Made by a program: the position numbers and the translations under genes
Notes under the pieces: model-generated
What the model was told of the DNA's origin: nothing
Database searches by the model: none
What the model saw: the letters and a program-made list of their open reading frames with translations, nothing else
Shown: positions 1-64,000 of the stretch, piece by piece
Layout of the letters: every line of letters starts with the position of its first letter
How positions within the stretch are numbered: position 1 is the first letter of the stretch
Source of the DNA: Raja brachyura
Lineage: Eukaryota
Direction: 5' to 3'
Assembly (NCBI GenBank): GCA_963514005.1
Contig: OY740797.1
Span: 24,986,001 to 25,050,000, forward strand
DNA length: 64,000 nucleotides

Positions 1-27
1 GAGGAGATTCGATATGTTGTCATTGAG

Positions 28-480
28 TCATACAACGTGGAAACATGCCCTTCGGCCCAACTTGCCCACATCGGCCAACTTTTCAAAGCAACACTCGTCC
101 CACCTGCCCGCATTTGGCCCATATCCCTCCAAACCTGCCCTATCCATATATCCGTCTAACTGTTTCTTAAACTTTGGTATAGACCCTGTCACAAGTACCT
201 CATCGAGCAGCAGGTTCCATACCCACCATCCTTTGCTGAAAAGGTTACCCCTCAGTTTCCTATTAAATCTTTTCACCTCGATTCACTTACTCTGGCAAAG
301 AGGCTCTGTGCATCTACCGGAACTATTCCTCTCATGAATTTATAAACCCCCATAAGATCACACTTCCTCCTCCTGAGCGTCAATAAATACCCTACTCCAC
401 CTCACCCTACAACTCAGACCCACTAGTATGGCAACATCCTGGTATGTCTTCTCTGCACCCTTTCCTGCTTGACAACATCT
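28..480 (-). mobile_element. CR1-type LINE 3' fragment (degenerate)
   Basis: ORF 28-276 resembles the CR1 ORF2 C-terminus (RGNLF...VWN..LDGYMD); CR1-like 3' UTR motif. Confidence 0.75.
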
Positions 481-624
481 TTAAACGAAAGCACTCTTAA
501 TCCTTTACAGTATATGGTAGATAGCGTATTAACAGGTTGCATCATGCCCTGGTTCGGAACACCCAGGAAAGGAATTACAATAAGTGGTGGACACTGCCCA
601 GTCCATCAGGTGTTCCGACCTTCC

Positions 625-923
625 AGAGATAGTGCGGAAACAGGTCCTTCGGGCCATCGATTCCGCGACAACCAGCGAACCCCGCATATTAACACCATCA
701 GACACACACTGGTGATATTTTCTACATTCACCAAGCCAACTTACAAACATACCTGTACGTCTTTGGGGTGTGGGAGGAAACAGAAGATCTCGGAGAGAAT
801 TCACGCGGTCACGGGGAGAACGTACATTCTCTGGACAGACCACACCCGTAGTCAGGATCGATCGCGGGTCTCCGACGCTGCAAGCGCTGAGGCAGCAACT
901 CTACCGCTGCGCCACCGTGCCGC
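625..923 (-). mobile_element. tRNA-derived V-SINE (HE1-like)
   Basis: Minus strand starts GCGGCACGGTGGCGCAGCGGTAGAG (tRNA head, A box), then a V-domain core (GTACGTTCTCCCCGTGACC...TTTCCTCCCACACCCCAAAGACGT) and a CR1-derived tail. Confidence 0.85.
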
Positions 924-1734
924 GTTTTCTTGGGGGGACGGAAGTGTGCGGGGTGGGGGGGGGGGGGGGGGAGTGATTTAACAGATTGAAAGTTTAGCAA
1001 TAGCCATGACTCAATACGAAATCGGACACAATCTATAAAGGCAAAGAAGCGTCACCAACATGCTCCCGTCCACGCAACAAAAGCATTCTTTCTACATCGG
1101 TGGGTAAATCTTTGAGCTCCATCCCAAACAGATCTATGCAAGTGCTCCCACCAGAGAAATTCCGGGGATCGTTCTCTTCCATCCAGTAGCAGACACTCCA
1201 GCAGCTGTTCTAAAGGTTTCTTAGGCTTTTTTTTCCGCTGGGGTGTGGTGGTGGTGGTGGGGGGGGGGGGGGGGGGGGGGGGGGGGTTGGAATAGGGGGA
1301 AAGGGAAACCGTTTCTCAGTCACTTACCTGGATGGAGATGCTTCTTTTCTCTGTGTCGCATCTTCGCCCACCCCCCTCGCGGCCCATCAACAGGATTGGC
1401 GCGGCCTTTCCTGCCGGAGACCGGCCAGAGCTTCAGCAGCGGCGCAGCACTGAATTACCATCGCGGAGCGGGACAATCGCTTGCTGGGAATGGCCTGGGT
1501 TGGAGCTCCGGAGTGTTGGGCCTGCTGACCTTAACACCGTGGAGCTGTGGAGCTGTGGAGCTTCTAACGGCGGGCGGCGCTGACGGTAACATAGCGGAGG
1601 CCTGGGATCCCTTGCCCGGGGGGTCGCCAGTGTTGGAGCTCCGCCCAGCCCGGGCTGTGGACCGGAAACCGCGGTCTCGGGTAGGAAGCCGCCGATTCGG
1701 AAACTACAAGCCGCTGAGTGTGGGCGAGAGGGTT

Positions 1735-4142
1735 TTGTTTATTCATCAAGCAAAAGAGAAGTGATTCGAGTGGAATTGCTGCTCTTCAATTTAAAGGCAA
1801 ATTAGCCAGCACCCCAAAGGAAAAGCAGAGGCACATAGAAAACAATACCAGTCTACATTCACCAAAGAAGACATCACTAACATCCCCTCATCAGGACCTA
1901 GACAGGCTCCAAGGATTTCTGATGTGTCCATCACTACTGAGGGTATAATGAAACTTCTTAAGAATCTTGATGCAAACAAAGCCTTCTTACTTTCTACTTC
2001 AGTTGTATAGGGTCTTGGTGAGGCCACACCTGGAGCATTGCGTACAGTTCTGGTCTCCAAATCTGAGGAAGGACATTATTGCCATAGAGGGAGTGCAACG
2101 AAGGTTCACCAGAATGATTCCTGGGATGTCAGGACTGTCTTATGAACAAAGACTGCATAGACTCGGTTTATACTCTCTAGAATTTAGGAGATTGAGAGGG
2201 GATCTTATAGAAACTTGCAACATTCTTAAGGGGTTGGACAGGCTAGATGCAGGAAGATTGTTCCCGATGTTGGGGAGGTCCAGGACAAGGGGTCACAAGC
2301 TTAAGGATAAGGGGGAAATCCTTTAGGACCGAGATGAGAAGGAATTTTTTCACACAGAGAGTGGTGGGTCTCTGGAACTCTCTGCCACAGAGGGTAGTTG
2401 AGGCCAGTTCATTGGCTATATTTAAGAGGGAGTTAGATGTGGCCCTTGTGGCTAAGGGGATCAGAGGGTATGGAGAGAAGGCAGGTACGGGATACTGAGT
2501 TGGATGATCAGCCATGATCATATTGAATGGCGGTGCAGGCTCGAAGGGCCGAATGGCCTACTCCTGCACCTAATTTCTATGTTTCTATGTTTCTAAGCCT
2601 CTGGTCCAGTTGACATCTCTCCAATAATACTTAAATTGTGTGCTGAACAAGTGGCACCCATTTTGCAAATCATCTTCTCAGAGAGTGTTCTGAGAGGTGA
2701 AATACCTCGTGATTGGAGGCAAGCCAACATCACTGCTTTATTTAAGAAATGGAGTGGAACTGACCCTGAAAATTACAGGCTGGTGTCGCTCACCTCAGTT
2801 TGATTTAAACTATTAGAGCATGTCATCTATCGACACATTATGGGACACCCGGAGAGAAACAACATCCTCGGTCATACGCAACAAGGTTTCCGGGCCAGAC
2901 GGTCATATCAATCCCAGCTGATAACTACCATTCACCAAATATTTAGCTCTGTGGAAGAAACCAAACAAGTGGACGCAGTGGTGCTAGATTTTGCAAACGC
3001 TTTTCACACTGTTCCACATCAGAGGCTTCTTCACCATCTCAAATATTTTGGTGTAGAGGGCTCACTTCACTCCTGGATAACTAGATTTTTAACTGACAGG
3101 GAGCAGTCAGTTGTAGTCCAGGGAACATCCTCAAAACCAGCCCATGTCGATCCTGACGTGCCACAGGGCACTGTGCTGGGACCGCTGGTGTTTTTAGTCT
3201 ACATTAACAATATCCCAAATAACATCACATCTAAGTTCTGCCTCTTCGCCGACGATAGTGTGGTTTATCGACTAATCAAGTCTCATGGTGATTGACTGAT
3301 GCTTCAAAAAGATCTGCGCTCATTGGAGAGATGGCAGAAGAAATGGCAAATTATGTTCAAACCAGAAAAATGTAATGTCATGCGTTATACTAGGAAATCT
3401 AAACCAACCCATCATTCCTATATACTCTGGACATCAGCTAGACGCAGTTTCTAGTCATAAATACTTAGGAGTTACTTTGTCTGAAAACATGAAATCGAAC
3501 AAACATGTGGAAGGGGCAACAGCCAAAGACAGTAGTGTCATCAGCTTTCTAGTCGCAATCTGAAAAACGCACCCAAAGAAGTTAAGATCCAAGCATATAA
3601 AAGCCTGGAATGTCCACATGTTGAATATTGCTGCTCCGTGTGGGATCCTTTCACTCAAGGGAAAATCAATAAGATCCAGGCAGTGCAAAACAGAGCAGCA
3701 AGGTTCATATCTAACAACGACAAGTGGTAGAGCTCAGTCTCCAGCATGATAAAGGACCTTAAACTTCATCCACCTACTACTCGTCGCAAGATCATCAGAC
3801 TGACAACATTCCACACGATCAAGAATTCCACTATTGATTTAAAGATGGTGGACCTCATCCAATTAATCCAAGCACCCATAGGCATGTCAATTAGAAGCTT
3901 ACAACCTGGAAATTATTTCATTCCGCACGGCACTTCATTAGCACTTTTAACTCGTTTTTCTTCAAGACAGCAAGGGATTGGAATGCCCTACCAGCGAGCA
4001 CCAGATATCTCTAAAACATCAGCACATACAAAGATGCACTCCAAAGGCATCTCCATCTGGACTAGCACGTTCACCACCATCATAGTGCTGAGTGATGCTC
4101 CTAGCTAGAGCTTTTCTGCGTATTACATCCAGATCCAGATCC
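1735..4142 (+). mobile_element. Divergent non-LTR retrotransposon (RT-containing, disrupted), interrupted by a CR1 fragment
   Basis: ORF 2840-3295 has RT motifs (QGFR, LDFANAFHTVPH, VPQGTVLGP, FADD). The upstream reading ...KNLDANKA|SGP... is split by an insertion. 3' tail (ATCCAG)n near 4127-4142. Confidence 0.8.
1985..2594 (+). mobile_element. CR1 LINE 3' fragment inserted into the older LINE
   Basis: LVRPHLEHCVQFWSP, RRLRGDLIE and FFTQRVV motifs; (TTTCTATG)n tail; AAGCCT repeated at 1979-1984 and 2595-2600. Confidence 0.9.
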
Positions 4143-6050
4143 TGGGCCTGTACATTGGGCCGCCGTAGCGGCACTGCAGAGGGCTCAAAGTAAACACCCG
4201 GTGTTTAAAACAAGAAGTGGTACATGAAATATATTATGTTATTTTTAGCTTATATCACTGTAATGTACATTACTTCTAATAAATATAATACTACAAAAAA
4301 AAGAAAGAAAGAAAGGGTGCATGGGACTGACAATTTCGCTTTCCTAGTAGCGCGCATATAATTGATCTTTCAACTGCGACGAACACTTATTTTCCTCGGT
4401 TAATGTAATTTAATGTGATGAAAGGTTTAGTTTACAAAGTCTTCATTGCACTGCTCATGGTAAAAGGCGATGCATATACGCGATTTATTCCTGTCATGCT
4501 CATATAAGCATCAATAAGATTAAACCTTACCCTCCTGCGCTGCAAGGCATCAAGTCATAACCTGCTCAGGCTCTCCCTATAGCTCAGACCCTCGCGTCGT
4601 GGAAACATCCTCGTAAATCTGCTCTATACCCTTTCCAGCTTAACTACATCATGCGGAGTTGCAGAGGCAGATACGATAGGGGTATGTTAGACATTTTTAA
4701 ATAGGAAAATGCAGGGAATGGAAGGATATGTCTCGCAAAGAGCGGATATTAATTTAGCTTGGCATCATATTCGGCACTGAAATTGTGGGCCGAAGGGCCC
4801 ATTCATGTTCTATGTTTAGGAGTTGTCGAATTCTTTTTTGAGCAGTTATATGTTTGGAAATTGATGGGATGCTTTAGGTATTTGTCGTGTTCGCAATACA
4901 TGTCACGGTACTTAAACTGGACACGGTATGGTCGCGTGTCTGTGTGTGTTCAGTAGTTGTTGATGTGGGATTGAACTAGTGCGCTGTGCGGAGGGAAGAA
5001 CGTACTCAGTTGGGTGAAGCTTTCTGGCATATTTCCACCCAGAAATCGAATATGACGCTGACGTGTAATTATCATTCAGACTGAAGGTTCTGTTCTCCCA
5101 CTCGACGCTCTACTGAGTTCCAATGAAACTCGACGTAAAATGACGGATAACGTTTTGATTAATATTCTCAATTTGCAATTTAATCATTTGAATTCTGGTA
5201 CTACATTCATTTCCATTGTTTACATGTTTTGTGACGTTGCATTATTCTCAGATTTTCCCCCGTTTATAAAGTAATGTTTTCTTTCTTCCACCCACACTAA
5301 TACGCCACCACGCCCCCCACCTATTCTTTCTCTGAATTTGTTTAACAATTTTCATCATTAACTTTTGTTACTTCCGCTATAACGTTCTCGGCAGAAACTA
5401 ATTTATGTAGTCGTAGATGTGTTGTGACTCGTATTTTAACATTGATTTTCCTTGAAACTATGAGTTCCTAAAATCACGGTAGAAGAGTCTTTTACACAAG
5501 ATTGCGGTTAGAATATATCACGCTCATTATTCACCAAATGTTTCTTCCAACAACATACGTTTTGTTAACATTTATTAGATCGACTAGAAATAGCTACATA
5601 AATGGTCAAACATGGATATTCTGCAAAATAGCTCAATTCGCGATCTGCCAAAAATGTTCAATCATCTGGATATCACAGGTCTCGACTCGAACGCAATGTT
5701 TTTTTTTTGACTAAACGACTGCAACTACAATACTCGCTAACATATGATGGTTTCCATTTCATTGACTACCACCTGCAATCTTAATCTATACTCCTTTCGC
5801 TGGATGCAGTTGAGGTTCCGCCTAAAAAATTAATCCCAGACATAAAAATGATAACTAAATGATATGAAATCAAAGAACAATGATTGTCCAAAGATCTCAT
5901 GGTCCGACGATCACGAAAAACCAATTACTTACTTGGAGCAAAACCTCTAGTACAGACTGAGCAAGGGTTCGTTTATCGCTACTTTATAACTCTGTAGCAC
6001 ACCATATTTCTGTGTTTCTATTGGGATACGAAACATCAAGTAAGACTCAC

Positions 6051-6374
6051 CGTGTACAACAATCCTCGTGCCATTGCCTTTGGAACTGCTTCCTTTCCCG
6101 TCTCTCACACTGCAATAATAGATCCCGGAGTCACGGAAGCCCACGTCTAACATATGTAATTCGGCAAATCCCTTCGGGACATTGTTCATTATCATCCTCC
6201 TGTTTGGGGTGGGAGCCAAAGTCTCTTCTTGGCCCTCTTTCTTCCAGTATACACCCAGCAGTGCTTTCTGACCGAAGTTTGGGAAAGCACAGTATAAGGA
6301 TACATTTTCACCTTTCACCTTCGTTACCTTATCGGGAATCTGACGCACACTGAACGAGAAGGGCCGGTCAGTTA
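6051..6374 (-). CDS. Gene A: Ig V-set (VJ-type) exon, NKp30/NCR3-like receptor
   Basis: Acceptor ttctgacAG, donor G|GTGAGT, 324 nt, phase 1-1. Canonical Cys (SLYC), Trp (VYW), DSGIYYC and J-like KGNGTRIVV. Confidence 0.9.
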
Positions 6375-6570
6375 CTGTCAGAATTTAAAAAAACACACGT
6401 TAAACTTGTGAAATGACAATGAACCGATTGATAAAAATCCAAATGGCTGAAATAGATCGACCGAAAAGTCAGCGTACAGTAGGGTAGAAGTTTGAAAGTT
6501 GTACATCTTATACTTTTCACGGATTGACTTTTTCCCTGTTTTTTCATTTAATAGAGAGAAATATATTAAC

Positions 6571-6625
6571 CTGTGTAACTCATGTGTAGGATCAAGAGAC
6601 ACAGCAGCACGGCAAACATAAACAT
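6571..6625 (-). CDS. Gene A: signal peptide exon (MFMFAVLLCLLILHMSYT)
   Basis: ATG at 6625, hydrophobic 18 aa plus 1 nt, donor G|GTTAAT. Phase matches the V exon and the 55-nt length matches the leaders of genes B and C. Confidence 0.85.
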
Positions 6626-7214
6626 TCTGAACAAATGCAGTGACATTCAACGATGTTTGCTCTCTGACAGCGAGTCAAGCAGTGAAGCTCGTTGGCGACC
6701 GTCTTGCAGCAATACCGCGTGGCCCGAATGGTCCTGTTTCACTTTGACGTCATAGCGCTGAGAAGCACACTTAATGTCACGGAGGACACAGACGTTGCAG
6801 ATTTTGTCTAGAGAATATGGCATATTTTGTGTATCATGGAAAGTTCTGATTTGATGCAGCGTCGCGAATGTCACAACCCCGATTAACATTTACAGGTGCT
6901 TTACATGATATGCCCAATGAAAAGTAGAATATCAAAGTAACGCAACCAGAAATACATAAATATAATTCGTGCAATGTGTCGAAAGATATGTCTCGCCAGT
7001 CAAATCTAAGCGCTTAACAAATACTGCAGCGGTTAGAATGGGAGAAGAAAACCAACGTTTAGAACAAATAAGCATATACTGTACATTATCTCAGCCTTGG
7101 GGAAAAAGACAAATAATGCTTATGGATATGTCGGTGAATAAAGGACGGGCGCAGAGGATAGGCGAAAATAAATACTTTCAAAACCTAAATGGTACTAAAG
7201 AGTTAAGAATTTAG

Positions 7215-7500
7215 AGAATATAGAAACAGTCCCATCGGAGCATCGAATCCACGCCAACCATCGATCACCCCTTGACACCAGTTCCATGTTATCCCACTTT
7301 CTCACCCACTACCTGCACGTTAAGGGCAATTTACAGCAGTCAACAAAGCAGCAAGTCTTTGGAATGTAGGAAGAAATCAGAGCACACGTAGAAAACCCAC
7401 GTGGTTACAAGGTGAACTTGCAAATTCCACACAGACAGCACCGAAGGGCGTTAGGATCGAACGAGGATCTGAGGCAGCATTTCGACCAGTTACCACCATT
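7215..7500 (-). mobile_element. V-SINE copy (diverged)
   Basis: Same head/V-domain/tail order as the 625-923 copy. Confidence 0.65.
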
Positions 7501-7776
7501 GAAGAGATGTATGCGCCCAAGCATTGATGAATTCCAATCAGCTGGTCTTCTATATTCACAGATTTGTAGAATTTTTAAATATATATACTGGATATTATCC
7601 TCCGAGGTTCTATAGATTCAGTAATGATTCCTGGATAGTTCTGAGTAGCAAATGTGAAACTTCCCTTTGGTTTCCAATGTTTCTTGGTTGGGATTGGGGG
7701 GGGGGGGGGGGATTTGGGGAACCAATGTTTCAATCACTTACCTCGACGGCGATGCGATTTGCTCCGTGTCGCATAT

Positions 7777-7807
<31 letters not shown>

Positions 7808-8479
7808 GTGCGCCTTTCCTGTATACAGGTCCGGAACGTCAGCGGCGCGGACTTACCATCGCGGAGCCGGGGATCTTTTACCGAGGATCGCCAGAAAACG
7901 AGCTCCGACCACTGCGGCTGTTGTTTATTTGGGGTTTCCGCAGACTTTCAATCTTTCAAAAGCTTTTCAACATTGGAGCTCGGTGAAAAGAGCACATAGA
8001 ATAGGGATCAGTAGAGACGTGTGAATTGTGACTTGATTTATGATTCGAAAGCGATGAATCGGAATAAACAGACAGTTCTCAATGTGGAAGCTCGTGCGCA
8101 ACGAAAATGAAATGATCCTTTATTGAAGTTTGAACAGGTTTAATCAATGGATTCGGCAAACTGGCCAGGTTTAGCGTTGCCTTAAAAATACGTGGTGAGT
8201 AATATGTCGCGACAGATGAAATACATTGAGGAAATGCCGTGGCAGATGGAGTACCATGAGGGAAAATTGAAATTATGCACACCCGTAGACAGTCAATGCA
8301 CAGATGCCGATTATATTTTTTAAGGGTAAGATATGCTGAAATGTTGATATTCAAAGGTACCTGTATGTCACCGAAGTCTAATCATTATTCATTTCCACCA
8401 AACAGTGAGGTTCGATAAGCAAGTGGTAAGTTAATGTTACATCCATACAAAAAGATGGTCGGCAGCAACTATGGTGCGA

Positions 8480-8975
8480 AGGAATAAGGGTCTCGACCCG
8501 AAACGTTACCTATTCCTTCGCTCCAGAGATGCTGTCTCACTCGATGAGTTTCTCCAGCATTTTTGTCTATCTTCGATATTTTTCCTGCATCTGCAGTTCT
8601 TTCTTAAACACAAAAGTTGGAGTAACTCGGCGGGACGGACAGCATCTCTGGAGAGAAGGAATGGATGTCGTTTCGGGTCGTGGCCCTTCTGTAGACTGGT
8701 TGGGGATAAGGGAAACGAGATATATGGACGGTGATGTGGAGAGATAAAGAACAATGAATGAAAGCTCTGCAAAACAGGTAACGACGATAAAGGAAACAGC
8801 CCATTGTAAGCTGTTTGTCGGGTGGAAATGAGAAGCTGGTGCGACCTGTGTGGCGGAGGGATAGAGAGCGAGGGAATGCCCGGGTGACCCGAAGTGAGAG
8901 AAATCAATATTCACACCACTGGGCTGCAAGTTTCCCAAGCGAAATATGAGACGCTGTTCCTCCAATTTGTTATTG
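8480..8975. mobile_element. Penelope-like element fragments (GIY-YIG C-terminus and terminal repeats, both orientations)
   Basis: KLEEQRLIFRLGNLQPSGVNIDF in ORF 8567-9019; GGGTCTCGACCCGAAACG repeat. Confidence 0.75.
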
Positions 8976-9467
8976 CTATAGAATTTCAGTACCAGAATAC
9001 ACTTGTCATCGTACAACAATATACGGCCTAGTTGAGATCACATCTGGCCTAATTTGTTACGGTTTAGCTTATTTTCTCCAGAAGTGAACAATTCCATCAA
9101 TTCCTACGAGGATGATTCGCCAGACCATCGTGAGATTGCGGGGATATCATGACAGGAGAAACGTGGTTGGGAGTATTGCTTTCTGTAGGATTTTGGAAGG
9201 TTCACAGAGTCGTGCAGCACGAGAACGAGAACGAGAACACGAGTCATGTACAGGTAACCATGTATGCGTATGCCTAGTTCCCTCTGCTCTATAATATTCC
9301 CCAGACTTCACTGTAAATGTGCTGCCCTGGGGTGACCTCCCAAAATGCAACAACTGGCAATTGTTTGCATTAAGCTTAATTAGCTATCCCTCAATCCGCG
9401 TGGGCGCAACTGATCCTGCTGTAATTTTTGATGACCCTCTTCACTGATTAGTCTTTTAGTTTAAAGG

Positions 9468-9750
9468 TGCAGCGTGGAAACAGGCCCTTTGGCGCACCAA
9501 GTCTGCACCAACCAGCAATCCCCATATATTAACACTCTCATACACACACTAAGGACAATTTACATTTAGATCAAGCCAATTAACGTACAAACCTGTACTG
9601 CTTTGGAGTGTGGAAACTAAAGATCTCGGAGAAAATTCACGTGGTCACAGGGAGAACGTACAAATTCCATACAGACAGCACCCGTAGACAGAAGCGAACC
9701 CGAGTCTTTGGCGCTGTAAACAGCAACTCTACCATTGCGCTGTCGTGCCG
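9468..9750 (-). mobile_element. V-SINE copy
   Basis: tRNA head, V-domain and CR1-like tail as at 625-923. Confidence 0.8.
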
Positions 9751-10329
9751 ATCCTGTCTACGATACCACCTCCATTAATGGCATCTGCAGACAGGCTTTC
9801 GGCATACAAGGCAATGTAATCATGCCTTGTTTCTTCTCATACAAATTGTTAATATGAAACACAAACAGCAATGGACCCAGACCCGATCCATGAACACAGC
9901 AAGAGTCGCAGGCTTCAATCTGAATGTTTTAATTTTTTTTAACTACTTCCTTCCATAAATCAGATTTTTTACCCATTAAGCAAGCTCTCGCGCCATCTAG
10001 CTTTCCAGGGTAACTTGGCATACAGAACCTTACACATAAACATTATTTCTGGCCTTGCCATCTTCAACCATGTAAGTTGCTTCCTCAAAACTCTTGATCA
10101 TATGTGTGTCTATATCACCTTCGTAAATACACCAGGTTCAATGTCACTGATCAGCCATTGCTCATAAAGCTGCATTTATATCTTAACTCAGAATACTCTC
10201 CAGTAACATATCTGCAATAGATGTCAGGCACAGATCTATAGTTCCTAGGCTTTTCCTTGCATGAAAACCATGAGGATCTGGGAACTTGGGGTCAATCAAT
10301 GGAAGTGGCTTGAGGGCAATCGGTATTAC

Positions 10330-11220
10330 GATAGAGGTGCTCAACGTCCTAACGTATAAAAGGTAGATAAATCCTCCGGGCCTGATCATATTTATCCGAG
10401 GGCACTGCGGGAAGCTAGAGAACAAATTGCAGGTGACCTGGCTGAGATATATGAGTAATCATTAATTATGGCTGAGATGCCGGAAGATTGCAGGGTGGCA
10501 ATTGTGGACGAAGGAACTAGAGCTGCTGGTTTAAACCAGAGATGGATACAAAATGCTGAAGTAACTCAGCGGGACAGACAGCATCACTGGAGAGAAGGAG
10601 TGAGTGACATATTGGGCCGAGACCTTTCTTCAGATGGTTTGGATTGGAGTGGCGTGCCTCCAGGATCGGTGCTGGGCCTATTGTTGTTTGTTACTTACTG
10701 AATATCAGCGATTTGGAAGAGAACATACAAGGCCGGATTAGTAAGATTGCAGATTGTAGATATATTGTAAAATTGTAGATAGCGAAAATTGTTATCAAAG
10801 GTTACAGCTGGATCGTGTTCAATTGGGCAAGTGGGCTGATCAATGGTTAATGAGTGTAATGCAGATAAGTGTGAGGTTTTGTATTTTTGGGAAGTCAAAT
10901 ATGGACAGGACCTGTATAGTATACGGCAAAACGCCAGGGAGTTTGTAGAGCAGAGGGGTCAAGGTATGGTGGTACAGTACATGTTTCCTTGACAGTGGTG
11001 TTAAGATTAAGTTAAGGTTGTTAAGAAGGCTTTCGGCATACAAGCCTTCATCAGTCGGGTAATGAGTATAGATTTCAGGATGTTATGTTACAGCTGTATA
11101 ATGACCTGGGGCGCCGCTTTCCACATGATAGTGGGGATATGAAATGAACTGCCAGATGAGATTATTGAAGCTGAAACTACAACGACACTTAAAGGATATT
11201 TGAACAGTACATGGATGGTT
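10330..11220 (+). mobile_element. Degenerate CR1 LINE fragments
   Basis: Remnants of DKSSGPD, PEDCRVA, SGVPPGSVLG and NADKCEV motifs with many disruptions. Confidence 0.65.
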
Positions 11221-12570
11221 TTGGAGACATAGAAACATAGAAACATAGAAAATAGGTGCAGGAGGAGGCCATTCGGTCCTTCGAGCCAGCACCACCATTC
11301 ATTGTGATCATGGCTGATCGTCCGCTATCAATAACCCGTGCCTGCCTTCTCCCCATATCTCTTGACACCACTAGCCCCTAGAGCTCTATCCAACTCTCTC
11401 TTAAATCCATCCAGCGATTTGGCCTCCACTGCCCTCTGTGGCAGGGAATTGCACAAATTCACAACTCTCTGGGTAAAAACGTTTTTTCTCAGCTCAGTCT
11501 TAAATTACCTCCCCTTTATTCTAAGACCAAACCCCGGCAGATGGGACCAATGAAGATGGGACACCGTGATCGGCATGATACATCCAGCCCCTCTGCCAAC
11601 ATATCTCTGCTTGCCCCATACTCCAATATTAAAATTCCCCCACTCAGTTTATATCTGTGCCCTCTAATGTTGGACATTCCCCACCCTAGGATAACATTTG
11701 TGATAGACTACCCTATCTATGCCGGTCATATATATATGTTTTAATTATCTATCGTCCCATCAGCCTCTCACTTTCAAGAGAAAATAATCCAGGTTTATCC
11801 TGGTTTATCCAACCTCTCCTTGGAGCTGAAACTCTCTAATCCAAGCAACGTTCTGGGAAACCTCCTCTGCATCCTCTCCAATGCATCCACATCACTTCTG
11901 TAATGGGGCAACCGGAACTGTACGCAAAACTAAATGCAGCAAATCAATCCAAAGTAAAAAATCACCATGTCTCCCACAAATTGGAATATTCTCGATTAGC
12001 ATTAAATTACAGAATTTCTCTAAATGGTTTGTTAGAATCCATGCAGACAAATATCACTGCCCCATCCACATAAATCACCTTCATCATTGCATTAAATGTA
12101 ATCAGACGTGAGCTCCAATAGATTCCCGATGACTGACATGAACCTCAACAGCTTCTGATTCCCTTGATTACTTCTTTCCTTCAGAAAGAAAAGGGTAACA
12201 TTCGATACTCTTCAGTCATCCGGGAACTCGATTGTGGTTTACATGGATACCAAAGTTCTCAACAAAGGCGCTGCAATCTCACCACCTCCCTTGCCCCCCT
12301 CAATAAAAGGGGGCATATTCCACCGGGACTTGGAATTTATGCACCTTAAGGCTTTGGAAGATAACCAACAACATCTCTTTCTGGTTCTCAAAGTGCACCA
12401 GCATATTGTCATCTAATTTACAATATTTCAGGCCATCCAATCATTCCTCGCCTAAACAACATCATTCCTCCTCCTTATTGGCGTATACTGGTCCCGATTG
12501 CTGATCAGTTGGCCTTTAATCGACTCCACTATGTCCAATGTAAACGTACCCAACAAGATCTAATCACCAC

Positions 12571-13878
12571 TAGGGTCTAATTAGGAACAGTCAACATGGA
12601 TTTATGCCTGGAAGGTCATGTTTGACAAATCTTCTTGATTTTTTTGAAGAGGTTACTAGGGAAATTGACGAGGGTAAAGCAGTGGATGTTGTCTATATGG
12701 ACTTCAGTAAGGCCTTTGACAAGGTTCCTCATGGAAGGTTGGTTAAGAAGGTTCAACTGTTGGGTATAAATGCAGGAATAGCAAGATGGATTCAACAGTG
12801 GCTGAATGGGAGAAGCCAGAGAGTAATGGTGGATGGCTGTTTGTCAGGTTGGAGGCAGGTGACTAGTGGGGTGCCTCAGGGATCTGTGTTGGGTCCTTTG
12901 TTGTTTGTCATGTACATCAATGATCTGGATGAAGGGGTGGTAAATTGGATTAGTAAGTATGCAGATGATACCAAGATAGGGGGTGTTGTGGATAATGAAG
13001 AGGATTTCCAAAGTCTACAGAGTGATTTAGGCCAGTTGGAAAAATGGGCTGAAAGATGGCAGATGGAGTTTAATGCTGATAAATGTGAGGTGCTACACCT
13101 TGGCAGGACAAATCAAAATAGGACGTACATGGTAAACGGTAGGGAATTGAAGAATACAGTTGAACAGAGGGATCTGGGAATAACCGTGCATAGTTCCTTG
13201 AAGGTGGAATCTCATATAGATAGGGTGGTAAAGAAAGCTTTTGGTATGCTAGCCTTTATAAATCAGAGCATTGAGTATAGAAGCTGGGATGTAATGTTAA
13301 AATTGTACAAGGCGTTGGTGAGACCAAATCTGGAGTATGGTGTGCAGTTTTGGTCACCCAATTATAGGAAGGATGTCAACAAAATAGAGAGGGTACAGAG
13401 GAGATTTACTAGAATGTTGCCTGGGTTTCAACAGCTAAGTTACAGAGATAGGTTAAATAAGTTAGGTCTTTATTCTCTGGAGCGCAGAAGGTTAAGGGGG
13501 GACTTGATAGAGGTCTTTAAAATGATGAGAGGGATAGACAGAGTTAATGTGGACAAGCTTTTCCCTTTGAGAATAGGGAAGATTCAAACACGAGGACATG
13601 ACTTTAGAATTAAGGGACAGAGGTTTAGGGGTAACATGAGGGGGAACTTCTTTACTCAGAGAGTGGTAACGGTGTGGAATGAGCTTCCAGTGGAAGTGGT
13701 GGCGGCAGGTTCGTTGGTAACATTTAAAAATAAATTGGATAGGCATATGGATGAGAAGGGTATGGAGGGTTATGGTATGAGTGCAGGCAGGTGGGACTAA
13801 GGGAAAAAAGTTGTTCGGCACGGACTTGAAGGGCCGAGATGGCCTGTTTCCGTGCTGTAATTGTTATATCGTTATACC
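12571..13878 (+). mobile_element. Young 5'-truncated CR1 LINE with an uninterrupted 398-aa RT/C-terminal ORF
   Basis: ORF 12604-13800 has [30 protein letters not shown] and YADD; 3' UTR followed by a GTTATAT tail. Confidence 0.95.
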
Positions 13879-16800
13879 ATTTCATCTCCCCCAATATCTA
13901 GATGGATCCTTATTCGCAGCTATCTTAAAACTTAATACACTTCTACTGAATCATCAAGCACATTTCCAAAAGCAAGTTGTAACATGGATCCGGCTTCGAG
14001 TTGCAATATCCACAGACTTTTTCAAGAAACTACCTTGGATACACCAAGCTTGATCTCTTTAGGTCTTCTGCACGCAGAAAGTCACGGTAAATAATAGGGA
14101 TTTGCCACCGATACCAGATGTTTCGACATCTTTCTCTAATCTCCACACATATCTGTTTCTCTCTCATTCACTGGCTACATGGAGGCCGATGGTATAATCC
14201 CATTAGAGTTGTTACACCTCTCTTTATATTGTGTTACAACCTTATTGCCTCAGTAAATGAGTATGTGAGTGCCGCTGACATTTTCCTGATTTGTAATGTA
14301 ATTCCCGTATCTGTTGTACCCCCCATCCCTATGATGTATGAAACATCAAAACTCAATAAATGTTGAGTTAGCAGTCTACGGTCAAGCCAAGATAAGTCAA
14401 GATAGTTTATTGTCATGTGTCCCAGATAGGACAATGACATTCTTGCTTGCTGCTGCACAATAAAATATTGTAAGCAATAATACAGAACAGCTCAGTTCAA
14501 TATACACATAAATAAGCAGATAAAGTGCAATAGGCTGTTACAGTTCAGTCTGTTTGTTGGCGAGTTTAATAGCCTGATGGTTGTGGCGAAGTAGCTGCTC
14601 CTGAACCTGGATGTAACAGATCTCAGGCTCCTGTACCTTCTGCCCTAAGATAGCGGAGAGACGAGTGCGTGGCCAGGATGGTGTTGGTCGTTTATGATCA
14701 TCCGCTTTACCTGTAATACTCCTTGGAATAAACACATCTCAACCAATCTGTTTCAACGTCTTCTTTAGCCTCACTCAAAACACACTTCAGATCATCCATC
14801 TTAACATTTTTTTATTAACCTTTTCCTGTCTCACCTCCATTTCAGACTAATGGGTCATTACCCCGATCTTGCCACTAGCTGTTCCATGAGCTGACCTGCT
14901 GCTCCCACACACCGCCCCCTCCCCCCACAACCGTGCCCACTCAACGCCATCCCTCGTGCATAAATCCTCTCAAGTCACACAAGTAACTGCAAGGACATCT
15001 CCTGTACCTCCCAGTTCAATTGCAACACGTCCGTTTTATATAGGGCCCATTTGTCCTGTAAGAACACCCAATGATCCATATAGTTTGTGCCCTCCTACCT
15101 ACACCAGGACCTTAGCCACGTATCACTTGGATTATTCTGCTATTCCTTTCGGTACCGTTTTGTAATCCCGGGATAGCAATACAGAAGGTCTTGTTTTTTT
15201 TTTCACCGAATACCGAAATCCCTACATTCTCTTTGCAGGCCCTCGTGTCCCTTTCTACATATGGCATTGGTACCAATATGGAGCACGCGATATGGCTTCT
15301 CACCCTCCCGTCTCATAATGTTCCGTGTTTTCCACGTAACATCCGTAACAGCAGACAATATAGTGAAGACAGAGCATTCTTGTGTATCTCTTGTTGCCAG
15401 TGAAACCATTGACTGGAGTCGACTGTCACTATTTCATTTGAACTAATTTAACAGTGATGTTCAGAAGGTGACGTTCATTCAACACTTAGATAAACAAGAT
15501 GTTTTCGTACGTTTTAATTCTTCTCTGAATCACAAATATTTGATCAGAAATAAGCTGAATGAGTTAGCATTGAGCCTGTCTCTGCGTGACGGAAATGTAT
15601 CCATCGCATCACTAATTTCAGACGTTCAAAGATAGCTCCCTTCTATCACGTAGTCACCAAATGATGTAAATGACGAAGCTTTATGATTACTGTTTAGATT
15701 GGCACTGTGATGTAGTAAGACGGGTGATGCGTGCAGCTTACATATATGTTACCTCAACTCTAGAAGCCGCGGTTGAATATGGCCACCCGTGGGGTTTTTT
15801 TTCAGTTCACCATTTGACCACGTCATGAGGTCATAAGCGATAGGAGTAGAATTAGGCCAGATGGCCCATTAAGTACACCTCACCATTCAATCGTGGCTGA
15901 TCTATCCCTTCTTCTTAATCCCATTTTTCTGCCTTCTCCCCATAACCTCTGACACCTGTACTAATCAATAACTAATCTATGACTAACCACGTACTAACCA
16001 CGTGCTCCGATAATTTACATATATCAACAAATTGAGAGTCGATAGGATAATTGGATAAGCTGTCGCGTTGTGCTGGTGGGTGGTGGAACGGGAGAGTGAA
16101 TTTATATGGATTAAACTGGTATTAGTGTACAACTTCCTTGGCGCAGGTAGTTGTTGGACCAAACAAACTACGACGCCAGGTATTATTTTGCGACAATGCA
16201 TGGAAACGGACGGAATTAGACAGTTCTGCGTACAGATACAACAGTCCAGTTCAACACAAAGCAGACTTGTTCAATCCATAAATGCAAAACGGCAATATAT
16301 CCATAATAGATTTTAATGTAAGTAGGTTAATTTAATGAATGTAAATAAGTTATTATTCTAATTAAATACCTTTGTTAAACCGCGACCATTTTAAATGCGG
16401 CTCCATTCAGCGCGGCCTTGTTGGCTTCGGAAGCTGCGGCCACCGGCAAGGAAGCGGCCGTTCTAACTGTCCCAAGCCGCTGAGGGAATTCTCCCGACGC
16501 CGGGGCACCACCACCTGGCGATAACGGCCTGGAACATCGGGCCTCCGTGAAGGCGACTGCGGAGGCCTCAATAGGCCTGACTATAGGAGGACATGGGATG
16601 GGGACTGGACATTCTGCATTCCCTCATAATGGAAACCATTGTGGGGGGATTTTTTTTGTGTTTAAAAATCTCTTTATTATTGTTATGTCTGTATTCTTAT
16701 TTATGTGCTGCATTGGCAAGAAACATTTCACTACGCCAATTGGTGTACGTGACCAATAAATACCTTTGAACCATTGAACCTTTGACCCTTTTGAACATAA

Positions 16801-17440
16801 TTCCCAATTGTATTTCGAGGTTGAGTACAGCTAAAGCTCACTTTGTTACATCCAGTTAACATTACTATTTGAATAATAACCGTGCAACCAATATGAGCTC
16901 GTAATCGAATTAATTCGAAGCTTTCAACAAAATACCTCATAGCATTAACCCCACGACTTTCGTCAACCTGGAACTTTAATTTGAAGATAAATATGAACAA
17001 TGCAGTTATTACTTTACATTTACTAAATCTAATATAACCTTGCCGTTAATCTGTGAGCCTGTGGCCCTTTTAACATTTTAAATACAATCCGTCCTATTTG
17101 TACTCGGGAGGTCCGCTTCAGTTCATGTAAGGTCTGGTAATTAGATTATATACAGCCGGTAATGAAGACCTGTTAGTTTAATCGTTTCAGGCGGAGTATA
17201 GAAATAAGGACATTTGAATGAATGAATGATTACGCTGCATACATTATTTTACTTTCCTTCAGTCTAATTGTTGCCTGACCTGTTCCGGATACAGCCACGT
17301 CTTTAGTTTCCATTCTTCAAAATCACTACAAGGAAGCCCGTAAATGTTCTGTGATTGCATATAAAGGAAATCATTCTAGCAGACGTAGAGCCATATGATT
17401 GACGCATTCTTTCCTTTCTGATCAGAAAATTCATTGCCGT

Positions 17441-17495
17441 TTCTTGCAACTCGTCTCACCTTTAGGCGTGTTTTCTCTGCGGACTTTGTATGCAG
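17441..17495 (+). pseudogene. Decayed leader exon paralogous to the gene B leader
   Basis: 55 nt ending GCAG|GTACA. FLQLVSPLGVFSLRTLYA aligns ungapped to MFLKVSPWTMYFLGILIA, but the ATG is absent. Confidence 0.6.
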
Positions 17496-18022
17496 GTACA
17501 GCATTTTTTACAAAACATAGTTTCATTTTATGTTCATGGCTAGCTCACCCCAATTACTAGTATGTTTCAGGTGACATTGAAAGCGAACCACATTAATAGG
17601 TTGGAATAACATAGCCTCGATTGGGGCAAGGTTATCCAACGAAGGGCCTAATTGAGCCACACGAGATTTCAAGAACAACCCCGCAATTTAGTTGTCATTA
17701 TGACTAAATTCTCAATTATAAACAAAATATAATTACATTAACCTAGCCCTTACTGGATGATGAGCTGAATAAGAATGCGCCTCCACTTTAGCTGCCCGAT
17801 TTGTTTTGTTTATTCTCCGATAACTTCAACACAGAGTCCGTGATTAAGTTCATTATCGACAAGAAACACAGACATCTTCATTGCTAAATAAGATATTGCG
17901 CCTAAGATGCATATCGTCAGTAGTAAAGTTACGGTGGGAATCAAAACAGGGACGCCAGAGAAACGAGGACGATAATAAATCTGTTACTTCGCCTTATTGA
18001 ATTAATTATACATTGTTGAATA

Positions 18023-19040
18023 CAGGGCTGCGGAGTCGGAGTGGGAGTCGTCGAGTCCGAGTCGGAGCAATTTTGATGCTGCTGGAGTCGGTCGGAGCCG
18101 GTATAAAAGTCCTCAACATAAATTTCAGAGACTACGTAAATCTGAAAAAAATCCCACTTTTTAAACATGCCGCACACTTTATTTCCACCCGAGAGAATGA
18201 GGAATCTAGACCAGAAACAAAACGTAAACAACCGCCATCACCAGCTGATTTCCCTCCACCTGCTACTGAGTGAACATGTCTGGAAATTTTCTGAATTCAA
18301 AAGGTTAATTTAATCATTTATTTATGGTGATATATTATAAATGAATATAGATTACTAATTTTCATGATTTACTGCAAAATAAATAGAGAGTTGGATAGAG
18401 CTCTAGGGGCTAGTGGAGTCAAGGGATGTGGGGAGAAAGCAGGCACGGGTTATTGATAGCCGAGGATCAGCCATGATCACAATGAATGGCGGTGCTGGCT
18501 CGAAGGGCCGAATGGCCTCCCCTGCACCTATTTTCTATGTTTCTATGTTTCTATGTCAGTGATGATCAATTCCGTCTCAACAGCAGTAAACACTAGTCTT
18601 GGCAAAGCGTCAAGGAAAATTTCGTGATTTTTCGACAACGCAAACCATAATTTATACTCTCAGAGGGATACTTGACATAATATTCTAGGTACAAAGGTTA
18701 ATAAGGGTTTGAGTAATGAAGGAAAAAAAAGTTAGGGCTCATTTAGGTAAAAGTACAGTAAATATCGGCTAACCTAAACTAACGGGGGGGGGGGGGGGAG
18801 TGGCAGGTGGTGGGGGGGGGGGGGGGGGGGGGTACTGCCTCTTGTTTCAATTGCTCTGATAAAAATGCTCCAACAAGAGCATCAAATCTGAAAAGACATT
18901 TGCATCGTTTCCACCCTAAAATGTTAGAGGTTATAAATGAGAAAGAGACAAAAACCAAAACAAATATTACAACTACATTGAAGTCAGCAAAAAACAACTT
19001 GAATCAGAAGCTTTTTGTTGCTAGTGTTGATCAACCACGA
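18023..19040 (+). mobile_element. hAT-like DNA transposon fragment with BED zinc-finger remnant (CR1 tail inserted at ~18385-18555)
   Basis: CAGGGCTGCGGAGTCGG terminus with GAGTCG subterminal repeats; CFNC...SNLKRHLHRFH in ORF 18807-19049. Confidence 0.6.
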
Positions 19041-19075
19041 GAAGATTAGTTTAGTCATGTCATTTATGTTGACCT

Positions 19076-19375
19076 TTATTCTGGACGGATGGGGCAAAGC
19101 GACATCCGATGCTGCTCAGAAGACGCCGCGCAACAAAATAAACGTTACACGCCTATTTCCCTTCCTCTTCGATCTTAATCAACCCAACATAACGGTGCAC
19201 TGTCAAAGAGACGGAAATAAGAACTTCCTGAGAAGAGATAGCAGAACATTCCGGGTAAGGGGCGCAACGGTTGTTGCTGCATGTGAGCGTGCTGACAGTA
19301 GGTTTACTTCCACATTCCACAAACTTGCGGGTTAAACTTTTTTAAATGAAACCGGTGACGAACCTATCATATACT
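19076..19375 (+). pseudogene. Decayed Ig V exon paralogous to gene B V
   Basis: GKATSDAAQK..INVT..NITVHCQRDGNKNFLRRDSR..KLAG*TFLNETGDEPIIY|GTGAG aligns with gene B V. Acceptor AG, both Cys and the Trp are lost; TAA at 19333. Confidence 0.8.
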
Positions 19376-19584
19376 GTGAGGGGCGTTTGAATCTCAAATG
19401 TGAAGCACATGGGTGTTGCTGAAGGATTCACATGGTTTTCATGCAAAAAGACCTTCATAATAATTACATGTTTTAATGGATTGGAACCATATTTGATGAA
19501 AACAGACCCAGCATGTATACGGGATTTCCAAAGTCTAATCGGTATATCTGAAGCGCAGCAGTGCTGTAAGAATCAAGTGTGGCA

Positions 19585-19832
19585 AGGCCAGAATCCCGGG
19601 TTCGATTCTAACTACAGGTGCTGTCTATGCGGACTTTGGACGTTCTCCCCATGATCGCGTGATTTTCCTTCGAGATCTTCTGTTTCCTCCCACACTCCAA
19701 AGACGTACAGGTTTATAGGGTTAATTGGCTTGATTTTAATGTAAACGTGTCCCTAATATGTGTAGGGTAGTGTTAAGATGTGGGGGGGTCGCTGGTCGAT
19801 GCGGACTCGGTGGGCCGAAGGGCCCGTTTCTG
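19585..19832 (+). mobile_element. V-SINE copy
   Basis: B box GGTTCGATTC, V-domain TTTCCTCCCACACTCCAAAGACGT, tail GGGCCGAAGGGCC. Confidence 0.8.
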
Positions 19833-20654
19833 TCATTTAAAATTCCGAATTATTAATCAGAATTTAACTTCCTTTGTCGAACTTCAATCTTCGCACAAGT
19901 CTGCGCGTCTCCATGTTACTATCCAGCGATTAAACATTGTGCCACCATCCTGACACATATTACATCAAACGTGGCAAGGCCTATACGACCTATGTTATTT
20001 GAATGGATCTTTATGAAGGATAAGAAAATAAATACCACGGAGACTAATATATTTCGAATGTAAACAACACGCGTTAGCATGAATAGTCAATTTGTACATA
20101 TTATTTACGTAACTGATTTTTTTGTTAACTGTCCACCTATAGGTAGACGCAAAATGCTGGAGTAACTCAGCCGGATAGGCAGCAGCTCTGGAGCGAAGGA
20201 TTGGGTGACATTTCGGGTCGAGACCCTTCTTCATACCTTCTTTGACCCGAAACGTCACCTATTCCTTCGCTCCAGAGATGCTGCCTGTCCCGCTTTACTC
20301 TAGCATGTTGTAAACCAGCTTCGATTTAAACCAGCATCTGCAGTTCTTTCCTGCACATTATGTTCAGCTATGTAGACAGCTTGTTCGTAATACCTGTAAT
20401 TCAGACATCTTAGTTAGAACTATCTAATGACGAGGACGAAACCGGGCGCACTGATCGATTCAAATTTTCAAGATCGACTCATTCGATTCAGTGGGAAAAG
20501 ATTATCACTGTTTCAACAGAAATACCATGGAGTCGCAAACTTCATCATTTGTTATCCCGACAGCGTTGACAAAAGAGCATGATTTATCCAGTGGCACTAT
20601 GGCATTGTCTTTGTATGTCAACAGGATTATGTCGACTTCCAACAAGTTTAGGGT

Positions 20655-20930
20655 GGGACAGACTATGCACTGCCTCACAGCGCCAGAGACGCGGGCTCGA
20701 TTTTGACGACGGCTGATGTCTGCATGTTTTGACTGTGATCGTTGGGTTGTCCCCGGCTGCTCCGTTTTCGCCCCCCATCCAAAAAGGCTTGCAGGTTTGT
20801 AGGTTACTTGAGATCTGTAAATTGTCCCTGGTGTGAAGAAGAGAAGCAATGTACAGGTGAACGTTGGTCGGCGCGGACTCGGTGGCCCGAAGGGTCTGTT
20901 TCCACGCTGTGCCTGAGCTAATCTAAACTA
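20655..20930 (+). mobile_element. V-SINE copy (diverged)
   Basis: GCTGCCTCACAGCGCCAGAGAC-like head region, diverged V-domain, CR1-like tail ending CTAAACTAA. Confidence 0.7.
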
Positions 20931-22575
20931 AGATCGGAGAGGTAAAATAAAATAACGAGAACGAGACGGAGCCTGTCCGTAATGCAATAAATAGAGTTCG
21001 TTAGAGTGAAGTTTGCTTTATTGTCATTCAAATCGCTCGAGATGGTGAGTCCAGGCTCTGCCTCATGAGCCTCGAGGTCGGTTCCAGTTGGAGGCCGCCA
21101 GCTCCGCGATTAGGTCTCAACGCAGACGGAGACGGAGAGGGAGATACGACAAGAAAAGGTCGCATCCTCCCGAAGGAAGAGGCTATAACAAGGGTCCCCC
21201 ACCCCGCACACATACACAACTAAAAATAAATTAAGACATAGTCCAACAAGACAAAATAAAACAACAAAAAAGAAAAGACAGACGGCGTGCCGCAGCTGCA
21301 TGGCAGCGCCGCCACTTCCGGAATAACATTGAAGCAGAGAGCAAGATATTCTTCACATAGATAACAAGGAAGAGAGTAACTAAATTAAAAACTTTACCCC
21401 ATAACGAATGTGTGTATTATATTATTATTGGGGGAAAATGTGACAAGGATTATAAATAATTGCTTAGTATCTGGTTTTCACGGTAGAGGAAACTAGGAAC
21501 ATCAAACAATAATAACTAAAGGGAAGCTATGGCGATAAAACGTTATCGGTGGTTTAACTACGAACCAATCGGGTGACTGTAGATGTGGCGGGTTCTATTT
21601 TGTACTGAAATAAAACTCCACCGATTTTGAATAGATCTGGGAAAACTGTAAATGTCATGACACTGTAAAGACAAGAGGGGCACAAATAGGAGGAAACTAT
21701 TGGCAAGTTATTCTGTCAACTGCTATTGGGAAAGTGTTCAAATCCATTACAGATTAAAGACTAGCGGGACAATGTGTGTTTATGAAAAACACACATATTT
21801 GTATTCATTTTCTAGCATAATTTCACGATGAAGGGAGCAATGTGAATAAAAGGGAACTCTGAGAACCTGCATATGGATATCCTGAAGCACTGTGTAGTAT
21901 TCCCTATAAAAGATATGTGATCAAGACAGGAACACGCGAACGAGTTATCGATATAATTTATAAGGAAATGGATGCTATGGTTGTTAATTATCTGAAAAGG
22001 GCAATGGAATGGATGGATGATTGCCAGATTGACAAACAGTGAATGACGGAATGCCACAGCAAGGTACCCAAGGATAACTACTTAAATCTATAGTTATGTC
22101 GTGATGGACTATATCAAACAAGAGGTGATCATATTGAAACATATAAATCCTCCGGGTTGGGGGCGGGCGGTTGGATTGCGGGAACGTACTTTTTAGTTAG
22201 GGTTTCTAGAACGAAATGTAAGGAAACCAAAGGATGGAACACCATCTAAACAGAAAAGATAAGTATTTGGGTGGGCGTTACTGAATGTATACAAGGCAAA
22301 ATCTGAAGAAATATATGAGATTTGAGGGTCGTTAAAGGGGAAAAGAACAGAAAAACGGCATTTGAAACCAAGATTGGTTCATTCATGGCCTTATCTCTGG
22401 GGGGGGGGGGGGGGGGCAGGGGGGCAATTTTCTAATTTGGCATCTTATTTTAACTGGATCCCCTCACGAGGACGAAAATCACGAAATGATCGATGTGCGC
22501 ACTGTTTGAGGTCCTAAAATAAAACAGCCTTCTATTTCCTGGCTCAATTTCCGCCTTCAGGCGCTCAACCAGCAC

Positions 22576-22585
22576 TATATTAAAA
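22576..22585 (+). promoter_or_regulatory. Possible TATA element of gene B
   Basis: TATATTAAAA about 130 bp upstream of the ATG; a CATATAAAG element sits similarly upstream of the pseudo-leader. Confidence 0.3.
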
Positions 22586-22707
22586 GCAACGCATTTCTCG
22601 GTCATGTTATGGGGTGACCGATGTGATTAGCAGTCAGTGTAGAAGATACCGTGACGATTATTAACCAGACTTTCATCTTTCCCAGCCAGGCCTGCTTCGT
22701 CGTCGAT

Positions 22708-22762
22708 ATGTTCCTGAAAGTGTCACCTTGGACGATGTATTTCCTTGGAATTTTGATTGCGG
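22708..22762 (+). CDS. Gene B exon 1: signal peptide (MFLKVSPWTMYFLGILIA)
   Basis: ATG 22708, 55 nt, donor G|GTACAC, phase 1. Confidence 0.8.
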
Positions 22763-23055
22763 GTACACTACGGCTTCTATTGCTTTTTATTTATGGGTCT
22801 TCAAATTACGCAGATATTATAGTTGTACCTTGCAATGTCATGCCGAATTGTCCGTAAAGTCATTGCTGTTGTATGAGTTCTAGAAAGGAGTGCAATTTAC
22901 GAAACCTTGGCGCGGACACAAAAAGCGGGCATAATACTTCGGTTCAATTATTTGTAAATATTTGGTCTGCGTGCAATAAGGTTTTTGCCAGCAGTGTTAA
23001 ATTTCCATTGCTGTATATCAATGGCTAAACTGGATTGTGCACCATCTATTGACAG

Positions 23056-23367
23056 CTGCTGAGAACAGGTCGGGCAAGACGATATCGAATGTTTTACAGA
23101 AGCCGGTGGTCAGTGGCATAAACTTTACCTGTCGGTGTTCCTTCCCCTTCACTGTAAACGTGTCAAACCTAACGGTTTTCTGGTGGAAAGATGGAAATAG
23201 AGGCTTCCTGAAAGAAGATAGCAGGAAAATCTTCTTGATAAGGGCAGGAGGCGCCTACCTTCACCTGCTGAATGTCACGGTCTCGGACGCCGGAACATAC
23301 TATTGTCTTGCAAAACAAGCGGGCCGAACGGTTGCGGATGGAACAGGAGAACAACTGATCGTATATG
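23056..23367 (+). CDS. Gene B exon 2: Ig V-set (VJ-type) domain
   Basis: ttgacAG acceptor, G|GTGAG donor, 312 nt. TCRC, VFWWKDG, DAGTYYC and J-like DGTGEQLIV. Confidence 0.92.
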
Positions 23368-24131
23368 GTGAGCGTACGGTACTTTAGTTGTAGCTCGAAT
23401 TTGAATTTTGCTTCACAAACGTCTTTAATCCAGAATACAAATGTGCAAAACGTTGGGAAATTATTCTAGATTGATTCGATTTAAAATATAGGTCAGAGGG
23501 CATGACAGCAATGATATTTGAGTTGATGTATATTGAAGGTAGTGAGTATAAGATGAATACATACAACGGTTTCAATTTGACACTGAACGCCGAGGCGGGG
23601 ATCCTCCTGAATGAATGAATGAATAGCCTTTATTGTCTCCTGATGTTTTCCTAATGATAATGTTATCAACATATAATTCTGTGAATTGAAAGAGCGGGGT
23701 TTTTACTTCCACAAAATAATTGAAATATAAAGTATATTTCTTGCGCCGAATTAGAGAATCAAGAAATTTTAGTCAAAGCATTCTCTGTAAGCCAGTCCAA
23801 GTCTGCAACTGTTTATGACTGATTATATTGGGAAGTTGAAATATTCACAACAGTACCGCGCCTTTGAAAAGTCGAAACTTGAAAGTTGATTCGCGCGTTT
23901 TAGCACAAGAGACAAGTGTGCAAATTAGTGGTCTTTTCGCAAATTAAATGTCAAGGGAATGCATGTCAAGGGAAGGTGGGGGGGGGGGGGGGGGGGGTCA
24001 ATCGCGATGAAGAACTCCTTTATCTGGGCTCCCGATTTAAAATTTATGATTAAATTAAGTAGCGTTGGAAAAAATGCTATTGGATGATGTAATCGACCTT
24101 TCCCCTTTTAATTATATTCCTCTTTACTTAG

Positions 24132-24437
24132 CTGTCCCTTCTCCTCTGAAGATTGTGGCTGTTCGGTCTAGAAATGCTGGGACTCATTTCCTGAAAATCC
24201 AGTGCAGAACGGCTGCCTTTTACCCGAAAGAATTTAATCTCACCTGGCATAGAAATGGCTCTGTCATCCAATCTGGATTTCGGCATGAACAACATTCAAC
24301 GGCAGACGGATTGTATGAAGTTATCAGCTCTTTGGATGAGAAACGGGCAGTCAAAGAAGGAACCATTTACACATGTAAAATTATTCACCGTTCTATGCTA
24401 ACTCCAGCAACTGCCAACTACACGGTTCCTCATGAAG
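24132..24437 (+). CDS. Gene B exon 3: Ig C1-set domain
   Basis: ttacttAG acceptor, G|GTAAC donor, 306 nt. C1 motifs IQC..AFYP....LTW, DGLY and YTCKIIH. Confidence 0.92.
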
Positions 24438-25196
24438 GTAACGTGTCCTACGCATAGAATAATGGATAATCCACTGAATAATAATATTAATAGTAAAAAT
24501 AAAATATAAGGATTTTTAAACGACCGTATTTTCTGCTGCAAATGTATTTTCCTAGAACTTGTGCAATGTTCCTATTTTCTGCCAGCGTAGACGGACGCTG
24601 TACAATCCACCCAGTCTATGTTGCCTCCCAGAAGAATTCCATCAATACAGTTCCCGCAATAGATCGCGCACCTGAAACCTATTCCATTTCACGTCATCTG
24701 TAAGTCCACTCTGATGCCCCCACAAACATCACCCCTTCCCGAGGAATAATGTAAAAATAATCAATTCACTCACTAAGCAGTTCCTTGGTAAAATCTCAGA
24801 GAATGTGCAATGTCCATGCAGACAGTCCCCGAAGCCAGGCCTGAGCTCGGATACCTGGAGATGTGAATCGATAGCACTATTGCTGTACCATTAACTCGGT
24901 GAATTTTTTTATTTTTGTTCGTTTATGGCTGAAATGGGTAATCAATTGCAACTCAGACACAGAAACTACCTAAAAATAATCCGCGCAAATACCGAAATAT
25001 GAAGTACTACTACTCCAATTTGTCCGTGGTCTCACTCTGATGCCACGGATGCCCAGAACAGAAAGGTCAGTGTGCGAATAGGAAAGGGATAAAGGGATTC
25101 TAAATAGTTAGCAACCGGGAAATCCAATAAGCCTTGGAAGACCTCGTACAAGTTTTCAGCGTGACGGGGGGGGGGGGGGGGGGGGGTTCACGTCCA

Positions 25197-26840
25197 CTAA
25201 AGAATTAGAGCAGGATGGAAGTTAGTGGTGTAATTAATGAAGGCCATGAGTTCTGCACGACTGCAGGAACTAGCTCCAGCGTAGTTGTCGATGTATTCGA
25301 GAAAGTGTTCGGGAGTAACGCCAGCGCATGTTTTGAACAAGCACTGCACCATGTACCCAACAAAATGGTAACCAGTAGCTGTGGCTGATGTCAGTGTCCA
25401 TGCTACAACTTTAACTTGGAGAAAGTGAGAGGAGTCAAAACAAATGTTGTTGAGGGTGACGACAAATTCCTCAAGGAAGAAACCGAGGTCGTGAGATGTT
25501 CCAACTCCCAACCAGTCTAATCCTACTACAGATGTCAGAGGTCATGGGGAGAAGGCAGGAGAATGGGGCTCGGAGGGAGAGATAGATCAGCCATGATTTA
25601 ATGGCGGAGTAGACATGATGGGCCGAATTGCCTAATTCTCTTATCCTTATGACCTTAATACCCCTCCCGCTCCCGCCCATGCACAGCTCCTCCCAACCCC
25701 TCCTCTCTGAAGCCCTATGGCCCCCACGCCCGACCCTGCTTCTTCACCTCTGCTCGACCCTAACCTCAGCCCTCACCCCTGTCATGTTTTCAACACCCCC
25801 TAACCTCCTTTGCGATACAGAACGGCCAGTCCTCGACAATTAGTGCTACATCCTACACCCGTGCAGAACTTAACTTCACCACTAATTTCCATCCTGCCCT
25901 CAAATTTACCTCAACTATCTTTGATACCGCCCTATCCTTCCTTTCTCTCTCTCACTCCATTCACCCCACCAGCCGCCGCAATCCTGAACATCATCGTCGG
26001 ACATTTCCGTCGCCTCCAACCTGATCCCATTATTAATCACATATTTACATCTCCATGCCTTTCCGCCTTTTGCAGACTGTTCCTCCACAACTATTGTTCA
26101 TTCATCCCTTTAAACCCAGACCACCCCATCCTGAGGTAACTTTCTCTACAACTGCAGGAGATGTGACACTTGTCCCTGTACCTTCTTCCTCGCCTCTATG
26201 CACGGACTCCGACAATCTTTCCAGCTTGGACAGTAGTTCACATGCACCTTCTCTAATCTTATCTACTGCATACGTTGGTCTGGATGCGGGGTCCTGTACA
26301 ATAGTGTGGAAAGGAGTGGATTCTGCAGCCATTTAGCTGAGCATTCTCTGACCTACTGGATCTCCCAGTATTTTAATTCCCCTTTTCATTCCTACACTGA
26401 ACTTTCTGTCTGAGGACCAGCCTTGCACAGAGTAGCGAAAGCAAATTCGACGAACAGCACCTCGTATTTCACTTTAATAGCAGACAAGCCAGCGGCATGA
26501 ACGCTGGATTCTCTCATTTTAGTAATGCCCATAAGCACTCACTTCCCTCTCCACTCCCTCGCCCCCCCCCCCCCCCCCCCCCCCGCACTCCCATTTGCCC
26601 CCTTTCTCCTCTAAATATGGATTTACCAGTCCCACAATTCGCAACGATGTATCCTTCTTGGGATAACGTCGGCCTATCAGGGAACCTCCCTGCGTGGGGC
26701 CATATCGTGCTAGTCCCGATTTCTCCTGTTTTTTTCTTGCTTCCGCCCCCACCCCACAATCAGTTTGAAGAAGTGTCCCGACACAAAACGTCACCTCGCT
26801 ATTTTCTCCAATGATGCTGCCTGACACGCTGAGTTACGCC
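25197..26840. mobile_element. Penelope-like element fragments in a gene B intron (both orientations, CR1 tail between)
   Basis: YIDN..G..SCSRAELMAFINYTTNFHPAL on the minus strand; NFHPALKF and GIY-YIG remnants on the plus strand. Confidence 0.7.
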
Positions 26841-27244
26841 AGCATTTTCAGTTTATTTCTGAGAACTAACTTGTTGGCTCTTGCATCAATTGGGGACTGT
26901 TAGTGGGGAGAAGACGTCTGTAATGATTCACTCCTGGCCAGCGTCAGTACCATTTATATCTCCTTCAAGATTTGGTGAACAGAATATATCCAAATTAATG
27001 TATTATGTTCCACAATGTTCTGTTTCCCAACGGTCAATATCCCACAAGGTTCAATTAAGATCTATTTATTTCACTCGTAATCGCGCCATAAATTGAAATT
27101 GTTGGCTCTTTGCCGCATTCCACGCGGTTCTGGTGAAATCTGTTGAGTGAACATTTGAAATATCTTGCTTTGTTTTCCGCAAAGTCTACTTTGAAATAAC
27201 TGAATTAAATATAAACATTTGGTCATCGGTTTACCCTCCCACAG

Positions 27245-27346
27245 CTGTCGAGGGTTTATCAGCTTCTCTAATCGCTGGAAGTATCCGAGGTGCAGTGTTA
27301 ATTTTAATGTTCATCGTTATCGTCGTGATGACAATTATATATAGAG
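27245..27346 (+). CDS. Gene B exon 4: transmembrane (AVEGLSASLIAGSIRGAVLILMFIVIVVMTIIYR)
   Basis: ccctccacAG acceptor, G|GTATGT donor, 102 nt, phase 1-1, long hydrophobic stretch containing one Arg. Confidence 0.88.
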
Positions 27347-27669
27347 GTATGTTTCTCATCCATTTTTTAAGTATCATCCCAGTATAATATTATAATATAA
27401 TAGTATTGATAATTACATGATTATCTTGATAATAAAGGAAATGAAACATTTGCACGGGCAAAAATTATGATTATAATAAACAGCACCGACTTAACGAAGA
27501 TATTCAATTTTGCATGTGACTAATGTTTGATTATCACATATTTTGAATTCTATGTTTTAATTCGACACATTATCACATAGCAGCCAGCATTTAATTGTAC
27601 CTATTGGTCAAGATCTGAACATCTGTGAATGTTGTGATAAATGTTGTTTCATTGGTTGATTGATACAGC

Positions 27670-27910
27670 AGACAAACAGGCATTTTAACCCATCGATTCT
27701 ACGCCAGCCATCGATCATCCGTTCACACTAGGTCTACGTTAACCTACTTTCGCATCCACTCAATACACAGTGGGGGCAATTTATAGAGGACAGTTAACCC
27801 ACAAATCCGCACATTCTTGGGATGTGGGTGTATACTGGAGCAACGGATGAAACCCACGTGGTCACAGGGAGAAAATGCATCATACTCCGCGTTTACCTGT
27901 TGCACCACTG
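27670..27910 (-). mobile_element. V-SINE copy (diverged)
   Basis: CCCACGTGGTCACAGGGAGAA V-domain segment and CR1-like tail. Confidence 0.65.
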
Positions 27911-28092
27911 TGTCGTCCAACAGTTTGGGAAAAGCGTGGCAGAAACAACGTGGTTTAAGCCTTCATACATATGTAGTGAAGCCGTATGTAGTGAAATTCT
28001 ACCGTGCAATTATCACATGATATTACGTTCTTTGCGTGCTCAAAAACACCATGTCGCACGGCCATTGATCGCTATTATTTTTTTCCGAGCAG

Positions 28093-28136
28093 GTGCAAAG
28101 AAGCGTACAGTAAATACAAATCGGACACAAAGTTGG
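28093..28136 (+). CDS. Gene B exon 5: juxtamembrane cytoplasmic exon (GAKKRTVNTNRTQSW)
   Basis: T-rich tract then gcAG acceptor, G|GTAAGG donor. In frame with the TM exon and supplies a basic stop-transfer KKR. Confidence 0.7.
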
Positions 28137-28399
28137 GTAAGGCTAATTTAATAAATGACTATTCCATTTGTGAAAGTAGAGACAGGATTGTGCTTTTGTT
28201 GAAACCAATCCGTTTTAATAAGGACCACGTCTTATTCTGTTTGAACGTATGCCCAATCCGTGAACTTCACCCACTGTATCACAAAGGAGGACATAAAGAA
28301 CAATACAAGATGCATTTACAGGAGTTCGCATTTCTTATAAATGTCATATATATTGTTTACACCAGGTGTGGTGAAAGGAATATTTTCATTGTACCTTAC

Positions 28400-29830
28400 T
28401 GTTTCTTGTCCAGCCACAGGCGAGATTCCGGAGTACTGGAGAGTGGCCATGTTGTTCATTTGTTTAAGAAGGGAAGTAGAGGGAATCCAAGTCTCAACCA
28501 GTTGGATCTAAATATAGGTCGGTTGAACACACGTTAGTGGTTAGGAACCGATTGGAAAGACTTCTTCAAGAGAGGATCTACTGACATTGGAAAGAGAATG
28601 GACGATTAGCGATAGCCAGCACGACCTAACACGTTTTACTGATTGTTCTGAACAGATGACAAAGGAGATTGATGCCGACAGGGCAGTAGCTGCTACAAAC
28701 TCGAATTTTAGGAAAGCTTAAGATAAAGTCCCTCTTGACATATCTTGATCTTGATATCAAAAGATCAAGATCACGATATACAGGATATTCTGTAACTTGG
28801 TGATATTAATTCAGAACTGGCGTCTTCAGAGCGACAGAGGTTTGTCGGATGATCTGCCTGAAGGTCTGCGATCAGTGGAATTCCACACGGACCTCTGTTA
28901 TTTGTGATATATATAAATGACGTAGACATAAATCGAGATGGATTGTTGAGTAAATTTGCAGAACAACAGAACAGGAGGAGTTGCAGACAGCGAGGAGGGC
29001 TGTCGGAAGATACAGAGGGTTATAGATCATCGATAGAAGTGGGTGGAGAAATGGCAGGCGGAGCATGATGGAGTATAACCCGAGCAGTCTGAGCTGTTGC
29101 ACTTTTGGATGGCGCATGTAAGGATAATGTCAAGATGTTAAAGTGAATTGATGTGCAGGGAGGTCATGGAGTCCAAGTTCATAGCTCACTGAGGGCAGCA
29201 TGAAGAGGAAGACTAGTAAAGATGGCGAATTATGTGTTTGCCTTAATTGCTAGGGAATTGAATACAAGAGTAAAGAAACCATGATACAGCTCTTTAGTTA
29301 AGCCCCATTAGTAGTTTTCCGTGCGGTTCTGGTCGTCTAATTATAGAAAGCCTATGGGGAGGATGCAGAAGAGGTTTACCAGATGCGCTTGGATTAGAGA
29401 GGTGCAAGTGAATGAAAGGGTTGTATAAACTTGGATTGTTTTCACTGAAAATTCGGAGAATTAGGGCAGCATTAGTACAGTAAAAGGTATAGATAGGGTA
29501 GACCGTCAGAACCTTTTCCACAGAATAGAAATGCCCAATGCTAGAGGGCATAGCTATAAGGTGTGTGGGAGAAAGTTTGGTGGATGTATACGGGGTAGGT
29601 TCTTTACATGGCGATTGTTGTTTGCCTGGAAGGCATTACCAGGTGCGGTGGTGGAGGCAGACACGATAGTGGCCTTTAAGAGGCGTTTAGATGGACACAT
29701 GCTCCTGCAATGAATAAGAGGATATGGATCATATACAGATAGATGAGATCAGTTTAACATGGCATCGTGTTCAGCACAAACATTTTGGGCTGAAGGGTGC
29801 GTTCCTATGCTGTACCTGACTATGTTCTAT
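28400..29830 (+). mobile_element. Old degenerate CR1 LINE (intronic)
   Basis: VVHLFKKG, SKFA and GRFFT..AW..LP remnants and a CR1-like 3' UTR. Confidence 0.75.
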
Positions 29831-30034
29831 GTTATGTGCAGTTATCATTTTGATCTGTCCAGTTGGGACTGTTTGCCCCACAGTCGATTAGACTCAGGAA
29901 ATTGGTCTTCGTGCGAGAAGTCATTCGAGACAAAACAAGAAATAATTGTCCCTCGTATATTCCTGCCAGCGCATTCCGAGCGAAAGCTTCATTTGTAGTA
30001 TAACTAATCTTAAAATAAGTTAATTAACTTACAG

Positions 30035-30150
30035 AAAGAAGATGAGAACGTTAGCCGCAATTCGATGCACGCCCATTGGGATCTTGTCCGCAGCAAAGAA
30101 TAAGGGAAACCTGAAGAGCACGTTGAGAGCCCTGCGTATGCAAAGCTAAA
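30035..30150 (+). other. Gene B candidate cytoplasmic exon with an in-frame stop
   Basis: cttacAG acceptor, AA|GTACGT donor. Phase-0 reading is KEDENVSRNSMHAHWDLVRSKE*GKPEEHVESPAYAKL (TAA at 30101). Confidence 0.45.
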
Positions 30151-30257
30151 GTACGTTTCACGCTTTTACTCCACACATCTGAGAATACAGATAGGTCTTA
30201 CTCGGAGAAATGTGTCGTTTTCTTGTCCAATTAACAATAGCAAACATTTGTGCACAG

Positions 30258-30389
30258 AACGCAATTATGGCTGCTGCTGATAACGAACTGACATACGCTT
30301 CCTTGAACACGTCAAGCTCCAAAAATAAATTGAAACGGCAACACGAAGAAATAAGTGTAATATATAGCGGGGTGAAATATAACAACTAA
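30258..30389 (+). CDS. Gene B terminal exon with tandem ITIMs (LTYASL, VIYSGV)
   Basis: Reads NAIMAAADNELTYASLNTSSSKNKLKRQHEEISVIYSGVKYNN*. In frame from exon 5 via the AG at 30256-57, or from the TM exon via the AG at 30239-40. Confidence 0.75.
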   Translation, partial: NAIMAAADNELTYASLNTSSSKNKLKRQHEEISVIYSGVKYNN

Positions 30390-31429
30390 ATTCAACGGGC
30401 TATATGGAAGTGAATCGAAAATGTATCAGTTACTCTGGAAATGAATTATTCGTTAATTTGATTATATTCATAGAGTCCCAGAATCATAGCATCATTGTGT
30501 CATGCAACATAGAAACAGGCCCTTGGGCCAAACTGCATGCCGTCCAATGTGCCCCAATAGTCACACCTAACCGCGTTTGGCCCATATCCCTCTAAACGTT
30601 CCCTATATATGTACCTACCCAAATATCCTATACATGCTGTTATAGTATCTGACACAGCTCGTTGCAGACACCCGCTGTGTGAAAACAGTATCCGTCAGTT
30701 TTTTTTAAATTGAATCTCTCTCCTCTCACCTTCAACATATGTATTTTAGTTTTACATTCCCGTACTATGGGTAAAATGCTCTGTGCATTCGTCCTATCTA
30801 TTCACAAAATGTAATTCTTCACTTTCATTGCCGCGGGCCTACTTTTTAATGTACTGTGAAGTTATAATAGGCACGTTTACTTCTTAGTTGAGGGGGCTCA
30901 CTTATAATTGTTCTTAGACCATCTAATTGTTATTACAATTCCATTATTCCCTATTAATTATGTTTACCTTCACATGCGTGAATTGGCATTCCAAATTCCA
31001 GTTATTGCTTTATTATGAAGTTTGGTGCATGTGGTTATCAATTGATTATTTTCTTTCACAACAAATAATTAATTCAAGATTCCGATTTAGTTAATGTTAG
31101 TGAATTCGATATTTTATACATCCATAATGCCTCAATCGCATGACTTCAAATGTTAAGCATTTTTATTTCATTGGATTACTCTCGTCAACCTGACAGCACG
31201 TGCAAATTTCGCGCCGTGATATTAGAGACACCCTTATCACCTTCTCGTTTGATCCATCAATAAGCTAAGGAATTTTCGGCACCAGGTGTCCTTAGTTCCC
31301 CATTGCAGACCTCTTAGATATCTAATTGAATATGGTGAAATACTCTGGGGCTCAATTCGCTTTGCAACCATTAGGCCTTTTTGTTGTTGCAGGGGTGGGC
31401 TTATAATCATTTGGCCGTGAACGTCGTTT

Positions 31430-34400
31430 AACCATATAACCATATAACAATTACAGCACGGAAACAGGCCCTCTCGGCCCTTCCAGTCTGTGCCGACCAT
31501 TTATTTTTGCCCTAGACCCATCTACCTGCACTCAGACCATACCCCTCCGTTCCCTTCCCGTCCATATACCTATCCACTTTACTTTTAAATGTTAAAATCG
31601 ATCCTGCCTCCACCACTTCTACTGGAAGCTCATTCCACACAGCCACCACTCTCTGAGTAAAGAAGTTCCCCCTCATGTTACCCCTAAACGTCTGTCCCTT
31701 AATTCTCATGTCATGCCCTGTTGTTTGAATCGTCCCTACCCTCAATGGGAAAAGCTTATCCACGTCAACTCTGTCTATCCCTTTCATCATTTTAAAGACC
31801 TCAATCAAGTCCCCCCTTAATCTTCTGCGCTCCAAAGAATAAAGACCTAACTTATTCAACCTTTCTCTGTAACTTAGTTGCTGGAACCCAGGCAACATTC
31901 TAGTAAATCTCCTCTGTACTCTCTCTATTTTGTTGACATCCTTCCTATAATTAGGCGACCAAAATTGTACACCATACTCCAGAATTGGTCTTGCCAATGC
32001 TTTGTACAATTTTAACATTACTTCCCTACTCCTATGTTCAATGCTCTGATTTATAAAGGCCAGCACACCAAAAGCTTTATTTACTACCCTATCTACATGC
32101 GATTCCACCTTCAGGGAACTATGCACAGTTATTCCTAGATACCTCTGTTCCACAGCATTCCTCAATTCCCTACCATTTACCATGCACGTCCTATTTTGAT
32201 TTGTCCTGCCAAGATGTAGCACTTCACACTTATCAGCATTAAACTCCATCTGCCATCTTTCAGCCCACTTTTTAAATGGCCCAAATCTCTCTGTAGACTT
32301 TGAAAATCTACTTCATTATCCACAACAGTATCATCTGCATACTTACTTATCCAATTTTCCACCCCACCATCCAGATCATTGATGTACATGACAAACAACA
32401 GTGGACCCAACACAGATCCCTGAAGCACCCCACTGGTCACCGGCTTCCAACCTGACAAACAGCCATCCACCATTACTCTCTGAAATCTCCCATTTAGCCA
32501 CTGTTGAACCCATCTTGCTACTCCGCCATTAACACCCAAAGATTGAACCTTCTTAACCAACCTTCCATGGGGAACCTTGTCAAAGGCCTTACTGAAATCC
32601 ATATAGACAACATCCACTGCTTTACCCTCATCAATTTCCCTGGTAACCTCTTCAAAAAATTCAAGAAGGTTTGTCAAACATGACCTTCCAGGCACAAATC
32701 CATGTTGACTGTTCCTGATCAGACCCTGTTTATCCAGATGCTTATATATATATTATCTCTAAGTATCCTTTCCATTAATTTGCCCACCACTGATGTCAAG
32801 CTAACCGGTCTATAATTGCTAGATTTATTCTTTGAACCCTTTTTAAACAATGGAACAACATGCGCAGTACGCCAATCCTCCGGCACTATTCCCGTTTCTA
32901 ATGACATTTGAAATATTTGTGTCATAGCTCCTGCTATTTCTACACTTACTTCCCTCAATGTCCTAGGGAATATCATGTCAGGACCTGGAGACTTATCCAC
33001 TTTTATATTTTTCAAAAGTGTCAGTACTTCCTCCTCTTTGAATCTCATAGTTTCCATAGCTACTCTACTTTTTTCCCTTACCTCACAGAGTTCAATATCC
33101 TTCTCCTTGGTGAATACCGAAGAAAATAAATTGTTCAATATCTCCCCCATCTCTTTTGGCTCTGCAGATATCTGTCCATTCTGGCTCTCTAATGGTCCAA
33201 TTTTATCCCTCGTCATCCTTTTGCTGTTAATATAGCTGTAGAAACCCTTTGGATTTACTTTCACCTTTCTTGCCAAAGCAACCTCATATCTTCTTTTCGC
33301 CGTTGTAATTTATTTCTTAAGATTCTTTTTACATTCTTATACTCCTCTAGCATCTCATTTACCCCATGCCTCCTATAATTATTGTAGATATCTCTCTTTT
33401 TTCGAACCGTGTCCAATTTCCTTTGAAAACCATGCCTCTTTCCAATTTTTACTATTTCCTTTCAACCGACCAGTGACATACAGATTCTGTACTCTTACAA
33501 TTTCCCCTTTAAATGTCCTCCATTTCTCTTCTACATCCTTCCCATAAAACAAAATGTCCCAATTCACTCCTTTTAAATCCTTACGCATTCCCTCAAAGTT
33601 AGCCTTTCTCCAATCAAAAATCTCAATCCTAGGTCCAGTTCTGACTCTCTCCATAATTATATTGAAGCTAATGGTATTGTGATCACTGGTCCCGATGTGC
33701 TCACCAACGCATACCTCCATCACCTGACCTGACTCATTTCCTAACAGGAGGTCCAGCACTACCCCTTCTCTGGTCGATACCTCTATGTATTGCTGCAAAA
33801 AACTATCCTGCACACATTTTACAAACTCCAAACCATCCAGCCCATTTACAGAATGTGTTTCCCAGTCTATTTTTGGAAATTTGAAATCTCCCACAATCAC
33901 TACCTTGTGCTTACTACTAATATCTGCTATCTCCTTACATATTTGCTCTTCCAATTCTCGCTCCCCATTTGGAGATCTATAATACACCCCTAAAAGTGTT
34001 GCTACACCGTTCCCGCTTCTCAGTTCCACCCAAATAGCCTCCCTAGACGAGCCCTCTAATCTATCCTGCCAAAGCACTGCTGTAATATCTTCTCTGACAA
34101 GCAATGCAACACCTCCACCTCTGGTCCCTCCAATTCTATCACACCTGAAGCAACGAAATCGTGGAATATTTAGTTTCCAATCACAGCCCTCCAGCAACCG
34201 TGTTTCACTGATAGCCACAACATCATATCTCCAGGTGTCAATCCAGGCTCTAAGTTCATCCACCTTTCTTACAATGCTCCTAGCATTAAAATATACACAT
34301 TTTAGAACCCCACCATCCCTTATTCTCTGTTTATTATATGTTTCCTCTTTCTCGCATACATTTTGGGTCCGAGTGTTTCCCTTCTCTGCCTCTTGCCCCA

Positions 34401-34560
34401 CTCCCTGTCCCCTAGCCCCCTCTACCCGAGTCCCTCCCCCCAGCCTTTCTAGTTTAAAATCTCCCCAGTAGCCTTTGCAAATCTCCCTGCCAGGATATTG
34501 GTCCCCCTCGGCTTCAAGTGCAACCCATCCTTTTTGCACAGATCATGCCTTCCCCAAAGT
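31430..34560 (-). mobile_element. Near-complete CR1 ORF2 (APE endonuclease + RT), frameshifted
   Basis: YFNARSI, GGGVALL, VGDF, SDHN and full RT motifs across four ORFs; (CCATATAA)n tail at 31430-31450. Confidence 0.95.
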
Positions 34561-36759
34561 TTCTTAATGTCTTGTAGTGGAACCATACTGGTCTGTCTTC
34601 TCCATTAGAAAGATACTCAAGATTTGCAATAATCGAAAAAACTCAGCAGGTCATGCAGCAGGTGGACAAAAATGCTGGAGAAACTCAGCGGGTGAGGCAT
34701 CATCTATGGATCGAAGGAAATAGGCAACGTTTCGGGTCGAATTCACGTCAATAACATTTGTATATTTTGTTTTAAATTTAAGAAAATTTGCATATCACAT
34801 ACGATTTTAAATTATAATCATGTTGTTCCTTAGAATAGTGGAATGCATGTTAGAGGTCTGAAATATTTGGTTTTCTATTTGAATCAAACATTCTGAAATG
34901 TGCACTGTGACTTCTAAGCAATTCAAGTTTTCAGAATAAAATATTTGCTATCCTTTATCGAAACCTAATGCAGGCATTTTTCCTTGTCAATTAATCAAAA
35001 CATATATGTCACAATTATGCAGTGTGATTTGTTTTGGAGATATGATCCAGGTCAAAAGTTCACAAGAGGCATATTCACAACAAGATTATTTATGACGCTG
35101 CAAAAAACCCAACCACAATGGCCTTACCAATGGAAAAATATGAGATAACCCAGAGTTATAGACATACACAACACAAAAAGATCAATCTAATTGGCATTGA
35201 CCATCGGTTTCTTTGTCATATTCCTTCACTGAGACGATTTTTATTCCAAGTTTCAAGTCAAAGATTCTCCCCACCCACTCCCCGCCTCAATAAACAATCA
35301 CACAAACACTTTGTACTTCTGGCCACACACCGTTGATAAACTTTGAGTCAATGGATTGGTGCATACCGCAGCTAACCTGAATTAGTACGTCACTACTGTG
35401 ACTGACTTCATCAACAAGTGCACAGAATATTGTGTGCAGACAAAGACAATCTGAGTGTTCCCCAACCCGAAACCATGGATGTTTCCGGAATGTTAACGCG
35501 AGGTACATTGACAGGTCAAGGCCAGGTCTCCTGCATACAAGTCAAACGACCCCGAGCAGTACAAGAAGGCCTGCTAATAATCGCTATCAATTCATGGGAG
35601 TGACACAATTTGGGGGACGCACAATATCTTGGTGGCCGCGCGCACGTGCATGCGCGCGCACACACACACGCACACACGCGCGCACACACACACATACGAG
35701 GCTTTGGAGGCTCAACCATGGGCCCTGTGGACCAAAGATATGATCTGTGCTGTGGACGGTAACATCGGGAGCTGACCTGGTGGTGACCGACTCCGAACTC
35801 CAGCAACAGCAGCTTCGTCCGCCCTGAATCGTGGGGCTTGAATCGGCCCGTTCACGGGGCCTTTCATCGCCCGGCGCGGCTTAAAATCGGCCGGCGGGGG
35901 CTTCAACATCGGGACCCCCGATCAGCTTGATGCAGCAGTTTGATTTTAAGCCACGCCGGGTGATGAAAGGCCCCGCGAACGGGCCAATTTAGCCCTTAGA
36001 AAGCGTCTGGTACCCGCTTGAATCGATCAAAAGCTACAATGGATCACAATGTGATAAATAACACTTAAACAAATAAAACTGAAACAAATAAAGGCAAACA
36101 GAAGAATCATCCTTGGAAGGGGAAAGAGAGAAAGAGAGAGATGGCAAAAAATACTAAATAACGTGAGTGACCGTGAATGAGAGACTTACCTGCAAGCCAA
36201 CCAGGAAACGAGTTCGACCGGAGCCCTTAATGACTTGACTCATTTAAATCCGATACCCATTTAAATCTTTCCCATCCACCAATACATCCAATTAGTTCAA
36301 ATGGTAATTGTACCGGCATCAGACAGCTTTAAGAAATTCTCCGTGAATACCTTCAGTAATACTTGAAGGTCAAAGCACAATTGGTGACACATCGTTAATA
36401 CGATGTTAATAGAAACATTTAGCCAGCGCTTAACAGTGACATCCCCACTGCCTTGTGCAAAGCGGAGTTTTTCATTGATTTTTTTTCGCCAAATTTCAAA
36501 ATCCGAATTACAAAACATGTTGTCCCCCACCTACAAAACATGGGAGGGAAGTGCCCCCACCCCCAGAATTTCGGTCCATGCCTGCTATCATCTCCGCAAA
36601 GCCATCAAGGATGCCAAGAGGCAATACCGGGACAAACTTTAATCAAGGTACTCGACAAAGTGCAGACCCGCTGGGTCTGTTCTCCCCAACGCGCGGTGGG
36701 AGGGGGGGGGGGGGGGGGGCTGCGGCATCACACTCACATTAACCACCTGCCATACACAC

Positions 36760-39700
36760 AGGGAGGGAGGGGGAGACGGGAGGGGAGAGAGGGAGAGCGA
36801 GAGGAGGGGGAAAGGGGAGAGAGGGCGGAGAGAGAGGAGGGGGAGAGAGAGAGGGGGAGAGAGCGGGGAGGGGAGGCGGAGGCAAGAGTGTAGCGGGGAG
36901 AGGAGAGGAGGTGGGGGGAGAGGATGGGGAGAGAGAAGAGGCGAGAGATGAGGGGAGAGAGAGGAGGGGGTGAGAGCGGGGAGGGGAGGCGGAGGCAAGA
37001 GTGTAGCGGGGAGAGGAGAGGAGGTGGGGGAGAGGATGGGGAGAGAGAAGAGGCGAGAGATGAGGGGAGAGAGAGGAGGGGGAGTGGGGGAAAAGAGAGG
37101 GGGCAAAGGGAAGGGGTAGGGAGTGGGGAGGGGGTTGGAGGAGGGCAGAGGGGGTTGGAGCGGAAAGAGGGTTGGAGGAGGGGAGAGGTGGGGTTGGAGG
37201 AGGGGAGAAGGAGGGTGGAGGAGGGGAGATGGGTGGGGCTGAGAGGGGAGAGGGAGGGAGGAGGAGAGGGGGAGATGGAGAGGGGGCGGAGTGGGGAGGG
37301 GAAGGGGAGGGGGACAGGGGAGAAGGGAGAAAGGGGGTGGGGAGGGGGAGGGGGAGCGGGAAGGGGGAGGGGGAGAGGGGAGGGAGGACGGAGGAGGAGA
37401 TGGGGAGAGGGTGAGGAGAGGGGAGATGGAGAGGGGGGAGAGAGGAGGGGAGAGGGGTGAGGAGAGGTGTGAGGAGAGAGGGGGAGGAGAGAGGGGGAGG
37501 AGAGAGGGGGAGGAGAGGGGGGAGAGGGGGGAGGACGGATGGAGATGGGGGAGAGATTGAGTAGGGGAGGAGATGGGGAAGGGAAAGAACGGGGAGGGGG
37601 GACGGGGAGAGAGGGGTAGGGGTGGAAAAGGTTGGGGGATGTGAGAGTGGAGGGGGAGAGATTGGAGGGGGAGAGAGAGGAGGGGGAGAGAGAAGGGGAG
37701 AGGGGTGGGAGGTGGAGAGAGATTGGAGGGGAGAGAAGAGGGAGAGAGTGGTGTGGGAGAGTGGAGGGGAGAGAGAAGGGGGAGATGGAGAAGGGGAGAG
37801 GGGTGAGGGGAGAGGTGTGAGGAGAGAGGGGAGGAGAGGGGAGAGATGGGGAGGATGACGGGTGAAGATTGGGGAGAGATTTGGGAGTGGAGGAGAATGG
37901 GAAGAAAGAGAGCGGTGGATTGGGAGAGGGGAGAGCGGGGAGGGGGGAAGGGGAGAGAGGGGTAGGGGTGGGAGAGGTAGGGGAGGGGATGTGAGAGTGG
38001 TGGGGGAGGGCTGGAGGGAGCGGCTGGGGAAGGGGAGGGAGGGATAGGAGGGAGGGAGAGGGGGGGAGGGAGAGATGGGTGGGGGTGGAAGGGGAAAGAG
38101 GGATGGGGAGAGTGGGGGAGGGAGGAGGAGGGGGAGGGAGGAGGAGGGGGAGGGAGTAGTGGAGGGAGAGAGGGAGGAGATGGGGAGAGTGGAGGGGGAG
38201 AGTGCAAGGGGAGCGAGAAAAGGGGGAGAGGGGGGTAGAGAAGGGAGAGCGAGAGAACGGGGTGGGGAGAGGCAGGGGGTGGAAGGAGGGGAGGGAGGGG
38301 GGAAAAGAGATTGGAGGGGAGAAAGAGATTAGAGGGAAAGATAGAGTAGAGGGGAGAGAGAGATTAGAGGGGAGAGAGGGAGTAGAGGGGAGAGAGAGAG
38401 TAGAGGGGGATGGAGGGGGCGAGAGAGGACAGGGTGAGGGAGGGGCGGGAGGAGGGGGTGAGAGTTGGAGGGGGGAGAGAAAAGGGTGGGGAGAGGTGGA
38501 GGGGGAGAGGTGGACGGGGGAGAAGAGGAGGGGGAGAGGTGGAGGGGAGGAGGGGAGGGTGGAGATGGGGAGGAGAGGGGAGGGTGGAGAGGGGAGGAAA
38601 ATAAGAGGTGGAGGGGGAGTGGAGGGGGGTAGAGGGGAGGGGGCAGAGTGGGGGAGAGGGAGGGAGAGAGGAGGGAGGAGAGAGGGTGGTAAAGGTGGGG
38701 GGGAGGGGGGAGGTGGAGAGAGATTGGAGGGTGAAAGGAGAAGGGGAGTGGAGGGGAGAGAGAAGAGGGGAGAGNNNNNNNNNNNNNNNNNNNNNNNNNN
38801 NNNNNNNNNNNNNNNNNNNNNNNNNNNNNNNNNNNNNNNNNNNNNNNNNNNNNNNNNNNNNNNNNNNNNNNNNNNNNNNNNNNNNNNNNNNNNNNNNNNN
38901 NNNNNNNNNNNNNNNNNNNNNNNNNNNNNNGAGAGACGGTGGGAAAGAAGTGGGGAGAGAAGGGGGAGAGAGAAGGGGAGAGCGGGAAAGGCATGGGGCA
39001 TAAGGGAGGGGGAGGGGGAGGAGGAGAGTAGAGGGGAGAGAGTAGTGGAGAGAGAGAGTAGAGGGGAGAGAGTGGAGAGGAGAGAGAGAGAGAGTAGAGT
39101 GGAGAGAGAGAGAGAGAGAGTGTAGAGGGGAGAGGGGGAGAGGGGGAGGGATGGGGAGAGAGGAGGGGGTGAGAGCGGGGAGGGGAGGCGGAGGCAAGAG
39201 TGTAGCGGGGAGAGGAGAGGAGGTGGGGGGAGAGGATGGGGAGAGAGAAGAGGCGAGAGATGAGGGGAGAGAGAGGAGGGGGAGTGGGGGAAAAGAGAGG
39301 GGGGCAAAGGGAAGGGGTAGGGAGTGGGGAGGGGGTTGGAGGAGGGCAGAGGGGGTTGGAGCGGAAAGAGGGTTGGAGGAGGGGAGAGGTGGGGTTGGAG
39401 GAGGGGAGAAGGAGGGTGGAGGAGGGGAGATGGCTGGGGCTGAGAGGGGAGAGGGAGGGAGGAGGAGAGGGGGAGATGGAGAGGGGGCGGAGTGGGGAGG
39501 GGAAGGGGAGGGGGAGATGGGAGAAGGGAGAAAGGGGGTGGGGAGGGGGAGGGGGGGCGGGAAGGCAGAGGGGGAGTAGAGGGCAGGGAGGACGGAGGAG
39601 GATATGGGGAGAGGGTGAGGAGAGGGGAGATGGAGAGGGGGGAGAGAGGAGGGGAGAGGGGTGAGGAGAGGTGTGAGGAGAGAGGGGGAGGAGAGAGGGG

Positions 39701-41480
39701 AGGAGAGGGGGGAGAGGGGGGAGGACGGGGGGAGAACGGATGGAGATGGGGGAGAGATTGAGTAGGGGAGGAGATGGGGAAGGGAAAGAACGGGGAGGGG
39801 GGACGGCGAGAGAGGGGTAGGGGTTGGAAAGGTTGGGGGGATGTGAGAGTGGAGGGGGAGAGATTGGAGGGGGAGAGAGAGGAGGGGGAGAGAGAAGGGG
39901 AGAGGGTGGGAGGTGGAGAGAGATTGGAGGGGAGAGGAGAGGGAGAGAGTGGTGTGTGAGAGTGGAGGGGAGAGAGAAGGGGGAGATGGAGAAGGGGAGA
40001 GGGGTGAGGAGAGAGGTGTGAGGAGAGAGGGGAGGAGAGGGGGGAGATGGGGAGGATGACGGGTGAAGATTGGGGAGAGATTTGGGAGTGGAGGAGAATG
40101 GGAAGAAAGAGAGCGGTGGATTGGGTGAGGGGAGAGCGGGGAGGGGGGAAGGGGAGAGAGGGGTAGGGGTGGGGGAGGTAGGGGAGGGGATGTGAGAGTG
40201 GTGGGGAGGGCTGGAGGGAGCGGCTGGGGAAGGGGAGGGAGGGATAGGAGGGAGGGAGAGGGGGGAGGGAGAGATGGGTGGGGGTGGAAGGGGAAAGAGG
40301 GATGGGGAGAGTGGGGGAGGGAGGAGGAGGGGGAGGGAGGAGGAGGGGGAGGGAGTTGTGGAGGGAGAGAGGGAGGAGATGGGGAGAGTGGAGGGGGAGA
40401 GTGCAAGGGGAGCGAGAAAAGGGGGAGAGGGGGGTAGAGAAGGGAGAGCGAGAGAACGGGGTGGGGAGAGGCAGGGGGTGGAAGGAGGGGAGGGAGGGGG
40501 GAAAAGAGATTGGAGGGGAGAAAGAGATTAGAGGGAAAGATAGAGTAGAGGGGAGAGAGAGATTAGAGGGGAGAGAGGGAGTAGAGGGGAGAGAGAGAGT
40601 AGAGGGGGATGGAGGGGGCGAGAGAGGACGGTGAGGGAGGGGCGGGAGGAGGGGGTGAGAGTTGGAGGGGGGAGAGAAAAGGGTGGGGAGAGGTGGAGGG
40701 GGAGAGGTGGACGGGAGAGAAGAGGAGGGGGAGAGGTGGAGGGGAGGAGGGGAGGGTGGAGATGGGGAGGAGAGGGGAGGGTGGAGAGGGGGAGGAAAAT
40801 AAGAGGTGGAGGGGGAGTGGAGGGGGGTAGAGAGGAGGGGGCAGAGTGGGGGAGGGGGAGGGAGAGAGGAGGGAAGAGAGTGTGGTAGAGGTGGGGGGGA
40901 GGGGGGAGGTGGAGAGAGATTGGAGGGTGAAAGGAGAAGGGGAGTGGAGGGGAGAGAAGAGGGGAGAGAGGAGGAAGAGAGAGGAGGGAGAGAGAGGAGG
41001 GAGAGAGAGGAGGGGGAGAGAGGAGGGGGAGAGAGAGGGGGAGAGAGAGGGGGAGAGAGAGAGGGAGAGAGAAGGGGGAGAGAGACGGTGGGAAAGAAGT
41101 GGGGGGAGAGAGAAGGGGGAGAGCGGGAAAGGCAGGGGGCATAAGGGAGGGGGAGGAGGAGAGTAGAGGGGAGAGAGTAGTGGAGAGAGAGAGTAGAGGG
41201 GAGAGAGTGGAGAGGAGAGAGAGAGAGTAGAGTGGAGAGAGAGAGAGTGTAGAGGGGAGAGGGGGAGAGTGGGAGGGATGGGGAGAGAGGAGGGGGTGAG
41301 TGAGGGAGGGGGGGTGAGAGGGGAAGGAGAGAGAAGAGGGGGAGTTGGAGGGTGAGAGAAGAGGAAGGGGAGAAGTGGAAGGGGGAGAAGAGGAGGGGGT
41401 GGAGAAGAGGGGAGGGTGGATGCTAGAAGGGATGGAGGGGCAGGGGGAGTGGAGGGAGGTGGAGAGGGAGGGGTAAATAG
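36760..41480 (+). repeat. G/A-rich polypurine low-complexity tract with ~2.2-kb internal duplication
   Basis: Almost entirely G/A on the + strand; marker motifs recur at an offset of about 2200 (e.g. AGTGCAAGGGGAGCGAG at ~38201 and ~40400). Confidence 0.95.
38775..38930. other. Assembly gap (156 N)
   Basis: Run of n characters. Confidence 1.
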
Positions 41481-41846
41481 GGAGGGGTGGTAGGCCAACT
41501 TGCTCTATTTGATCTTGCTTGCACGCCAGACCACGTGAAGGTTCCAATCTCCCACACCTGTCCCATTGTGATGGCATATGTAAATGAGATCCATTGTGAT
41601 TAGACATCTGTCAGATGGCTCTGACTCGTGCAGCTGTTTGATTTTAGTAGGCCCACCTGAAGGTTCCAATCTTCCAGCCCTGCCCCATTGTGATGTCATA
41701 TCATAGGTAAATTAGATCCATTGTGATTGGACGTCTGTGAGATGGCGCTGTGACACATGCAGCAGTTTGATTTTAATTTTTTTGGATTTTTTAACTAAAA
41801 AGGCAGGGAAATTAATAACCAAATGTTCTAATTTTCAAAACAAAAT

Positions 41847-43300
41847 GTGGAGGAGGAAACACTCCACAGGAATATGGTGACACCTGGCCCATCAAACTCC
41901 AATATGCCTCTCCCCCGGGTGACTGTAGCAGAGGTTAGATCGGCCTTCCTGATGGTAAACTCACAAAAGTCAACTGGACCAGATGGAGTTCCTGGCAGTG
42001 TCCTTAGTAGCTGCGCGGACCAGCTAGCAGAGTATCCTACTCCGTTCAGAAGTACCCACGTGCTTCCAAAAGACCACTTTCATCCCATTGCCGCAGAAAA
42101 ACAAGATCTCATGCCGAAACGACAACCAGTGGCCTTCACGTCCGAAATCATGAAATGTTTTGAGAGGCTAGATATGGAACGCATTAAATCCAATCCACCC
42201 AGTGACTTTGACCCACTGGAGTTCGTCTACTGCCACAACAACTGCATGGATGATGCCGTCACCCTAGCCCTACACACATTCCTAGAACACCTGAAGAGGA
42301 GAGACACCTACTTCAGACTCCTATTCATAGATTACAGCTCTGCCTTTAATACCACCCCAGTTCATCACCAAACTCGCAGGACTTGGGGTCAGCACTCATC
42401 TCTGCAACTGGATCCTCGACTTCCTGACCAACAGACACCAATATGTAAGGATAGGGGACAAATCATCCTTTGTGATAATCCTCAACACTGGTGCTCCACA
42501 AGGATGCGTTCTCAGCTCTCTTCTTTACACCTTGTACAGCCACGACTGGGCAGCCATGTACAAATCTAATTCAAGTGTCAAATTCCCAGATGACACCACC
42601 ATTGAGAGCCGGATATCAAATAATGATGAGACAGAGTGCAGTAAGGAGATTGAGAACTTCGTGTCATGGTGTCGAGACAATAAGCTTTCTCTCAACGTCA
42701 GCAAGGTAGTGATCGACTTCAGGAAGCAAAGTGGTACACATACCCCAGTTTGCATTGATGGTGCTGAAGTAGAGAAGGTCGAAAACTTTGAATTTCACGG
42801 AGTCAATATCACCAATAACTTCTACTGGGCCCCTCATATTGAAGCAACGACCAAGAAAGTACACCAACGCTTCTGCTTCCGTAGAAAGCTTAGGAAGTTT
42901 GGCATGTTCCCTACATCTCTCACCAACTTTTACAGATGCACCATAGAAAGCATTTTTTCAGGATGCATCACAGCGTGGTTTGGGAACAGCTCCATGCCGG
43001 ACCATAAGAAATTGCAGTGAATTGTGGATGCAGCTCAGGCCATCACACAATCCAACCATTCTATTGCATCAATTTATACTTAACGCTGCCTTAGCAAGGC
43101 CTGCAGCATGATCAAGGACGAGTCGCACCCTGGCCACTCCCTCTTCTACCCTCTCCCATGAGAAAAATGTGTGAAAACGCACACCACCAGAGTCATGGCG
43201 AGTTTCTTCCCAGCTGTTATCATGCAACTGAATCATCCAATCACAACCAGAGAGCAATGCTGAACTACCTACCTCTGATGTCCCTTGGACTATCCTTGAC
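41847..43300 (+). mobile_element. Rex1/Babar-like LINE RT fragment (frameshifted)
   Basis: LFIDYSSAFNT, NTGAPQGCVLS, KFPDDTT and FYRCTIESI motifs. Confidence 0.85.
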
Positions 43301-43329
43301 CGGACTCCGGAGGAGTAAACGGGGGGTTT

Positions 43330-44710
43330 GAGAATAATTAAGAAGGAAATCAGGAAGGCAACAAGTGGGCACGAAACAACTTTTGTAGAGAAAATTTCGG
43401 AAACTCCAAAAAAATTGTCTAAGTATATTTAGGTAAATAGGCTGATTAAGGAGAACATAAGTCCCTTCAAATAACACACTTTATGTTTATGCTTGGAGCT
43501 GCATGAGATGGACGAGATGCTCAATGAAAGTTTTTCTTCGGGGGTGTGGTTAATGTTCTACCTTTGTTTTAGAAGGGCTACAGAAAGAAAACTTGGGAAC
43601 TATAGACCAGTAGGCTTGACAATAAAAACCTGGGAACTATAGGCCAGTAAGCTTGATGTTACGGGAGGTGCTATGGCGCAAAACAATTTACAGCATTTGC
43701 AAAGGTAGGCATGCATTATAGATACTTAGCATAGCTTGTGCGTGGGAGTATGTGTCTCGCGAATCTGGTTGAGTTTGGTGATTGGCGAAGAAGGTAAACG
43801 AGAGAAGGTCCACTGGACTTCAGCAAGGCCGTTGACAAGCTTCTGCTTGGTAGATCACTCTGCTTGGTAGATCACATGGGATTCAGCGAGAGATAATTAA
43901 TTAGATAGGCAATACGCCCATTGAAAATAGCAAGGGCTGATAGTGGTAGCATTTTTTTCGGACTAGAGGCCTATTCCAAGAGAGGTGTCTCAAGGGTCGG
44001 AGCAGGGCACATTTTCATGTGTTGCCAACATCGCCCATTTGGATAAAAATGTCTATGACATTGGTAATAAGTTTGCAGATGTCACGAAATTAGGTGGCAT
44101 CTTAGCTGTGCAGAAGGTTACCAGAATGAGAACAGCATTTGGTCAGCTGGGCATGTGGGCCAAATAGTATGTAATGGAGTTTATTTCAGCTGTGCAAAGT
44201 GATGCAATTTGGGATGTCAATATTGTGTAAGACCTTTACAGTTTTAACGTAGGGACCTTGGGATGTATTCGGAAGTCCGACCAGATCCTTCACTGAAAAG
44301 TGCGTCCCGGGTTGTTAGGGTGCAAGGAAGGTGTTTGCACGATGGCCTTAAATTGAAAGGACATTGAATATAGAGGTTGGGAAGTTATGTTTCAGTTGCT
44401 CAAACCACGCGGGAAATGTTAACATCTGGTCACTCTGCCGTTGAAAACACACAATTAAACAAGAGAGTGCAGAGAATATTTCCGAGAAGTTTGCCAGGAC
44501 TCAAAGGACTGAGAGGCAGGAGTAGCGATCCAGACAGGTACGATAGTGGCATTTTCGAGACTTTGCCTATGTATATGACTGTGCAGGGAAAGGAATTGTA
44601 TGGATTACAGTATGTGTAGGTAGATAGCGATTGTACTGCTCATCATTTTCGGTGCAGACATCGTGGGCAGCAGGGTCTAACCTTGTGCCGTACACAGTGT
44701 TCAAGTGTTC
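43330..44710 (+). mobile_element. Old degenerate CR1 LINE
   Basis: NYRPV, DFSKAVDK, VSQGS and KFADV remnants. Confidence 0.7.
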
Positions 44711-45774
44711 TAGTTGAGCCGAGGGAACTGATTCGGTGCTGTATGACAGTGTGACTCCATGCCGATGTATAAAAGCAAGGTCACCATTGAGGTTTATTCG
44801 CATTTTTAGAGGTACAACAGATAAAAACAAAACAATTGATGCAGTGGACTTTTAGAACGATTTCAATCACAAAGTACAGAATGGAAACAGGTCCTTCATT
44901 CCACTGAGGCCATGCCGAGTATTGATGTCGATCAGAAAGTGTGGGATAAGTTGGCGGAATTTTCGCTTCGTTCTCTCCCAAATAAAGAGTGAGAATATGA
45001 CGGAACATGTAATTTCTGGTTTGAGATTTAAGATGACAACAGCAATGTAAATCGGTAAATACAGTGAGGATAAATATTCATTTCGGCCTCGCAGGAAACA
45101 GTGCTCTTAACTGCAGCTCTGATATGTCCGAATCTTGGGACTTCAATCGGTCCGTTCGCGGGGCCTTTCATCGCTCAGCGCGGCTTTAAACCGGCCGCGG
45201 GCACTGCCATCCACAGGCGGGAGCTTCAACATCGGAACCAGCAATTTGACCGCGGTGGAAAATCCCGCGGCCGCGTCACGCCGGGTGATGAAAGGCCCCG
45301 CGAATGGGCCGATTCGTACTCCCCGCTATGATCTTTGCTCCACCAGGACGTCTCCCTCCTCCAGACAACGCGCTCTATCTTCAGTCTCACCCCGCTACTT
45401 CCGCCTCTGACCGATACCTCCCTCTTCCAATCATCGCACGAAATCATCATGTCCCGCCCCCCTTCCCACTTCCTGCTGACCGACGTCTCTCTCGTCCAAT
45501 CGGCGACCTTGATCGTCAGTTCCACCTCCACTGTCTCGCGGAAAGCGGAGATTTGTAATTTTTTTTCTCCGAATTTCATAATCTGGATTACAAAACAGGG
45601 GGGGGAGGATTGTCCCCCACCCCTCAAAACATGGAGGGGATGTGTCCCCCTGTCCCCACACACGCTTCGTCCCACCGAGGCCACTAGTTCTATATTATCC
45701 CACTTTCGGATTTACCCACTGTAGATTAACCATCTTAATCCATACCTATATAATCTCCAATACACAAAGTTCAG

Positions 45775-46370
45775 AGTGTTAAAGAAGGAACTGCAGATGC
45801 TGGAGAATCGAGGGTTACACAATAAAAGCTGGAGAAACTCAGCGGGTGCAGCAGCATCTAAGAAGCGAAGGAGATAGGCGACGTTTCGGGTCGAGACACT
45901 TCTTCAGACTGGTCAGGGATCAGGGAAACGAGAGATATAGACCGTGATGTGGAGAGATAAAGAACAATGAATGAAAGATATGCAAAAAAGTATTGATGAT
46001 AAAGGAAATGGGCCATTGTAAGCTGTTTGTAGTGTGAAAATGAGAAGCTAGTGCGACTTGGGTGTGGGGGGAGGGAGATGGAGAAGGAATGTCAGGGCCC
46101 GAGGGCTGAGGGAGAGGTGGGGAGGGGGAGGAGGCAATCTGGGTTAACAGGATTGAGAAAATTCAATGTTTAAGCCCAGAGGATGCAGACTCCCCAAGCG
46201 GAATATGAGGTGCTGTTCCTCCAACTTGCAGTGTTGCTCACTCTGGCCGTGGAGGAGGCGCAGGACCAAGAGGTCGGATACGGAATGGGAGGGGGAGTTG
46301 AAGTGCTGAGCCACCGGGAGGTTGGGTTGGTTATTGCGGACCGAGCGGAGGTGTTTGGCGAAACGACTCG
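45775..46370 (-). mobile_element. Penelope-like element 3' part (GIY-YIG C-terminus and terminal repeat)
   Basis: RFAKHLRSV...PVAQHFNSPSH...KLEEQHLIFRLGSLHPLGLNIEF. Confidence 0.85.
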
Positions 46371-46873
46371 GGTTCTTATTAAACATTTTCCTTCTCACCA
46401 TAAAACAATGCCATTTAGTTCTTGATTGCTCAATCACTATTCTGGAAACTATTCTGTGCATTCACCCTATCTACTTATCTCATGATTTCTACTCGGGTGT
46501 CATGAGTTAAGATATTCTTATTTCGTCCCTTGGCAGTGCTTCTATTCCATGCCATCAGTTCCCAATCTACATTATGACACATTGGTTGACAATGGAACGA
46601 TTCACGCAGGTATGTCTGAAAGGTTCTCATTTTTTATGTCCTGTGGCTTCTCCCCACAAGAGTAGATGGAACCCTTGCATGAAGCTCATCTAGTTCCTGA
46701 ACTAATCATTATTTTCAACCCCACCAGTCTCCACATCCAAAGCGTCATGCAAAGTAATGAATAGAAGAGCTAATAGGATCACACCACCATAGAATAGAGT
46801 GATACATTGTGGAAACAGGCCCCTCGGCCCAACTTGCCCACACCGGCCAACAATGTCCCAGCTACACTAGTTC

Positions 46874-48646
46874 TAGCAATGTTAAAAAATTTGAGATTTT
46901 AAAAATCAAGTCTGTAATTTATCCCATCAGGTAAAGCAAAAAAAAGAAGTTTAATTGGACACCTAATTCACTTACATATCTTCAGTATTAAGATAGTTAT
47001 GGCCATTTTCATACTCGGAAATTAGCAACTTGTTTCCTATTGCTTTTCTATTGACTCAACTCAAAAGTTGTGATCGAGGACAGTCAAAAGCCCATAAATT
47101 AATGGGCATTTTAAACAGCTTGCGAGTGGGATTTTCTGGAACGCGATGGATTAGAAAGTTGCGGTTGCAGTGAATTTAAACACAAAATATCGGCAGGAAA
47201 ATTTCTGCCAGGTTGTATGGGGACTAAATCACCGTTTCGCAACATTAAATGTTGATTAAGGTCATCTAAAAAAGCAGGTTTATATGTAAAAATAAACAGC
47301 TTTCGCTTACCTGGCCCCGACGTAAAATCGGTCCCCGTTGTCGGCGTTCACAGAAAGGTATGTTGCAAAACTTACCTTGTGCAGCGCTGCAGTTCTGCCG
47401 CTCCCCGTGTGCGTGACTTTGGCGCCTTTCAGAGGGGGGCGGGCTTAAAGTGCCGTTTTTCAACAGGCAGGTCAAATCGATGAATGTCGGGCGATTTGGT
47501 TGCGGAAGAAAAATCGCTCCGACATTTCATGAATGAAGGTATTTTTAAATTACTCTAAATTATTTATTAACTAGAGTAATTTAAAAATCACCTTCAAAAG
47601 CCGTGAGAACAGACAACCGGAAGGATTTTGCGTAGGGGAGAAAAAAAGGTAAATAGTTTATTTTTATATTAAAAGTTGGTTTTTCGGGAGCCTTTAATAA
47701 TATTTTTACGTTGTGAAATGGGGTCCCAAACAATGTATGAACCAACAGTATTTTTCCTCCCGACTTCACCGCAAACCGCAACGTTCCAATCCACCGCATT
47801 CCACTAAAACCCACTCGCTAGTTGATTTAAATGGCCATTAATTTACAGGCATAAAACACTAAATTCCTTCCATTTGGCCCAGAAATTCATGAAAATGTGA
47901 TTTAAAAATTATGTTATATTGTGGACTATTGTGTGAATGTTATTTGGACACTTGGGCAATTTTAAAAAAGTTTATCTTTTCTTAAGAAATTGATAGATGT
48001 TTAGATCTACTCATTGAATTTTGTAATTAGCTACAATTAGATAACTAACTAATTATATGCTTTAATTTCAGGTCATCCAAGTAAGATTGTTTCACATTTG
48101 TTTCAGAATGCTTCAATCTATAATAACTGAACATTTCATTGAGTTCTCTTAATTTTTAAGAAAGTTATGGGCTTTTAACTTTTCCAGATCACAGCTTTTG
48201 AGTTAAGTCAATTGAGAGGCAATGGGGAGCAAGATGCTAATTTCCGAGTATGAAAATGGCCATAACTTTCTTAATACTGAAGATATGAAAGTAAATTAGA
48301 TGTCAAATTAAACTTCTTTTTATGCTTTATCTGATGGGATAAATGGCAGACTTGATTTTTTAAATCTCAAAATTTTGTAACATTGCTACATTAGGAGCTA
48401 ATTTTTATTTTACTCCAGCGCTGAAATAGTCGGGCGATTTATTTTTAATAATTAACTTACCGGCAGTCGGAACGAATCTCCAGAAATAGATCGCACTCCG
48501 ACAAAGGAAAGCTCCGATGGCAAAGGAAAACCGCATTTTAACCCCGCCCGCCCCCCCCCCCCCCCTCCCTTAAAGGCGCCAACGTCGCGCACACGGCCAG
48601 TGACAGAACTGCAGCACCGCTAAAGGTACGTTTTGTAACATACCTA
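46874..48646. mobile_element. Non-autonomous hAT-like TIR element containing an inverted copy of the same family (47355-48388)
   Basis: Termini TAGCAATGTTAAAAAA and TTTTGTAACATACCTA; flanking CTAGTTC duplication; long internal inverted arms. Confidence 0.75.
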
Positions 48647-49449
48647 CTAGTTCCACTTGCCTGTGCTTGATCCATATCCCTCCAAACCAGTCCTATCCAT
48701 GGACCTGTCTACCTGTTTCTTAAATTATGCGATGTTCCCAGTCTCAACTACCTCCTCTGGAATCTTGTTCCATACACCCACCACCCTTTGTGTGAAAAAG
48801 TTACCCCTCCGAATCCTATTAAATATTTTCTCCTTCACCTTGAACCAAAGCCCTCTGGTCCTCGATTTCCCTGCTCTGGGCAGAAGACTCAATAGACAAT
48901 AGACAATAGGTGCAGGAGTCGGCCATTTGACCCTTCGAGCCTGCACCGGCATTCAATGTGATCATGGCTGATCATCCCCAATCAATACCCCGTTCCTGCC
49001 TTCTCCCCATATCCTCTGACTCCGCTATTTTTTTAAAGCCCTAACTAACTCTCTGTGCATCCACTCGATCTACTCCTCTCATGTTTTTGTATACATCTAT
49101 AAGATCTCCCCTCATCGTCCTGTAATCCATTGAATAGAGACCCAGCCTTCGCAACCTGCTAAGGGCGGAAATCACTTTAAAAACACTGGGGGAGGGGGGG
49201 GGGGTGACATAATTGCCTGGCGACCCGAAGATGAGTGTGCATGACAAATTTATCTCCTCCCATCCAAAGATTCTTCATGTATGTTTTTGTTAGTTTGTGA
49301 AAAGTTTACTATGTTGTTTTCTCTCTCTCTCTCTCTCTCTCCTCCAAGGTTAGTTCTTCGGTTTACCTTTATTTGCTTCAGTTTTATTCAGTGTTACTTA
49401 TCATGCTGTAGCTTTTGAAAGATTTAAACGGGTATCGGACGATCGGTAA

Positions 49450-50277
49450 TGCATCTGTCCCACTTCGGAAACCCGAACGAAAACCTCTGGAGACCTTGCG
49501 CCCCACCCAAGGTTTCCGTGAGGTTCCCGGAGGTTCCCGAAGGTTCCGGTCACTCTCCCTAATGGTGAAAAGTGGTTTCCGCGTAGTCGAGCCTTCTATG
49601 TTCCTGCGGTTATTAAAAAAAACGGCCTCAACTAAAAATAGGTTGCCGTTTGGTCGAAGCTACTGCAGTGGGGTGCTATTCACTTACAGGCAGTGGAACG
49701 CAATCGCCTTCCCTGACCGGCCATTTTGATTGGCTCATTGGAGTTTTCAGCAAAGATCCTGTCGGATGTTTGGTTTTTAGGACCTAGAAGATCCGCCGGA
49801 GGGTAAAATGCCCGCTAACTTTATTAAACTTCTTACAACTGTCTCCACGCCTTCTCCTCCCCCCGTTTCTCTCCCGCTCTGCTCCCTTCTCTCCCCTTCT
49901 CTCCCCTTCTCCTCCCTTCTCTCTCCCCTTCTCTTCCCCTTCTCTCTCCCTTTCTCTGTCCTCCCTCCCGCGCTCTCTAAAGGACTTACGGTGCTCTGTG
50001 GCAGCCGTTTACCTTCCTCTTCATTGCGCAGCAACGCTCCTCCGCTGTCCCTGGGCCCCACCTTCGCGATGTGTTTGTGTGTGTGTGTGTGCGGTAGCCA
50101 AGATGCAATAGGATCTTTGATCAGTAGATGCAGCTCACGCTTCGGTCGAGGGTTTCCAGGCAAGTGTCCAAAACCTCTGGTGACTCATGGAGAGTGACCG
50201 GAACCTCACGGAAACCGGGGGTGGGGCGCAAAGTCTCCACAGGTTTACGTTCAGGTTTCCTACGTGGGACAGGGGCA
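49450..50277. mobile_element. PIF/Harbinger-like non-autonomous element
   Basis: ~80-bp TIRs (TGCATCTGTCCCAC... / ...GTGGGACAGGGGCA) with TAA on both sides. Confidence 0.8.
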
Positions 50278-50826
50278 TAAGGGTCCTGGCCGTGAGCACG
50301 GGCTTCCTGGCGTGCAGATACAGTCCCTCATTCACCCACGTTATTTAGTAATTTTTACCCATAATTTAGAGAAAATGATGGGTAAAGATTACTGGATAAT
50401 GTGGGTGAATGAGGGACCCTACCTGCACGCCAGGAATCCCTTGCTCGCGGTCCGGAGCCCTTAATGGCTGTCCGAACGGTCCGGTGCCCCTTTAAATCTT
50501 TCAAAAGCTGCAACGTGATAAATAACACTAAATAAAACTGAAGCAAATAAAGGCAAACAGAAGTACTAACCATGGACGAGAGAGTGAAGGGGGGGGGGGG
50601 GGGGCATTCATAAATTAACTTTTGATAAACTAACAAAAATGAACATAAACATACTTAATTTGTTTAAATTCATATAACATCCCTAAATGGTGGGTAAAAA
50701 TTACTAAATAACGTGGGTGAATGAGGGGCTATACATGCACACCAGTTCGACCGCCGGATCCCTTAATGATCCTCCGATACCCGTTTAAATCTTTCCCATC
50801 CACCAATACATCCAAAGTTCACAAAT

Positions 50827-50860
50827 GGTCTGAAGAAGGGTCGAGACCCGAAACGTCGCC
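50827..50860 (+). ncRNA. Minimal type I hammerhead ribozyme motif (Penelope-associated)
   Basis: CTGAAGA, then A, GGGTC/GA/GACCC stem, GAAAC and GTC; short helix I GGT/GCC. Confidence 0.6.
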
Positions 50861-51658
50861 TATTCCTTCTCTACATAGATGCTGCCACGTCCGCTGTGTT
50901 CCTCCAGCATATTTCGTCTGCCACCAAAGTTCCAATGGTAATTATACCCGCATCAGATAGTTTTAAGAAATTCTCGAGTGAATTTTATTCAAATGAACGC
51001 ATCAGTAATACTTGAAGGTCAAAACCAAAGATAGTCAAAACACAATTATATTTACTGAGGAATGCATATCGACGTATCGATTGGTGACGCATCGAAATAA
51101 CAGTGAGATATGACAGTTAACACATAGTTTTTATCTCAAAATGAAGTGATAAACAACCCCAATCGGTCTGCAGTACTAATTAAACCCGAGAGCTTTATAA
51201 AAATGTAACATTCTGAGGCGGTTTTGCTTTTGCTGCAATCTGAGCCAGCTGACCATGCATGGGGCCGCAACTCCTCGGCGCGCGATCGGATGGAACATCG
51301 CAAAATACATGTTTCACAAAACATGGGCGGATTATCCCCCATTTCTCAAAACATGAAGAGAACATATCTTCCTGTGCCGTCTAACCCCCCCCCCCCCCCC
51401 CCCCCCCCGCCCCCCGGATTTCCGCCCATGCAACCTGCTCACCTCTCCATATTGCCTACACCCTCTAGTCATAGCACCATCCTCGTAAATTAGGGATGTA
51501 TTCCTCTATGTTTCAGTGTTTTTAAATGATTACCTTCTTCGTGAATCCAAGGTCCTGGCAAAATCCTCGTAAATCGGAGATGTCTTCTTCTTCGTTTCGA
51601 TGTTTTGAATAAAGGACCTCGATGGTAATGCGCCATTAGGATGTGGTGACCATAACAT

Positions 51659-52248
51659 ATAACCATATAACCATATAACAATTACAGCACGGAAACAGGC
51701 CATCTCGGCCCTTCAAGTCCGTGCCGAACAACTTTTTTCCCTTAGTCCCACCTGCCTGCACTCATACCATAACCCTCCATACCCTTCTCATCCATATGCC
51801 TATCCAATTTATTTTTAAATGATACCAACAAACCTGCCGCCACCACTTCCACTGGAAGCTCATTCCACACCGCTACCACTCTCTGAGTAAAGAAGTTCCC
51901 CCTCATGTTACCCCTAAACCTCTGTCCCTTAATTCTAAAGTCATGTCCTCTTGTTTGAATCTTCCCTGTTCTCAAAGGGAAAAGCTTGTCCACATTAACT
52001 CTGTCTATCCCTCTCATCATTTTAAAGACCTCTATCAAGTCACCCCTTAACCTTCTGCGTTCCAGAGAATAAAGACCTAACTTATTAAACCTATCTCTGT
52101 AACTTAGCTGTTGAAACCCAGGCAACATTCTAGTAAATCTCCTCTGTACCCTCTCTATTTTGTTGACATCCTTCCTATAATTAGGCGACCAAAATTGTAC
52201 ACCATACTCCAGATTTGGTCTCACCAACGTCTTGTACAATTTTAACAT
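51659..52248 (-). mobile_element. Young CR1 3' fragment nested in the host CR1
   Basis: ORF 51742-52248 is nearly identical to the C-terminus of ORF 12604-13800; (CCATATAA)n tail. Confidence 0.92.
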
Positions 52249-53053
52249 GGTCAGGTTTAATCAACAATTGGAGAGGGAAAGGGGTAGATCGGAGGTGTCA
52301 GTGTTACATTTCAATAAAGGGGACAATGGTGCCACGAGGGAGGAGCTGGCCAAAGTTGACTGGAAAGATACACTAGCAGGGATGACAGTGGAAAAAAAAG
52401 GCAGGTATTTCTATGAATAATACAGAAGGTGCAGGATCAGTTCATTCCTAGGAGGAAGAAAGATTCCAAGGCGAGTAAGGGGCGACCGTGGCTGACAAAG
52501 GTCGTCAGTGACAGTAAAAAAAATAAAAGAGAAGTACAACGTAGCAAACATGAGCTACATGTAAGAGGATTGGGTAATGTTGAAAGAGCAACAGAAGATA
52601 ACTAAAAAGACAATACGGGGAGAAAAGATGAGGTACGAAGGTAAGCTAGCCAAGAATATAAAGGAGAATAGTAAAAGCTTCTTTAGGTATGTGAAGAGAA
52701 ACAAATTCGTTAAAACAAAAGTTGGACCCTTGAAGACCGAAAAAGGTGAATTTATTCCGGGGAACAAGGAAATGGCAGATGAGTTGAACAGGTACTTTGG
52801 ATCCGTCTTCACTAAGGAGGACACAGTCTTCCTGATATAGTAGTAGTCAGAGGATCTGGGGTGACGGAAGAAATGAAGGAAATCCACATTAGGCAGGAAA
52901 TGGTGTTGGGTAGACTGATGGGACTGAAGGCTGATAAATCCCCAGGGCCTGATGGTCTGCATCCCAGGGTACTTAAGGAAGTGGCTCTAGAAATCGTGGA
53001 TGCATTGGTGATGATTTTCCAATGTTCTATAGACTCAGGATCAGTTCCCGTGG

Positions 53054-53055
<2 letters not shown>

Positions 53056-53131
<76 letters not shown>

Positions 53132-56063
53132 TATTTTATTGTCATTACACATAAGTGCAACGAGATTTGGTTTGCAACTTCGAGATTTCGGTTTGCAACC
53201 CCGAGAACAAGGTTTGTAAAAACGAACATTTGACCAGTAACATCAACACAGACTAAAGTGCGAGGCCGGGGGAGGCAGTCCATGGGGGTGTGGGGTCCTC
53301 AGCAGGACCGGTTCAGAGCCGCTATAGCTCTGGGAATGAAGCTGTTCCTGAGTCTGGTAGTTCGAACAGTCCATTACAAGGGTGAGAGGAGTCTTTATGT
53401 ATGCTGACGGCCTTCCTGAGGCAACGTTTGTGGTAGATGCCCTCCAAGGCTGGTAGCTTAGTCCCAATAATCTGTTACGCTCTGTGGACAACGCGCTGAA
53501 GAGCTCTGCTCTCCGCCTCCGTGCAGCTGAGATACCACACAGAGATGCCATACGTTAGTATGCTCTCTGTGGTGCAGCGGTAGAAGGTCGTCAGCAGCTG
53601 TTGGGGCAGACCAGTCCGTTTTTATGTTCTTAGGAAGAACAGTCATTGCTGTGCCTTTTTGACCAGTGCAGCGGTGTTGGTGGACCATGTAGGGCATCTG
53701 AGATGTGAGTGCCCAGAAACTTGAAGCTGGACACTCTCTGCACACTGTGTCCGTAGATGGAGATTGGGGCATATTCCCCATTCTGTGACCTCCTGAAGTC
53801 GATAATCAGCTCCTTGGTCTTGGAGGTGTTTAGAGACAAGTTGTTCCGTGAGCACCAGTCCGCCAGGTTCTGCACCTCCGCTCTATAGTTTGTTTCATCA
53901 CCGTTGGTGATCAGCCCGATCACCGTTGTGTCGTCTGCAAACTTGACAATGTTGTCAAATGCAGGGACACAGTCGTGGGTGAAGAGGGAGTAGAGTATGG
54001 GGCTCCGTACACAGCCCTGTGGTGTACCGGTGCTCAGGGTGATAGTGCAGGACAGGTGAGGCACCAGTCTCACTGCCTGTGGTCGCTCCGTCAGAAAATT
54101 CAGGATCCAATCACATATCAGTGAGCTGAGGACTAGCTGGTGGAGTTTGGTGGTGAGCTTGGTGGGGATGACCGTATTGAAGGCAGAGCTATAGTCAATG
54201 AAGAGCATCCTCACGTAGGTGCCCTGTTTTTCCAGGTGGGTCAGGACAGTGTGAAGAGCCACAGAGATGGCATCCTCTGTGGATCTATTTGCCCTGTATG
54301 CAAATGGATGAGAGTCCAATGATGCAGGGATGCTGGATTTGATGTGGGAGAGGACCAGCCTTTCAAAGCACTTCATTGGTATTGGAGTTAGGGCAACCGG
54401 GCGGTAGTCATTCAGGTTGGTGACTTTAGACTTTTTCGGCACCGGCACTATGGTAGCTGTCTTCAGGCACTTAGGGACCGTTGCCAGAGATAGAGACAGG
54501 TTGAAGATACTCGTAAATACCTCCGCCAGCTGTACAGCACAGTCCTTTAGTACCCTACCCTGGACTCCATCTGGGCCTGCAACCTTGCGTGGATTGATCC
54601 TACGCAGAGCGCACTGCAGCTCGTGGGTGCTCAGTGTTAAGGCCTGTCCCTCTGCCCTAGTCGGGGTTGTTCCTCTCCTGGTGGTGTTGCCAGTTTCAAA
54701 GCGGGCAAAGAATGTGTTTAATTCATTGACCAGTGTGATATCACTGTGGGGGCAGACGGGGCTGCTCTTGTAGTCAGTGATGTCGCTGACACCCTGCCAC
54801 ATGCTTCTGGTGTCCGCGGTGTTGAAGTGGTCTTCCACCCTTTGCCTGTGGATGTCTTTCACCTTTTTTATGCCTTTGTCCAGGTTTGACCTGGCAGCAC
54901 TGTAGACAGAAGTGTCCCTGGATTTAAAGGCAATTTTGCGTGCCCTTACCAGATTCTGAACGTCCTTGTTCATCCACGGTTTGCGGTTTGGGAACACGTT
55001 TATATCCTTGTCCACTGTGACAAACTCCACACAGCAGTTGATGTAGGAGAGCACAGTGGATGTGTACTCCTCCCAGTCTGCCTCTAGTAGCCTGTTGTGC
55101 AAACAGGGCCCAGTCGGTGCGATCAAAGCAGTCCTGGAGTTGTAGGGTGGCGTCCTCGGGCCATATTTTGACCGTCTTTACTCCCGAGGCAGCTACAACG
55201 GCCTACATTTAAGCAGCAGGTATTCCAGGTCTGGGGAACAGTAGCTCTCTACTGCAGTGTGGTTGGTGCACCAGTCCTTGTTGATATAGATGCAGAGCCC
55301 TCCGCCCTTGCTCTTACCAGAGTCCTTTGTTCTATCAGCACGATGCAGCGACCGATTGGTTAGGTCCACAGCCCCGTCGGGAACCAGCGCGCTGTGCCAG
55401 GTCTCTGTGAAGATCAGCACACGGCAGTCTTTCAGGGATCGCTGGGTGTTGATCCAGAGCCTCGCCTCATCCAGCTTGTTGGTAAGTGACCGGGCATTCG
55501 CGAGAAAGACACTTGGTAGTGATGGTCTTTGCGGGGCCCTCCGTAGCCTGTCCTGCACCCACGCTCGCCTTCCACGTTTCTGCTTCCTCTCCCGGCGCAT
55601 TCTCCGTATCCAACCCTCCGGGGTGGTGATCCAGGAGGCTGTTCTGCCAACCTCCATCGGGATTTTGGTGAGGGTACTGTAGTACTCACCAGCCAGTTTC
55701 TCGCAGCCACGTCAAATGTTGAGCAGTTCCATTCGGCTGCACGTGCGACCTGCCGGGATCACAGTGCAGGTACCGGATATCCCCGTCCTGGAGGTGAGTC
55801 CCTTAATGTGTTTTCGGGGGATACTGGGATTTCTAGGGATTCTAGGGGTTCGGAGGTGTTTACGTACCTTATTTCCACAGCAGCGTTCGGTACCGGGCTG
55901 CTCCGAATTGACTCGGACTGGGGAGCGCAAAGCCGCCGTGTCTGATTTTCCCGTCCTGGAGGTGAGTCCCTTACGGTGTTTTCGGGCGGTACTGGGAATT
56001 CTAGCGGGGTACTGGGGTATCTAGGGGTTGACTGGGACTGAGGAGCGCAAAGCCGCTGCGTCT
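53056..56063 (-). mobile_element. Rex1/Babar-like LINE (endonuclease start + RT, internally deleted) with (ATT)25 tail
   Basis: LANARSL, FTETW and GGGLCIYIN; 498-aa RT ORF with LFIDYSSAFNT, TGTPQGC and KFADDTT; AAT microsatellite at 53056-53130. Confidence 0.9.
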
Positions 56064-59000
56064 GATTGGAGGGTAGCTAATATTATCCCACTTTTTAAGA
56101 AAGGCAGGAGAGAGAAAACAGGGAACTATTGACCAGTTAGCCTGATAGGGAAGTGGTGGGGAGGTTAGGTGGTGGGGAAGATGCTGGAGTCAATTATAAA
56201 AGATGAAATAGCCGCATATTTGGATAGCAGTGACAGGATCGGCCAGCATGGATTTACGAAGGGGAAATCAGGCTTGACTAATCTTCTGGAATTTTTTGAA
56301 GATGTAACTAGGAAAATGGACAAGGGAGAGCCAGTGGAAGTAGTTTACCTGGACTTTCAGAAAGCATTTGATAAGGTCCCACATAGGAGATTAGTGGGCA
56401 AAATTAGGGCACATGGTATCGGGGTAGAGTGCTGACATGGATAGAAAATTGATTGGCAGACAGGAAACAAAGAGTAGGGATTAACGGGTCCCTTTCAGAA
56501 TGGCAGGCAGTAACTAGTGGGGTACCGCAAGGCTCGGTGCTGGGACCGCAGCTATTTACAATATGCATCAATGATTTGGATGAAAGGATTCAAAGTAACA
56601 TTAGCAAATTTGCAGATGGCACAAAGCTAGGTGGTAATTTGAACTGGGAGGAGGATGTTATGAGAATGCAGGGTGACTTGGACAGGTTGGGAGAGTGGGC
56701 ATATGCATGGCAGATGAAGTTTAATGTGGATAAATGTGAGGTTATCCACTTTGGTATCAAAAACAGGAAGGCATATTACTATCTAAATGGCGTCAAGTTG
56801 GGAAAAGGGGAAGTACAACGGGATCTGGGTGTCCTTGATCATCAGTCTGTGAAAGTAAGCATGCGGGTACAGCAGGCAGTGAAGAAAGCGAATCTCACGT
56901 TGGCCTTTATTACAAGAGGAGTTGAGTATAGGAGAAAATAGGTTCTTCTGCAGTCGTACAGGGCCCCAGTGAGACCACACCTGGAGTATTGTGTGCAGTT
57001 TTGGTCCACTAATTTGTGGAAGGACATTCTTGCTATTGAGGGAATGCAGCGTAGGTTTACAAGGTTAAATCCCGGGATGGCGGGACTGTCATATGCTGAG
57101 AGAATGGACCGCCTGGGCTTGTACGCGCTGGAGTTTAGAAGTATGAGAGGGGATCTTATTGAAACATATAAGATTGTTAAGGGTTTGGACACGCTAGAGG
57201 CATGTCCATGTTCCCGATGTTGGGGGAGTCCAGAACCAGGGTCCACAGTTTAAGAACAAGCGGTAAGCCATTTAGAACGGAGACGAGGAAACACTTATTC
57301 TCACAGAGAGGGGTGAGTCTGCGGAATTCTCTGCCTCAGAGGGCGTTGGAGGCAGGTTATCTGGATGCCTCAGGAGAGAGGTAAATAGGGCTCTTAAAGT
57401 TGGCGGATATGGGGAGAATGCAGGAACGATGTACTGCTTGGGGATAATCAGCCATGATCACATTGAAGGGCGGCGTTGGCTCGAAGGGCCGAATGGCCTA
57501 CTCCTGTACCTAAGGTCTATTGTCTATTGAAATGATTACCTTCTTCGTGAATCCAAGGTCTGCTGAATCACATTCACCTAAATAGATCCGTTTTATACCA
57601 TTTATACCATAGGAGGAACAATTAATTTCCCCAACATGCAGAGACTGAATGTTGTTTCCATGTTAAGCAGCGACTTTTTTTGTACTTCATCCGGTTTGAC
57701 ATTACAATTCGGTGTTCACAAATCATTCTCCTCTGCATTGGAGAAAATAAACTAGATTCTTTGATGGCTTTTCAGAGAGACCCTGAGTACCCGGTTGCGT
57801 CCCTCTCCCACTGACTATTCTGTTTACCCATCCAAATGCAAGTGAAACTGTTATAAGCACGCCCAATCATTTAAGCATATTGCAGACCGCTTCAACTTAA
57901 GTAATTGAGACTTTATTTCCGCGTGTATCATAAATGCCCATTTCTACCTCTCATCACAGTATCTCTCTTTTCACTCTCTTTTGGTATGGCATAGCCTGCA
58001 GAGTACGTCTCATTATTCATTATTAGCAACATGCTTCATAGACAAAGACCCATAACTGATGCTAACCGCAACCTTCAAGACGGGTTTATTCAGAGTTGTT
58101 TCCCTTTGTTCTATGTACTAGTCCTCCAACTTATCCGCCATCGATGGAAACACTCTTTCCTAGTTCAATGAAAGTTGTGGGACGTAAAACGTTATCTGGT
58201 TCAGTTTCCGCCGAATCGGCCATGGCGAGAAGCAAATGCTGCTTTATATTTTTTTAAAAGACACATTGTGCTAGAGTAAAGTGCAACGTGCACATCTTCT
58301 AACCTCGTCAACTGCAACCGGTGTTCCTACTGTACTTCGGCGGGACAGGGCATAGAATCGAGGACCGTTTAGCAAATATCGCGGCACTCTTCTGAACAGC
58401 AAATGTCAGATGTTATATCAAAAAGGGACTTGTGGTGCAGTTTTAGCAACAACGAAGAAGCGACCGAGGCGCTTGCGTTTAAGGTTAAAATGATGGGGCA
58501 TATTTGGAAATAGGGTATTCGTAGACGAGCATGTGGCAGTCACTGGGTAATAATTACAACACATAGGAACATTTAATATGTAATGGATGGGAGAGAAGGA
58601 GAGGCACGTTTATTTCAAACACGATGGAAAGGCAAACACAATTACAATGACAACGCCCAGAAGACATTTCGACAGGTATACAGAAAGGAAAAATAGAGAG
58701 TGATACGGGACTCGCAAGCAAATGAGTTTAGCGAAGACATGAATCACAACTGTTGTGGCTGGCACAGCTACACCAAGGCTTGTTGCACTGTTATACGATT
58801 CTGCGATTCTCTGATAGGACGGTTCTATAACCAGCTATAGTTTCTCGGCATTTTCGGGTTTTTTTGCTAATAGTTCCTTTAATTTTACCGCTAACGTGTC
58901 AAGAATAGGACATAGTACTTTGGAGAAGGGTTGGTGGCGTCCCAAGATGGATCTATCTTATATACTAAATACGTCTTGTGACGTTGGTGGCACATTCCAA

Positions 59001-59544
59001 ACAATTAATGGCCGACATTAATATTCAAAGCTTTCCTTTTCGCATTAAACGTCATTTTCTATCTGGCTACTAGTATTTTCGGATGGCCGACTTCTTTCAG
59101 TTTCGACATATGTGGAAGACTTTTAATTTTCTGTTCTGATATAAAACTGCAGCCACTAGCATGGAGATCATTAGTAAACTCAGCAAAGACAAGATTCGTC
59201 TGGATGGATGGAAAATATGTGTATGCATCACGGAACATGACATGCACTTCCATCAGATTGTTTCCAGAATTTATCCCGAAGCTCATTTCTGATCAGCTGA
59301 AATTGGGTCATTTCGTATCGGACGTCATTTCCTTCAGCCCACGTCAAATCGCGTACCATTTCTTTCATGCAGAGACATGGTAATGCATTGTGCAACATGT
59401 TCCATTTGACCAAGTCTTTCGAACAGAAAGGTTAACTCTATTTCTCTTTATCCAGATCATACTTTACTTACATGCTGCTTTCAGCAATTCCTGAGTGAAT
59501 TTCCGATTTCCAATATCTAGGACGTATGATTTTCATGGTTCAGT

Positions 59545-59599
59545 ATGCCTCTTCGCGATGTGGTTCTGTTGTTATCGTCGCTCTTGATTATAAATGCAG
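59545..59599 (+). CDS. Gene C exon 1: signal peptide (MPLRDVVLLLSSLLIINA)
   Basis: ATG 59545, 55 nt, hydrophobic core, donor G|GTATTT, phase 1. Confidence 0.85.
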
Positions 59600-59764
59600 G
59601 TATTTCTCGATTTTTCTTTTGTTTTCATCTTCTTACTGACCTACACCCTCTGTGATCAACACCCTATATTGAACGCACATACACTTTCACGCATCTTTTA
59701 AAAGTACGATTAATTGTCTGTCCTCGTCTGTTATGGGATATTTTTTGATTTTCTTCTGCTACAG

Positions 59765-60085
59765 TGGCCGTTGATGCTCACTACCAAGTCGATCAATCTC
59801 CTTCGAGCCAACACGTGATCTTATATTCAAATACCACTCTCTATTGCATTATTGGACTATCGCAAAATAGTCCACCTGTGGAAATTTATTGGTGGAAACT
59901 TGGCGAACAGAACTTTCTGCAAGCAGCCTCTGACAGTAGGAAGATATTTGTTCGTTTTACACAAGGTGGAGCCTCCTTGCATCTATTGAATATCCATGCA
60001 GATGATGCTGGAGTCTATTACTGTGGAGTGGGAATACAGGGAAACGAGATTGTGAATGGATCTGGCTCCAGAATCAAAGTCTTCG
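59765..60085 (+). CDS. Gene C exon 2: Ig V-set (VJ-type) domain
   Basis: ctgctacAG acceptor, G|GTATGT donor, 321 nt. VDQSP, TLYC, IYWWK, DAGVYYC and J-like NGSGSRIKV. Confidence 0.92.
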
Positions 60086-60974
60086 GTATGTGTAACAGTA
60101 TAAGCAAACGTGCTACAAGATGGAGATGTTATTCTATTATTGTTCAATTCTATAATTCGGGAAAGCAATGTGGCCAGGATTTCCATTCGAAGTACCCATG
60201 TTCTATGTAATATTACAACTTAAGATCCCAGGACAACTGTCTAATTGGTTGGTTTGTTTGCTGTAAATATGAGGATGTTGCTCCAAATTCAGCGAAACAC
60301 AGATTCCAACACAGTTACTATCTTGAGCAGTACTTTCCGAGGCCGATTAATGCGATATAATATCTGCACTGGGTGGGAGATTTAAAGCTGGAAGAGAGGA
60401 GGGGCAAGACAAAACTTTGGATGTAATAGACCGGCACAGTTGGGAAGCATTTCTTTGGACCATTTTATTTCCAACTGCCGGTGCGGCATTAACCGTCGCC
60501 CTGTTACGGTCACTTCTCCCGTCTCCAACATTCTCCCTCATCGTGGACCCGCCCTGCCGGCCTTCTATCTTCGCTGGATTTGTTTTAATATCCAACGCGG
60601 TATCAAATTGCCGGAGCGGTATCTAATGTCTCCTCATCTCCCCCCAGTAAATGTAAATGGCTACACCTAATATTCCTGTGGGTTTTTTTTTAATTTACCA
60701 ATTAATTTATTCTTACTTCAAGAAAACTAGGTAATATATGGCGCTCAGTCTGGGGTTTGAAAAAAAGCAAATCCGTAAAAGTTGCGAATTAGTTAAAGAT
60801 AAACTGACCATTTTTTGTAAAAACATTCAACAGAGGTAGCAATTCACACTATTCGAAAACATGGGCAACGATTGGAAGAGCTAAAATAAGGTTTTCATTC
60901 TTCTCAGATGCTTGCTGTCGTTGCTCATTAAGGCGTTTATTTTTAAAGGATGTGTACAGAATCAGATTGCACGG

Positions 60975-62425
60975 CTGATGACGACTGCATCTATGCTACC
61001 TCCTACAGCCATGCAGAACTCACTGACTTCATCCATTTCACCACCAACTTCCATCCGGCACTGAAATTCACCTGGACAATTTCCGATATCTCCCAACCGT
61101 TTCTAGACGTCACTATCTCCACCGCAGGCAACAGACTAATGACCGACATCTACTACAAACCCACTGAATCCCATGGCTATCTGGACTACACTTCTCCCCA
61201 CCCTGCTTTCTGTAAGGACTCTATCCCCTACTCCCAATTCCTCATTCTACGCCGCATCTGCACCTAGGATGAGATCTTCCAAACCAGGGCATCGGATAGT
61301 CCTCATTCTTTAGGAAACGGGGGTTCCCGTCTTCGTCTACAGACGAGGCTCTCACCAGGGTCTCCTCCATATCCCGTAGCTCCGCTCTCATTCCCCATCC
61401 CGCCCACTCATAACAAGGACAGAGTCCCCTTTGTCCTCACCTTCCACCCTACCGGCCGTCACATACAACAGATAATCCACCGACATTTTCGCCACGTCCA
61501 ACGGGATTCCACAACTGGACACACCTTCCCATCTCCTCCACTTTTGGCTTTCATAGAAACATAGAAACATAGAAAATAGGTGCAGGAGTAGGCCATTCGG
61601 CCCTTCGAGCCTGCACCGCCATTCAATGTGATCATGGCTGATCATCCAACTCAGTATCCCGTACCTGCCTTCTCTCCATACCCCCTGATCCCTTTAGCCA
61701 CAAGTGCCACATCTAACGCCCTCTTAAATATAGCCAATGAACTGGCCTCAACTACCTTCTGTGGCAGAGAATTCCAGAGACTCACCACTCTCTGTGTAAA
61801 GAATGTTTTCCTCATTTCGGTCCTAAAGGAATTCCCCCTTATCCTTAGACTGTGACCCCTTGTTCTGGACTCCCCCAACATCGGGAACAATCTCCCAGCA
61901 TCTAGCTTGTCCAACCCCTTAAGAATTTTGTAGGTTTCTATAAGATCCCCCCTCAATCTTCTAAATTCCATCGAGTACAAACCGAGTCTATCCAATCTTT
62001 CCTCATATGAAAGTCCTGACATCCCAGGAATCAGTCTGGTGAATCTTCTCTGCACTCCCTCTATGGCAATATCCCCCTTACCTAATCTGCCACCATTCAG
62101 ATAATAGTCTACCCTCATGTTTTGCCACCAAAGTGGATAACCTCACATTTATCCACATTGTACTGCACTGAGACATCTCCCTCCGTAACGCCCTGGTCAA
62201 TTCGTCGCTTCCCATCCAAACCACCCCCTCCCCCGGTACTCTCCCTTGCAACCGCAGGAAATGCTACACTTGTTGCTTTACCCCACCCCCCCCCCCCCCC
62301 CCCCCACCCCCCGCTCAATTCCATCTAGGGACCATAGCAGTCTTTCCAGGTGAGGCAGATGTTCACATGCACGTCCTCCAACCTCATCTATTGCATCCGC
62401 TGTCTCAGGTGTCAACTGCTTTACA
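60975..62425 (+). mobile_element. Penelope-like element RT/GIY-YIG fragment, interrupted by a CR1 fragment (61552-62170, - strand)
   Basis: DDCI, NFHPALKFT, FLDV, YYKPT and SIPYSQF motifs; resumes after 62170 with CNRRKCYTC and NLIYCIRC. Confidence 0.85.
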
Positions 62426-64000
62426 TAGAAATATAGAAACATAGTGTGAAAAATGTATTTCTCATCTCGGTCTTAAAGGATTTCCCCATTATCCTTAAGC
62501 TGTGACCCCTTGTCCTGGACTTCCCCAAAAACGGGAACAATCTAGCCTGTCCAACCCCATATAAATTTGGTAAGTTTCTATAAGATCCCCTTTCAATCTC
62601 CTAAATTCTAGAGAGTATAAACCGAGTCTATACAGTCTTTCTTCATAAGACAGTCTGGTGAACCTTCTCTGCACTCCCTCTATGGCAATAATGTCCTTCC
62701 TCAGATTTGGAGACCAAAACTGTACGCAATACTCCAGGTGTGGTCTCACCAAGACCCTGTACAACTGAAGTAGAACCTCCCTGCTCCTATACTCAAATCC
62801 TTTTGCTATGAAAGCTAACATACCATTCGCTTTCTTCACTGCCTGCTGCACCTGCATGCCTACTTTCAATGGCTGCTGTACCATGACACCCAGGTCCCGC
62901 TGCATCTCCCCTTTTCCTAATCGGCCGCCATTTAGATAATAGTCTGCTTTCCTATTTTTGCCACCAAAGTGGATAACCTCACATTCATCGACATTATACT
63001 GCATCTGCCAAACATTTGCCCACTCACCCAGCCTATCCAAGTCACCTTGCAGTGCATCCTCCTCACAGCAACACTGCCCCCCAGCTTAGTGTCATCCGCA
63101 AACTTGGAGATATTGCCTTCGATTCCCTCATCCAGATCATTCATATATATTGTAAATAGCTGGGGTCCCAGCACTGAGCCTTGCGGTACCCCACAAGTCA
63201 CTGCCTGCCATTGTGAAAAGGACCCGTTTACTCATACTCTTTGCTTCCTGTTTGCCAGCCAGTTCTCTATCCACATCAATACTGAATCCCCAGTGCCGTA
63301 TGCTTTGTTTGTATACTAATCTCTTATGTGGGACCTTGCCGAAAGCCTTCTGGAAGTCCAGATACACCACATCCACTGGTTCTCCCTTATCCACGCTACT
63401 AGTTACATCCTCGAAAAATTCCACAAGATTCGTCAGACATGATTTACCTTTCGTAAATCCATGCTGACTTTGTCCAATGATTTCACCACTTTCCAAATGT
63501 GCTGCTATCCCATCTTTAATAACTGACTCTAGCAGTTTCCCCACTGCCAATGTTAGACTAACTCGTCTGTAATTCCCCGTTTTCTCTCTCCCCCCCTTCT
63601 TAAAAAGAGGGATAACGTTTGCTGCCCGCCAATCCTCAGGAACTACTCCAGAATCTAAAGAGTTTTGAAAGATTATCACTAATGCATCCACTATTTACGG
63701 AGCTACTTCCTTAAGTACTCTGGGATGCAGCCTATCTGACCCTGGGGATTTATCGGCCTTTAATCCATTCAATTTACCCAACACCACTTCCCGACTAAAC
63801 TGGATTTCACTCAAATTTCTCCTTTGACCCGCGATCCCCTGCTATTTCCGGCAGATTATTTATGTCTTCCTTGGTGACGATGGAACCAAAGTAGTTATTC
63901 AACTGGTCCGCCATATCCTTGTTCCCCATGATCAACTCACCTGTTTCTGACTGCAAGGGACCTACATTTGATTTAACTAAACTCTTTCTCTTCACGGATC
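62425..64000 (-). mobile_element. CR1 LINE ORF2 fragment running off the window
   Basis: [37 protein letters not shown] and LVRPHLEYC motifs. Confidence 0.93.

Follow-up and report, generated by a model that had tools for sequence, protein, structure and literature searches.

A cluster of NCR3-like receptor genes with germline-joined V domains in the cartilaginous fish Raja brachyura

Do clustered genes of Raja brachyura that encode immunoglobulin-superfamily V domains already joined in the germline represent a new kind of receptor, or do they belong to a family already described in cartilaginous fishes? The genes lie in a stretch of 64,000 nt that was analysed as a whole (here called the window). 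An earlier note, made from this sequence, had described a tandem cluster of VJ(-C1) genes and proposed a diversifying, possibly uncharacterised receptor family. We consider it likely that the window covers part of one cluster of the chondrichthyan NCR3 (NKp30-like) multigene family and holds three apparently functional genes (A, B and C), each of a different ancient lineage, plus a B-like pseudogene V exon.

We found three intact leader-plus-V units and one decayed V exon in the window (Table 1). The V exons of genes A, B and C keep open frames and the canonical Cys, Trp, DxGxYYC and GxG residues; their splice sites are intact and their signal peptides plausible. In each, the J-like GxG G strand runs straight into a GT donor: ...KGNGTRIVVH then G/GTGAGT in gene A, ...DGTGEQLIVY then G/GTGAGC in gene B, and ...NGSGSRIKVF then G/GTATGT in gene C. 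The V exon of gene A follows an acceptor ending in ...tgacag. The leader donors are GTTAAT at 6570 (A), GTACAC at 22763 (B) and GTATTT at 59600 (C). The leader of gene A was counted from the second ATG (A at -3); an upstream in-frame ATG at 6646 would lengthen it to 76 nt, and the counted length (18 codons plus 1 nt) matches that of orthologues such as P0079 and P0080. V-A and V-C matched the Pfam V-set (E 2.9e-11 and 1.2e-8, respectively). V-B matched Ig_3 (E 5.6e-7) and, weakly, the V-set. The three domains are 28-40% identical to one another.

Table 1. Positions of exons and other features in the window.
Feature	Position	Strand	Basis or location
Gene A V(J) exon, 324 nt, phase 1-1	6051..6374	-	DNA read, Pfam V-set
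Gene A leader exon, 55 coding nt from ATG at 6625, encodes MFMFAVLLCLLILHMSYT + 1 nt	6571..6625	-	DNA read
Decayed B-like V exon (pseudogene)	about 19057-19374	+	tblastn, translation
Gene B leader exon, 55 nt, encodes MFLKVSPWTMYFLGILIA + 1 nt	22708..22762	+	DNA read
Gene B V(J) exon, 312 nt, phase 1-1	23056..23367	+	DNA read, Pfam
Gene B C1-set exon, 306 nt, phase 1-1 (...YTCKIIHRS...)	24132..24437	+	Pfam C1-set
Gene B connecting and TM exon, 102 nt, phase 1-1 (...SLIAGSIRGAVLILMFIVIVVMTIIYR)	27245..27346	+	Arg position as in P0115
Gene B decayed cytoplasmic exon, 116 nt, good splice sites	30035..30150	+	tblastn, DNA read
Gene B last exon, phase 1, acceptor AG 30239-30240	30241..30389	+	alignment to P0104 C-terminus
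GA-rich simple-repeat array, intergenic, in no gene	36761..41487	.	contains the assembly gap
Assembly gap	38775-38930		inside GA-rich simple-repeat array
Gene C leader exon, 55 nt, encodes MPLRDVVLLLSSLLIINA + 1 nt	59545..59599	+	DNA read
Gene C V(J) exon, 321 nt, phase 1-1	59765..60085	+	DNA read, Pfam V-set

The whole V domain, including its J-like GxG strand, is thus contained in one exon behind a split leader. A scan of both strands of the window for RSS-like sites (CAC[AT]GTG, spacer of 12 or 23 +/-1, nonamer with <=2 mismatches) found none. In each gene a leader of 55 coding nt is followed by one exon for a complete germline-joined V domain, and recombination is neither needed nor possible.

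The decayed V exon contains an in-frame stop and has lost the two canonical Cys residues as well as the Trp. By tblastn it is 35% identical to V-B (E 1.8e-10), and it also matches P0104 (E 4.9e-9). A 55-nt leader was sought for this exon and not found. Our analysis confirmed the observation of the earlier note: the three intact units and one decayed unit, the phase 1-1 V exons whose GxG strand meets a splice donor (KGNGTRIVV, DGTGEQLIV and NGSGSRIKV are all present) and the lack of recombination signal sequences. Its description of non-rearranging, germline-joined VJ genes of a cartilaginous fish agrees with both the exon anatomy and the RSS scan. The leader length of 55 nt that it gave for all four units was found in A, B and C. 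The genes do form a cluster; it is not strictly tandem, as gene A is on the minus strand and the pseudo-V, gene B and gene C are on the plus strand.

The window consists of family genes and LINE fragments only, and the latter are abundant across it. Gene A, the pseudo-V and gene B lie to the left of the assembly gap and gene C to the right, so the linkage of gene C depends on the scaffold join at the gap. The 1.97 kb to the left of the gap (36803-38774) is 95.5% identical to 39011-40968 on the right, indicating that the gap marks an unresolved copy number of a repeat unit of ~2.2 kb. No exon or open reading frame of the NCR3-like family was found across the gap.

Gene B continues beyond its V exon. 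Its C1 exon scored 38.8 bits with the Pfam C1-set (cut-off 21; E 1.2e-9) and is 48-51% identical to the C1 domains of P0130, P0115 and P0104. The best PDB matches of this exon were Ig C domains, SIRP domain 3, UrIg2 and MHC class I alpha3. The V exon exits in phase 1 and the C1 exon is entered in phase 1 after an intron of 764 nt, so that predicted splicing would set VJ directly before a C1-set domain in one polypeptide; V and C1 are contiguous in orthologous proteins. Gene B, in which TM and ITIM exons follow the C1 exon, fits the "VJ(-C1)" of the earlier note and with it the VJ-C1 architecture proposed for an antigen-receptor precursor; for genes A and C the window holds no C1.

We found that the family extends widely among cartilaginous fishes. 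A profile of the three V domains was searched against 1.84 billion representatives. Full-length matches with a single V domain were only chondrichthyan and had the form leader-V-C1-TM-tail; the species include Heterodontus, Scyliorhinus, Mustelus, Carcharodon, Cetorhinus, Heptranchias, Chiloscyllium, Mobula and Callorhinchus. Some relatives combine an uncharged TM with ITIM/ITSM tails, and others have Arg or Lys in the TM and a short tail. Comparison by HMM and phylogeny confirmed the V-set and C1-set types and placed the V domains in a chondrichthyan NCR3-like family. In an IQ-TREE tree, support for the chondrichthyan family was 100/100 against reptile multi-V proteins, a narrow outgroup without tetrapod NCR3, SIRP or PRARP sequences. 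Each V domain of the window has its own shark/ray lineage (50-59% identity, support 98-100). V-A grouped with Mobula (98/93), V-B with Heterodontus and Hemiscyllium (100/99), and V-C with Heterodontus and Mustelus (100/99). In Heterodontus, P0104 is 54% identical to V-B and P0046 is 59% identical to V-C. An "NCR3-like" protein of Chiloscyllium plagiosum (P0190) belongs to lineage A, with 43% identity to V-A. The "NCR3-like isoform X2" of Pristis pectinata (P0209; 85 bits, E 7e-19) nests inside the family. The window V domains group with these annotated shark/ray NCR3 proteins to the exclusion of other V families, as far as the narrow outgroup sampling reaches. We trace the divergence among A, B and C to paralogous lineages of ancient origin and not to any demonstrated ongoing diversification. 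Of the "diversifying" family in the earlier note, the strongly diverged V domains are upheld.

Shark genes of this kind already carry the name NCR3. Nurse shark NCR3 genes are reportedly the subject of a 2021 paper by Kinlein et al. (Immunogenetics 73:333). A supplement to Verissimo et al. 2023 (PMC10751288) gives multicopy NCR3 in the MHC class III region of elasmobranchs (shark, sawfish), where three genes that NCBI names "NCR3-like" sit next to ddah2 in Pristis and white shark has five NCR3 genes in the interval from AIF1 to DDAH2. PMC12227049 cites eight NCR3 genes deposited for nurse shark (MT914154-914161). The shark NCR3 family (nurse shark, elasmobranch MHC class III) has the same non-rearranging VJ exon behind a split leader and, like the window, many highly divergent clustered paralogues restricted to Chondrichthyes. 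Judged by the names in NCBI, by the table of one supplement and by the tree, the window family would be the published shark NCR3. We therefore take the window to be a further example of the described chondrichthyan NCR3 (NKp30-like) family and not a new kind of receptor. By the tree and the NCR3-like names, each of its V domains nests with elasmobranch orthologues in a family described as NCR3, which is largely the outcome that the earlier note named as refuting it. The suggestion that the family was possibly uncharacterised is not supported; its assignment to an NKp30 or NK-receptor type can stay.

The specific kinship of the window family to human NKp30 is weak. Human NKp30 (PDB 3NOI, 3PV6, 6YJP) has a germline-joined VJ-type V domain, like those of the window. 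It aligns end to end with V-A (residues 13-106, E 2e-4) and is the best full-length single-domain match of V-A, with VNAR, CD79b and IgL V domains scoring about the same. With a predicted model of V-A (pLDDT 87.9), Foldseek placed NKp30 second and fourth, and its 28% was the top sequence identity among the leading matches. The V-A motif GNGTR[I/L]VV presumably resembles the G strand of human NKp30. In contrast, human NKp30 has no specific sequence affinity to V-B or V-C: it was picked up by V-A only and was absent from the best 60 PDB matches of V-C and from those of the V-domain profiles, with which PD-L1 V domains outscored it. Human NKp30 has a V-stalk-TM form with an Arg in the TM, as in gene B; it is not known to carry a C1 domain or an ITIM, and it is single-copy.

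These differences would also fit a separate family of VJ-C1 paired receptors in chondrichthyans, either PRARP-like or forming its own lineage, without orthology to NKp30 and with some members labelled "NCR3" merely for convenience of annotation. The V-C1-TM-ITIM architecture is unlike that of mammalian NKp30, the nearest matches outside chondrichthyans are reptile multi-V proteins and not NKp30, and the names that NCBI assigns automatically disagree with one another (SIRP-alpha-like, tapasin-related-like, Ig lambda-like, NCR3LG1-like, CD276). However, the NCR3-like-named Pristis protein nests within the family, the Foldseek ranking and the G strand of V-A point to NKp30, and specialists annotate such multicopy MHC class III genes of shark and sawfish as NCR3 in the supplement cited above (PMC10751288). 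We regard a family separate from NKp30 as unlikely. It is even less probable that the genes are SIRP homologues, with V and C1 domains and paired ITIM-bearing and charged-TM members. NCBI gives the name [quoted passage not shown] to many of the relatives, both inhibitory and activating forms occur in the family, and domain 3 of SIRP-gamma and of SIRP-alpha appears among the matches of the gene B C1 exon (E 4e-9 to 5e-8). Ig constant domains match this exon better, so the SIRP match reflects the C1-set class only. The family members seen have one C1 domain versus two in SIRPs, and the top 60 PDB matches for V-A, for V-C and for the V profiles included no SIRP V. Finally, some or all of the units could be unexpressed relics, orphan leader and V exons that lack working 3' exons. 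We searched the window for C1, TM and tail exons of genes A and C and found none within 6.0 kb (A) and 3.9 kb (C) downstream; one V exon is clearly dead, gene B has a decayed cytoplasmic exon, and LINE fragments fill the window. As the window holds no 3' exons of genes A and C, these genes could be truncated or could extend beyond it. In these genomes it is normal for introns to reach tens of kb; LOC127586055, for example, spans ~42 kb in the same supplement (5183127-5224875; PMC10751288). In addition, the three V exons are intact next to a pseudo-V that shows real decay, and orthologues of the window genes have complete gene models in other species. We consider relics improbable.

Membership in the NCR3 family, our preferred reading, leaves several likenesses to other receptors. 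Like the window genes, the shark genes UrIg and UrIg2 (Flajnik et al. 2023, 2025) are non-rearranging and have a single-exon VJ, a split leader and a C1-type domain, and in the PDB the gene B C1 exon matches, among others, the UrIg2 C domain (E 2.3e-8). Nurse shark UrIg2 has nine C1-type domains, neither gene is reported with ITIM tails or paired forms, and Flajnik et al. place NCR3 outside UrIg and the Ig/TCR V group (PMC12227049). SIRP, KIR, LILR and teleost NITR resemble the window family in having paired ITIM and charged-TM, short-tail members in one rapidly evolving cluster. SIRP and NITR also have a V domain with a J-like strand. The domain count of SIRP and the other paired families differs, and they have no specific V affinity to the window; by analogy, the likeness would lie in how the receptors work and not in family membership.

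The analysis shows the exon anatomy, the domain types, the family membership with its orthologous lineages and the lack of RSS; ligand, cell type, signalling and expression of the window genes we infer. The product of gene B would be a type I membrane receptor with a V domain, one C1-set domain, a TM and cytoplasmic exons. Its V domain may bind a ligand on the cell surface (a B7H6-like molecule, by analogy), with the C1 domain serving as a stalk. Signalling would follow the paired-receptor scheme of the family: members whose TM is uncharged and whose tails bear ITIM/ITSM motifs would recruit SH2 phosphatases and inhibit; those with Arg or Lys in the TM and a short tail would activate through an associated ITAM adaptor.

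Gene B bears signs of both. An Arg lies near the outer end of its hydrophobic TM span, at the same position as in Heterodontus P0115 (AGCARGALVV); the ITIM-bearing paralogue P0104 has Gly there. The decayed cytoplasmic exon matches the P0104 tail (tblastn E 0.004) and has a TAA at 30101-30103 in the homologous frame. Spliced directly after the TM exon, it gives a stop after three codons (ERR, then stop). The last exon encodes ...NELTYASL...ISVIYSGVKYNN followed by a stop and aligns to the C-terminus of P0104 (NLTYLAL...LVYAAVKNSN). A search for cytoplasmic (I/V/L/S)xYxx(L/V/I) found two ITIM-type motifs in it (LTYASL and VIYSGV), with tyrosines 23 residues apart. These motifs are in frame with the TM exon if it is spliced to the acceptor at 30240; inclusion of the decayed exon terminates the frame. 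Gene B may thus combine an activating-type TM Arg and a stop-bearing exon with an intact ITIM exon that would be read if the decayed exon is skipped.

We conclude, from the sequence and its relatives, that genes A, B and C, the three intact leader+V units in the window, belong to the known chondrichthyan NCR3 (NKp30) family. Read from the DNA, the three units have the same design. The leaders comprise 18 codons and one further nt; they code for hydrophobic signal peptides and are followed by a GT donor. The V exons have a pyrimidine-rich acceptor, are in phase 1 at both ends and finish with the G strand (GxG...V). The earlier note had described phase 1-1 V exons whose G strand runs into a splice donor, and we found this arrangement in all three, with the quoted peptides KGNGTRIVV, DGTGEQLIV and NGSGSRIKV at 6081-6055 (minus strand, gene A), 23337-23363 (gene B) and 60055-60081 (gene C), respectively. 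The decayed fourth unit, a B-like V exon (pseudo-V), was present as described; a leader was sought for it and none was confirmed.

A 55-nt leader had been claimed for all units. This was correct for genes B and C, and holds for gene A only if the second ATG is the start. Another in-frame ATG lies 21 nt upstream (6644-6646, minus strand) and would lengthen the leader to 76 nt. The Kozak -3 base is A at the second ATG and T, a poorer context, at the upstream one. We favor the 55-nt leader because the orthologues have 18-codon leaders.

The V domains of these genes (V-A, V-B and V-C) were strongly diverged, as had been noted, with 28-40% identity to one another. They have in common the residues C, W, R, LHxL, DxGxYYC and GxG. 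In Pfam, V-A and V-C matched V-set (2.9e-11 and 1.2e-8, respectively), and V-B reached Ig_3 at 5.6e-7, with a weak match to V-set. We scanned both strands of the window for recombination signal sequences (heptamer, spacer of 12 or 23 (+/-1), and a nonamer with up to 2 mismatches) and found none, in agreement with the first reading.

Two parts of that reading had to be modified. The cluster is not strictly tandem, since gene A is on the opposite strand. The VJ(-C1) arrangement was confirmed to the extent that gene B has a C1 exon; none was visible for gene A or C. For these two genes, the downstream part of the window (6.0 kb for gene A, 3.9 kb for gene C) gave no credible C1, TM or tail exon when searched with the gene B exons, 195 family proteins and lineage-A tails, together with a hydrophobicity scan. 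A hydrophobic ORF at 4277-4333 (minus strand) was rejected as an AT-rich chance ORF.

Features of the window, with exons of the receptor genes followed by retrotransposon ORFs
Feature	Position	Strand	Remarks
Gene A leader	6625-6571	-	55 coding nt, read from DNA
Gene A V exon	6374-6051	-	Read from DNA; G strand then G + GTGAGT
Pseudo-V, B-like V exon	~19057-19374	+	Stop codon; both Cys and the Trp gone
Gene B leader	22708-22762	+	55 coding nt, read from DNA
Gene B V exon	23056-23367	+	Read from DNA; G strand then G + GTGAGC
Gene B C1-set exon	24132-24437	+	306 nt, phase 1-1; Pfam C1-set 38.8 bits (cut-off 21)
Gene B connecting + TM exon	27245-27346	+	Phase 1-1; encodes SLIAGSIRGAVLILMFIVIVVMTIIYR
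Gene B cytoplasmic exon	30035-30150	+	116 nt, good acceptor and donor; homologous to P0104 residues 278-317
Gene B last exon	30241-30389	+	Acceptor 30239-30240, in phase; ...NELTYASL...ISVIYSGVKYNN, then stop; two ITIM-type motifs
Gene C leader	59545-59599	+	55 coding nt, read from DNA
Gene C V exon	59765-60085	+	Read from DNA; G strand then G + GTATGT
LINE-type retrotransposon ORF	12574-13797	+	Pfam RVT_1/Exo_endo_phos
LINE-type retrotransposon ORF	31515-34542	-	Pfam RVT_1/Exo_endo_phos
LINE-type retrotransposon ORF	41832-43017	+	Pfam RVT_1/Exo_endo_phos
LINE-type retrotransposon ORF	53633-55177	-	Pfam RVT_1/Exo_endo_phos
LINE-type retrotransposon ORF	56453-56938	+	Pfam RVT_1/Exo_endo_phos
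LINE-type retrotransposon ORF	61654-63694	-	Pfam RVT_1/Exo_endo_phos

A profile built from V-A, V-B and V-C was used to search 1.84 billion representative proteins. Many matches were giant multi-Ig proteins, with scores summed over many domains. The single full-length matches formed a coherent set of proteins of 220-450 aa, all chondrichthyan, from Heterodontus, Scyliorhinus, Mustelus, Carcharodon, Cetorhinus, Heptranchias, Chiloscyllium, Hemiscyllium, Rhincodon, Stegostoma, Pristiophorus, Mobula, Hemitrygon, Leucoraja and Callorhinchus. These relatives are organized as leader-V(J)-C1-TM-tail, with C1 absent from some isoforms. In any one species they share a single chromosome-sized record, and their accession numbers are often nearly consecutive. 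The order of Heterodontus XP_067905013 (B-like) and XP_067905015 (C-like) parallels that of genes B and C, which is suggestive only. The highest identities were 53% for V-A (Mobula), 54% for V-B (Heterodontus) and 59% for V-C (Heterodontus). A protein atlas search gave generic V-set clusters only.

Phylogeny placed each V domain with elasmobranch orthologues. In an IQ-TREE analysis of 63 V domains, with reptile multi-V proteins as outgroup, the chondrichthyan family was separated from the outgroup with support of 100/100. V-A grouped with Mobula (98/93) within a 15-member lineage A (95/87), V-B with Heterodontus and Hemiscyllium (100/99), and V-C with Heterodontus and Mustelus (100/99). Because each V groups with orthologues from other species, the divergence among A, B and C reflects ancient paralogy, with orthologues across elasmobranch orders.

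The nearest matches to the V profile outside the chondrichthyans were turtle and lizard proteins (P0005, P0016, P0019, P0063 and P0068). They have 2-6 tandem VJ-like V domains, carry the automatic names titin-like, pIgR-like, FCRL5 and NCAM2, and form their own clade (100/100), sister to the shark family in our tree.

The idea of an NK-type, NKp30-like VJ(-C1) receptor family was borne out. The suggestion that it was possibly uncharacterised was not, as the family is known as shark and ray NCR3. P0190, an NCR3-like protein of Chiloscyllium plagiosum, lies inside lineage A, with 43% identity to V-A. P0209, an NCR3-like protein (isoform X2) of Pristis pectinata (85 bits, E 7e-19), nests within the chondrichthyan family. 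Public automatic annotation at NCBI is inconsistent for this family, whose members carry no fewer than six unrelated labels (Ig lambda-like, NCR3LG1-like, SIRP-alpha-like, tapasin-related-like, CD276 and uncharacterized). Kinlein and colleagues described the nurse shark NCR3 genes in 2021, reportedly as eight highly divergent, differentially expressed, MHC-linked subtypes. Eight nurse shark NCR3 genes (MT914154-914161) are given by Flajnik et al. (2025, PMC12227049), where NCR3 is the other non-rearranging, MHC-linked VJ gene besides UrIg. In Verissimo et al. (2023, PMC10751288, supplement), three 'NCR3-like' genes are marked beside ddah2 in Pristis; for white shark, five genes marked NCR3 lie in the MHC class III region, between AIF1 and DDAH2.

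The family includes two forms. One has an uncharged TM and a long tail with 1-3 ITIM/ITSM motifs (e.g., LTYASL...TEYAAI). In the other, the TM contains Arg or Lys and the tail has 9-33 residues. The coexistence of two such forms is a hallmark of paired receptors, inhibitory and activating.

We found features of both forms in gene B. Its C1 exon gave Ig constant domains, SIRP domain 3, UrIg2 and MHC class I alpha3 as best PDB matches. Its TM Arg matches in position that of P0115, a short-tailed Heterodontus protein; P0104, the ITIM-bearing Heterodontus paralogue, has Gly there. The 116-nt cytoplasmic exon has an in-frame TAA (30101-30103) in the frame homologous to P0104, and joining this exon straight after the TM exon gives a protein that ends after ERR. 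A small exon expected between these two was looked for and not found. Given the TM Arg, the TAA-bearing exon and the in-phase ITIM exon, two readings of gene B are open: an ITIM receptor of ~307 aa, or an Arg-TM receptor with a short tail. The TAA-bearing exon and the TM Arg together suggest that the gene may be an activating form, or may be turning into one, with the ITIM exon still usable.

How close these genes are to mammalian NKp30 is a separate matter. The alignment of V-A with human NKp30 covered the full length (E 2e-4). When an AlphaFold model of V-A (pLDDT 87.9) was compared with known structures using Foldseek, NKp30 took ranks 2 and 4, and its 28% was the highest identity among the leading matches, which included shark VNARs, CD79b and IgL V domains. 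PDB searches with the V profiles were dominated by multi-Ig proteins and PD-L1 and did not separate the family. Because the PD-L1 V domain scored above NKp30 in these searches, and NKp30 was absent from the best 60 PDB matches of V-C, specific orthology to mammalian NCR3 is not established by these tests. Membership in the chondrichthyan NCR3 family is.

It is conceivable, and in our judgment improbable, that lineages B and C, or even all V-C1-TM proteins of this kind, are not true NKp30 orthologues and make up a chondrichthyan family of paired receptors in its own right, one that kept the VJ-C1 'pre-RAG antigen receptor' architecture. If the family were separate, gene B would be midway in a switch from inhibitory to activating, with a P0115-like TM Arg, a stop-bearing exon and an ITIM exon that can still be spliced, and it could give either signal through exon choice.

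By analogy with NKp30 and B7H6, whose copy numbers reportedly co-vary (Flajnik and colleagues, 2012), the V domains probably bind B7H6-like ligands. For the A, B and C products, we infer ligand, cell type and signalling; their splicing and expression are predicted only from the complete models that other species provide. NCR3 and other non-rearranging VJ genes are treated as present-day relics of the gene into which the RAG transposon inserted, and they rank among the very few NK-receptor families traceable throughout jawed vertebrates. The new elements here are three lineage-assigned members, one pseudogene and one gene that mixes activating and inhibitory features. These should be of use in curation and in comparative work on paired receptors, but leave the view developed by Flajnik, Ohta and colleagues as it was.

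Among the sequencing runs found to contain the window, none was RNA. Over 22500-28499, the contigs of four low-coverage genomic runs pass through the introns without a break, which is neutral as to splicing. Genomic runs (organisms A, B and C) contained a second sequence ~92% identical to 22788-23367, which covers the leader intron of gene B and its V exon. Of its listed variants, 12 are within the V exon, 9 of them non-synonymous, and they cluster at 23285-23351, the F-G (CDR3-like) part. The second sequence represents either a highly diverged allele or a paralogue of recent origin at another location.

Gene A, pseudo-V and gene B lie to the left of a run of N (38775-38930), and gene C to the right, so that the distance between B and C, and strictly also the linkage of C, depend on the assembly join. 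The gap sits within a GA-rich low-complexity array (36.76-41.49 kb). The GA-rich sequences to its left (36803-38774, 1.97 kb) and right (39011-40968) are 95.5% identical, which places the gap between copies of a ~2.2-kb repeat unit whose number is unsettled by the assembly; probably the gap hides this copy number. It is not spanned by any exon of the family or by any meaningful ORF.

Elsewhere the window is made up of LINE fragments (ORFs matching RVT_1 and endonuclease), and these take up most of the space between genes and within introns. In the public Heterodontus model XP_067905015 (P0046), a reverse-transcriptase fragment of this LINE type has been fused to the N-terminus.

Follow-up and report, generated by a model that had tools for sequence, protein, structure and literature searches.

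A predicted VJ-C1-TM receptor gene of Raja brachyura with a transmembrane arginine and an intact double-ITIM exon, from an apparent paired-receptor family of cartilaginous fish

The 64,000-nucleotide stretch of Raja brachyura DNA analysed here (the window) contains a predicted gene that looks like a real cartilaginous-fish immune receptor gene, and it belongs to a large, SIRP-like family of VJ-C1-TM genes with a paired-receptor pattern. The best explanation, held tentatively, is that its likeliest product skips a decayed tail exon and is a 316-aa bifunctional receptor. The gene is of a batoid lineage in which the transmembrane (TM) Arg is conserved, and it has retained the last ancestral ITIM exon intact and phase-compatible with exon 5; the ITIM-repeat exon between exons 5 and 6 has decayed and, according to this explanation, would be skipped in the mRNA. 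The Arg would pair within the membrane with an acidic residue of an ITAM adaptor of the FcR-gamma or CD3-zeta type, and the phosphorylated tandem ITIMs would recruit SHP-type phosphatases. The gene may be bifunctional, in the manner of ChIR-AB and KIR2DL4, or may be an intermediate between the inhibitory and the activating form. As a class, bifunctional receptors are already well documented (PMC6760009, PMC3422731).

Six exons were assembled in silico on the + strand (55+312+306+102+44+132 nt), their sum of 951 nt corresponding to 316 codons and a stop. All internal borders are of the AG...GT type, with phases of 1, 1, 1, 1 and 0 along exons 1 to 6, and verification of borders, phases and ORFs bore out the six phase-compatible exons of the first-pass annotation in both size and place. 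Exon 1 (22708..22762) comprises the ATG, the leader MFLKVSPWTMYFLGILIA and the first base of a split codon, followed by a GT donor; the leader shares 72% identity over 18 aa with that of Pristis P0165. Exon 2 (23056..23367, 312 nt) encodes the end of the leader and a VJ-like Ig domain (Cys...W...YYC, with the J-like DGTGEQLIVY), and the acceptor at 23055/23056 is supported by collinearity with P0165 that begins in the leader. A C1-set Ig domain (FYP...W...DGLYEV...YTCxxxH) is encoded by exon 3 (24132..24437, 306 nt), and the stalk and TM helix with the Arg (codon CGA, 27286-27288) by exon 4 (27245..27346, 102 nt). Exon 5 (28093..28136, 44 nt) specifies the basic juxtamembrane segment GAKKRTVNTNRTQSW and ends in a strong donor (TGG/gtaagg); its alignments to AKRNSLNPTQ of P0158 and AQKKTIN of P0163 are short matches of little weight. 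Exon 6 (30258..30389, 132 nt including TAA) is the terminal tail exon with the canonical ITIMs LTYASL and VIYSGV, the tyrosines of which are 23 residues apart. The Arg of the TM exon (GSIRGAV), both tail motifs and the tyrosine spacing were recovered on re-reading the translation.

The similarity of the gene to ray and shark proteins is well beyond chance, as tblastn with ray proteins returned E=4e-44 for the V exon and E=4e-41 for the C1 exon. The C1 exon scores 38.8 bits against Pfam C1-set (cut-off 21), displays 63-64% identity with ray proteins (64% with Pristis P0165), and its top PDB matches are Ig CL/CH3, SIRP-gamma, UrIg2 and MHC-I alpha3. With P0165 and P0166 the V exon shares 66% and 64% identity, respectively, and its PDB matches are headed by titin and contactin I-set domains. 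The proposed leader-VJ-C1-TM-tail organization of the chain is supported. The first domain is VJ-like: strand G has a J-like G-x-G in DGTGEQLIVY, and the Pfam models ig and Ig_3 are above cut-off, but V-set (22.9 vs 26 bits) and I-set (21.1 vs 23.7 bits) are missed, and the domain is short, with 55 residues separating the canonical Cys pair. Precomputed V-set matches are present in homologues of the gene. No recombination signal was seen on reading the VJ exon.

When the V exon was used as the starting point for a family search, with names obtained by cluster look-up and the search then widened, a VJ-C1-TM multigene family of sharks, rays and chimaera emerged, the member models of which are also V-C1. 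The closest proteins are those of the rays Pristis, Hemitrygon and Mobula, to which V and C1 are 57-66% identical; the V tree groups the gene with rays (99*), a placement shared by the C1 tree (91). The TM segments of the family are either uncharged (IAGCAGG) or Arg-bearing, the present gene being of the latter type. The tails are built of LTYAAL...xVYAxx repeat exons and end in VYAAVKNSN and a stop, a pattern which both exon 6 and the decayed exon fit. Some members, of the inhibitory type, combine an uncharged TM with a long tail of repeated LTYAAL-type ITIMs, others, of the activating type, an Arg near the outer end of the TM with a short tail, and near-identical ectodomains often occur with opposite TM/tail types (P0159/P0163 and P0015/P0018). 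The TM-Arg state has changed at least seven times on the C1 tree. In this pattern the family behaves as paired receptors. Arg and ITIM are also combined in the annotated P0067 (Mustelus) and P0163 (Stegostoma). The gene was earlier treated as a singular object, but its paired-receptor family is large, extends across cartilaginous fish and includes recurrent Arg+ITIM combinations. A dead V exon is located at 19093-19374 in the same cluster.

Members of the family have been auto-named by NCBI as SIRP-alpha-like, SIRP-beta-1-like, B7H6-like or NCR3LG1-like ('NCR3 ligand 1-like') and Ig lambda-like. The third of these names would fit a B7-type ligand of the B7H6 kind rather than a receptor, as would the alignment of the family profile with CD276 over the full V-C span, the good structural match to PD-L1 and a VJ exon 16 kb upstream in the same window. 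This is nevertheless very improbable: a split between charged TM and ITIM tail marks signalling receptors, the scores of Ig light chains, UrIg2 and SIRP equal or exceed those of B7 proteins, and B7H6 is missing from the best 60 PDB matches of either exon or of the family profile. The gene could also be an unexpressed or dying copy in a cluster of fast turnover, a pseudogene in the making, as the dead V exon of the cluster, the dead tail exon of the gene itself and a search in which no RNA run contained the stretch would suggest. However, all six coding exons are open, the splice sites are intact, the Ig residues are canonical, and the divergence from the ray orthologues spares the structural core, which leaves such a fate improbable, if less so than a ligand role.

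The TM exon reads ...SLIAGSIRGAVLILMFIVIVVMTIIYR, and the Arg lies in the context LIAGSIRGAV. By hydropathy windows, a sequence-based estimate, any TM span of at least 19 aa has the Arg either within it or at its outer edge, and in the best 21-23-aa windows the Arg occupies positions 3-7; this agrees with the earlier proposal of an Arg within the membrane. The residue is preceded by eight apolar or small residues and followed by a hydrophobic run of 18 residues. It is kept in three ray orthologues (WIVRGAV in Pristis, DWIVRGSL in Mobula and Hemitrygon), and in the same column Heterodontus P0018 has an Arg, the uncharged paralogues a Gly or Ala. In the AF2 model of Pristis P0165, the helix spans residues 223-258 and includes R237.

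The position of the Arg also bears on whether the 316-aa protein is made but signals through its ITIMs alone, with the Arg snorkelling at the outer interface and engaging no adaptor. A minimal span formed by the 18-residue run could put the Arg at the very edge of the membrane, and a single base change separates the Gly or Ala of the uncharged paralogues from the CGA codon. This is unlikely, since the Arg is kept in three ray genera whose models have no tail signalling motif, which is hard to explain without an adaptor, and since the residues ahead of it are apolar or small. Moreover, in known adaptor-coupled receptors the Arg likewise sits at the 'top of TM', and the KIR2DL4 Arg 'near the top' of its TM pairs with FcR-gamma (PMC3422731).

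Alignment established that exon 6 is a true homologue of the terminal tail exon of the family, inclusive of the stop position. The C-termini of the inhibitory shark members P0015 (316-357) and P0159 (409-445) align collinearly with it, E is about 1e-7 against shark tails in a small database, and the stop follows VKYNN in exon 6 and VKNSN in P0015 at a common position. The ITIM exon is, by its sequence, ancestral and intact in this Arg-lineage gene. However, its identity to the same shark tail is 51% as compared to 37.5% for the decayed exon, and being barely better conserved, it could owe its intactness partly to luck. The decayed ITIM-repeat exon (30035..30150, 116 nt, + strand) keeps its AG...GT borders and carries a TAA at 30101-30103; in three-frame translation the ancestral LTYAAL now reads SMHAHW, with the tyrosine lost, and the second motif reads PAYAKL. 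It was recovered by tblastn with P0044 (E=4e-7) and is collinear with residues 276-312 of P0158. The decay of this neighbouring exon suggests relaxed constraint on the tail. The join of exon 5 to exon 6 is predicted from phase and splice sites: the phases match (0/0), the exon 5 donor is near-consensus, and the exon 6 acceptor has a poor pyrimidine tract. A repeat element begins about 90 nt past the exon 6 stop, and the first AATAAA/ATTAAA lies 1.45 kb downstream. Read-through of the exon-5 donor (28137..28155, + strand) adds VRLI and two stops, and an AATAAA at 28150-28155, 14 nt past the donor, is a possible short-tail 3' end.

These features of the 3' region bear on a purely activating product, a serious though lesser contender, in which a short tail follows the Arg TM and the ITIM exon survives as an untranslated relic. 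Such a tail would arise either by inclusion of the decayed exon (SW-KEDENV...SKE and stop) or by termination after exon 5 (QSWVRLI and stop), where the AATAAA lies. All three ray orthologue models have an Arg TM and short tails free of ITIMs, and P0163, compared with P0159, shows ITIMs lost once a TM charge had been gained. The decayed exon retains its AG and GT, and its stop, about 47 nt ahead of its donor, lies at a distance from which stops, as a general rule, usually evade nonsense-mediated decay. On the other hand, exon 6 is open with both ITIMs canonical and a stop matching that of the shark homologues, the exon-5 donor is near-consensus, as for an internal exon, and the 3' ends of the ray models disagree mutually, which makes them weak guides.

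The same elements would also allow the single locus to serve as its own paired receptor, with alternative 3' processing yielding either a short-tailed or a double-ITIM Arg-TM isoform; this is less probable than a purely activating product but a better prospect than signalling through ITIMs alone. Inclusion of the stop-bearing cassette at 30035-30150, or cleavage at the AATAAA after exon 5, would give the short-tail isoform, and skipping of the cassette the ITIM isoform. If this is true, a cell could tune the sign of signalling from one antigen-receptor-shaped VJ-C1 chain. The first-pass annotation had ascribed both activating and inhibitory features to the chain. The architecture, the conserved Arg and the homologous ITIM exon sustain this at the level of the gene, but the presence of Arg and ITIMs in one protein is a prediction, against which stand the ITIM-less orthologue models, the decayed exon between exons 5 and 6 and the AATAAA after exon 5. 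The bifunctional 316-aa receptor remains the preferred explanation.

A conserved TM Arg and an intact ITIM exon, with a freshly decayed ITIM exon between them, would represent a snapshot of interconversion between inhibitory and activating forms. The Arg+ITIM combination itself would not surprise specialists, given the precedents of ChIR-AB and KIR2DL4; the interest is in the family as a whole and in the proposed isoform switch. There is an active search for germline-joined VJ-C1 genes of cartilaginous fish, as relics of the antigen-receptor precursor, and UrIg, UrIg2 and NKp30 are discussed in this connection (PMC12227049, PMC10751288). The VJ-C1-TM family, which is much larger, is unmentioned in these two papers and exists so far as automatic annotations alone. 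If the family is what it appears to be, it would constitute an extensive and previously undescribed group of cartilaginous-fish genes with a germline-joined VJ-C1-TM organization, bearing on the type of the Ig/TCR precursor.

Among known systems, the SIRP family of mammals and birds shares a non-rearranging VJ N-terminal domain followed by C1-set, and pairs of ITIM-tail (alpha) and charged-TM short-tail (beta) members. The C1 exon matches SIRP-gamma at 4e-9 and SIRP-alpha at 5e-8, and SIRP-alpha is matched by the family profile with 96.7 bits. The gene differs in having one C1, whereas SIRP is V-C1-C1, and no second C1 exon is present in the gene or in the 64-kb window. The SIRP match is limited to the V end and C1 (profile positions 89-215), and SIRP is not among the 60 best listed PDB matches of the V exon. 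The basic TM residue of SIRP-beta is Lys, and that of the gene is Arg. Membership of the SIRP family was rejected, as the V-C1-C1 organization is absent and the similarity is confined to C1 and the V end; the gene would resemble a SIRP pair in working, and SIRP orthology is not established.

UrIg and UrIg2 are likewise cartilaginous-fish proteins with a germline-joined VJ followed by C1-set, and the best PDB matches include UrIg2 (C1 exon 2e-8, family profile 106.5 bits) and also a Foldseek match. UrIg2, however, has a VJ plus nine domains of the C1 type ahead of its TM/cytoplasmic region, its N-terminal domains forming disulfide-linked homodimers, and the word ITIM is absent from the paper describing it (PMC12227049), whereas the present gene joins one C1 to a TM and a signalling tail. 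Membership of UrIg/UrIg2, which requires multiple C1 domains, was also rejected, as the single C1 exon is followed by the TM exon. NKp30 and B7H6 share the non-rearranging VJ-type domain, and some family members are auto-named after B7H6; NKp30, which is not known to have a C1 domain, is not among the best PDB matches of the V or C1 exons.

The family profile aligns with Ig light chains, which are top Foldseek matches, over the whole V-C1 span (positions 27-223), and the J-like G-x-G strand is shared with Ig and TCR. TCR chains have a basic residue in the TM, as does the gene. In contrast to Ig and TCR, its VJ is germline-joined in one exon, its V is short and it has a tyrosine-motif tail of its own. 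ChIR-AB and KIR2DL4 have C2/I-type LRC domains instead of VJ-C1 and bear no sequence relationship to the gene, but they provide a parallel to the preferred bifunctional receptor, in that a basic TM residue and one or more cytoplasmic ITIMs reside in one chain, a combination predicted here from the exons.

Reading of positions 22500-30600, with each exon translated in its own frame, reproduced exactly the six-exon model of the first-pass annotation, and the exons, the transmembrane (TM) segment with its Arg and the two ITIMs that it had described are all present. The gene lies on the forward strand and consists of exon 1 (22708-22762, 55 nt; start codon and leader), exon 2 (23056-23367, 312 nt; VJ-like domain), exon 3 (24132-24437, 306 nt; C1 domain), exon 4 (27245-27346, 102 nt; stalk and TM, ...SLIAGSIRGAVLILMFIVIVVMTIIYR), exon 5 (28093-28136, 44 nt; juxtamembrane segment) and exon 6 (30258-30389, 132 nt including TAA; ITIM tail). 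AG/GT is found at every internal border, the phases are 1,1,1,1,0, and the exons total 316 codons. Exon 2 passes the generic Pfam ig and Ig_3 models, with V-set and I-set scores under their cut-offs; its domain is short, the canonical cysteines being 55 residues apart, and is closed by a J-like G-x-G strand (DGTGEQLIVY). Exon 3 is a Pfam C1-set domain (38.8 bits, cut-off 21), and exon 6 carries the motifs LTYASL and VIYSGV with 23 residues between the tyrosines. The introns are packed with very high-copy repeats (25000-27000, 27600-28000 and 28400-29900; contig depth of 1e3 to 1e6 in all runs aligned), and introns 2 and 3 hold homopolymers of ~20-23 nt each, two of poly-G and one of poly-C (23978-23999, 25167-25189 and 26566-26585).

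Relatives were sought with the V exon as query against 1.84 billion representative sequences, followed by a cluster look-up and two further searches; in all searches and trees the exons of this gene were used singly, the spliced full-length protein never being the query. Proteins of 250-450 aa match the whole V exon at 40-54% identity, ranked below many giant multi-Ig proteins. They come from sharks (Heterodontus, Stegostoma, Chiloscyllium, Hemiscyllium, Scyliorhinus, Mustelus, Heptranchias, Cetorhinus and Rhincodon), rays (Pristis, Hemitrygon and Mobula) and a chimaera (Callorhinchus), and all their names are automatic: SIRP-alpha-like, SIRP-beta-1-like, NCR3 ligand 1-like, Ig lambda-1-like, tapasin-related-like or uncharacterized. 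Exon-by-exon BLAST places the ray proteins nearest to this gene, with leader, V and C1 identities of 72, 66 and 64% for Pristis (P0165), 67, 64 and 62% for Hemitrygon (P0166) and 61, 57 and 63% for Mobula (P0167), respectively. The ray clade contains this gene in separate V and C1 trees (SH-aLRT 99 and 91), and is enclosed by a well-supported subfamily (support 100 and 95, respectively). A C1-exon search for same-species fragments in the protein collection returned none in its length range; the window probably derives from a ray or skate with this gene missing from protein collections. The gene is very probably a genuine member of this cartilaginous-fish VJ-C1-TM family.

Further V-type exons occur in the window. 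A dead V exon at 19093-19374 (forward strand), 3.3 kb upstream of exon 1 and ~35% identical to the V exon of this gene, has an in-frame stop and has lost canonical residues; it looks like the remnant of a tandem duplicate. An intact VJ-type exon at 6052-6354 (reverse strand) has as its best match the second V domain of a fused Hemiscyllium protein, P0161 (45% identity, E=5e-23); its branch in the V tree is long, and a C1 exon for it was not found in the window. The VJ exon at 59761-60084 (forward strand) is 40% identical to that of this gene and belongs to the same superfamily, falling in the clade of Mustelus P0067 and P0118 (60-62% identity, starred), with the remainder of its gene past the window end. 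Also present are reverse-transcriptase-like ORFs at 12574-13797 (forward strand, 408 aa) and 53633-55177 (reverse strand, 515 aa), and a purine-rich low-complexity array of ~4.7 kb at 36766-41487 (GGAGGGGAGAGA-type, periods 13-14 and ~113), with a GC skew of up to 0.94 and broken by an assembly gap (N run) at 38775-38930.

When the family members were classed by TM type and tail, two forms emerged. The first has an uncharged IAGCAGG-type TM and a long tail with repeated LTYAAL...xVYAET units and up to four canonical ITIMs, whereas the second has an Arg close to the TM N-terminus (LIYRS..., VFPRF..., ISRF..., WIVRG...) and a short tail without ITIMs. The V domains of Stegostoma P0159 and P0163, which are of opposite types, are identical, and Heterodontus P0015 and P0018, also of opposite types, are 87% identical; the TM-Arg state changes at least seven times on the C1 tree of 29 rows. 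The VJ-C1-TM family is a paired-receptor family, with the pattern known from SIRP, KIR, LILR or ChIR-type receptors. Mixed forms also occur in annotated models: P0163 combines a TM Arg with one LTYAAL, its tail beyond that departing from that of P0159, and Mustelus P0067 combines a TM Arg with LAYASL. No description of the family was found in the literature on the subject, much of which was beyond reach, and papers on shark non-rearranging VJ-C1 genes (PMC12227049, PMC10751288) make no mention of it; this large family appears to be uncharacterised in the literature searched.

The Arg motif of this gene (SIRGAV) is common to the three ray orthologues (IVRGAV in Pristis, IVRGSL in Mobula and Hemitrygon), and in each case 18-19 apolar residues and then a basic stop-transfer residue come after it; eight small or apolar residues stand N-terminal to the Arg. 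As far as sequence tells, the Arg lies within the TM span and not outside it, because all hydrophobic windows of at least 19 residues include an Arg, and because the helix (residues 223-258) of the AlphaFold model, made for the homologue P0165 and not for this gene, contains R237. The best 21-23-residue windows have the Arg at positions 3-7. An inhibitory-only receptor with an interfacial and silent Arg is unlikely. In the TM of Hemitrygon and Mobula, the conserved Arg is preceded at a distance of four residues by an Asp (AVDWIVRG), giving an i/i+4 acid-base pair; this Asp is found neither in Pristis nor in this gene.

The first-pass annotation had read the Arg and the ITIMs as activating and inhibitory features of one chain, and this interpretation was borne out in part: the Arg is kept in the TM and both ITIM motifs are open in exon 6, but all three ray orthologue models end in short ITIM-less tails, the 3' ends of these models being mutually discordant. 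Exon 5 is similar to the basic juxtamembrane segment of the family, through short matches only. The C-terminal exon found in inhibitory shark members is the collinear counterpart of exon 6, including the stop (VKNSN-stop in P0015, VKYNN-stop here). Between exons 5 and 6 lies a decayed exon of 116 nt (30035-30150, forward strand) that matches the ITIM-repeat exon of the family (tblastn E=4e-7); it retains AG and GT, has lost its first tyrosine (LTYAAL to SMHAHW) and has gained a TAA at 30101-30103. When it is skipped, exon 5 joins exon 6 in phase 0/0.

Judged from these sequence features, a protein with both Arg and ITIMs would be favoured by the open exon 6 with both motifs canonical and by the near-consensus exon-5 donor. 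It would be disfavoured by the ITIM-less orthologue models, the weak pyrimidine tract of the exon-6 acceptor, the distant poly(A) signal (the nearest canonical hexamer lies 1.45 kb downstream of the exon-6 stop, with a repeat element beginning ~90 nt past that stop) and an AATAAA 14 nt past the exon-5 donor, where read-through predicts ...QSWVRLI followed by two stops. The leading, though tentative, reading is a bifunctional receptor, in which the Arg would pair with an acidic-TM ITAM adaptor and the tandem ITIMs of the tail would recruit SHP phosphatases, by analogy with the bifunctional precedents ChIR-AB and KIR2DL4 (PMC6760009, PMC3422731). A somewhat less likely alternative is a product that is activating only, its ITIM exon being left untranslated as a relic.

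One search for an RNA run of this gene returned genomic data only, a weak negative, its 6.35-kb query being mostly intronic, so that a small spliced RNA could fall below the word threshold. Only short genomic contigs from three closely related 'organisms' aligned, with no joints at exon borders; of 938 sequence differences, the 40 displayed include none in exons 4-6 and are uninformative on constraint. An unexpressed copy would be consistent with the null search and is improbable for a gene with six open exons and AG/GT at every internal border.

For the V-C1 unit, PDB sequence, PDB profile and Foldseek comparisons gave matches of comparable strength to Ig light chains, UrIg2, SIRP-alpha/gamma and B7-H3/PD-L1, none being prominent. 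A B7-like ligand would accord with the B7-H3/PD-L1 matches, which stand no higher than the others, and is highly improbable for a chain with this TM and tail. Filing under NKp30/B7H6 was rejected, neither being among the best matches, and filing under UrIg was rejected on account of the single C1 and the signalling tail, the architecture of UrIg/UrIg2 being different (PMC12227049). The gene resembles a SIRP pair in the way it works, but filing under SIRP was also rejected, since with only one C1 domain it departs from the SIRP architecture. The gene is a further paired or bifunctional Ig-superfamily receptor, of a kind already known.

Follow-up and report, generated by a model that had tools for sequence, protein, structure and literature searches.

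Copy A, a V-C1-TM receptor gene of Raja brachyura, appears to be a recent conversion of an inhibitory into an activating receptor, likely producing a 295-aa protein with a tyrosine-free tail; we place the probability of this reading at about 0.65. In the model that we favor, a duplicate of an ITIM-tailed V-C1 receptor would have gained an arginine in the membrane by one base, and its tail exon 6 would have lost the splice donor, the first tyrosine and then the reading frame, with the outer domains staying conserved. The dead donor would by itself have shifted both ITIMs of exon 7 out of frame, even when the stop had not yet arisen. The 295-aa form would dominate over a 316-aa form that skips exon 6, and its Arg239 would bind an adaptor of the FcR-gamma or CD3-zeta type and so deliver an activating signal. 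Put simply, copy A likely became an ‘on-switch’, because it gained the membrane arginine and the exon with half of its ‘off-switch’ motifs was broken. The original prediction had named recent conversion as one of two possibilities, and this is the one that finds support: the glycine is ancestral, the exon was broken stepwise, the ectodomain is conserved and the change is recurrent.

Gene structure and family of copy A

The window analyzed here is a stretch of 64,000 nucleotides, and the genome compared amounts to 2.7 Gb. Exon-by-exon reading and paralog comparison define copy A as a seven-exon gene on the plus strand (22708-30389 of the window), with all exons on that strand and the V, C1, TM and tail regions each encoded separately: the leader peptide in exon 1 (22708-22762; 18 codons plus one base), matched to the N-terminus of P0001; the V-type Ig domain in exon 2 (23056-23367; open), with 57-64% identity to the batoid proteins P0001-P0003; the C1-set Ig domain in exon 3 (24132-24437; open; PF07654, E 1.2e-9, above the cut-off); the transmembrane segment in exon 4 (27245-27346), which is of the inhibitory type of the family; the juxtamembrane tail in exon 5 (28093-28136), which is intact, has no copy-specific change and ends in phase 0. 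Exon 6, with ancestral bounds 30035-30145, has two tyrosine motifs in the paralogs and is broken in copy A. Exon 7 (30258-30389) encodes the ITIMs LTYASL (30288-30305) and VIYSGV (30357-30374), which are in frame only if exon 6 is skipped. The leader donor of copy A, GTACAC, is weaker than the GTAAAC of the paralogs.

Copy A is one of three near-identical tandem V-C1-TM receptor paralogs, the other two, copies B and C, lying ~75 and ~160 kb upstream. Both of these have all seven exons open (353 aa), and their exon 6 is an open counterpart of the one predicted at 30035-30150, with two tyrosine motifs and a phase-0 GT donor at the equivalent of 30146 that joins exon 7 in frame. Across V and C1, copy A is 96% identical to paralog C and 91% to paralog B; the cluster hence contains the inhibitory partner of near-identical ectodomain that is expected of an activating paired receptor.

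By homology, copy A is a member of a cartilaginous-fish V-C1-TM family that carries SIRP-like or NCR3LG1-like labels at NCBI. Members labeled ‘tyrosine-protein phosphatase non-receptor type substrate 1-like’, ‘SIRP-beta-1-like’ and ‘NCR3LG1-like’ share its leader-V-C1-TM layout (e.g. XP_051884512.1, XP_072926654.1 and XP_062922643.1). Its best homologs are sawfish and ray proteins; batoid members show 57-67% identity to it in V and C1, and in an ectodomain tree of 30 rows, made of family members only, it falls in a 100/100 clade with P0001 and P0003-P0005. A search of the Raja brachyura genome with P0001 found nothing that matches it more closely than copies A, B and C. The closest batoid relatives have an older activating-type TM exon, with an arginine three residues earlier and a short tail, whereas copy A has an inhibitory-type TM exon with a new arginine. 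The ITIM modules of the gene match those of the shark members P0008, P0010 and P0013.

An arginine acquired in an inhibitory-type transmembrane segment

The codon of Arg239 (CGA, 27286-27288, plus strand) is derived and differs by a single base from the GGA (Gly) found in both paralogs; the proposal that it arose from GGA within SIGGAV recovers exactly the motif that both of them encode. The glycine of B and C is ancestral, because DNA following 30389 is common to A and B and absent from C. An ancestral arginine is ruled out by this shared DNA and by the ITIM-bearing shark homologs, which have glycine at this position and a matching two-module tail. Arg239 is the sole amino-acid change of copy A in the 102-nt TM exon, and with only two copy-specific bases there we rejected acquisition by conversion from an old activating exon; no TM exon of the old activating type was found in the examined 291 of the 410 kb of the cluster.

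Arg239 lies 19 residues ahead of the helix end, as a basic TM residue of the kind that marks activating receptors, and three residues after the arginine of the old activating types. The position three residues before it is occupied by Gly236, so an NxxR motif is absent; this absence and the offset from the older arginine both count against the activating reading. Among the 228 single nonsynonymous changes available to the TM exon of copy A, three would place an arginine at one of the two adjacent glycines, positions that were picked after the data had been seen.

The arginine letter was not cleanly confirmed in the read-derived contigs, which come from six DNA-like runs of two studies, with no RNA run listed beside them. 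Over the TM exon the X1 contig, with G at 27286, follows exactly the letter majority among the three paralogs and seems to be collapsed; X3 and X5 each provide one contig with G, carrying paralog C letters. We therefore rejected these three as representatives of copy A. In run X6, G accounts for 3.6 of a depth of 7.3, and the other contig (3.7 of 7.3) is non-G; from the latter, the arginine is probably common to organism B, a related organism.

Stepwise breakdown of exon 6

Read from exon 5, exon 6 runs into a premature TAA at 30101-30103, ahead of PAYAKL, just as first described; both paralogs and organism B have TAT at this codon. PAYAKL had been taken for the only tyrosine motif of the exon; it does follow the stop, but the exon carried two such motifs, and the first (30068-30079) has been destroyed by Tyr285His and Leu288Trp. 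Likewise, the good splice sites ascribed to 30035-30150 hold for the acceptor AG, which is intact, but not for the donor: the ancestral one at 30146-30147 is dead, being CT in copy A and organism B and GT in both paralogs, and the real 3' end of the exon is 30145. Because of this loss, the end at 30150 merely reflects the next, cryptic GT (GTACGT, 30151-30156, phase 2; in paralog C too). It lies 5 nt behind the dead donor, and no other GT from 30035 to 30257 scores more than 1 bit in a crude matrix of approximate donor frequencies. Ended at 30150, exon 6 exits in phase 2 and indeed fits neither the acceptor at 30258 (phase 0) nor that at 30241 (phase 1). The acceptor of exon 6 has lost pyrimidines at 30022 and 30031, both changed after the organism B split, which favors skipping of the exon; its +1 base has changed from G to A. 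The acceptor at 30258 best fits the Tyr-to-Tyr spacing of the shark homologs (15 vs 14 residues). We rejected the acceptor at 30241 with its 27346>30241 join as unlikely, because exon 5, which it would skip, is intact at its splice sites and carries no change specific to copy A.

All transcripts entering exon 6, by use of the cryptic GT at 30151 or with retention of the short intron, are predicted to encode one 295-aa protein with a 38-aa tail and no tyrosine motif. Skipping, on the other hand, would give a 316-aa protein with the arginine and two ITIMs: the 28136>30258 join is in frame and keeps both LTYASL and VIYSGV, in agreement with the earlier proposal that skipping restores the ITIMs. 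Hence, a short ITIM-free tail is a property of all exon-6-entering forms and not of the skipped form. Stops within 50-55 nt of the last junction lie in the zone of NMD escape (PMC1854916). The TAA is 47 nt upstream of the cryptic junction, the last one possible, and the spliced 295-aa transcript is thereby predicted to escape; the same is predicted for the intron-retained transcript, since no later junction is left. We infer that entry into exon 6 would be favored over skipping.

The locus yields points for either splicing outcome. On the side of entry are the intact AG, the GT 5 nt on, the 107-nt length of the intron that follows the cryptic donor, an exon 7 that shows no sign of constraint and the frameshift at the end of exon 7 in organism B; on that of skipping are the dead donor, the eroding acceptor and the two intact ITIMs of exon 7.

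The X1/X2 contig has 0 differences from copy A over 29950-30245, from which the stop and the phase mismatch are taken to be real, X1 and X2 being one sample, possibly that of the assembly itself; run X4 gave no contig here. In run X3, a contig from organism B agrees with copy A at 13 of the 18 copy A-specific letters of 29985-30215. His285 and the dead donor are among those shared, but the stop and Trp codons read TAT and TTG. The damage was thus stepwise, since this organism has the dead donor and the histidine without the stop: as read from this contig, donor loss and Tyr285His are shown to precede the organism B split, and the stop and Leu288Trp to follow it. With the letters of organism B, the dead donor alone puts exon 7 out of frame. 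Organism B shares 10 of the 14 tail changes, where testable, and probably an 11th (30259), against an expectation of ~4.9 (P 0.011 for 11 and ~0.03 for 10, the latter by hand); the split divergence entered here, 2.8%, was added up roughly from seven pieces of contig that we assigned to copy A by eye.

Selection on the ectodomain and the tail

We counted as copy-specific those sites at which B equals C and A differs, omitting two codons with three different letters. Introns show 252 such changes in 6416 sites (0.039). The open 819 nt from the leader to exon 5 (leader, V, C1, TM and exon 5) contain 5 nonsynonymous changes in ~622 sites, vs 24.4 expected if neutral (Poisson P 2e-6), and 6 synonymous changes in ~194 sites. 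Exons 6 and 7 together have 14 nonsynonymous changes in 192 sites (Fisher P 4e-6 relative to the ectodomain; in excess of the intron rate with P 0.02). By these counts the ectodomain of copy A is conserved and its tail is not. Exon 7 alone shows a non-significant release (6 changes vs 4.1 neutral, P 0.23). After the tail broke, the ectodomain took at most 4-5 changes vs 8.7 expected (P 0.07-0.13), which weakly points to constraint persisting past the break and the organism B split.

As a caution against over-reading these counts, the tail of paralog B also evolves at about the intron rate (8/192), and this copy has lost an ITIM tyrosine and gained no arginine.

Recurrence of the change in the family

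The replacement of glycine by arginine at the same or the next TM glycine, together with loss or shortening of the tail, recurs in a second cluster of the Raja brachyura genome, in the horn shark and in carpet sharks. In the second cluster the codon is GGC in L039, whose two ITIM exons are intact, and CGC in L040 and L041, where an insertion, frameshifts and a stop disrupt the ITIM exons. The C1 exons of L039 and L041 are 98.7% identical, and the flanking introns 92.7% and 85.7%. In the horn shark, P0008 has the glycine and an ITIM tail, and its 87% identical relative P0009 has an arginine at the motif position of copy A and a 16-aa tail. In the zebra shark, P0013 has the glycine and P0020 an arginine one residue later with a shortened tail that retains two tyrosine motifs; P0019 of the epaulette shark has its arginine at the same place as P0020. 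P0009, P0019 and P0020 are predicted models known from protein only.

In the ectodomain tree each arginine protein groups with its glycine sister, the protein pairs forming 100/99+ clades; the tree has no outgroup from outside the family, does not include L039-L041 and omits 12 sequences (five by name and seven lacking the C1 end motif). The wider survey started from 106 proteins with a C1 hit, of which 20 without a scored TM, including the arginine-bearing P0004 and P0005, were dropped and 86 scored. A tail YxxL/I/V is absent from 18 of the 29 proteins with an arginine near the TM start and from 16 of the 57 without one (P 0.005), in a crude comparison: some of these arginines fall outside the helix, protein models can be incomplete, and the rows are related to one another. 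The exceptions run both ways: 11 arginine proteins have tyrosine motifs, and 16 proteins without the arginine have none (e.g. P0017). In the older activating types of the family, to which the closest batoid relatives belong, the arginine is three residues earlier.

A broader possibility, which we regard as doubtful, is that the inhibitory TM might have a built-in one-base switch in the Gly-Gly pair of its outer end, turned to arginine at least four times independently (copy A, L040/L041, horn shark and carpet sharks) with the ITIM tail lost or shortened each time. Copy A would then be caught in mid-conversion, a single locus giving both a purely activating form and an arginine-plus-two-ITIM form according to whether the broken, NMD-escaping exon is entered.

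Alternative explanations

It is conceivable, if rather improbable, that exon 6 has been dead and skipped ever since the donor was lost, so that copy A would make the 316-aa protein, a receptor of dual or weakened inhibitory function comparable with KIR2DL4 or the rat Ly49 intermediates, with the stop and the histidine as neutral decay. The in-frame skip join with both ITIMs intact, the continuing erosion of acceptor pyrimidines after the organism B split and the arginine-plus-tyrosine-motif state of zebra shark P0020 are all consistent with this, as is the order reported for mammalian receptors, with the charged residue first and ITIM loss later (PMC2213150). Against it, exon 7 is without sign of constraint (6 nonsynonymous changes in 105 sites, vs 2 in paralog C), a one-base deletion at 30386 in organism B shifts the exon 7 stop, and the intact AG, the usable GT 5 nt past the dead donor and the 107-nt intron leave exon 6 able to be spliced. 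Less probable again is that copy A is a young, decaying pseudogene and its arginine a chance hit among many. Exon 6 has several independent lesions and the leader donor is weakened; 20 of the 228 single nonsynonymous TM changes would yield Arg or Lys; a gene neutral for half of the branch would still show an undamaged ectodomain with P 0.22; and activating KIR and Ly49 genes are themselves short-lived and often pseudogenised (PMC2213150). The lesions are, however, confined to the tail, constraint has not been lost over the whole coding region (5 vs 24 expected amino-acid changes from leader to exon 5, which leaves room for a very recent death), and the lone TM change is the very Gly>Arg that accompanies loss of the tail in L040/L041 and P0009.

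The original prediction had also raised a regulated toggle, in which cells would make either the 295-aa activating form or the 316-aa ITIM form. The sequence permits both isoforms, each of them predicted to be stable, and the skip is still in frame; nevertheless, such a toggle is very unlikely, as positive support for it is lacking and the arrangement is not conserved. With both paralogs open and in phase, the stop and the phase mismatch are lesions of one copy rather than a conserved design; moreover, the stop is absent from organism B, and the sites of exon 6 are degrading rather than maintained. That these features are assembly errors can be set aside almost entirely. A check for consensus errors had been proposed, and it bore out the letters of exon 6, which are identical in the X1/X2 contig and largely shared by organism B; it is the arginine letter that had no direct view in a read-derived contig. 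Over these alternatives we retain the conversion into an activating receptor.

Comparison with known paired receptors

The principle of such conversion is already known from KIR and Ly49: few nucleotide changes sufficed to derive activating receptors from inhibitory homologs by adding a TM charge and removing the ITIMs (Abi-Rached and Parham 2005, PMC2213150). There too the process was recurrent and its products short-lived; it passed through dual intermediates (in rat Ly49s3 the TM charge was gained before ITIM loss) and left the ectodomains of pairs alike (PMC2213150). Copy A resembles these systems in the small number of changes, recurrence and the likeness of pair ectodomains. It differs in belonging to an unrelated family of cartilaginous fish, in having an arginine near the outer end of the helix instead of a central lysine, the residue with which DAP12 pairs, in an ITIM loss that starts at a splice-donor mutation and in an arginine gain that recurs at two adjacent glycines. 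The case stands out mainly for intermediates that can be placed in order and for TM glycines that were hit repeatedly. The birth of activating from inhibitory receptors, described mainly for mammalian KIR and Ly49, would thereby extend to cartilaginous fish, and living copies reveal the order of its steps: a pair of intact sisters, the organism B intermediate and a finished conversion in the second cluster. Sister genes one TM base apart make it possible to ask cleanly whether one Gly>Arg change suffices to recruit an ITAM adaptor.

Paired activating receptors have a short tail and bind an ITAM adaptor through a basic TM residue, Arg or Lys; the arginine-bearing LILRA proteins pair with FcR-gamma, and KIR2DL4 couples an ITIM with FcR-gamma association (PMC3533184, the last also in PMC2413239). 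An NxxR TM motif has been described for FcR-gamma partners and for Xenopus XFL TM1 (PMC2413239). Copy A shares the TM arginine, and in its predicted 295-aa form the short tail, with activating LILRA, KIR2DL4 and XFL TM1, but it is without NxxR and has C1-set instead of KIR/FcR-type domains. The genome encodes two zeta-family adaptor TM exons (L032 and L033); the predicted complex of the copy A TM exon with two copies of that of L033 scored 0.10 and 0.11, controls not being folded.

We found no description of this receptor family of cartilaginous fish in the open-licence literature, and the available text of PMC10751288, PMC6795676 and PMC12227049 has 0 hits for SIRP. Paired receptors of the NK or myeloid type are poorly known in sharks and rays, and its V-C1 genes are candidate members of this group. 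The mammalian SIRPs (-alpha, -beta and -gamma) are comparable in having a V plus C1-set ectodomain and paired inhibitory and activating members, of which SIRP-beta uses DAP12 (PMC3533184). The family profile has its best PDB match in SIRP-alpha (2wng; E 2.5e-16). SIRP proper has a V-C1-C1 ectodomain, with two C1 domains, whereas copy A has one C1 exon between V and TM. Judged by sequence likeness, copy A would thus work in the manner of a SIRP-type paired receptor, and with its single C1 we do not file it as a SIRP.

A putative second inhibitory-to-activating conversion

Three members of the receptor family from a second cluster, L039, L040 and L041, lie on the minus strand of contig OY740797.1 (G000:C17), with their TM codons at about 19811459, 19844225 and 19869585, respectively. 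When compared in sequence with L039, which is inhibitory, two copies, L040 and L041, display a GGC>CGC change at this codon; both also carry a common insertion where the first ITIM exon begins, and the last has a stop and a frameshift. As judged from these features, L040 and L041 would constitute a second, finished inhibitory-to-activating conversion within the same genome. The C1 exon of L041 is 98.7% identical to that of L039, which is higher than the identity of the flanking introns and suggests either gene conversion or strong constraint.

L040 has a duplicated 3' piece of an L039-type C1 downstream of a different C1 exon, an arrangement that is a sign of recombination among family members. 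Another member, L038, features one C1 exon followed by two TM-like exons; its last tail exon has lost the tyrosines and contains a stop.

Cluster organization and the surroundings of copy A

About 30 V-C1 genes are distributed across two clusters of the contig, at 24.72-25.11 Mb and 19.68-20.28 Mb. The former looks like three repeats of a 75-85 kb cassette with 4-5 gene types, and its V exons in the window include those at 5947-6384 (minus strand) and 59749-60210 (plus strand). Upstream of the leader of copy A, the V-C1-TM receptor gene at 22708-30389, is a plus-strand V exon relic (19057-19374) that belongs to the same subfamily and contains a TAA. No C1 or TM matching it was found up to position 22700, and this stretch did not align to the paralog regions compared.

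In the upstream sister copy paralog B (L007-L008; G000:C17:24.934-24.942 Mb), the V exon shows 14 nonsynonymous versus 2 synonymous changes, one ITIM has a Tyr>Asp change and the TM end a Tyr>Cys; these changes might reflect either diversifying selection or early decay. About 520 bases past the stop of copy A (30390-30912) are missing from paralog C, another sister copy, and partly common to paralog B; they represent a 3'-region insertion grouping copy A with paralog B. Just upstream of the exon 7 stop, a window-like contig of a related organism (organism B, run X3) has a one-base deletion at window position 30386. Farther downstream, a long stretch of low-complexity, purine-rich sequence spans 36400-41600; it is G-rich on the plus strand and encloses the only N run of the window (38775-38930).
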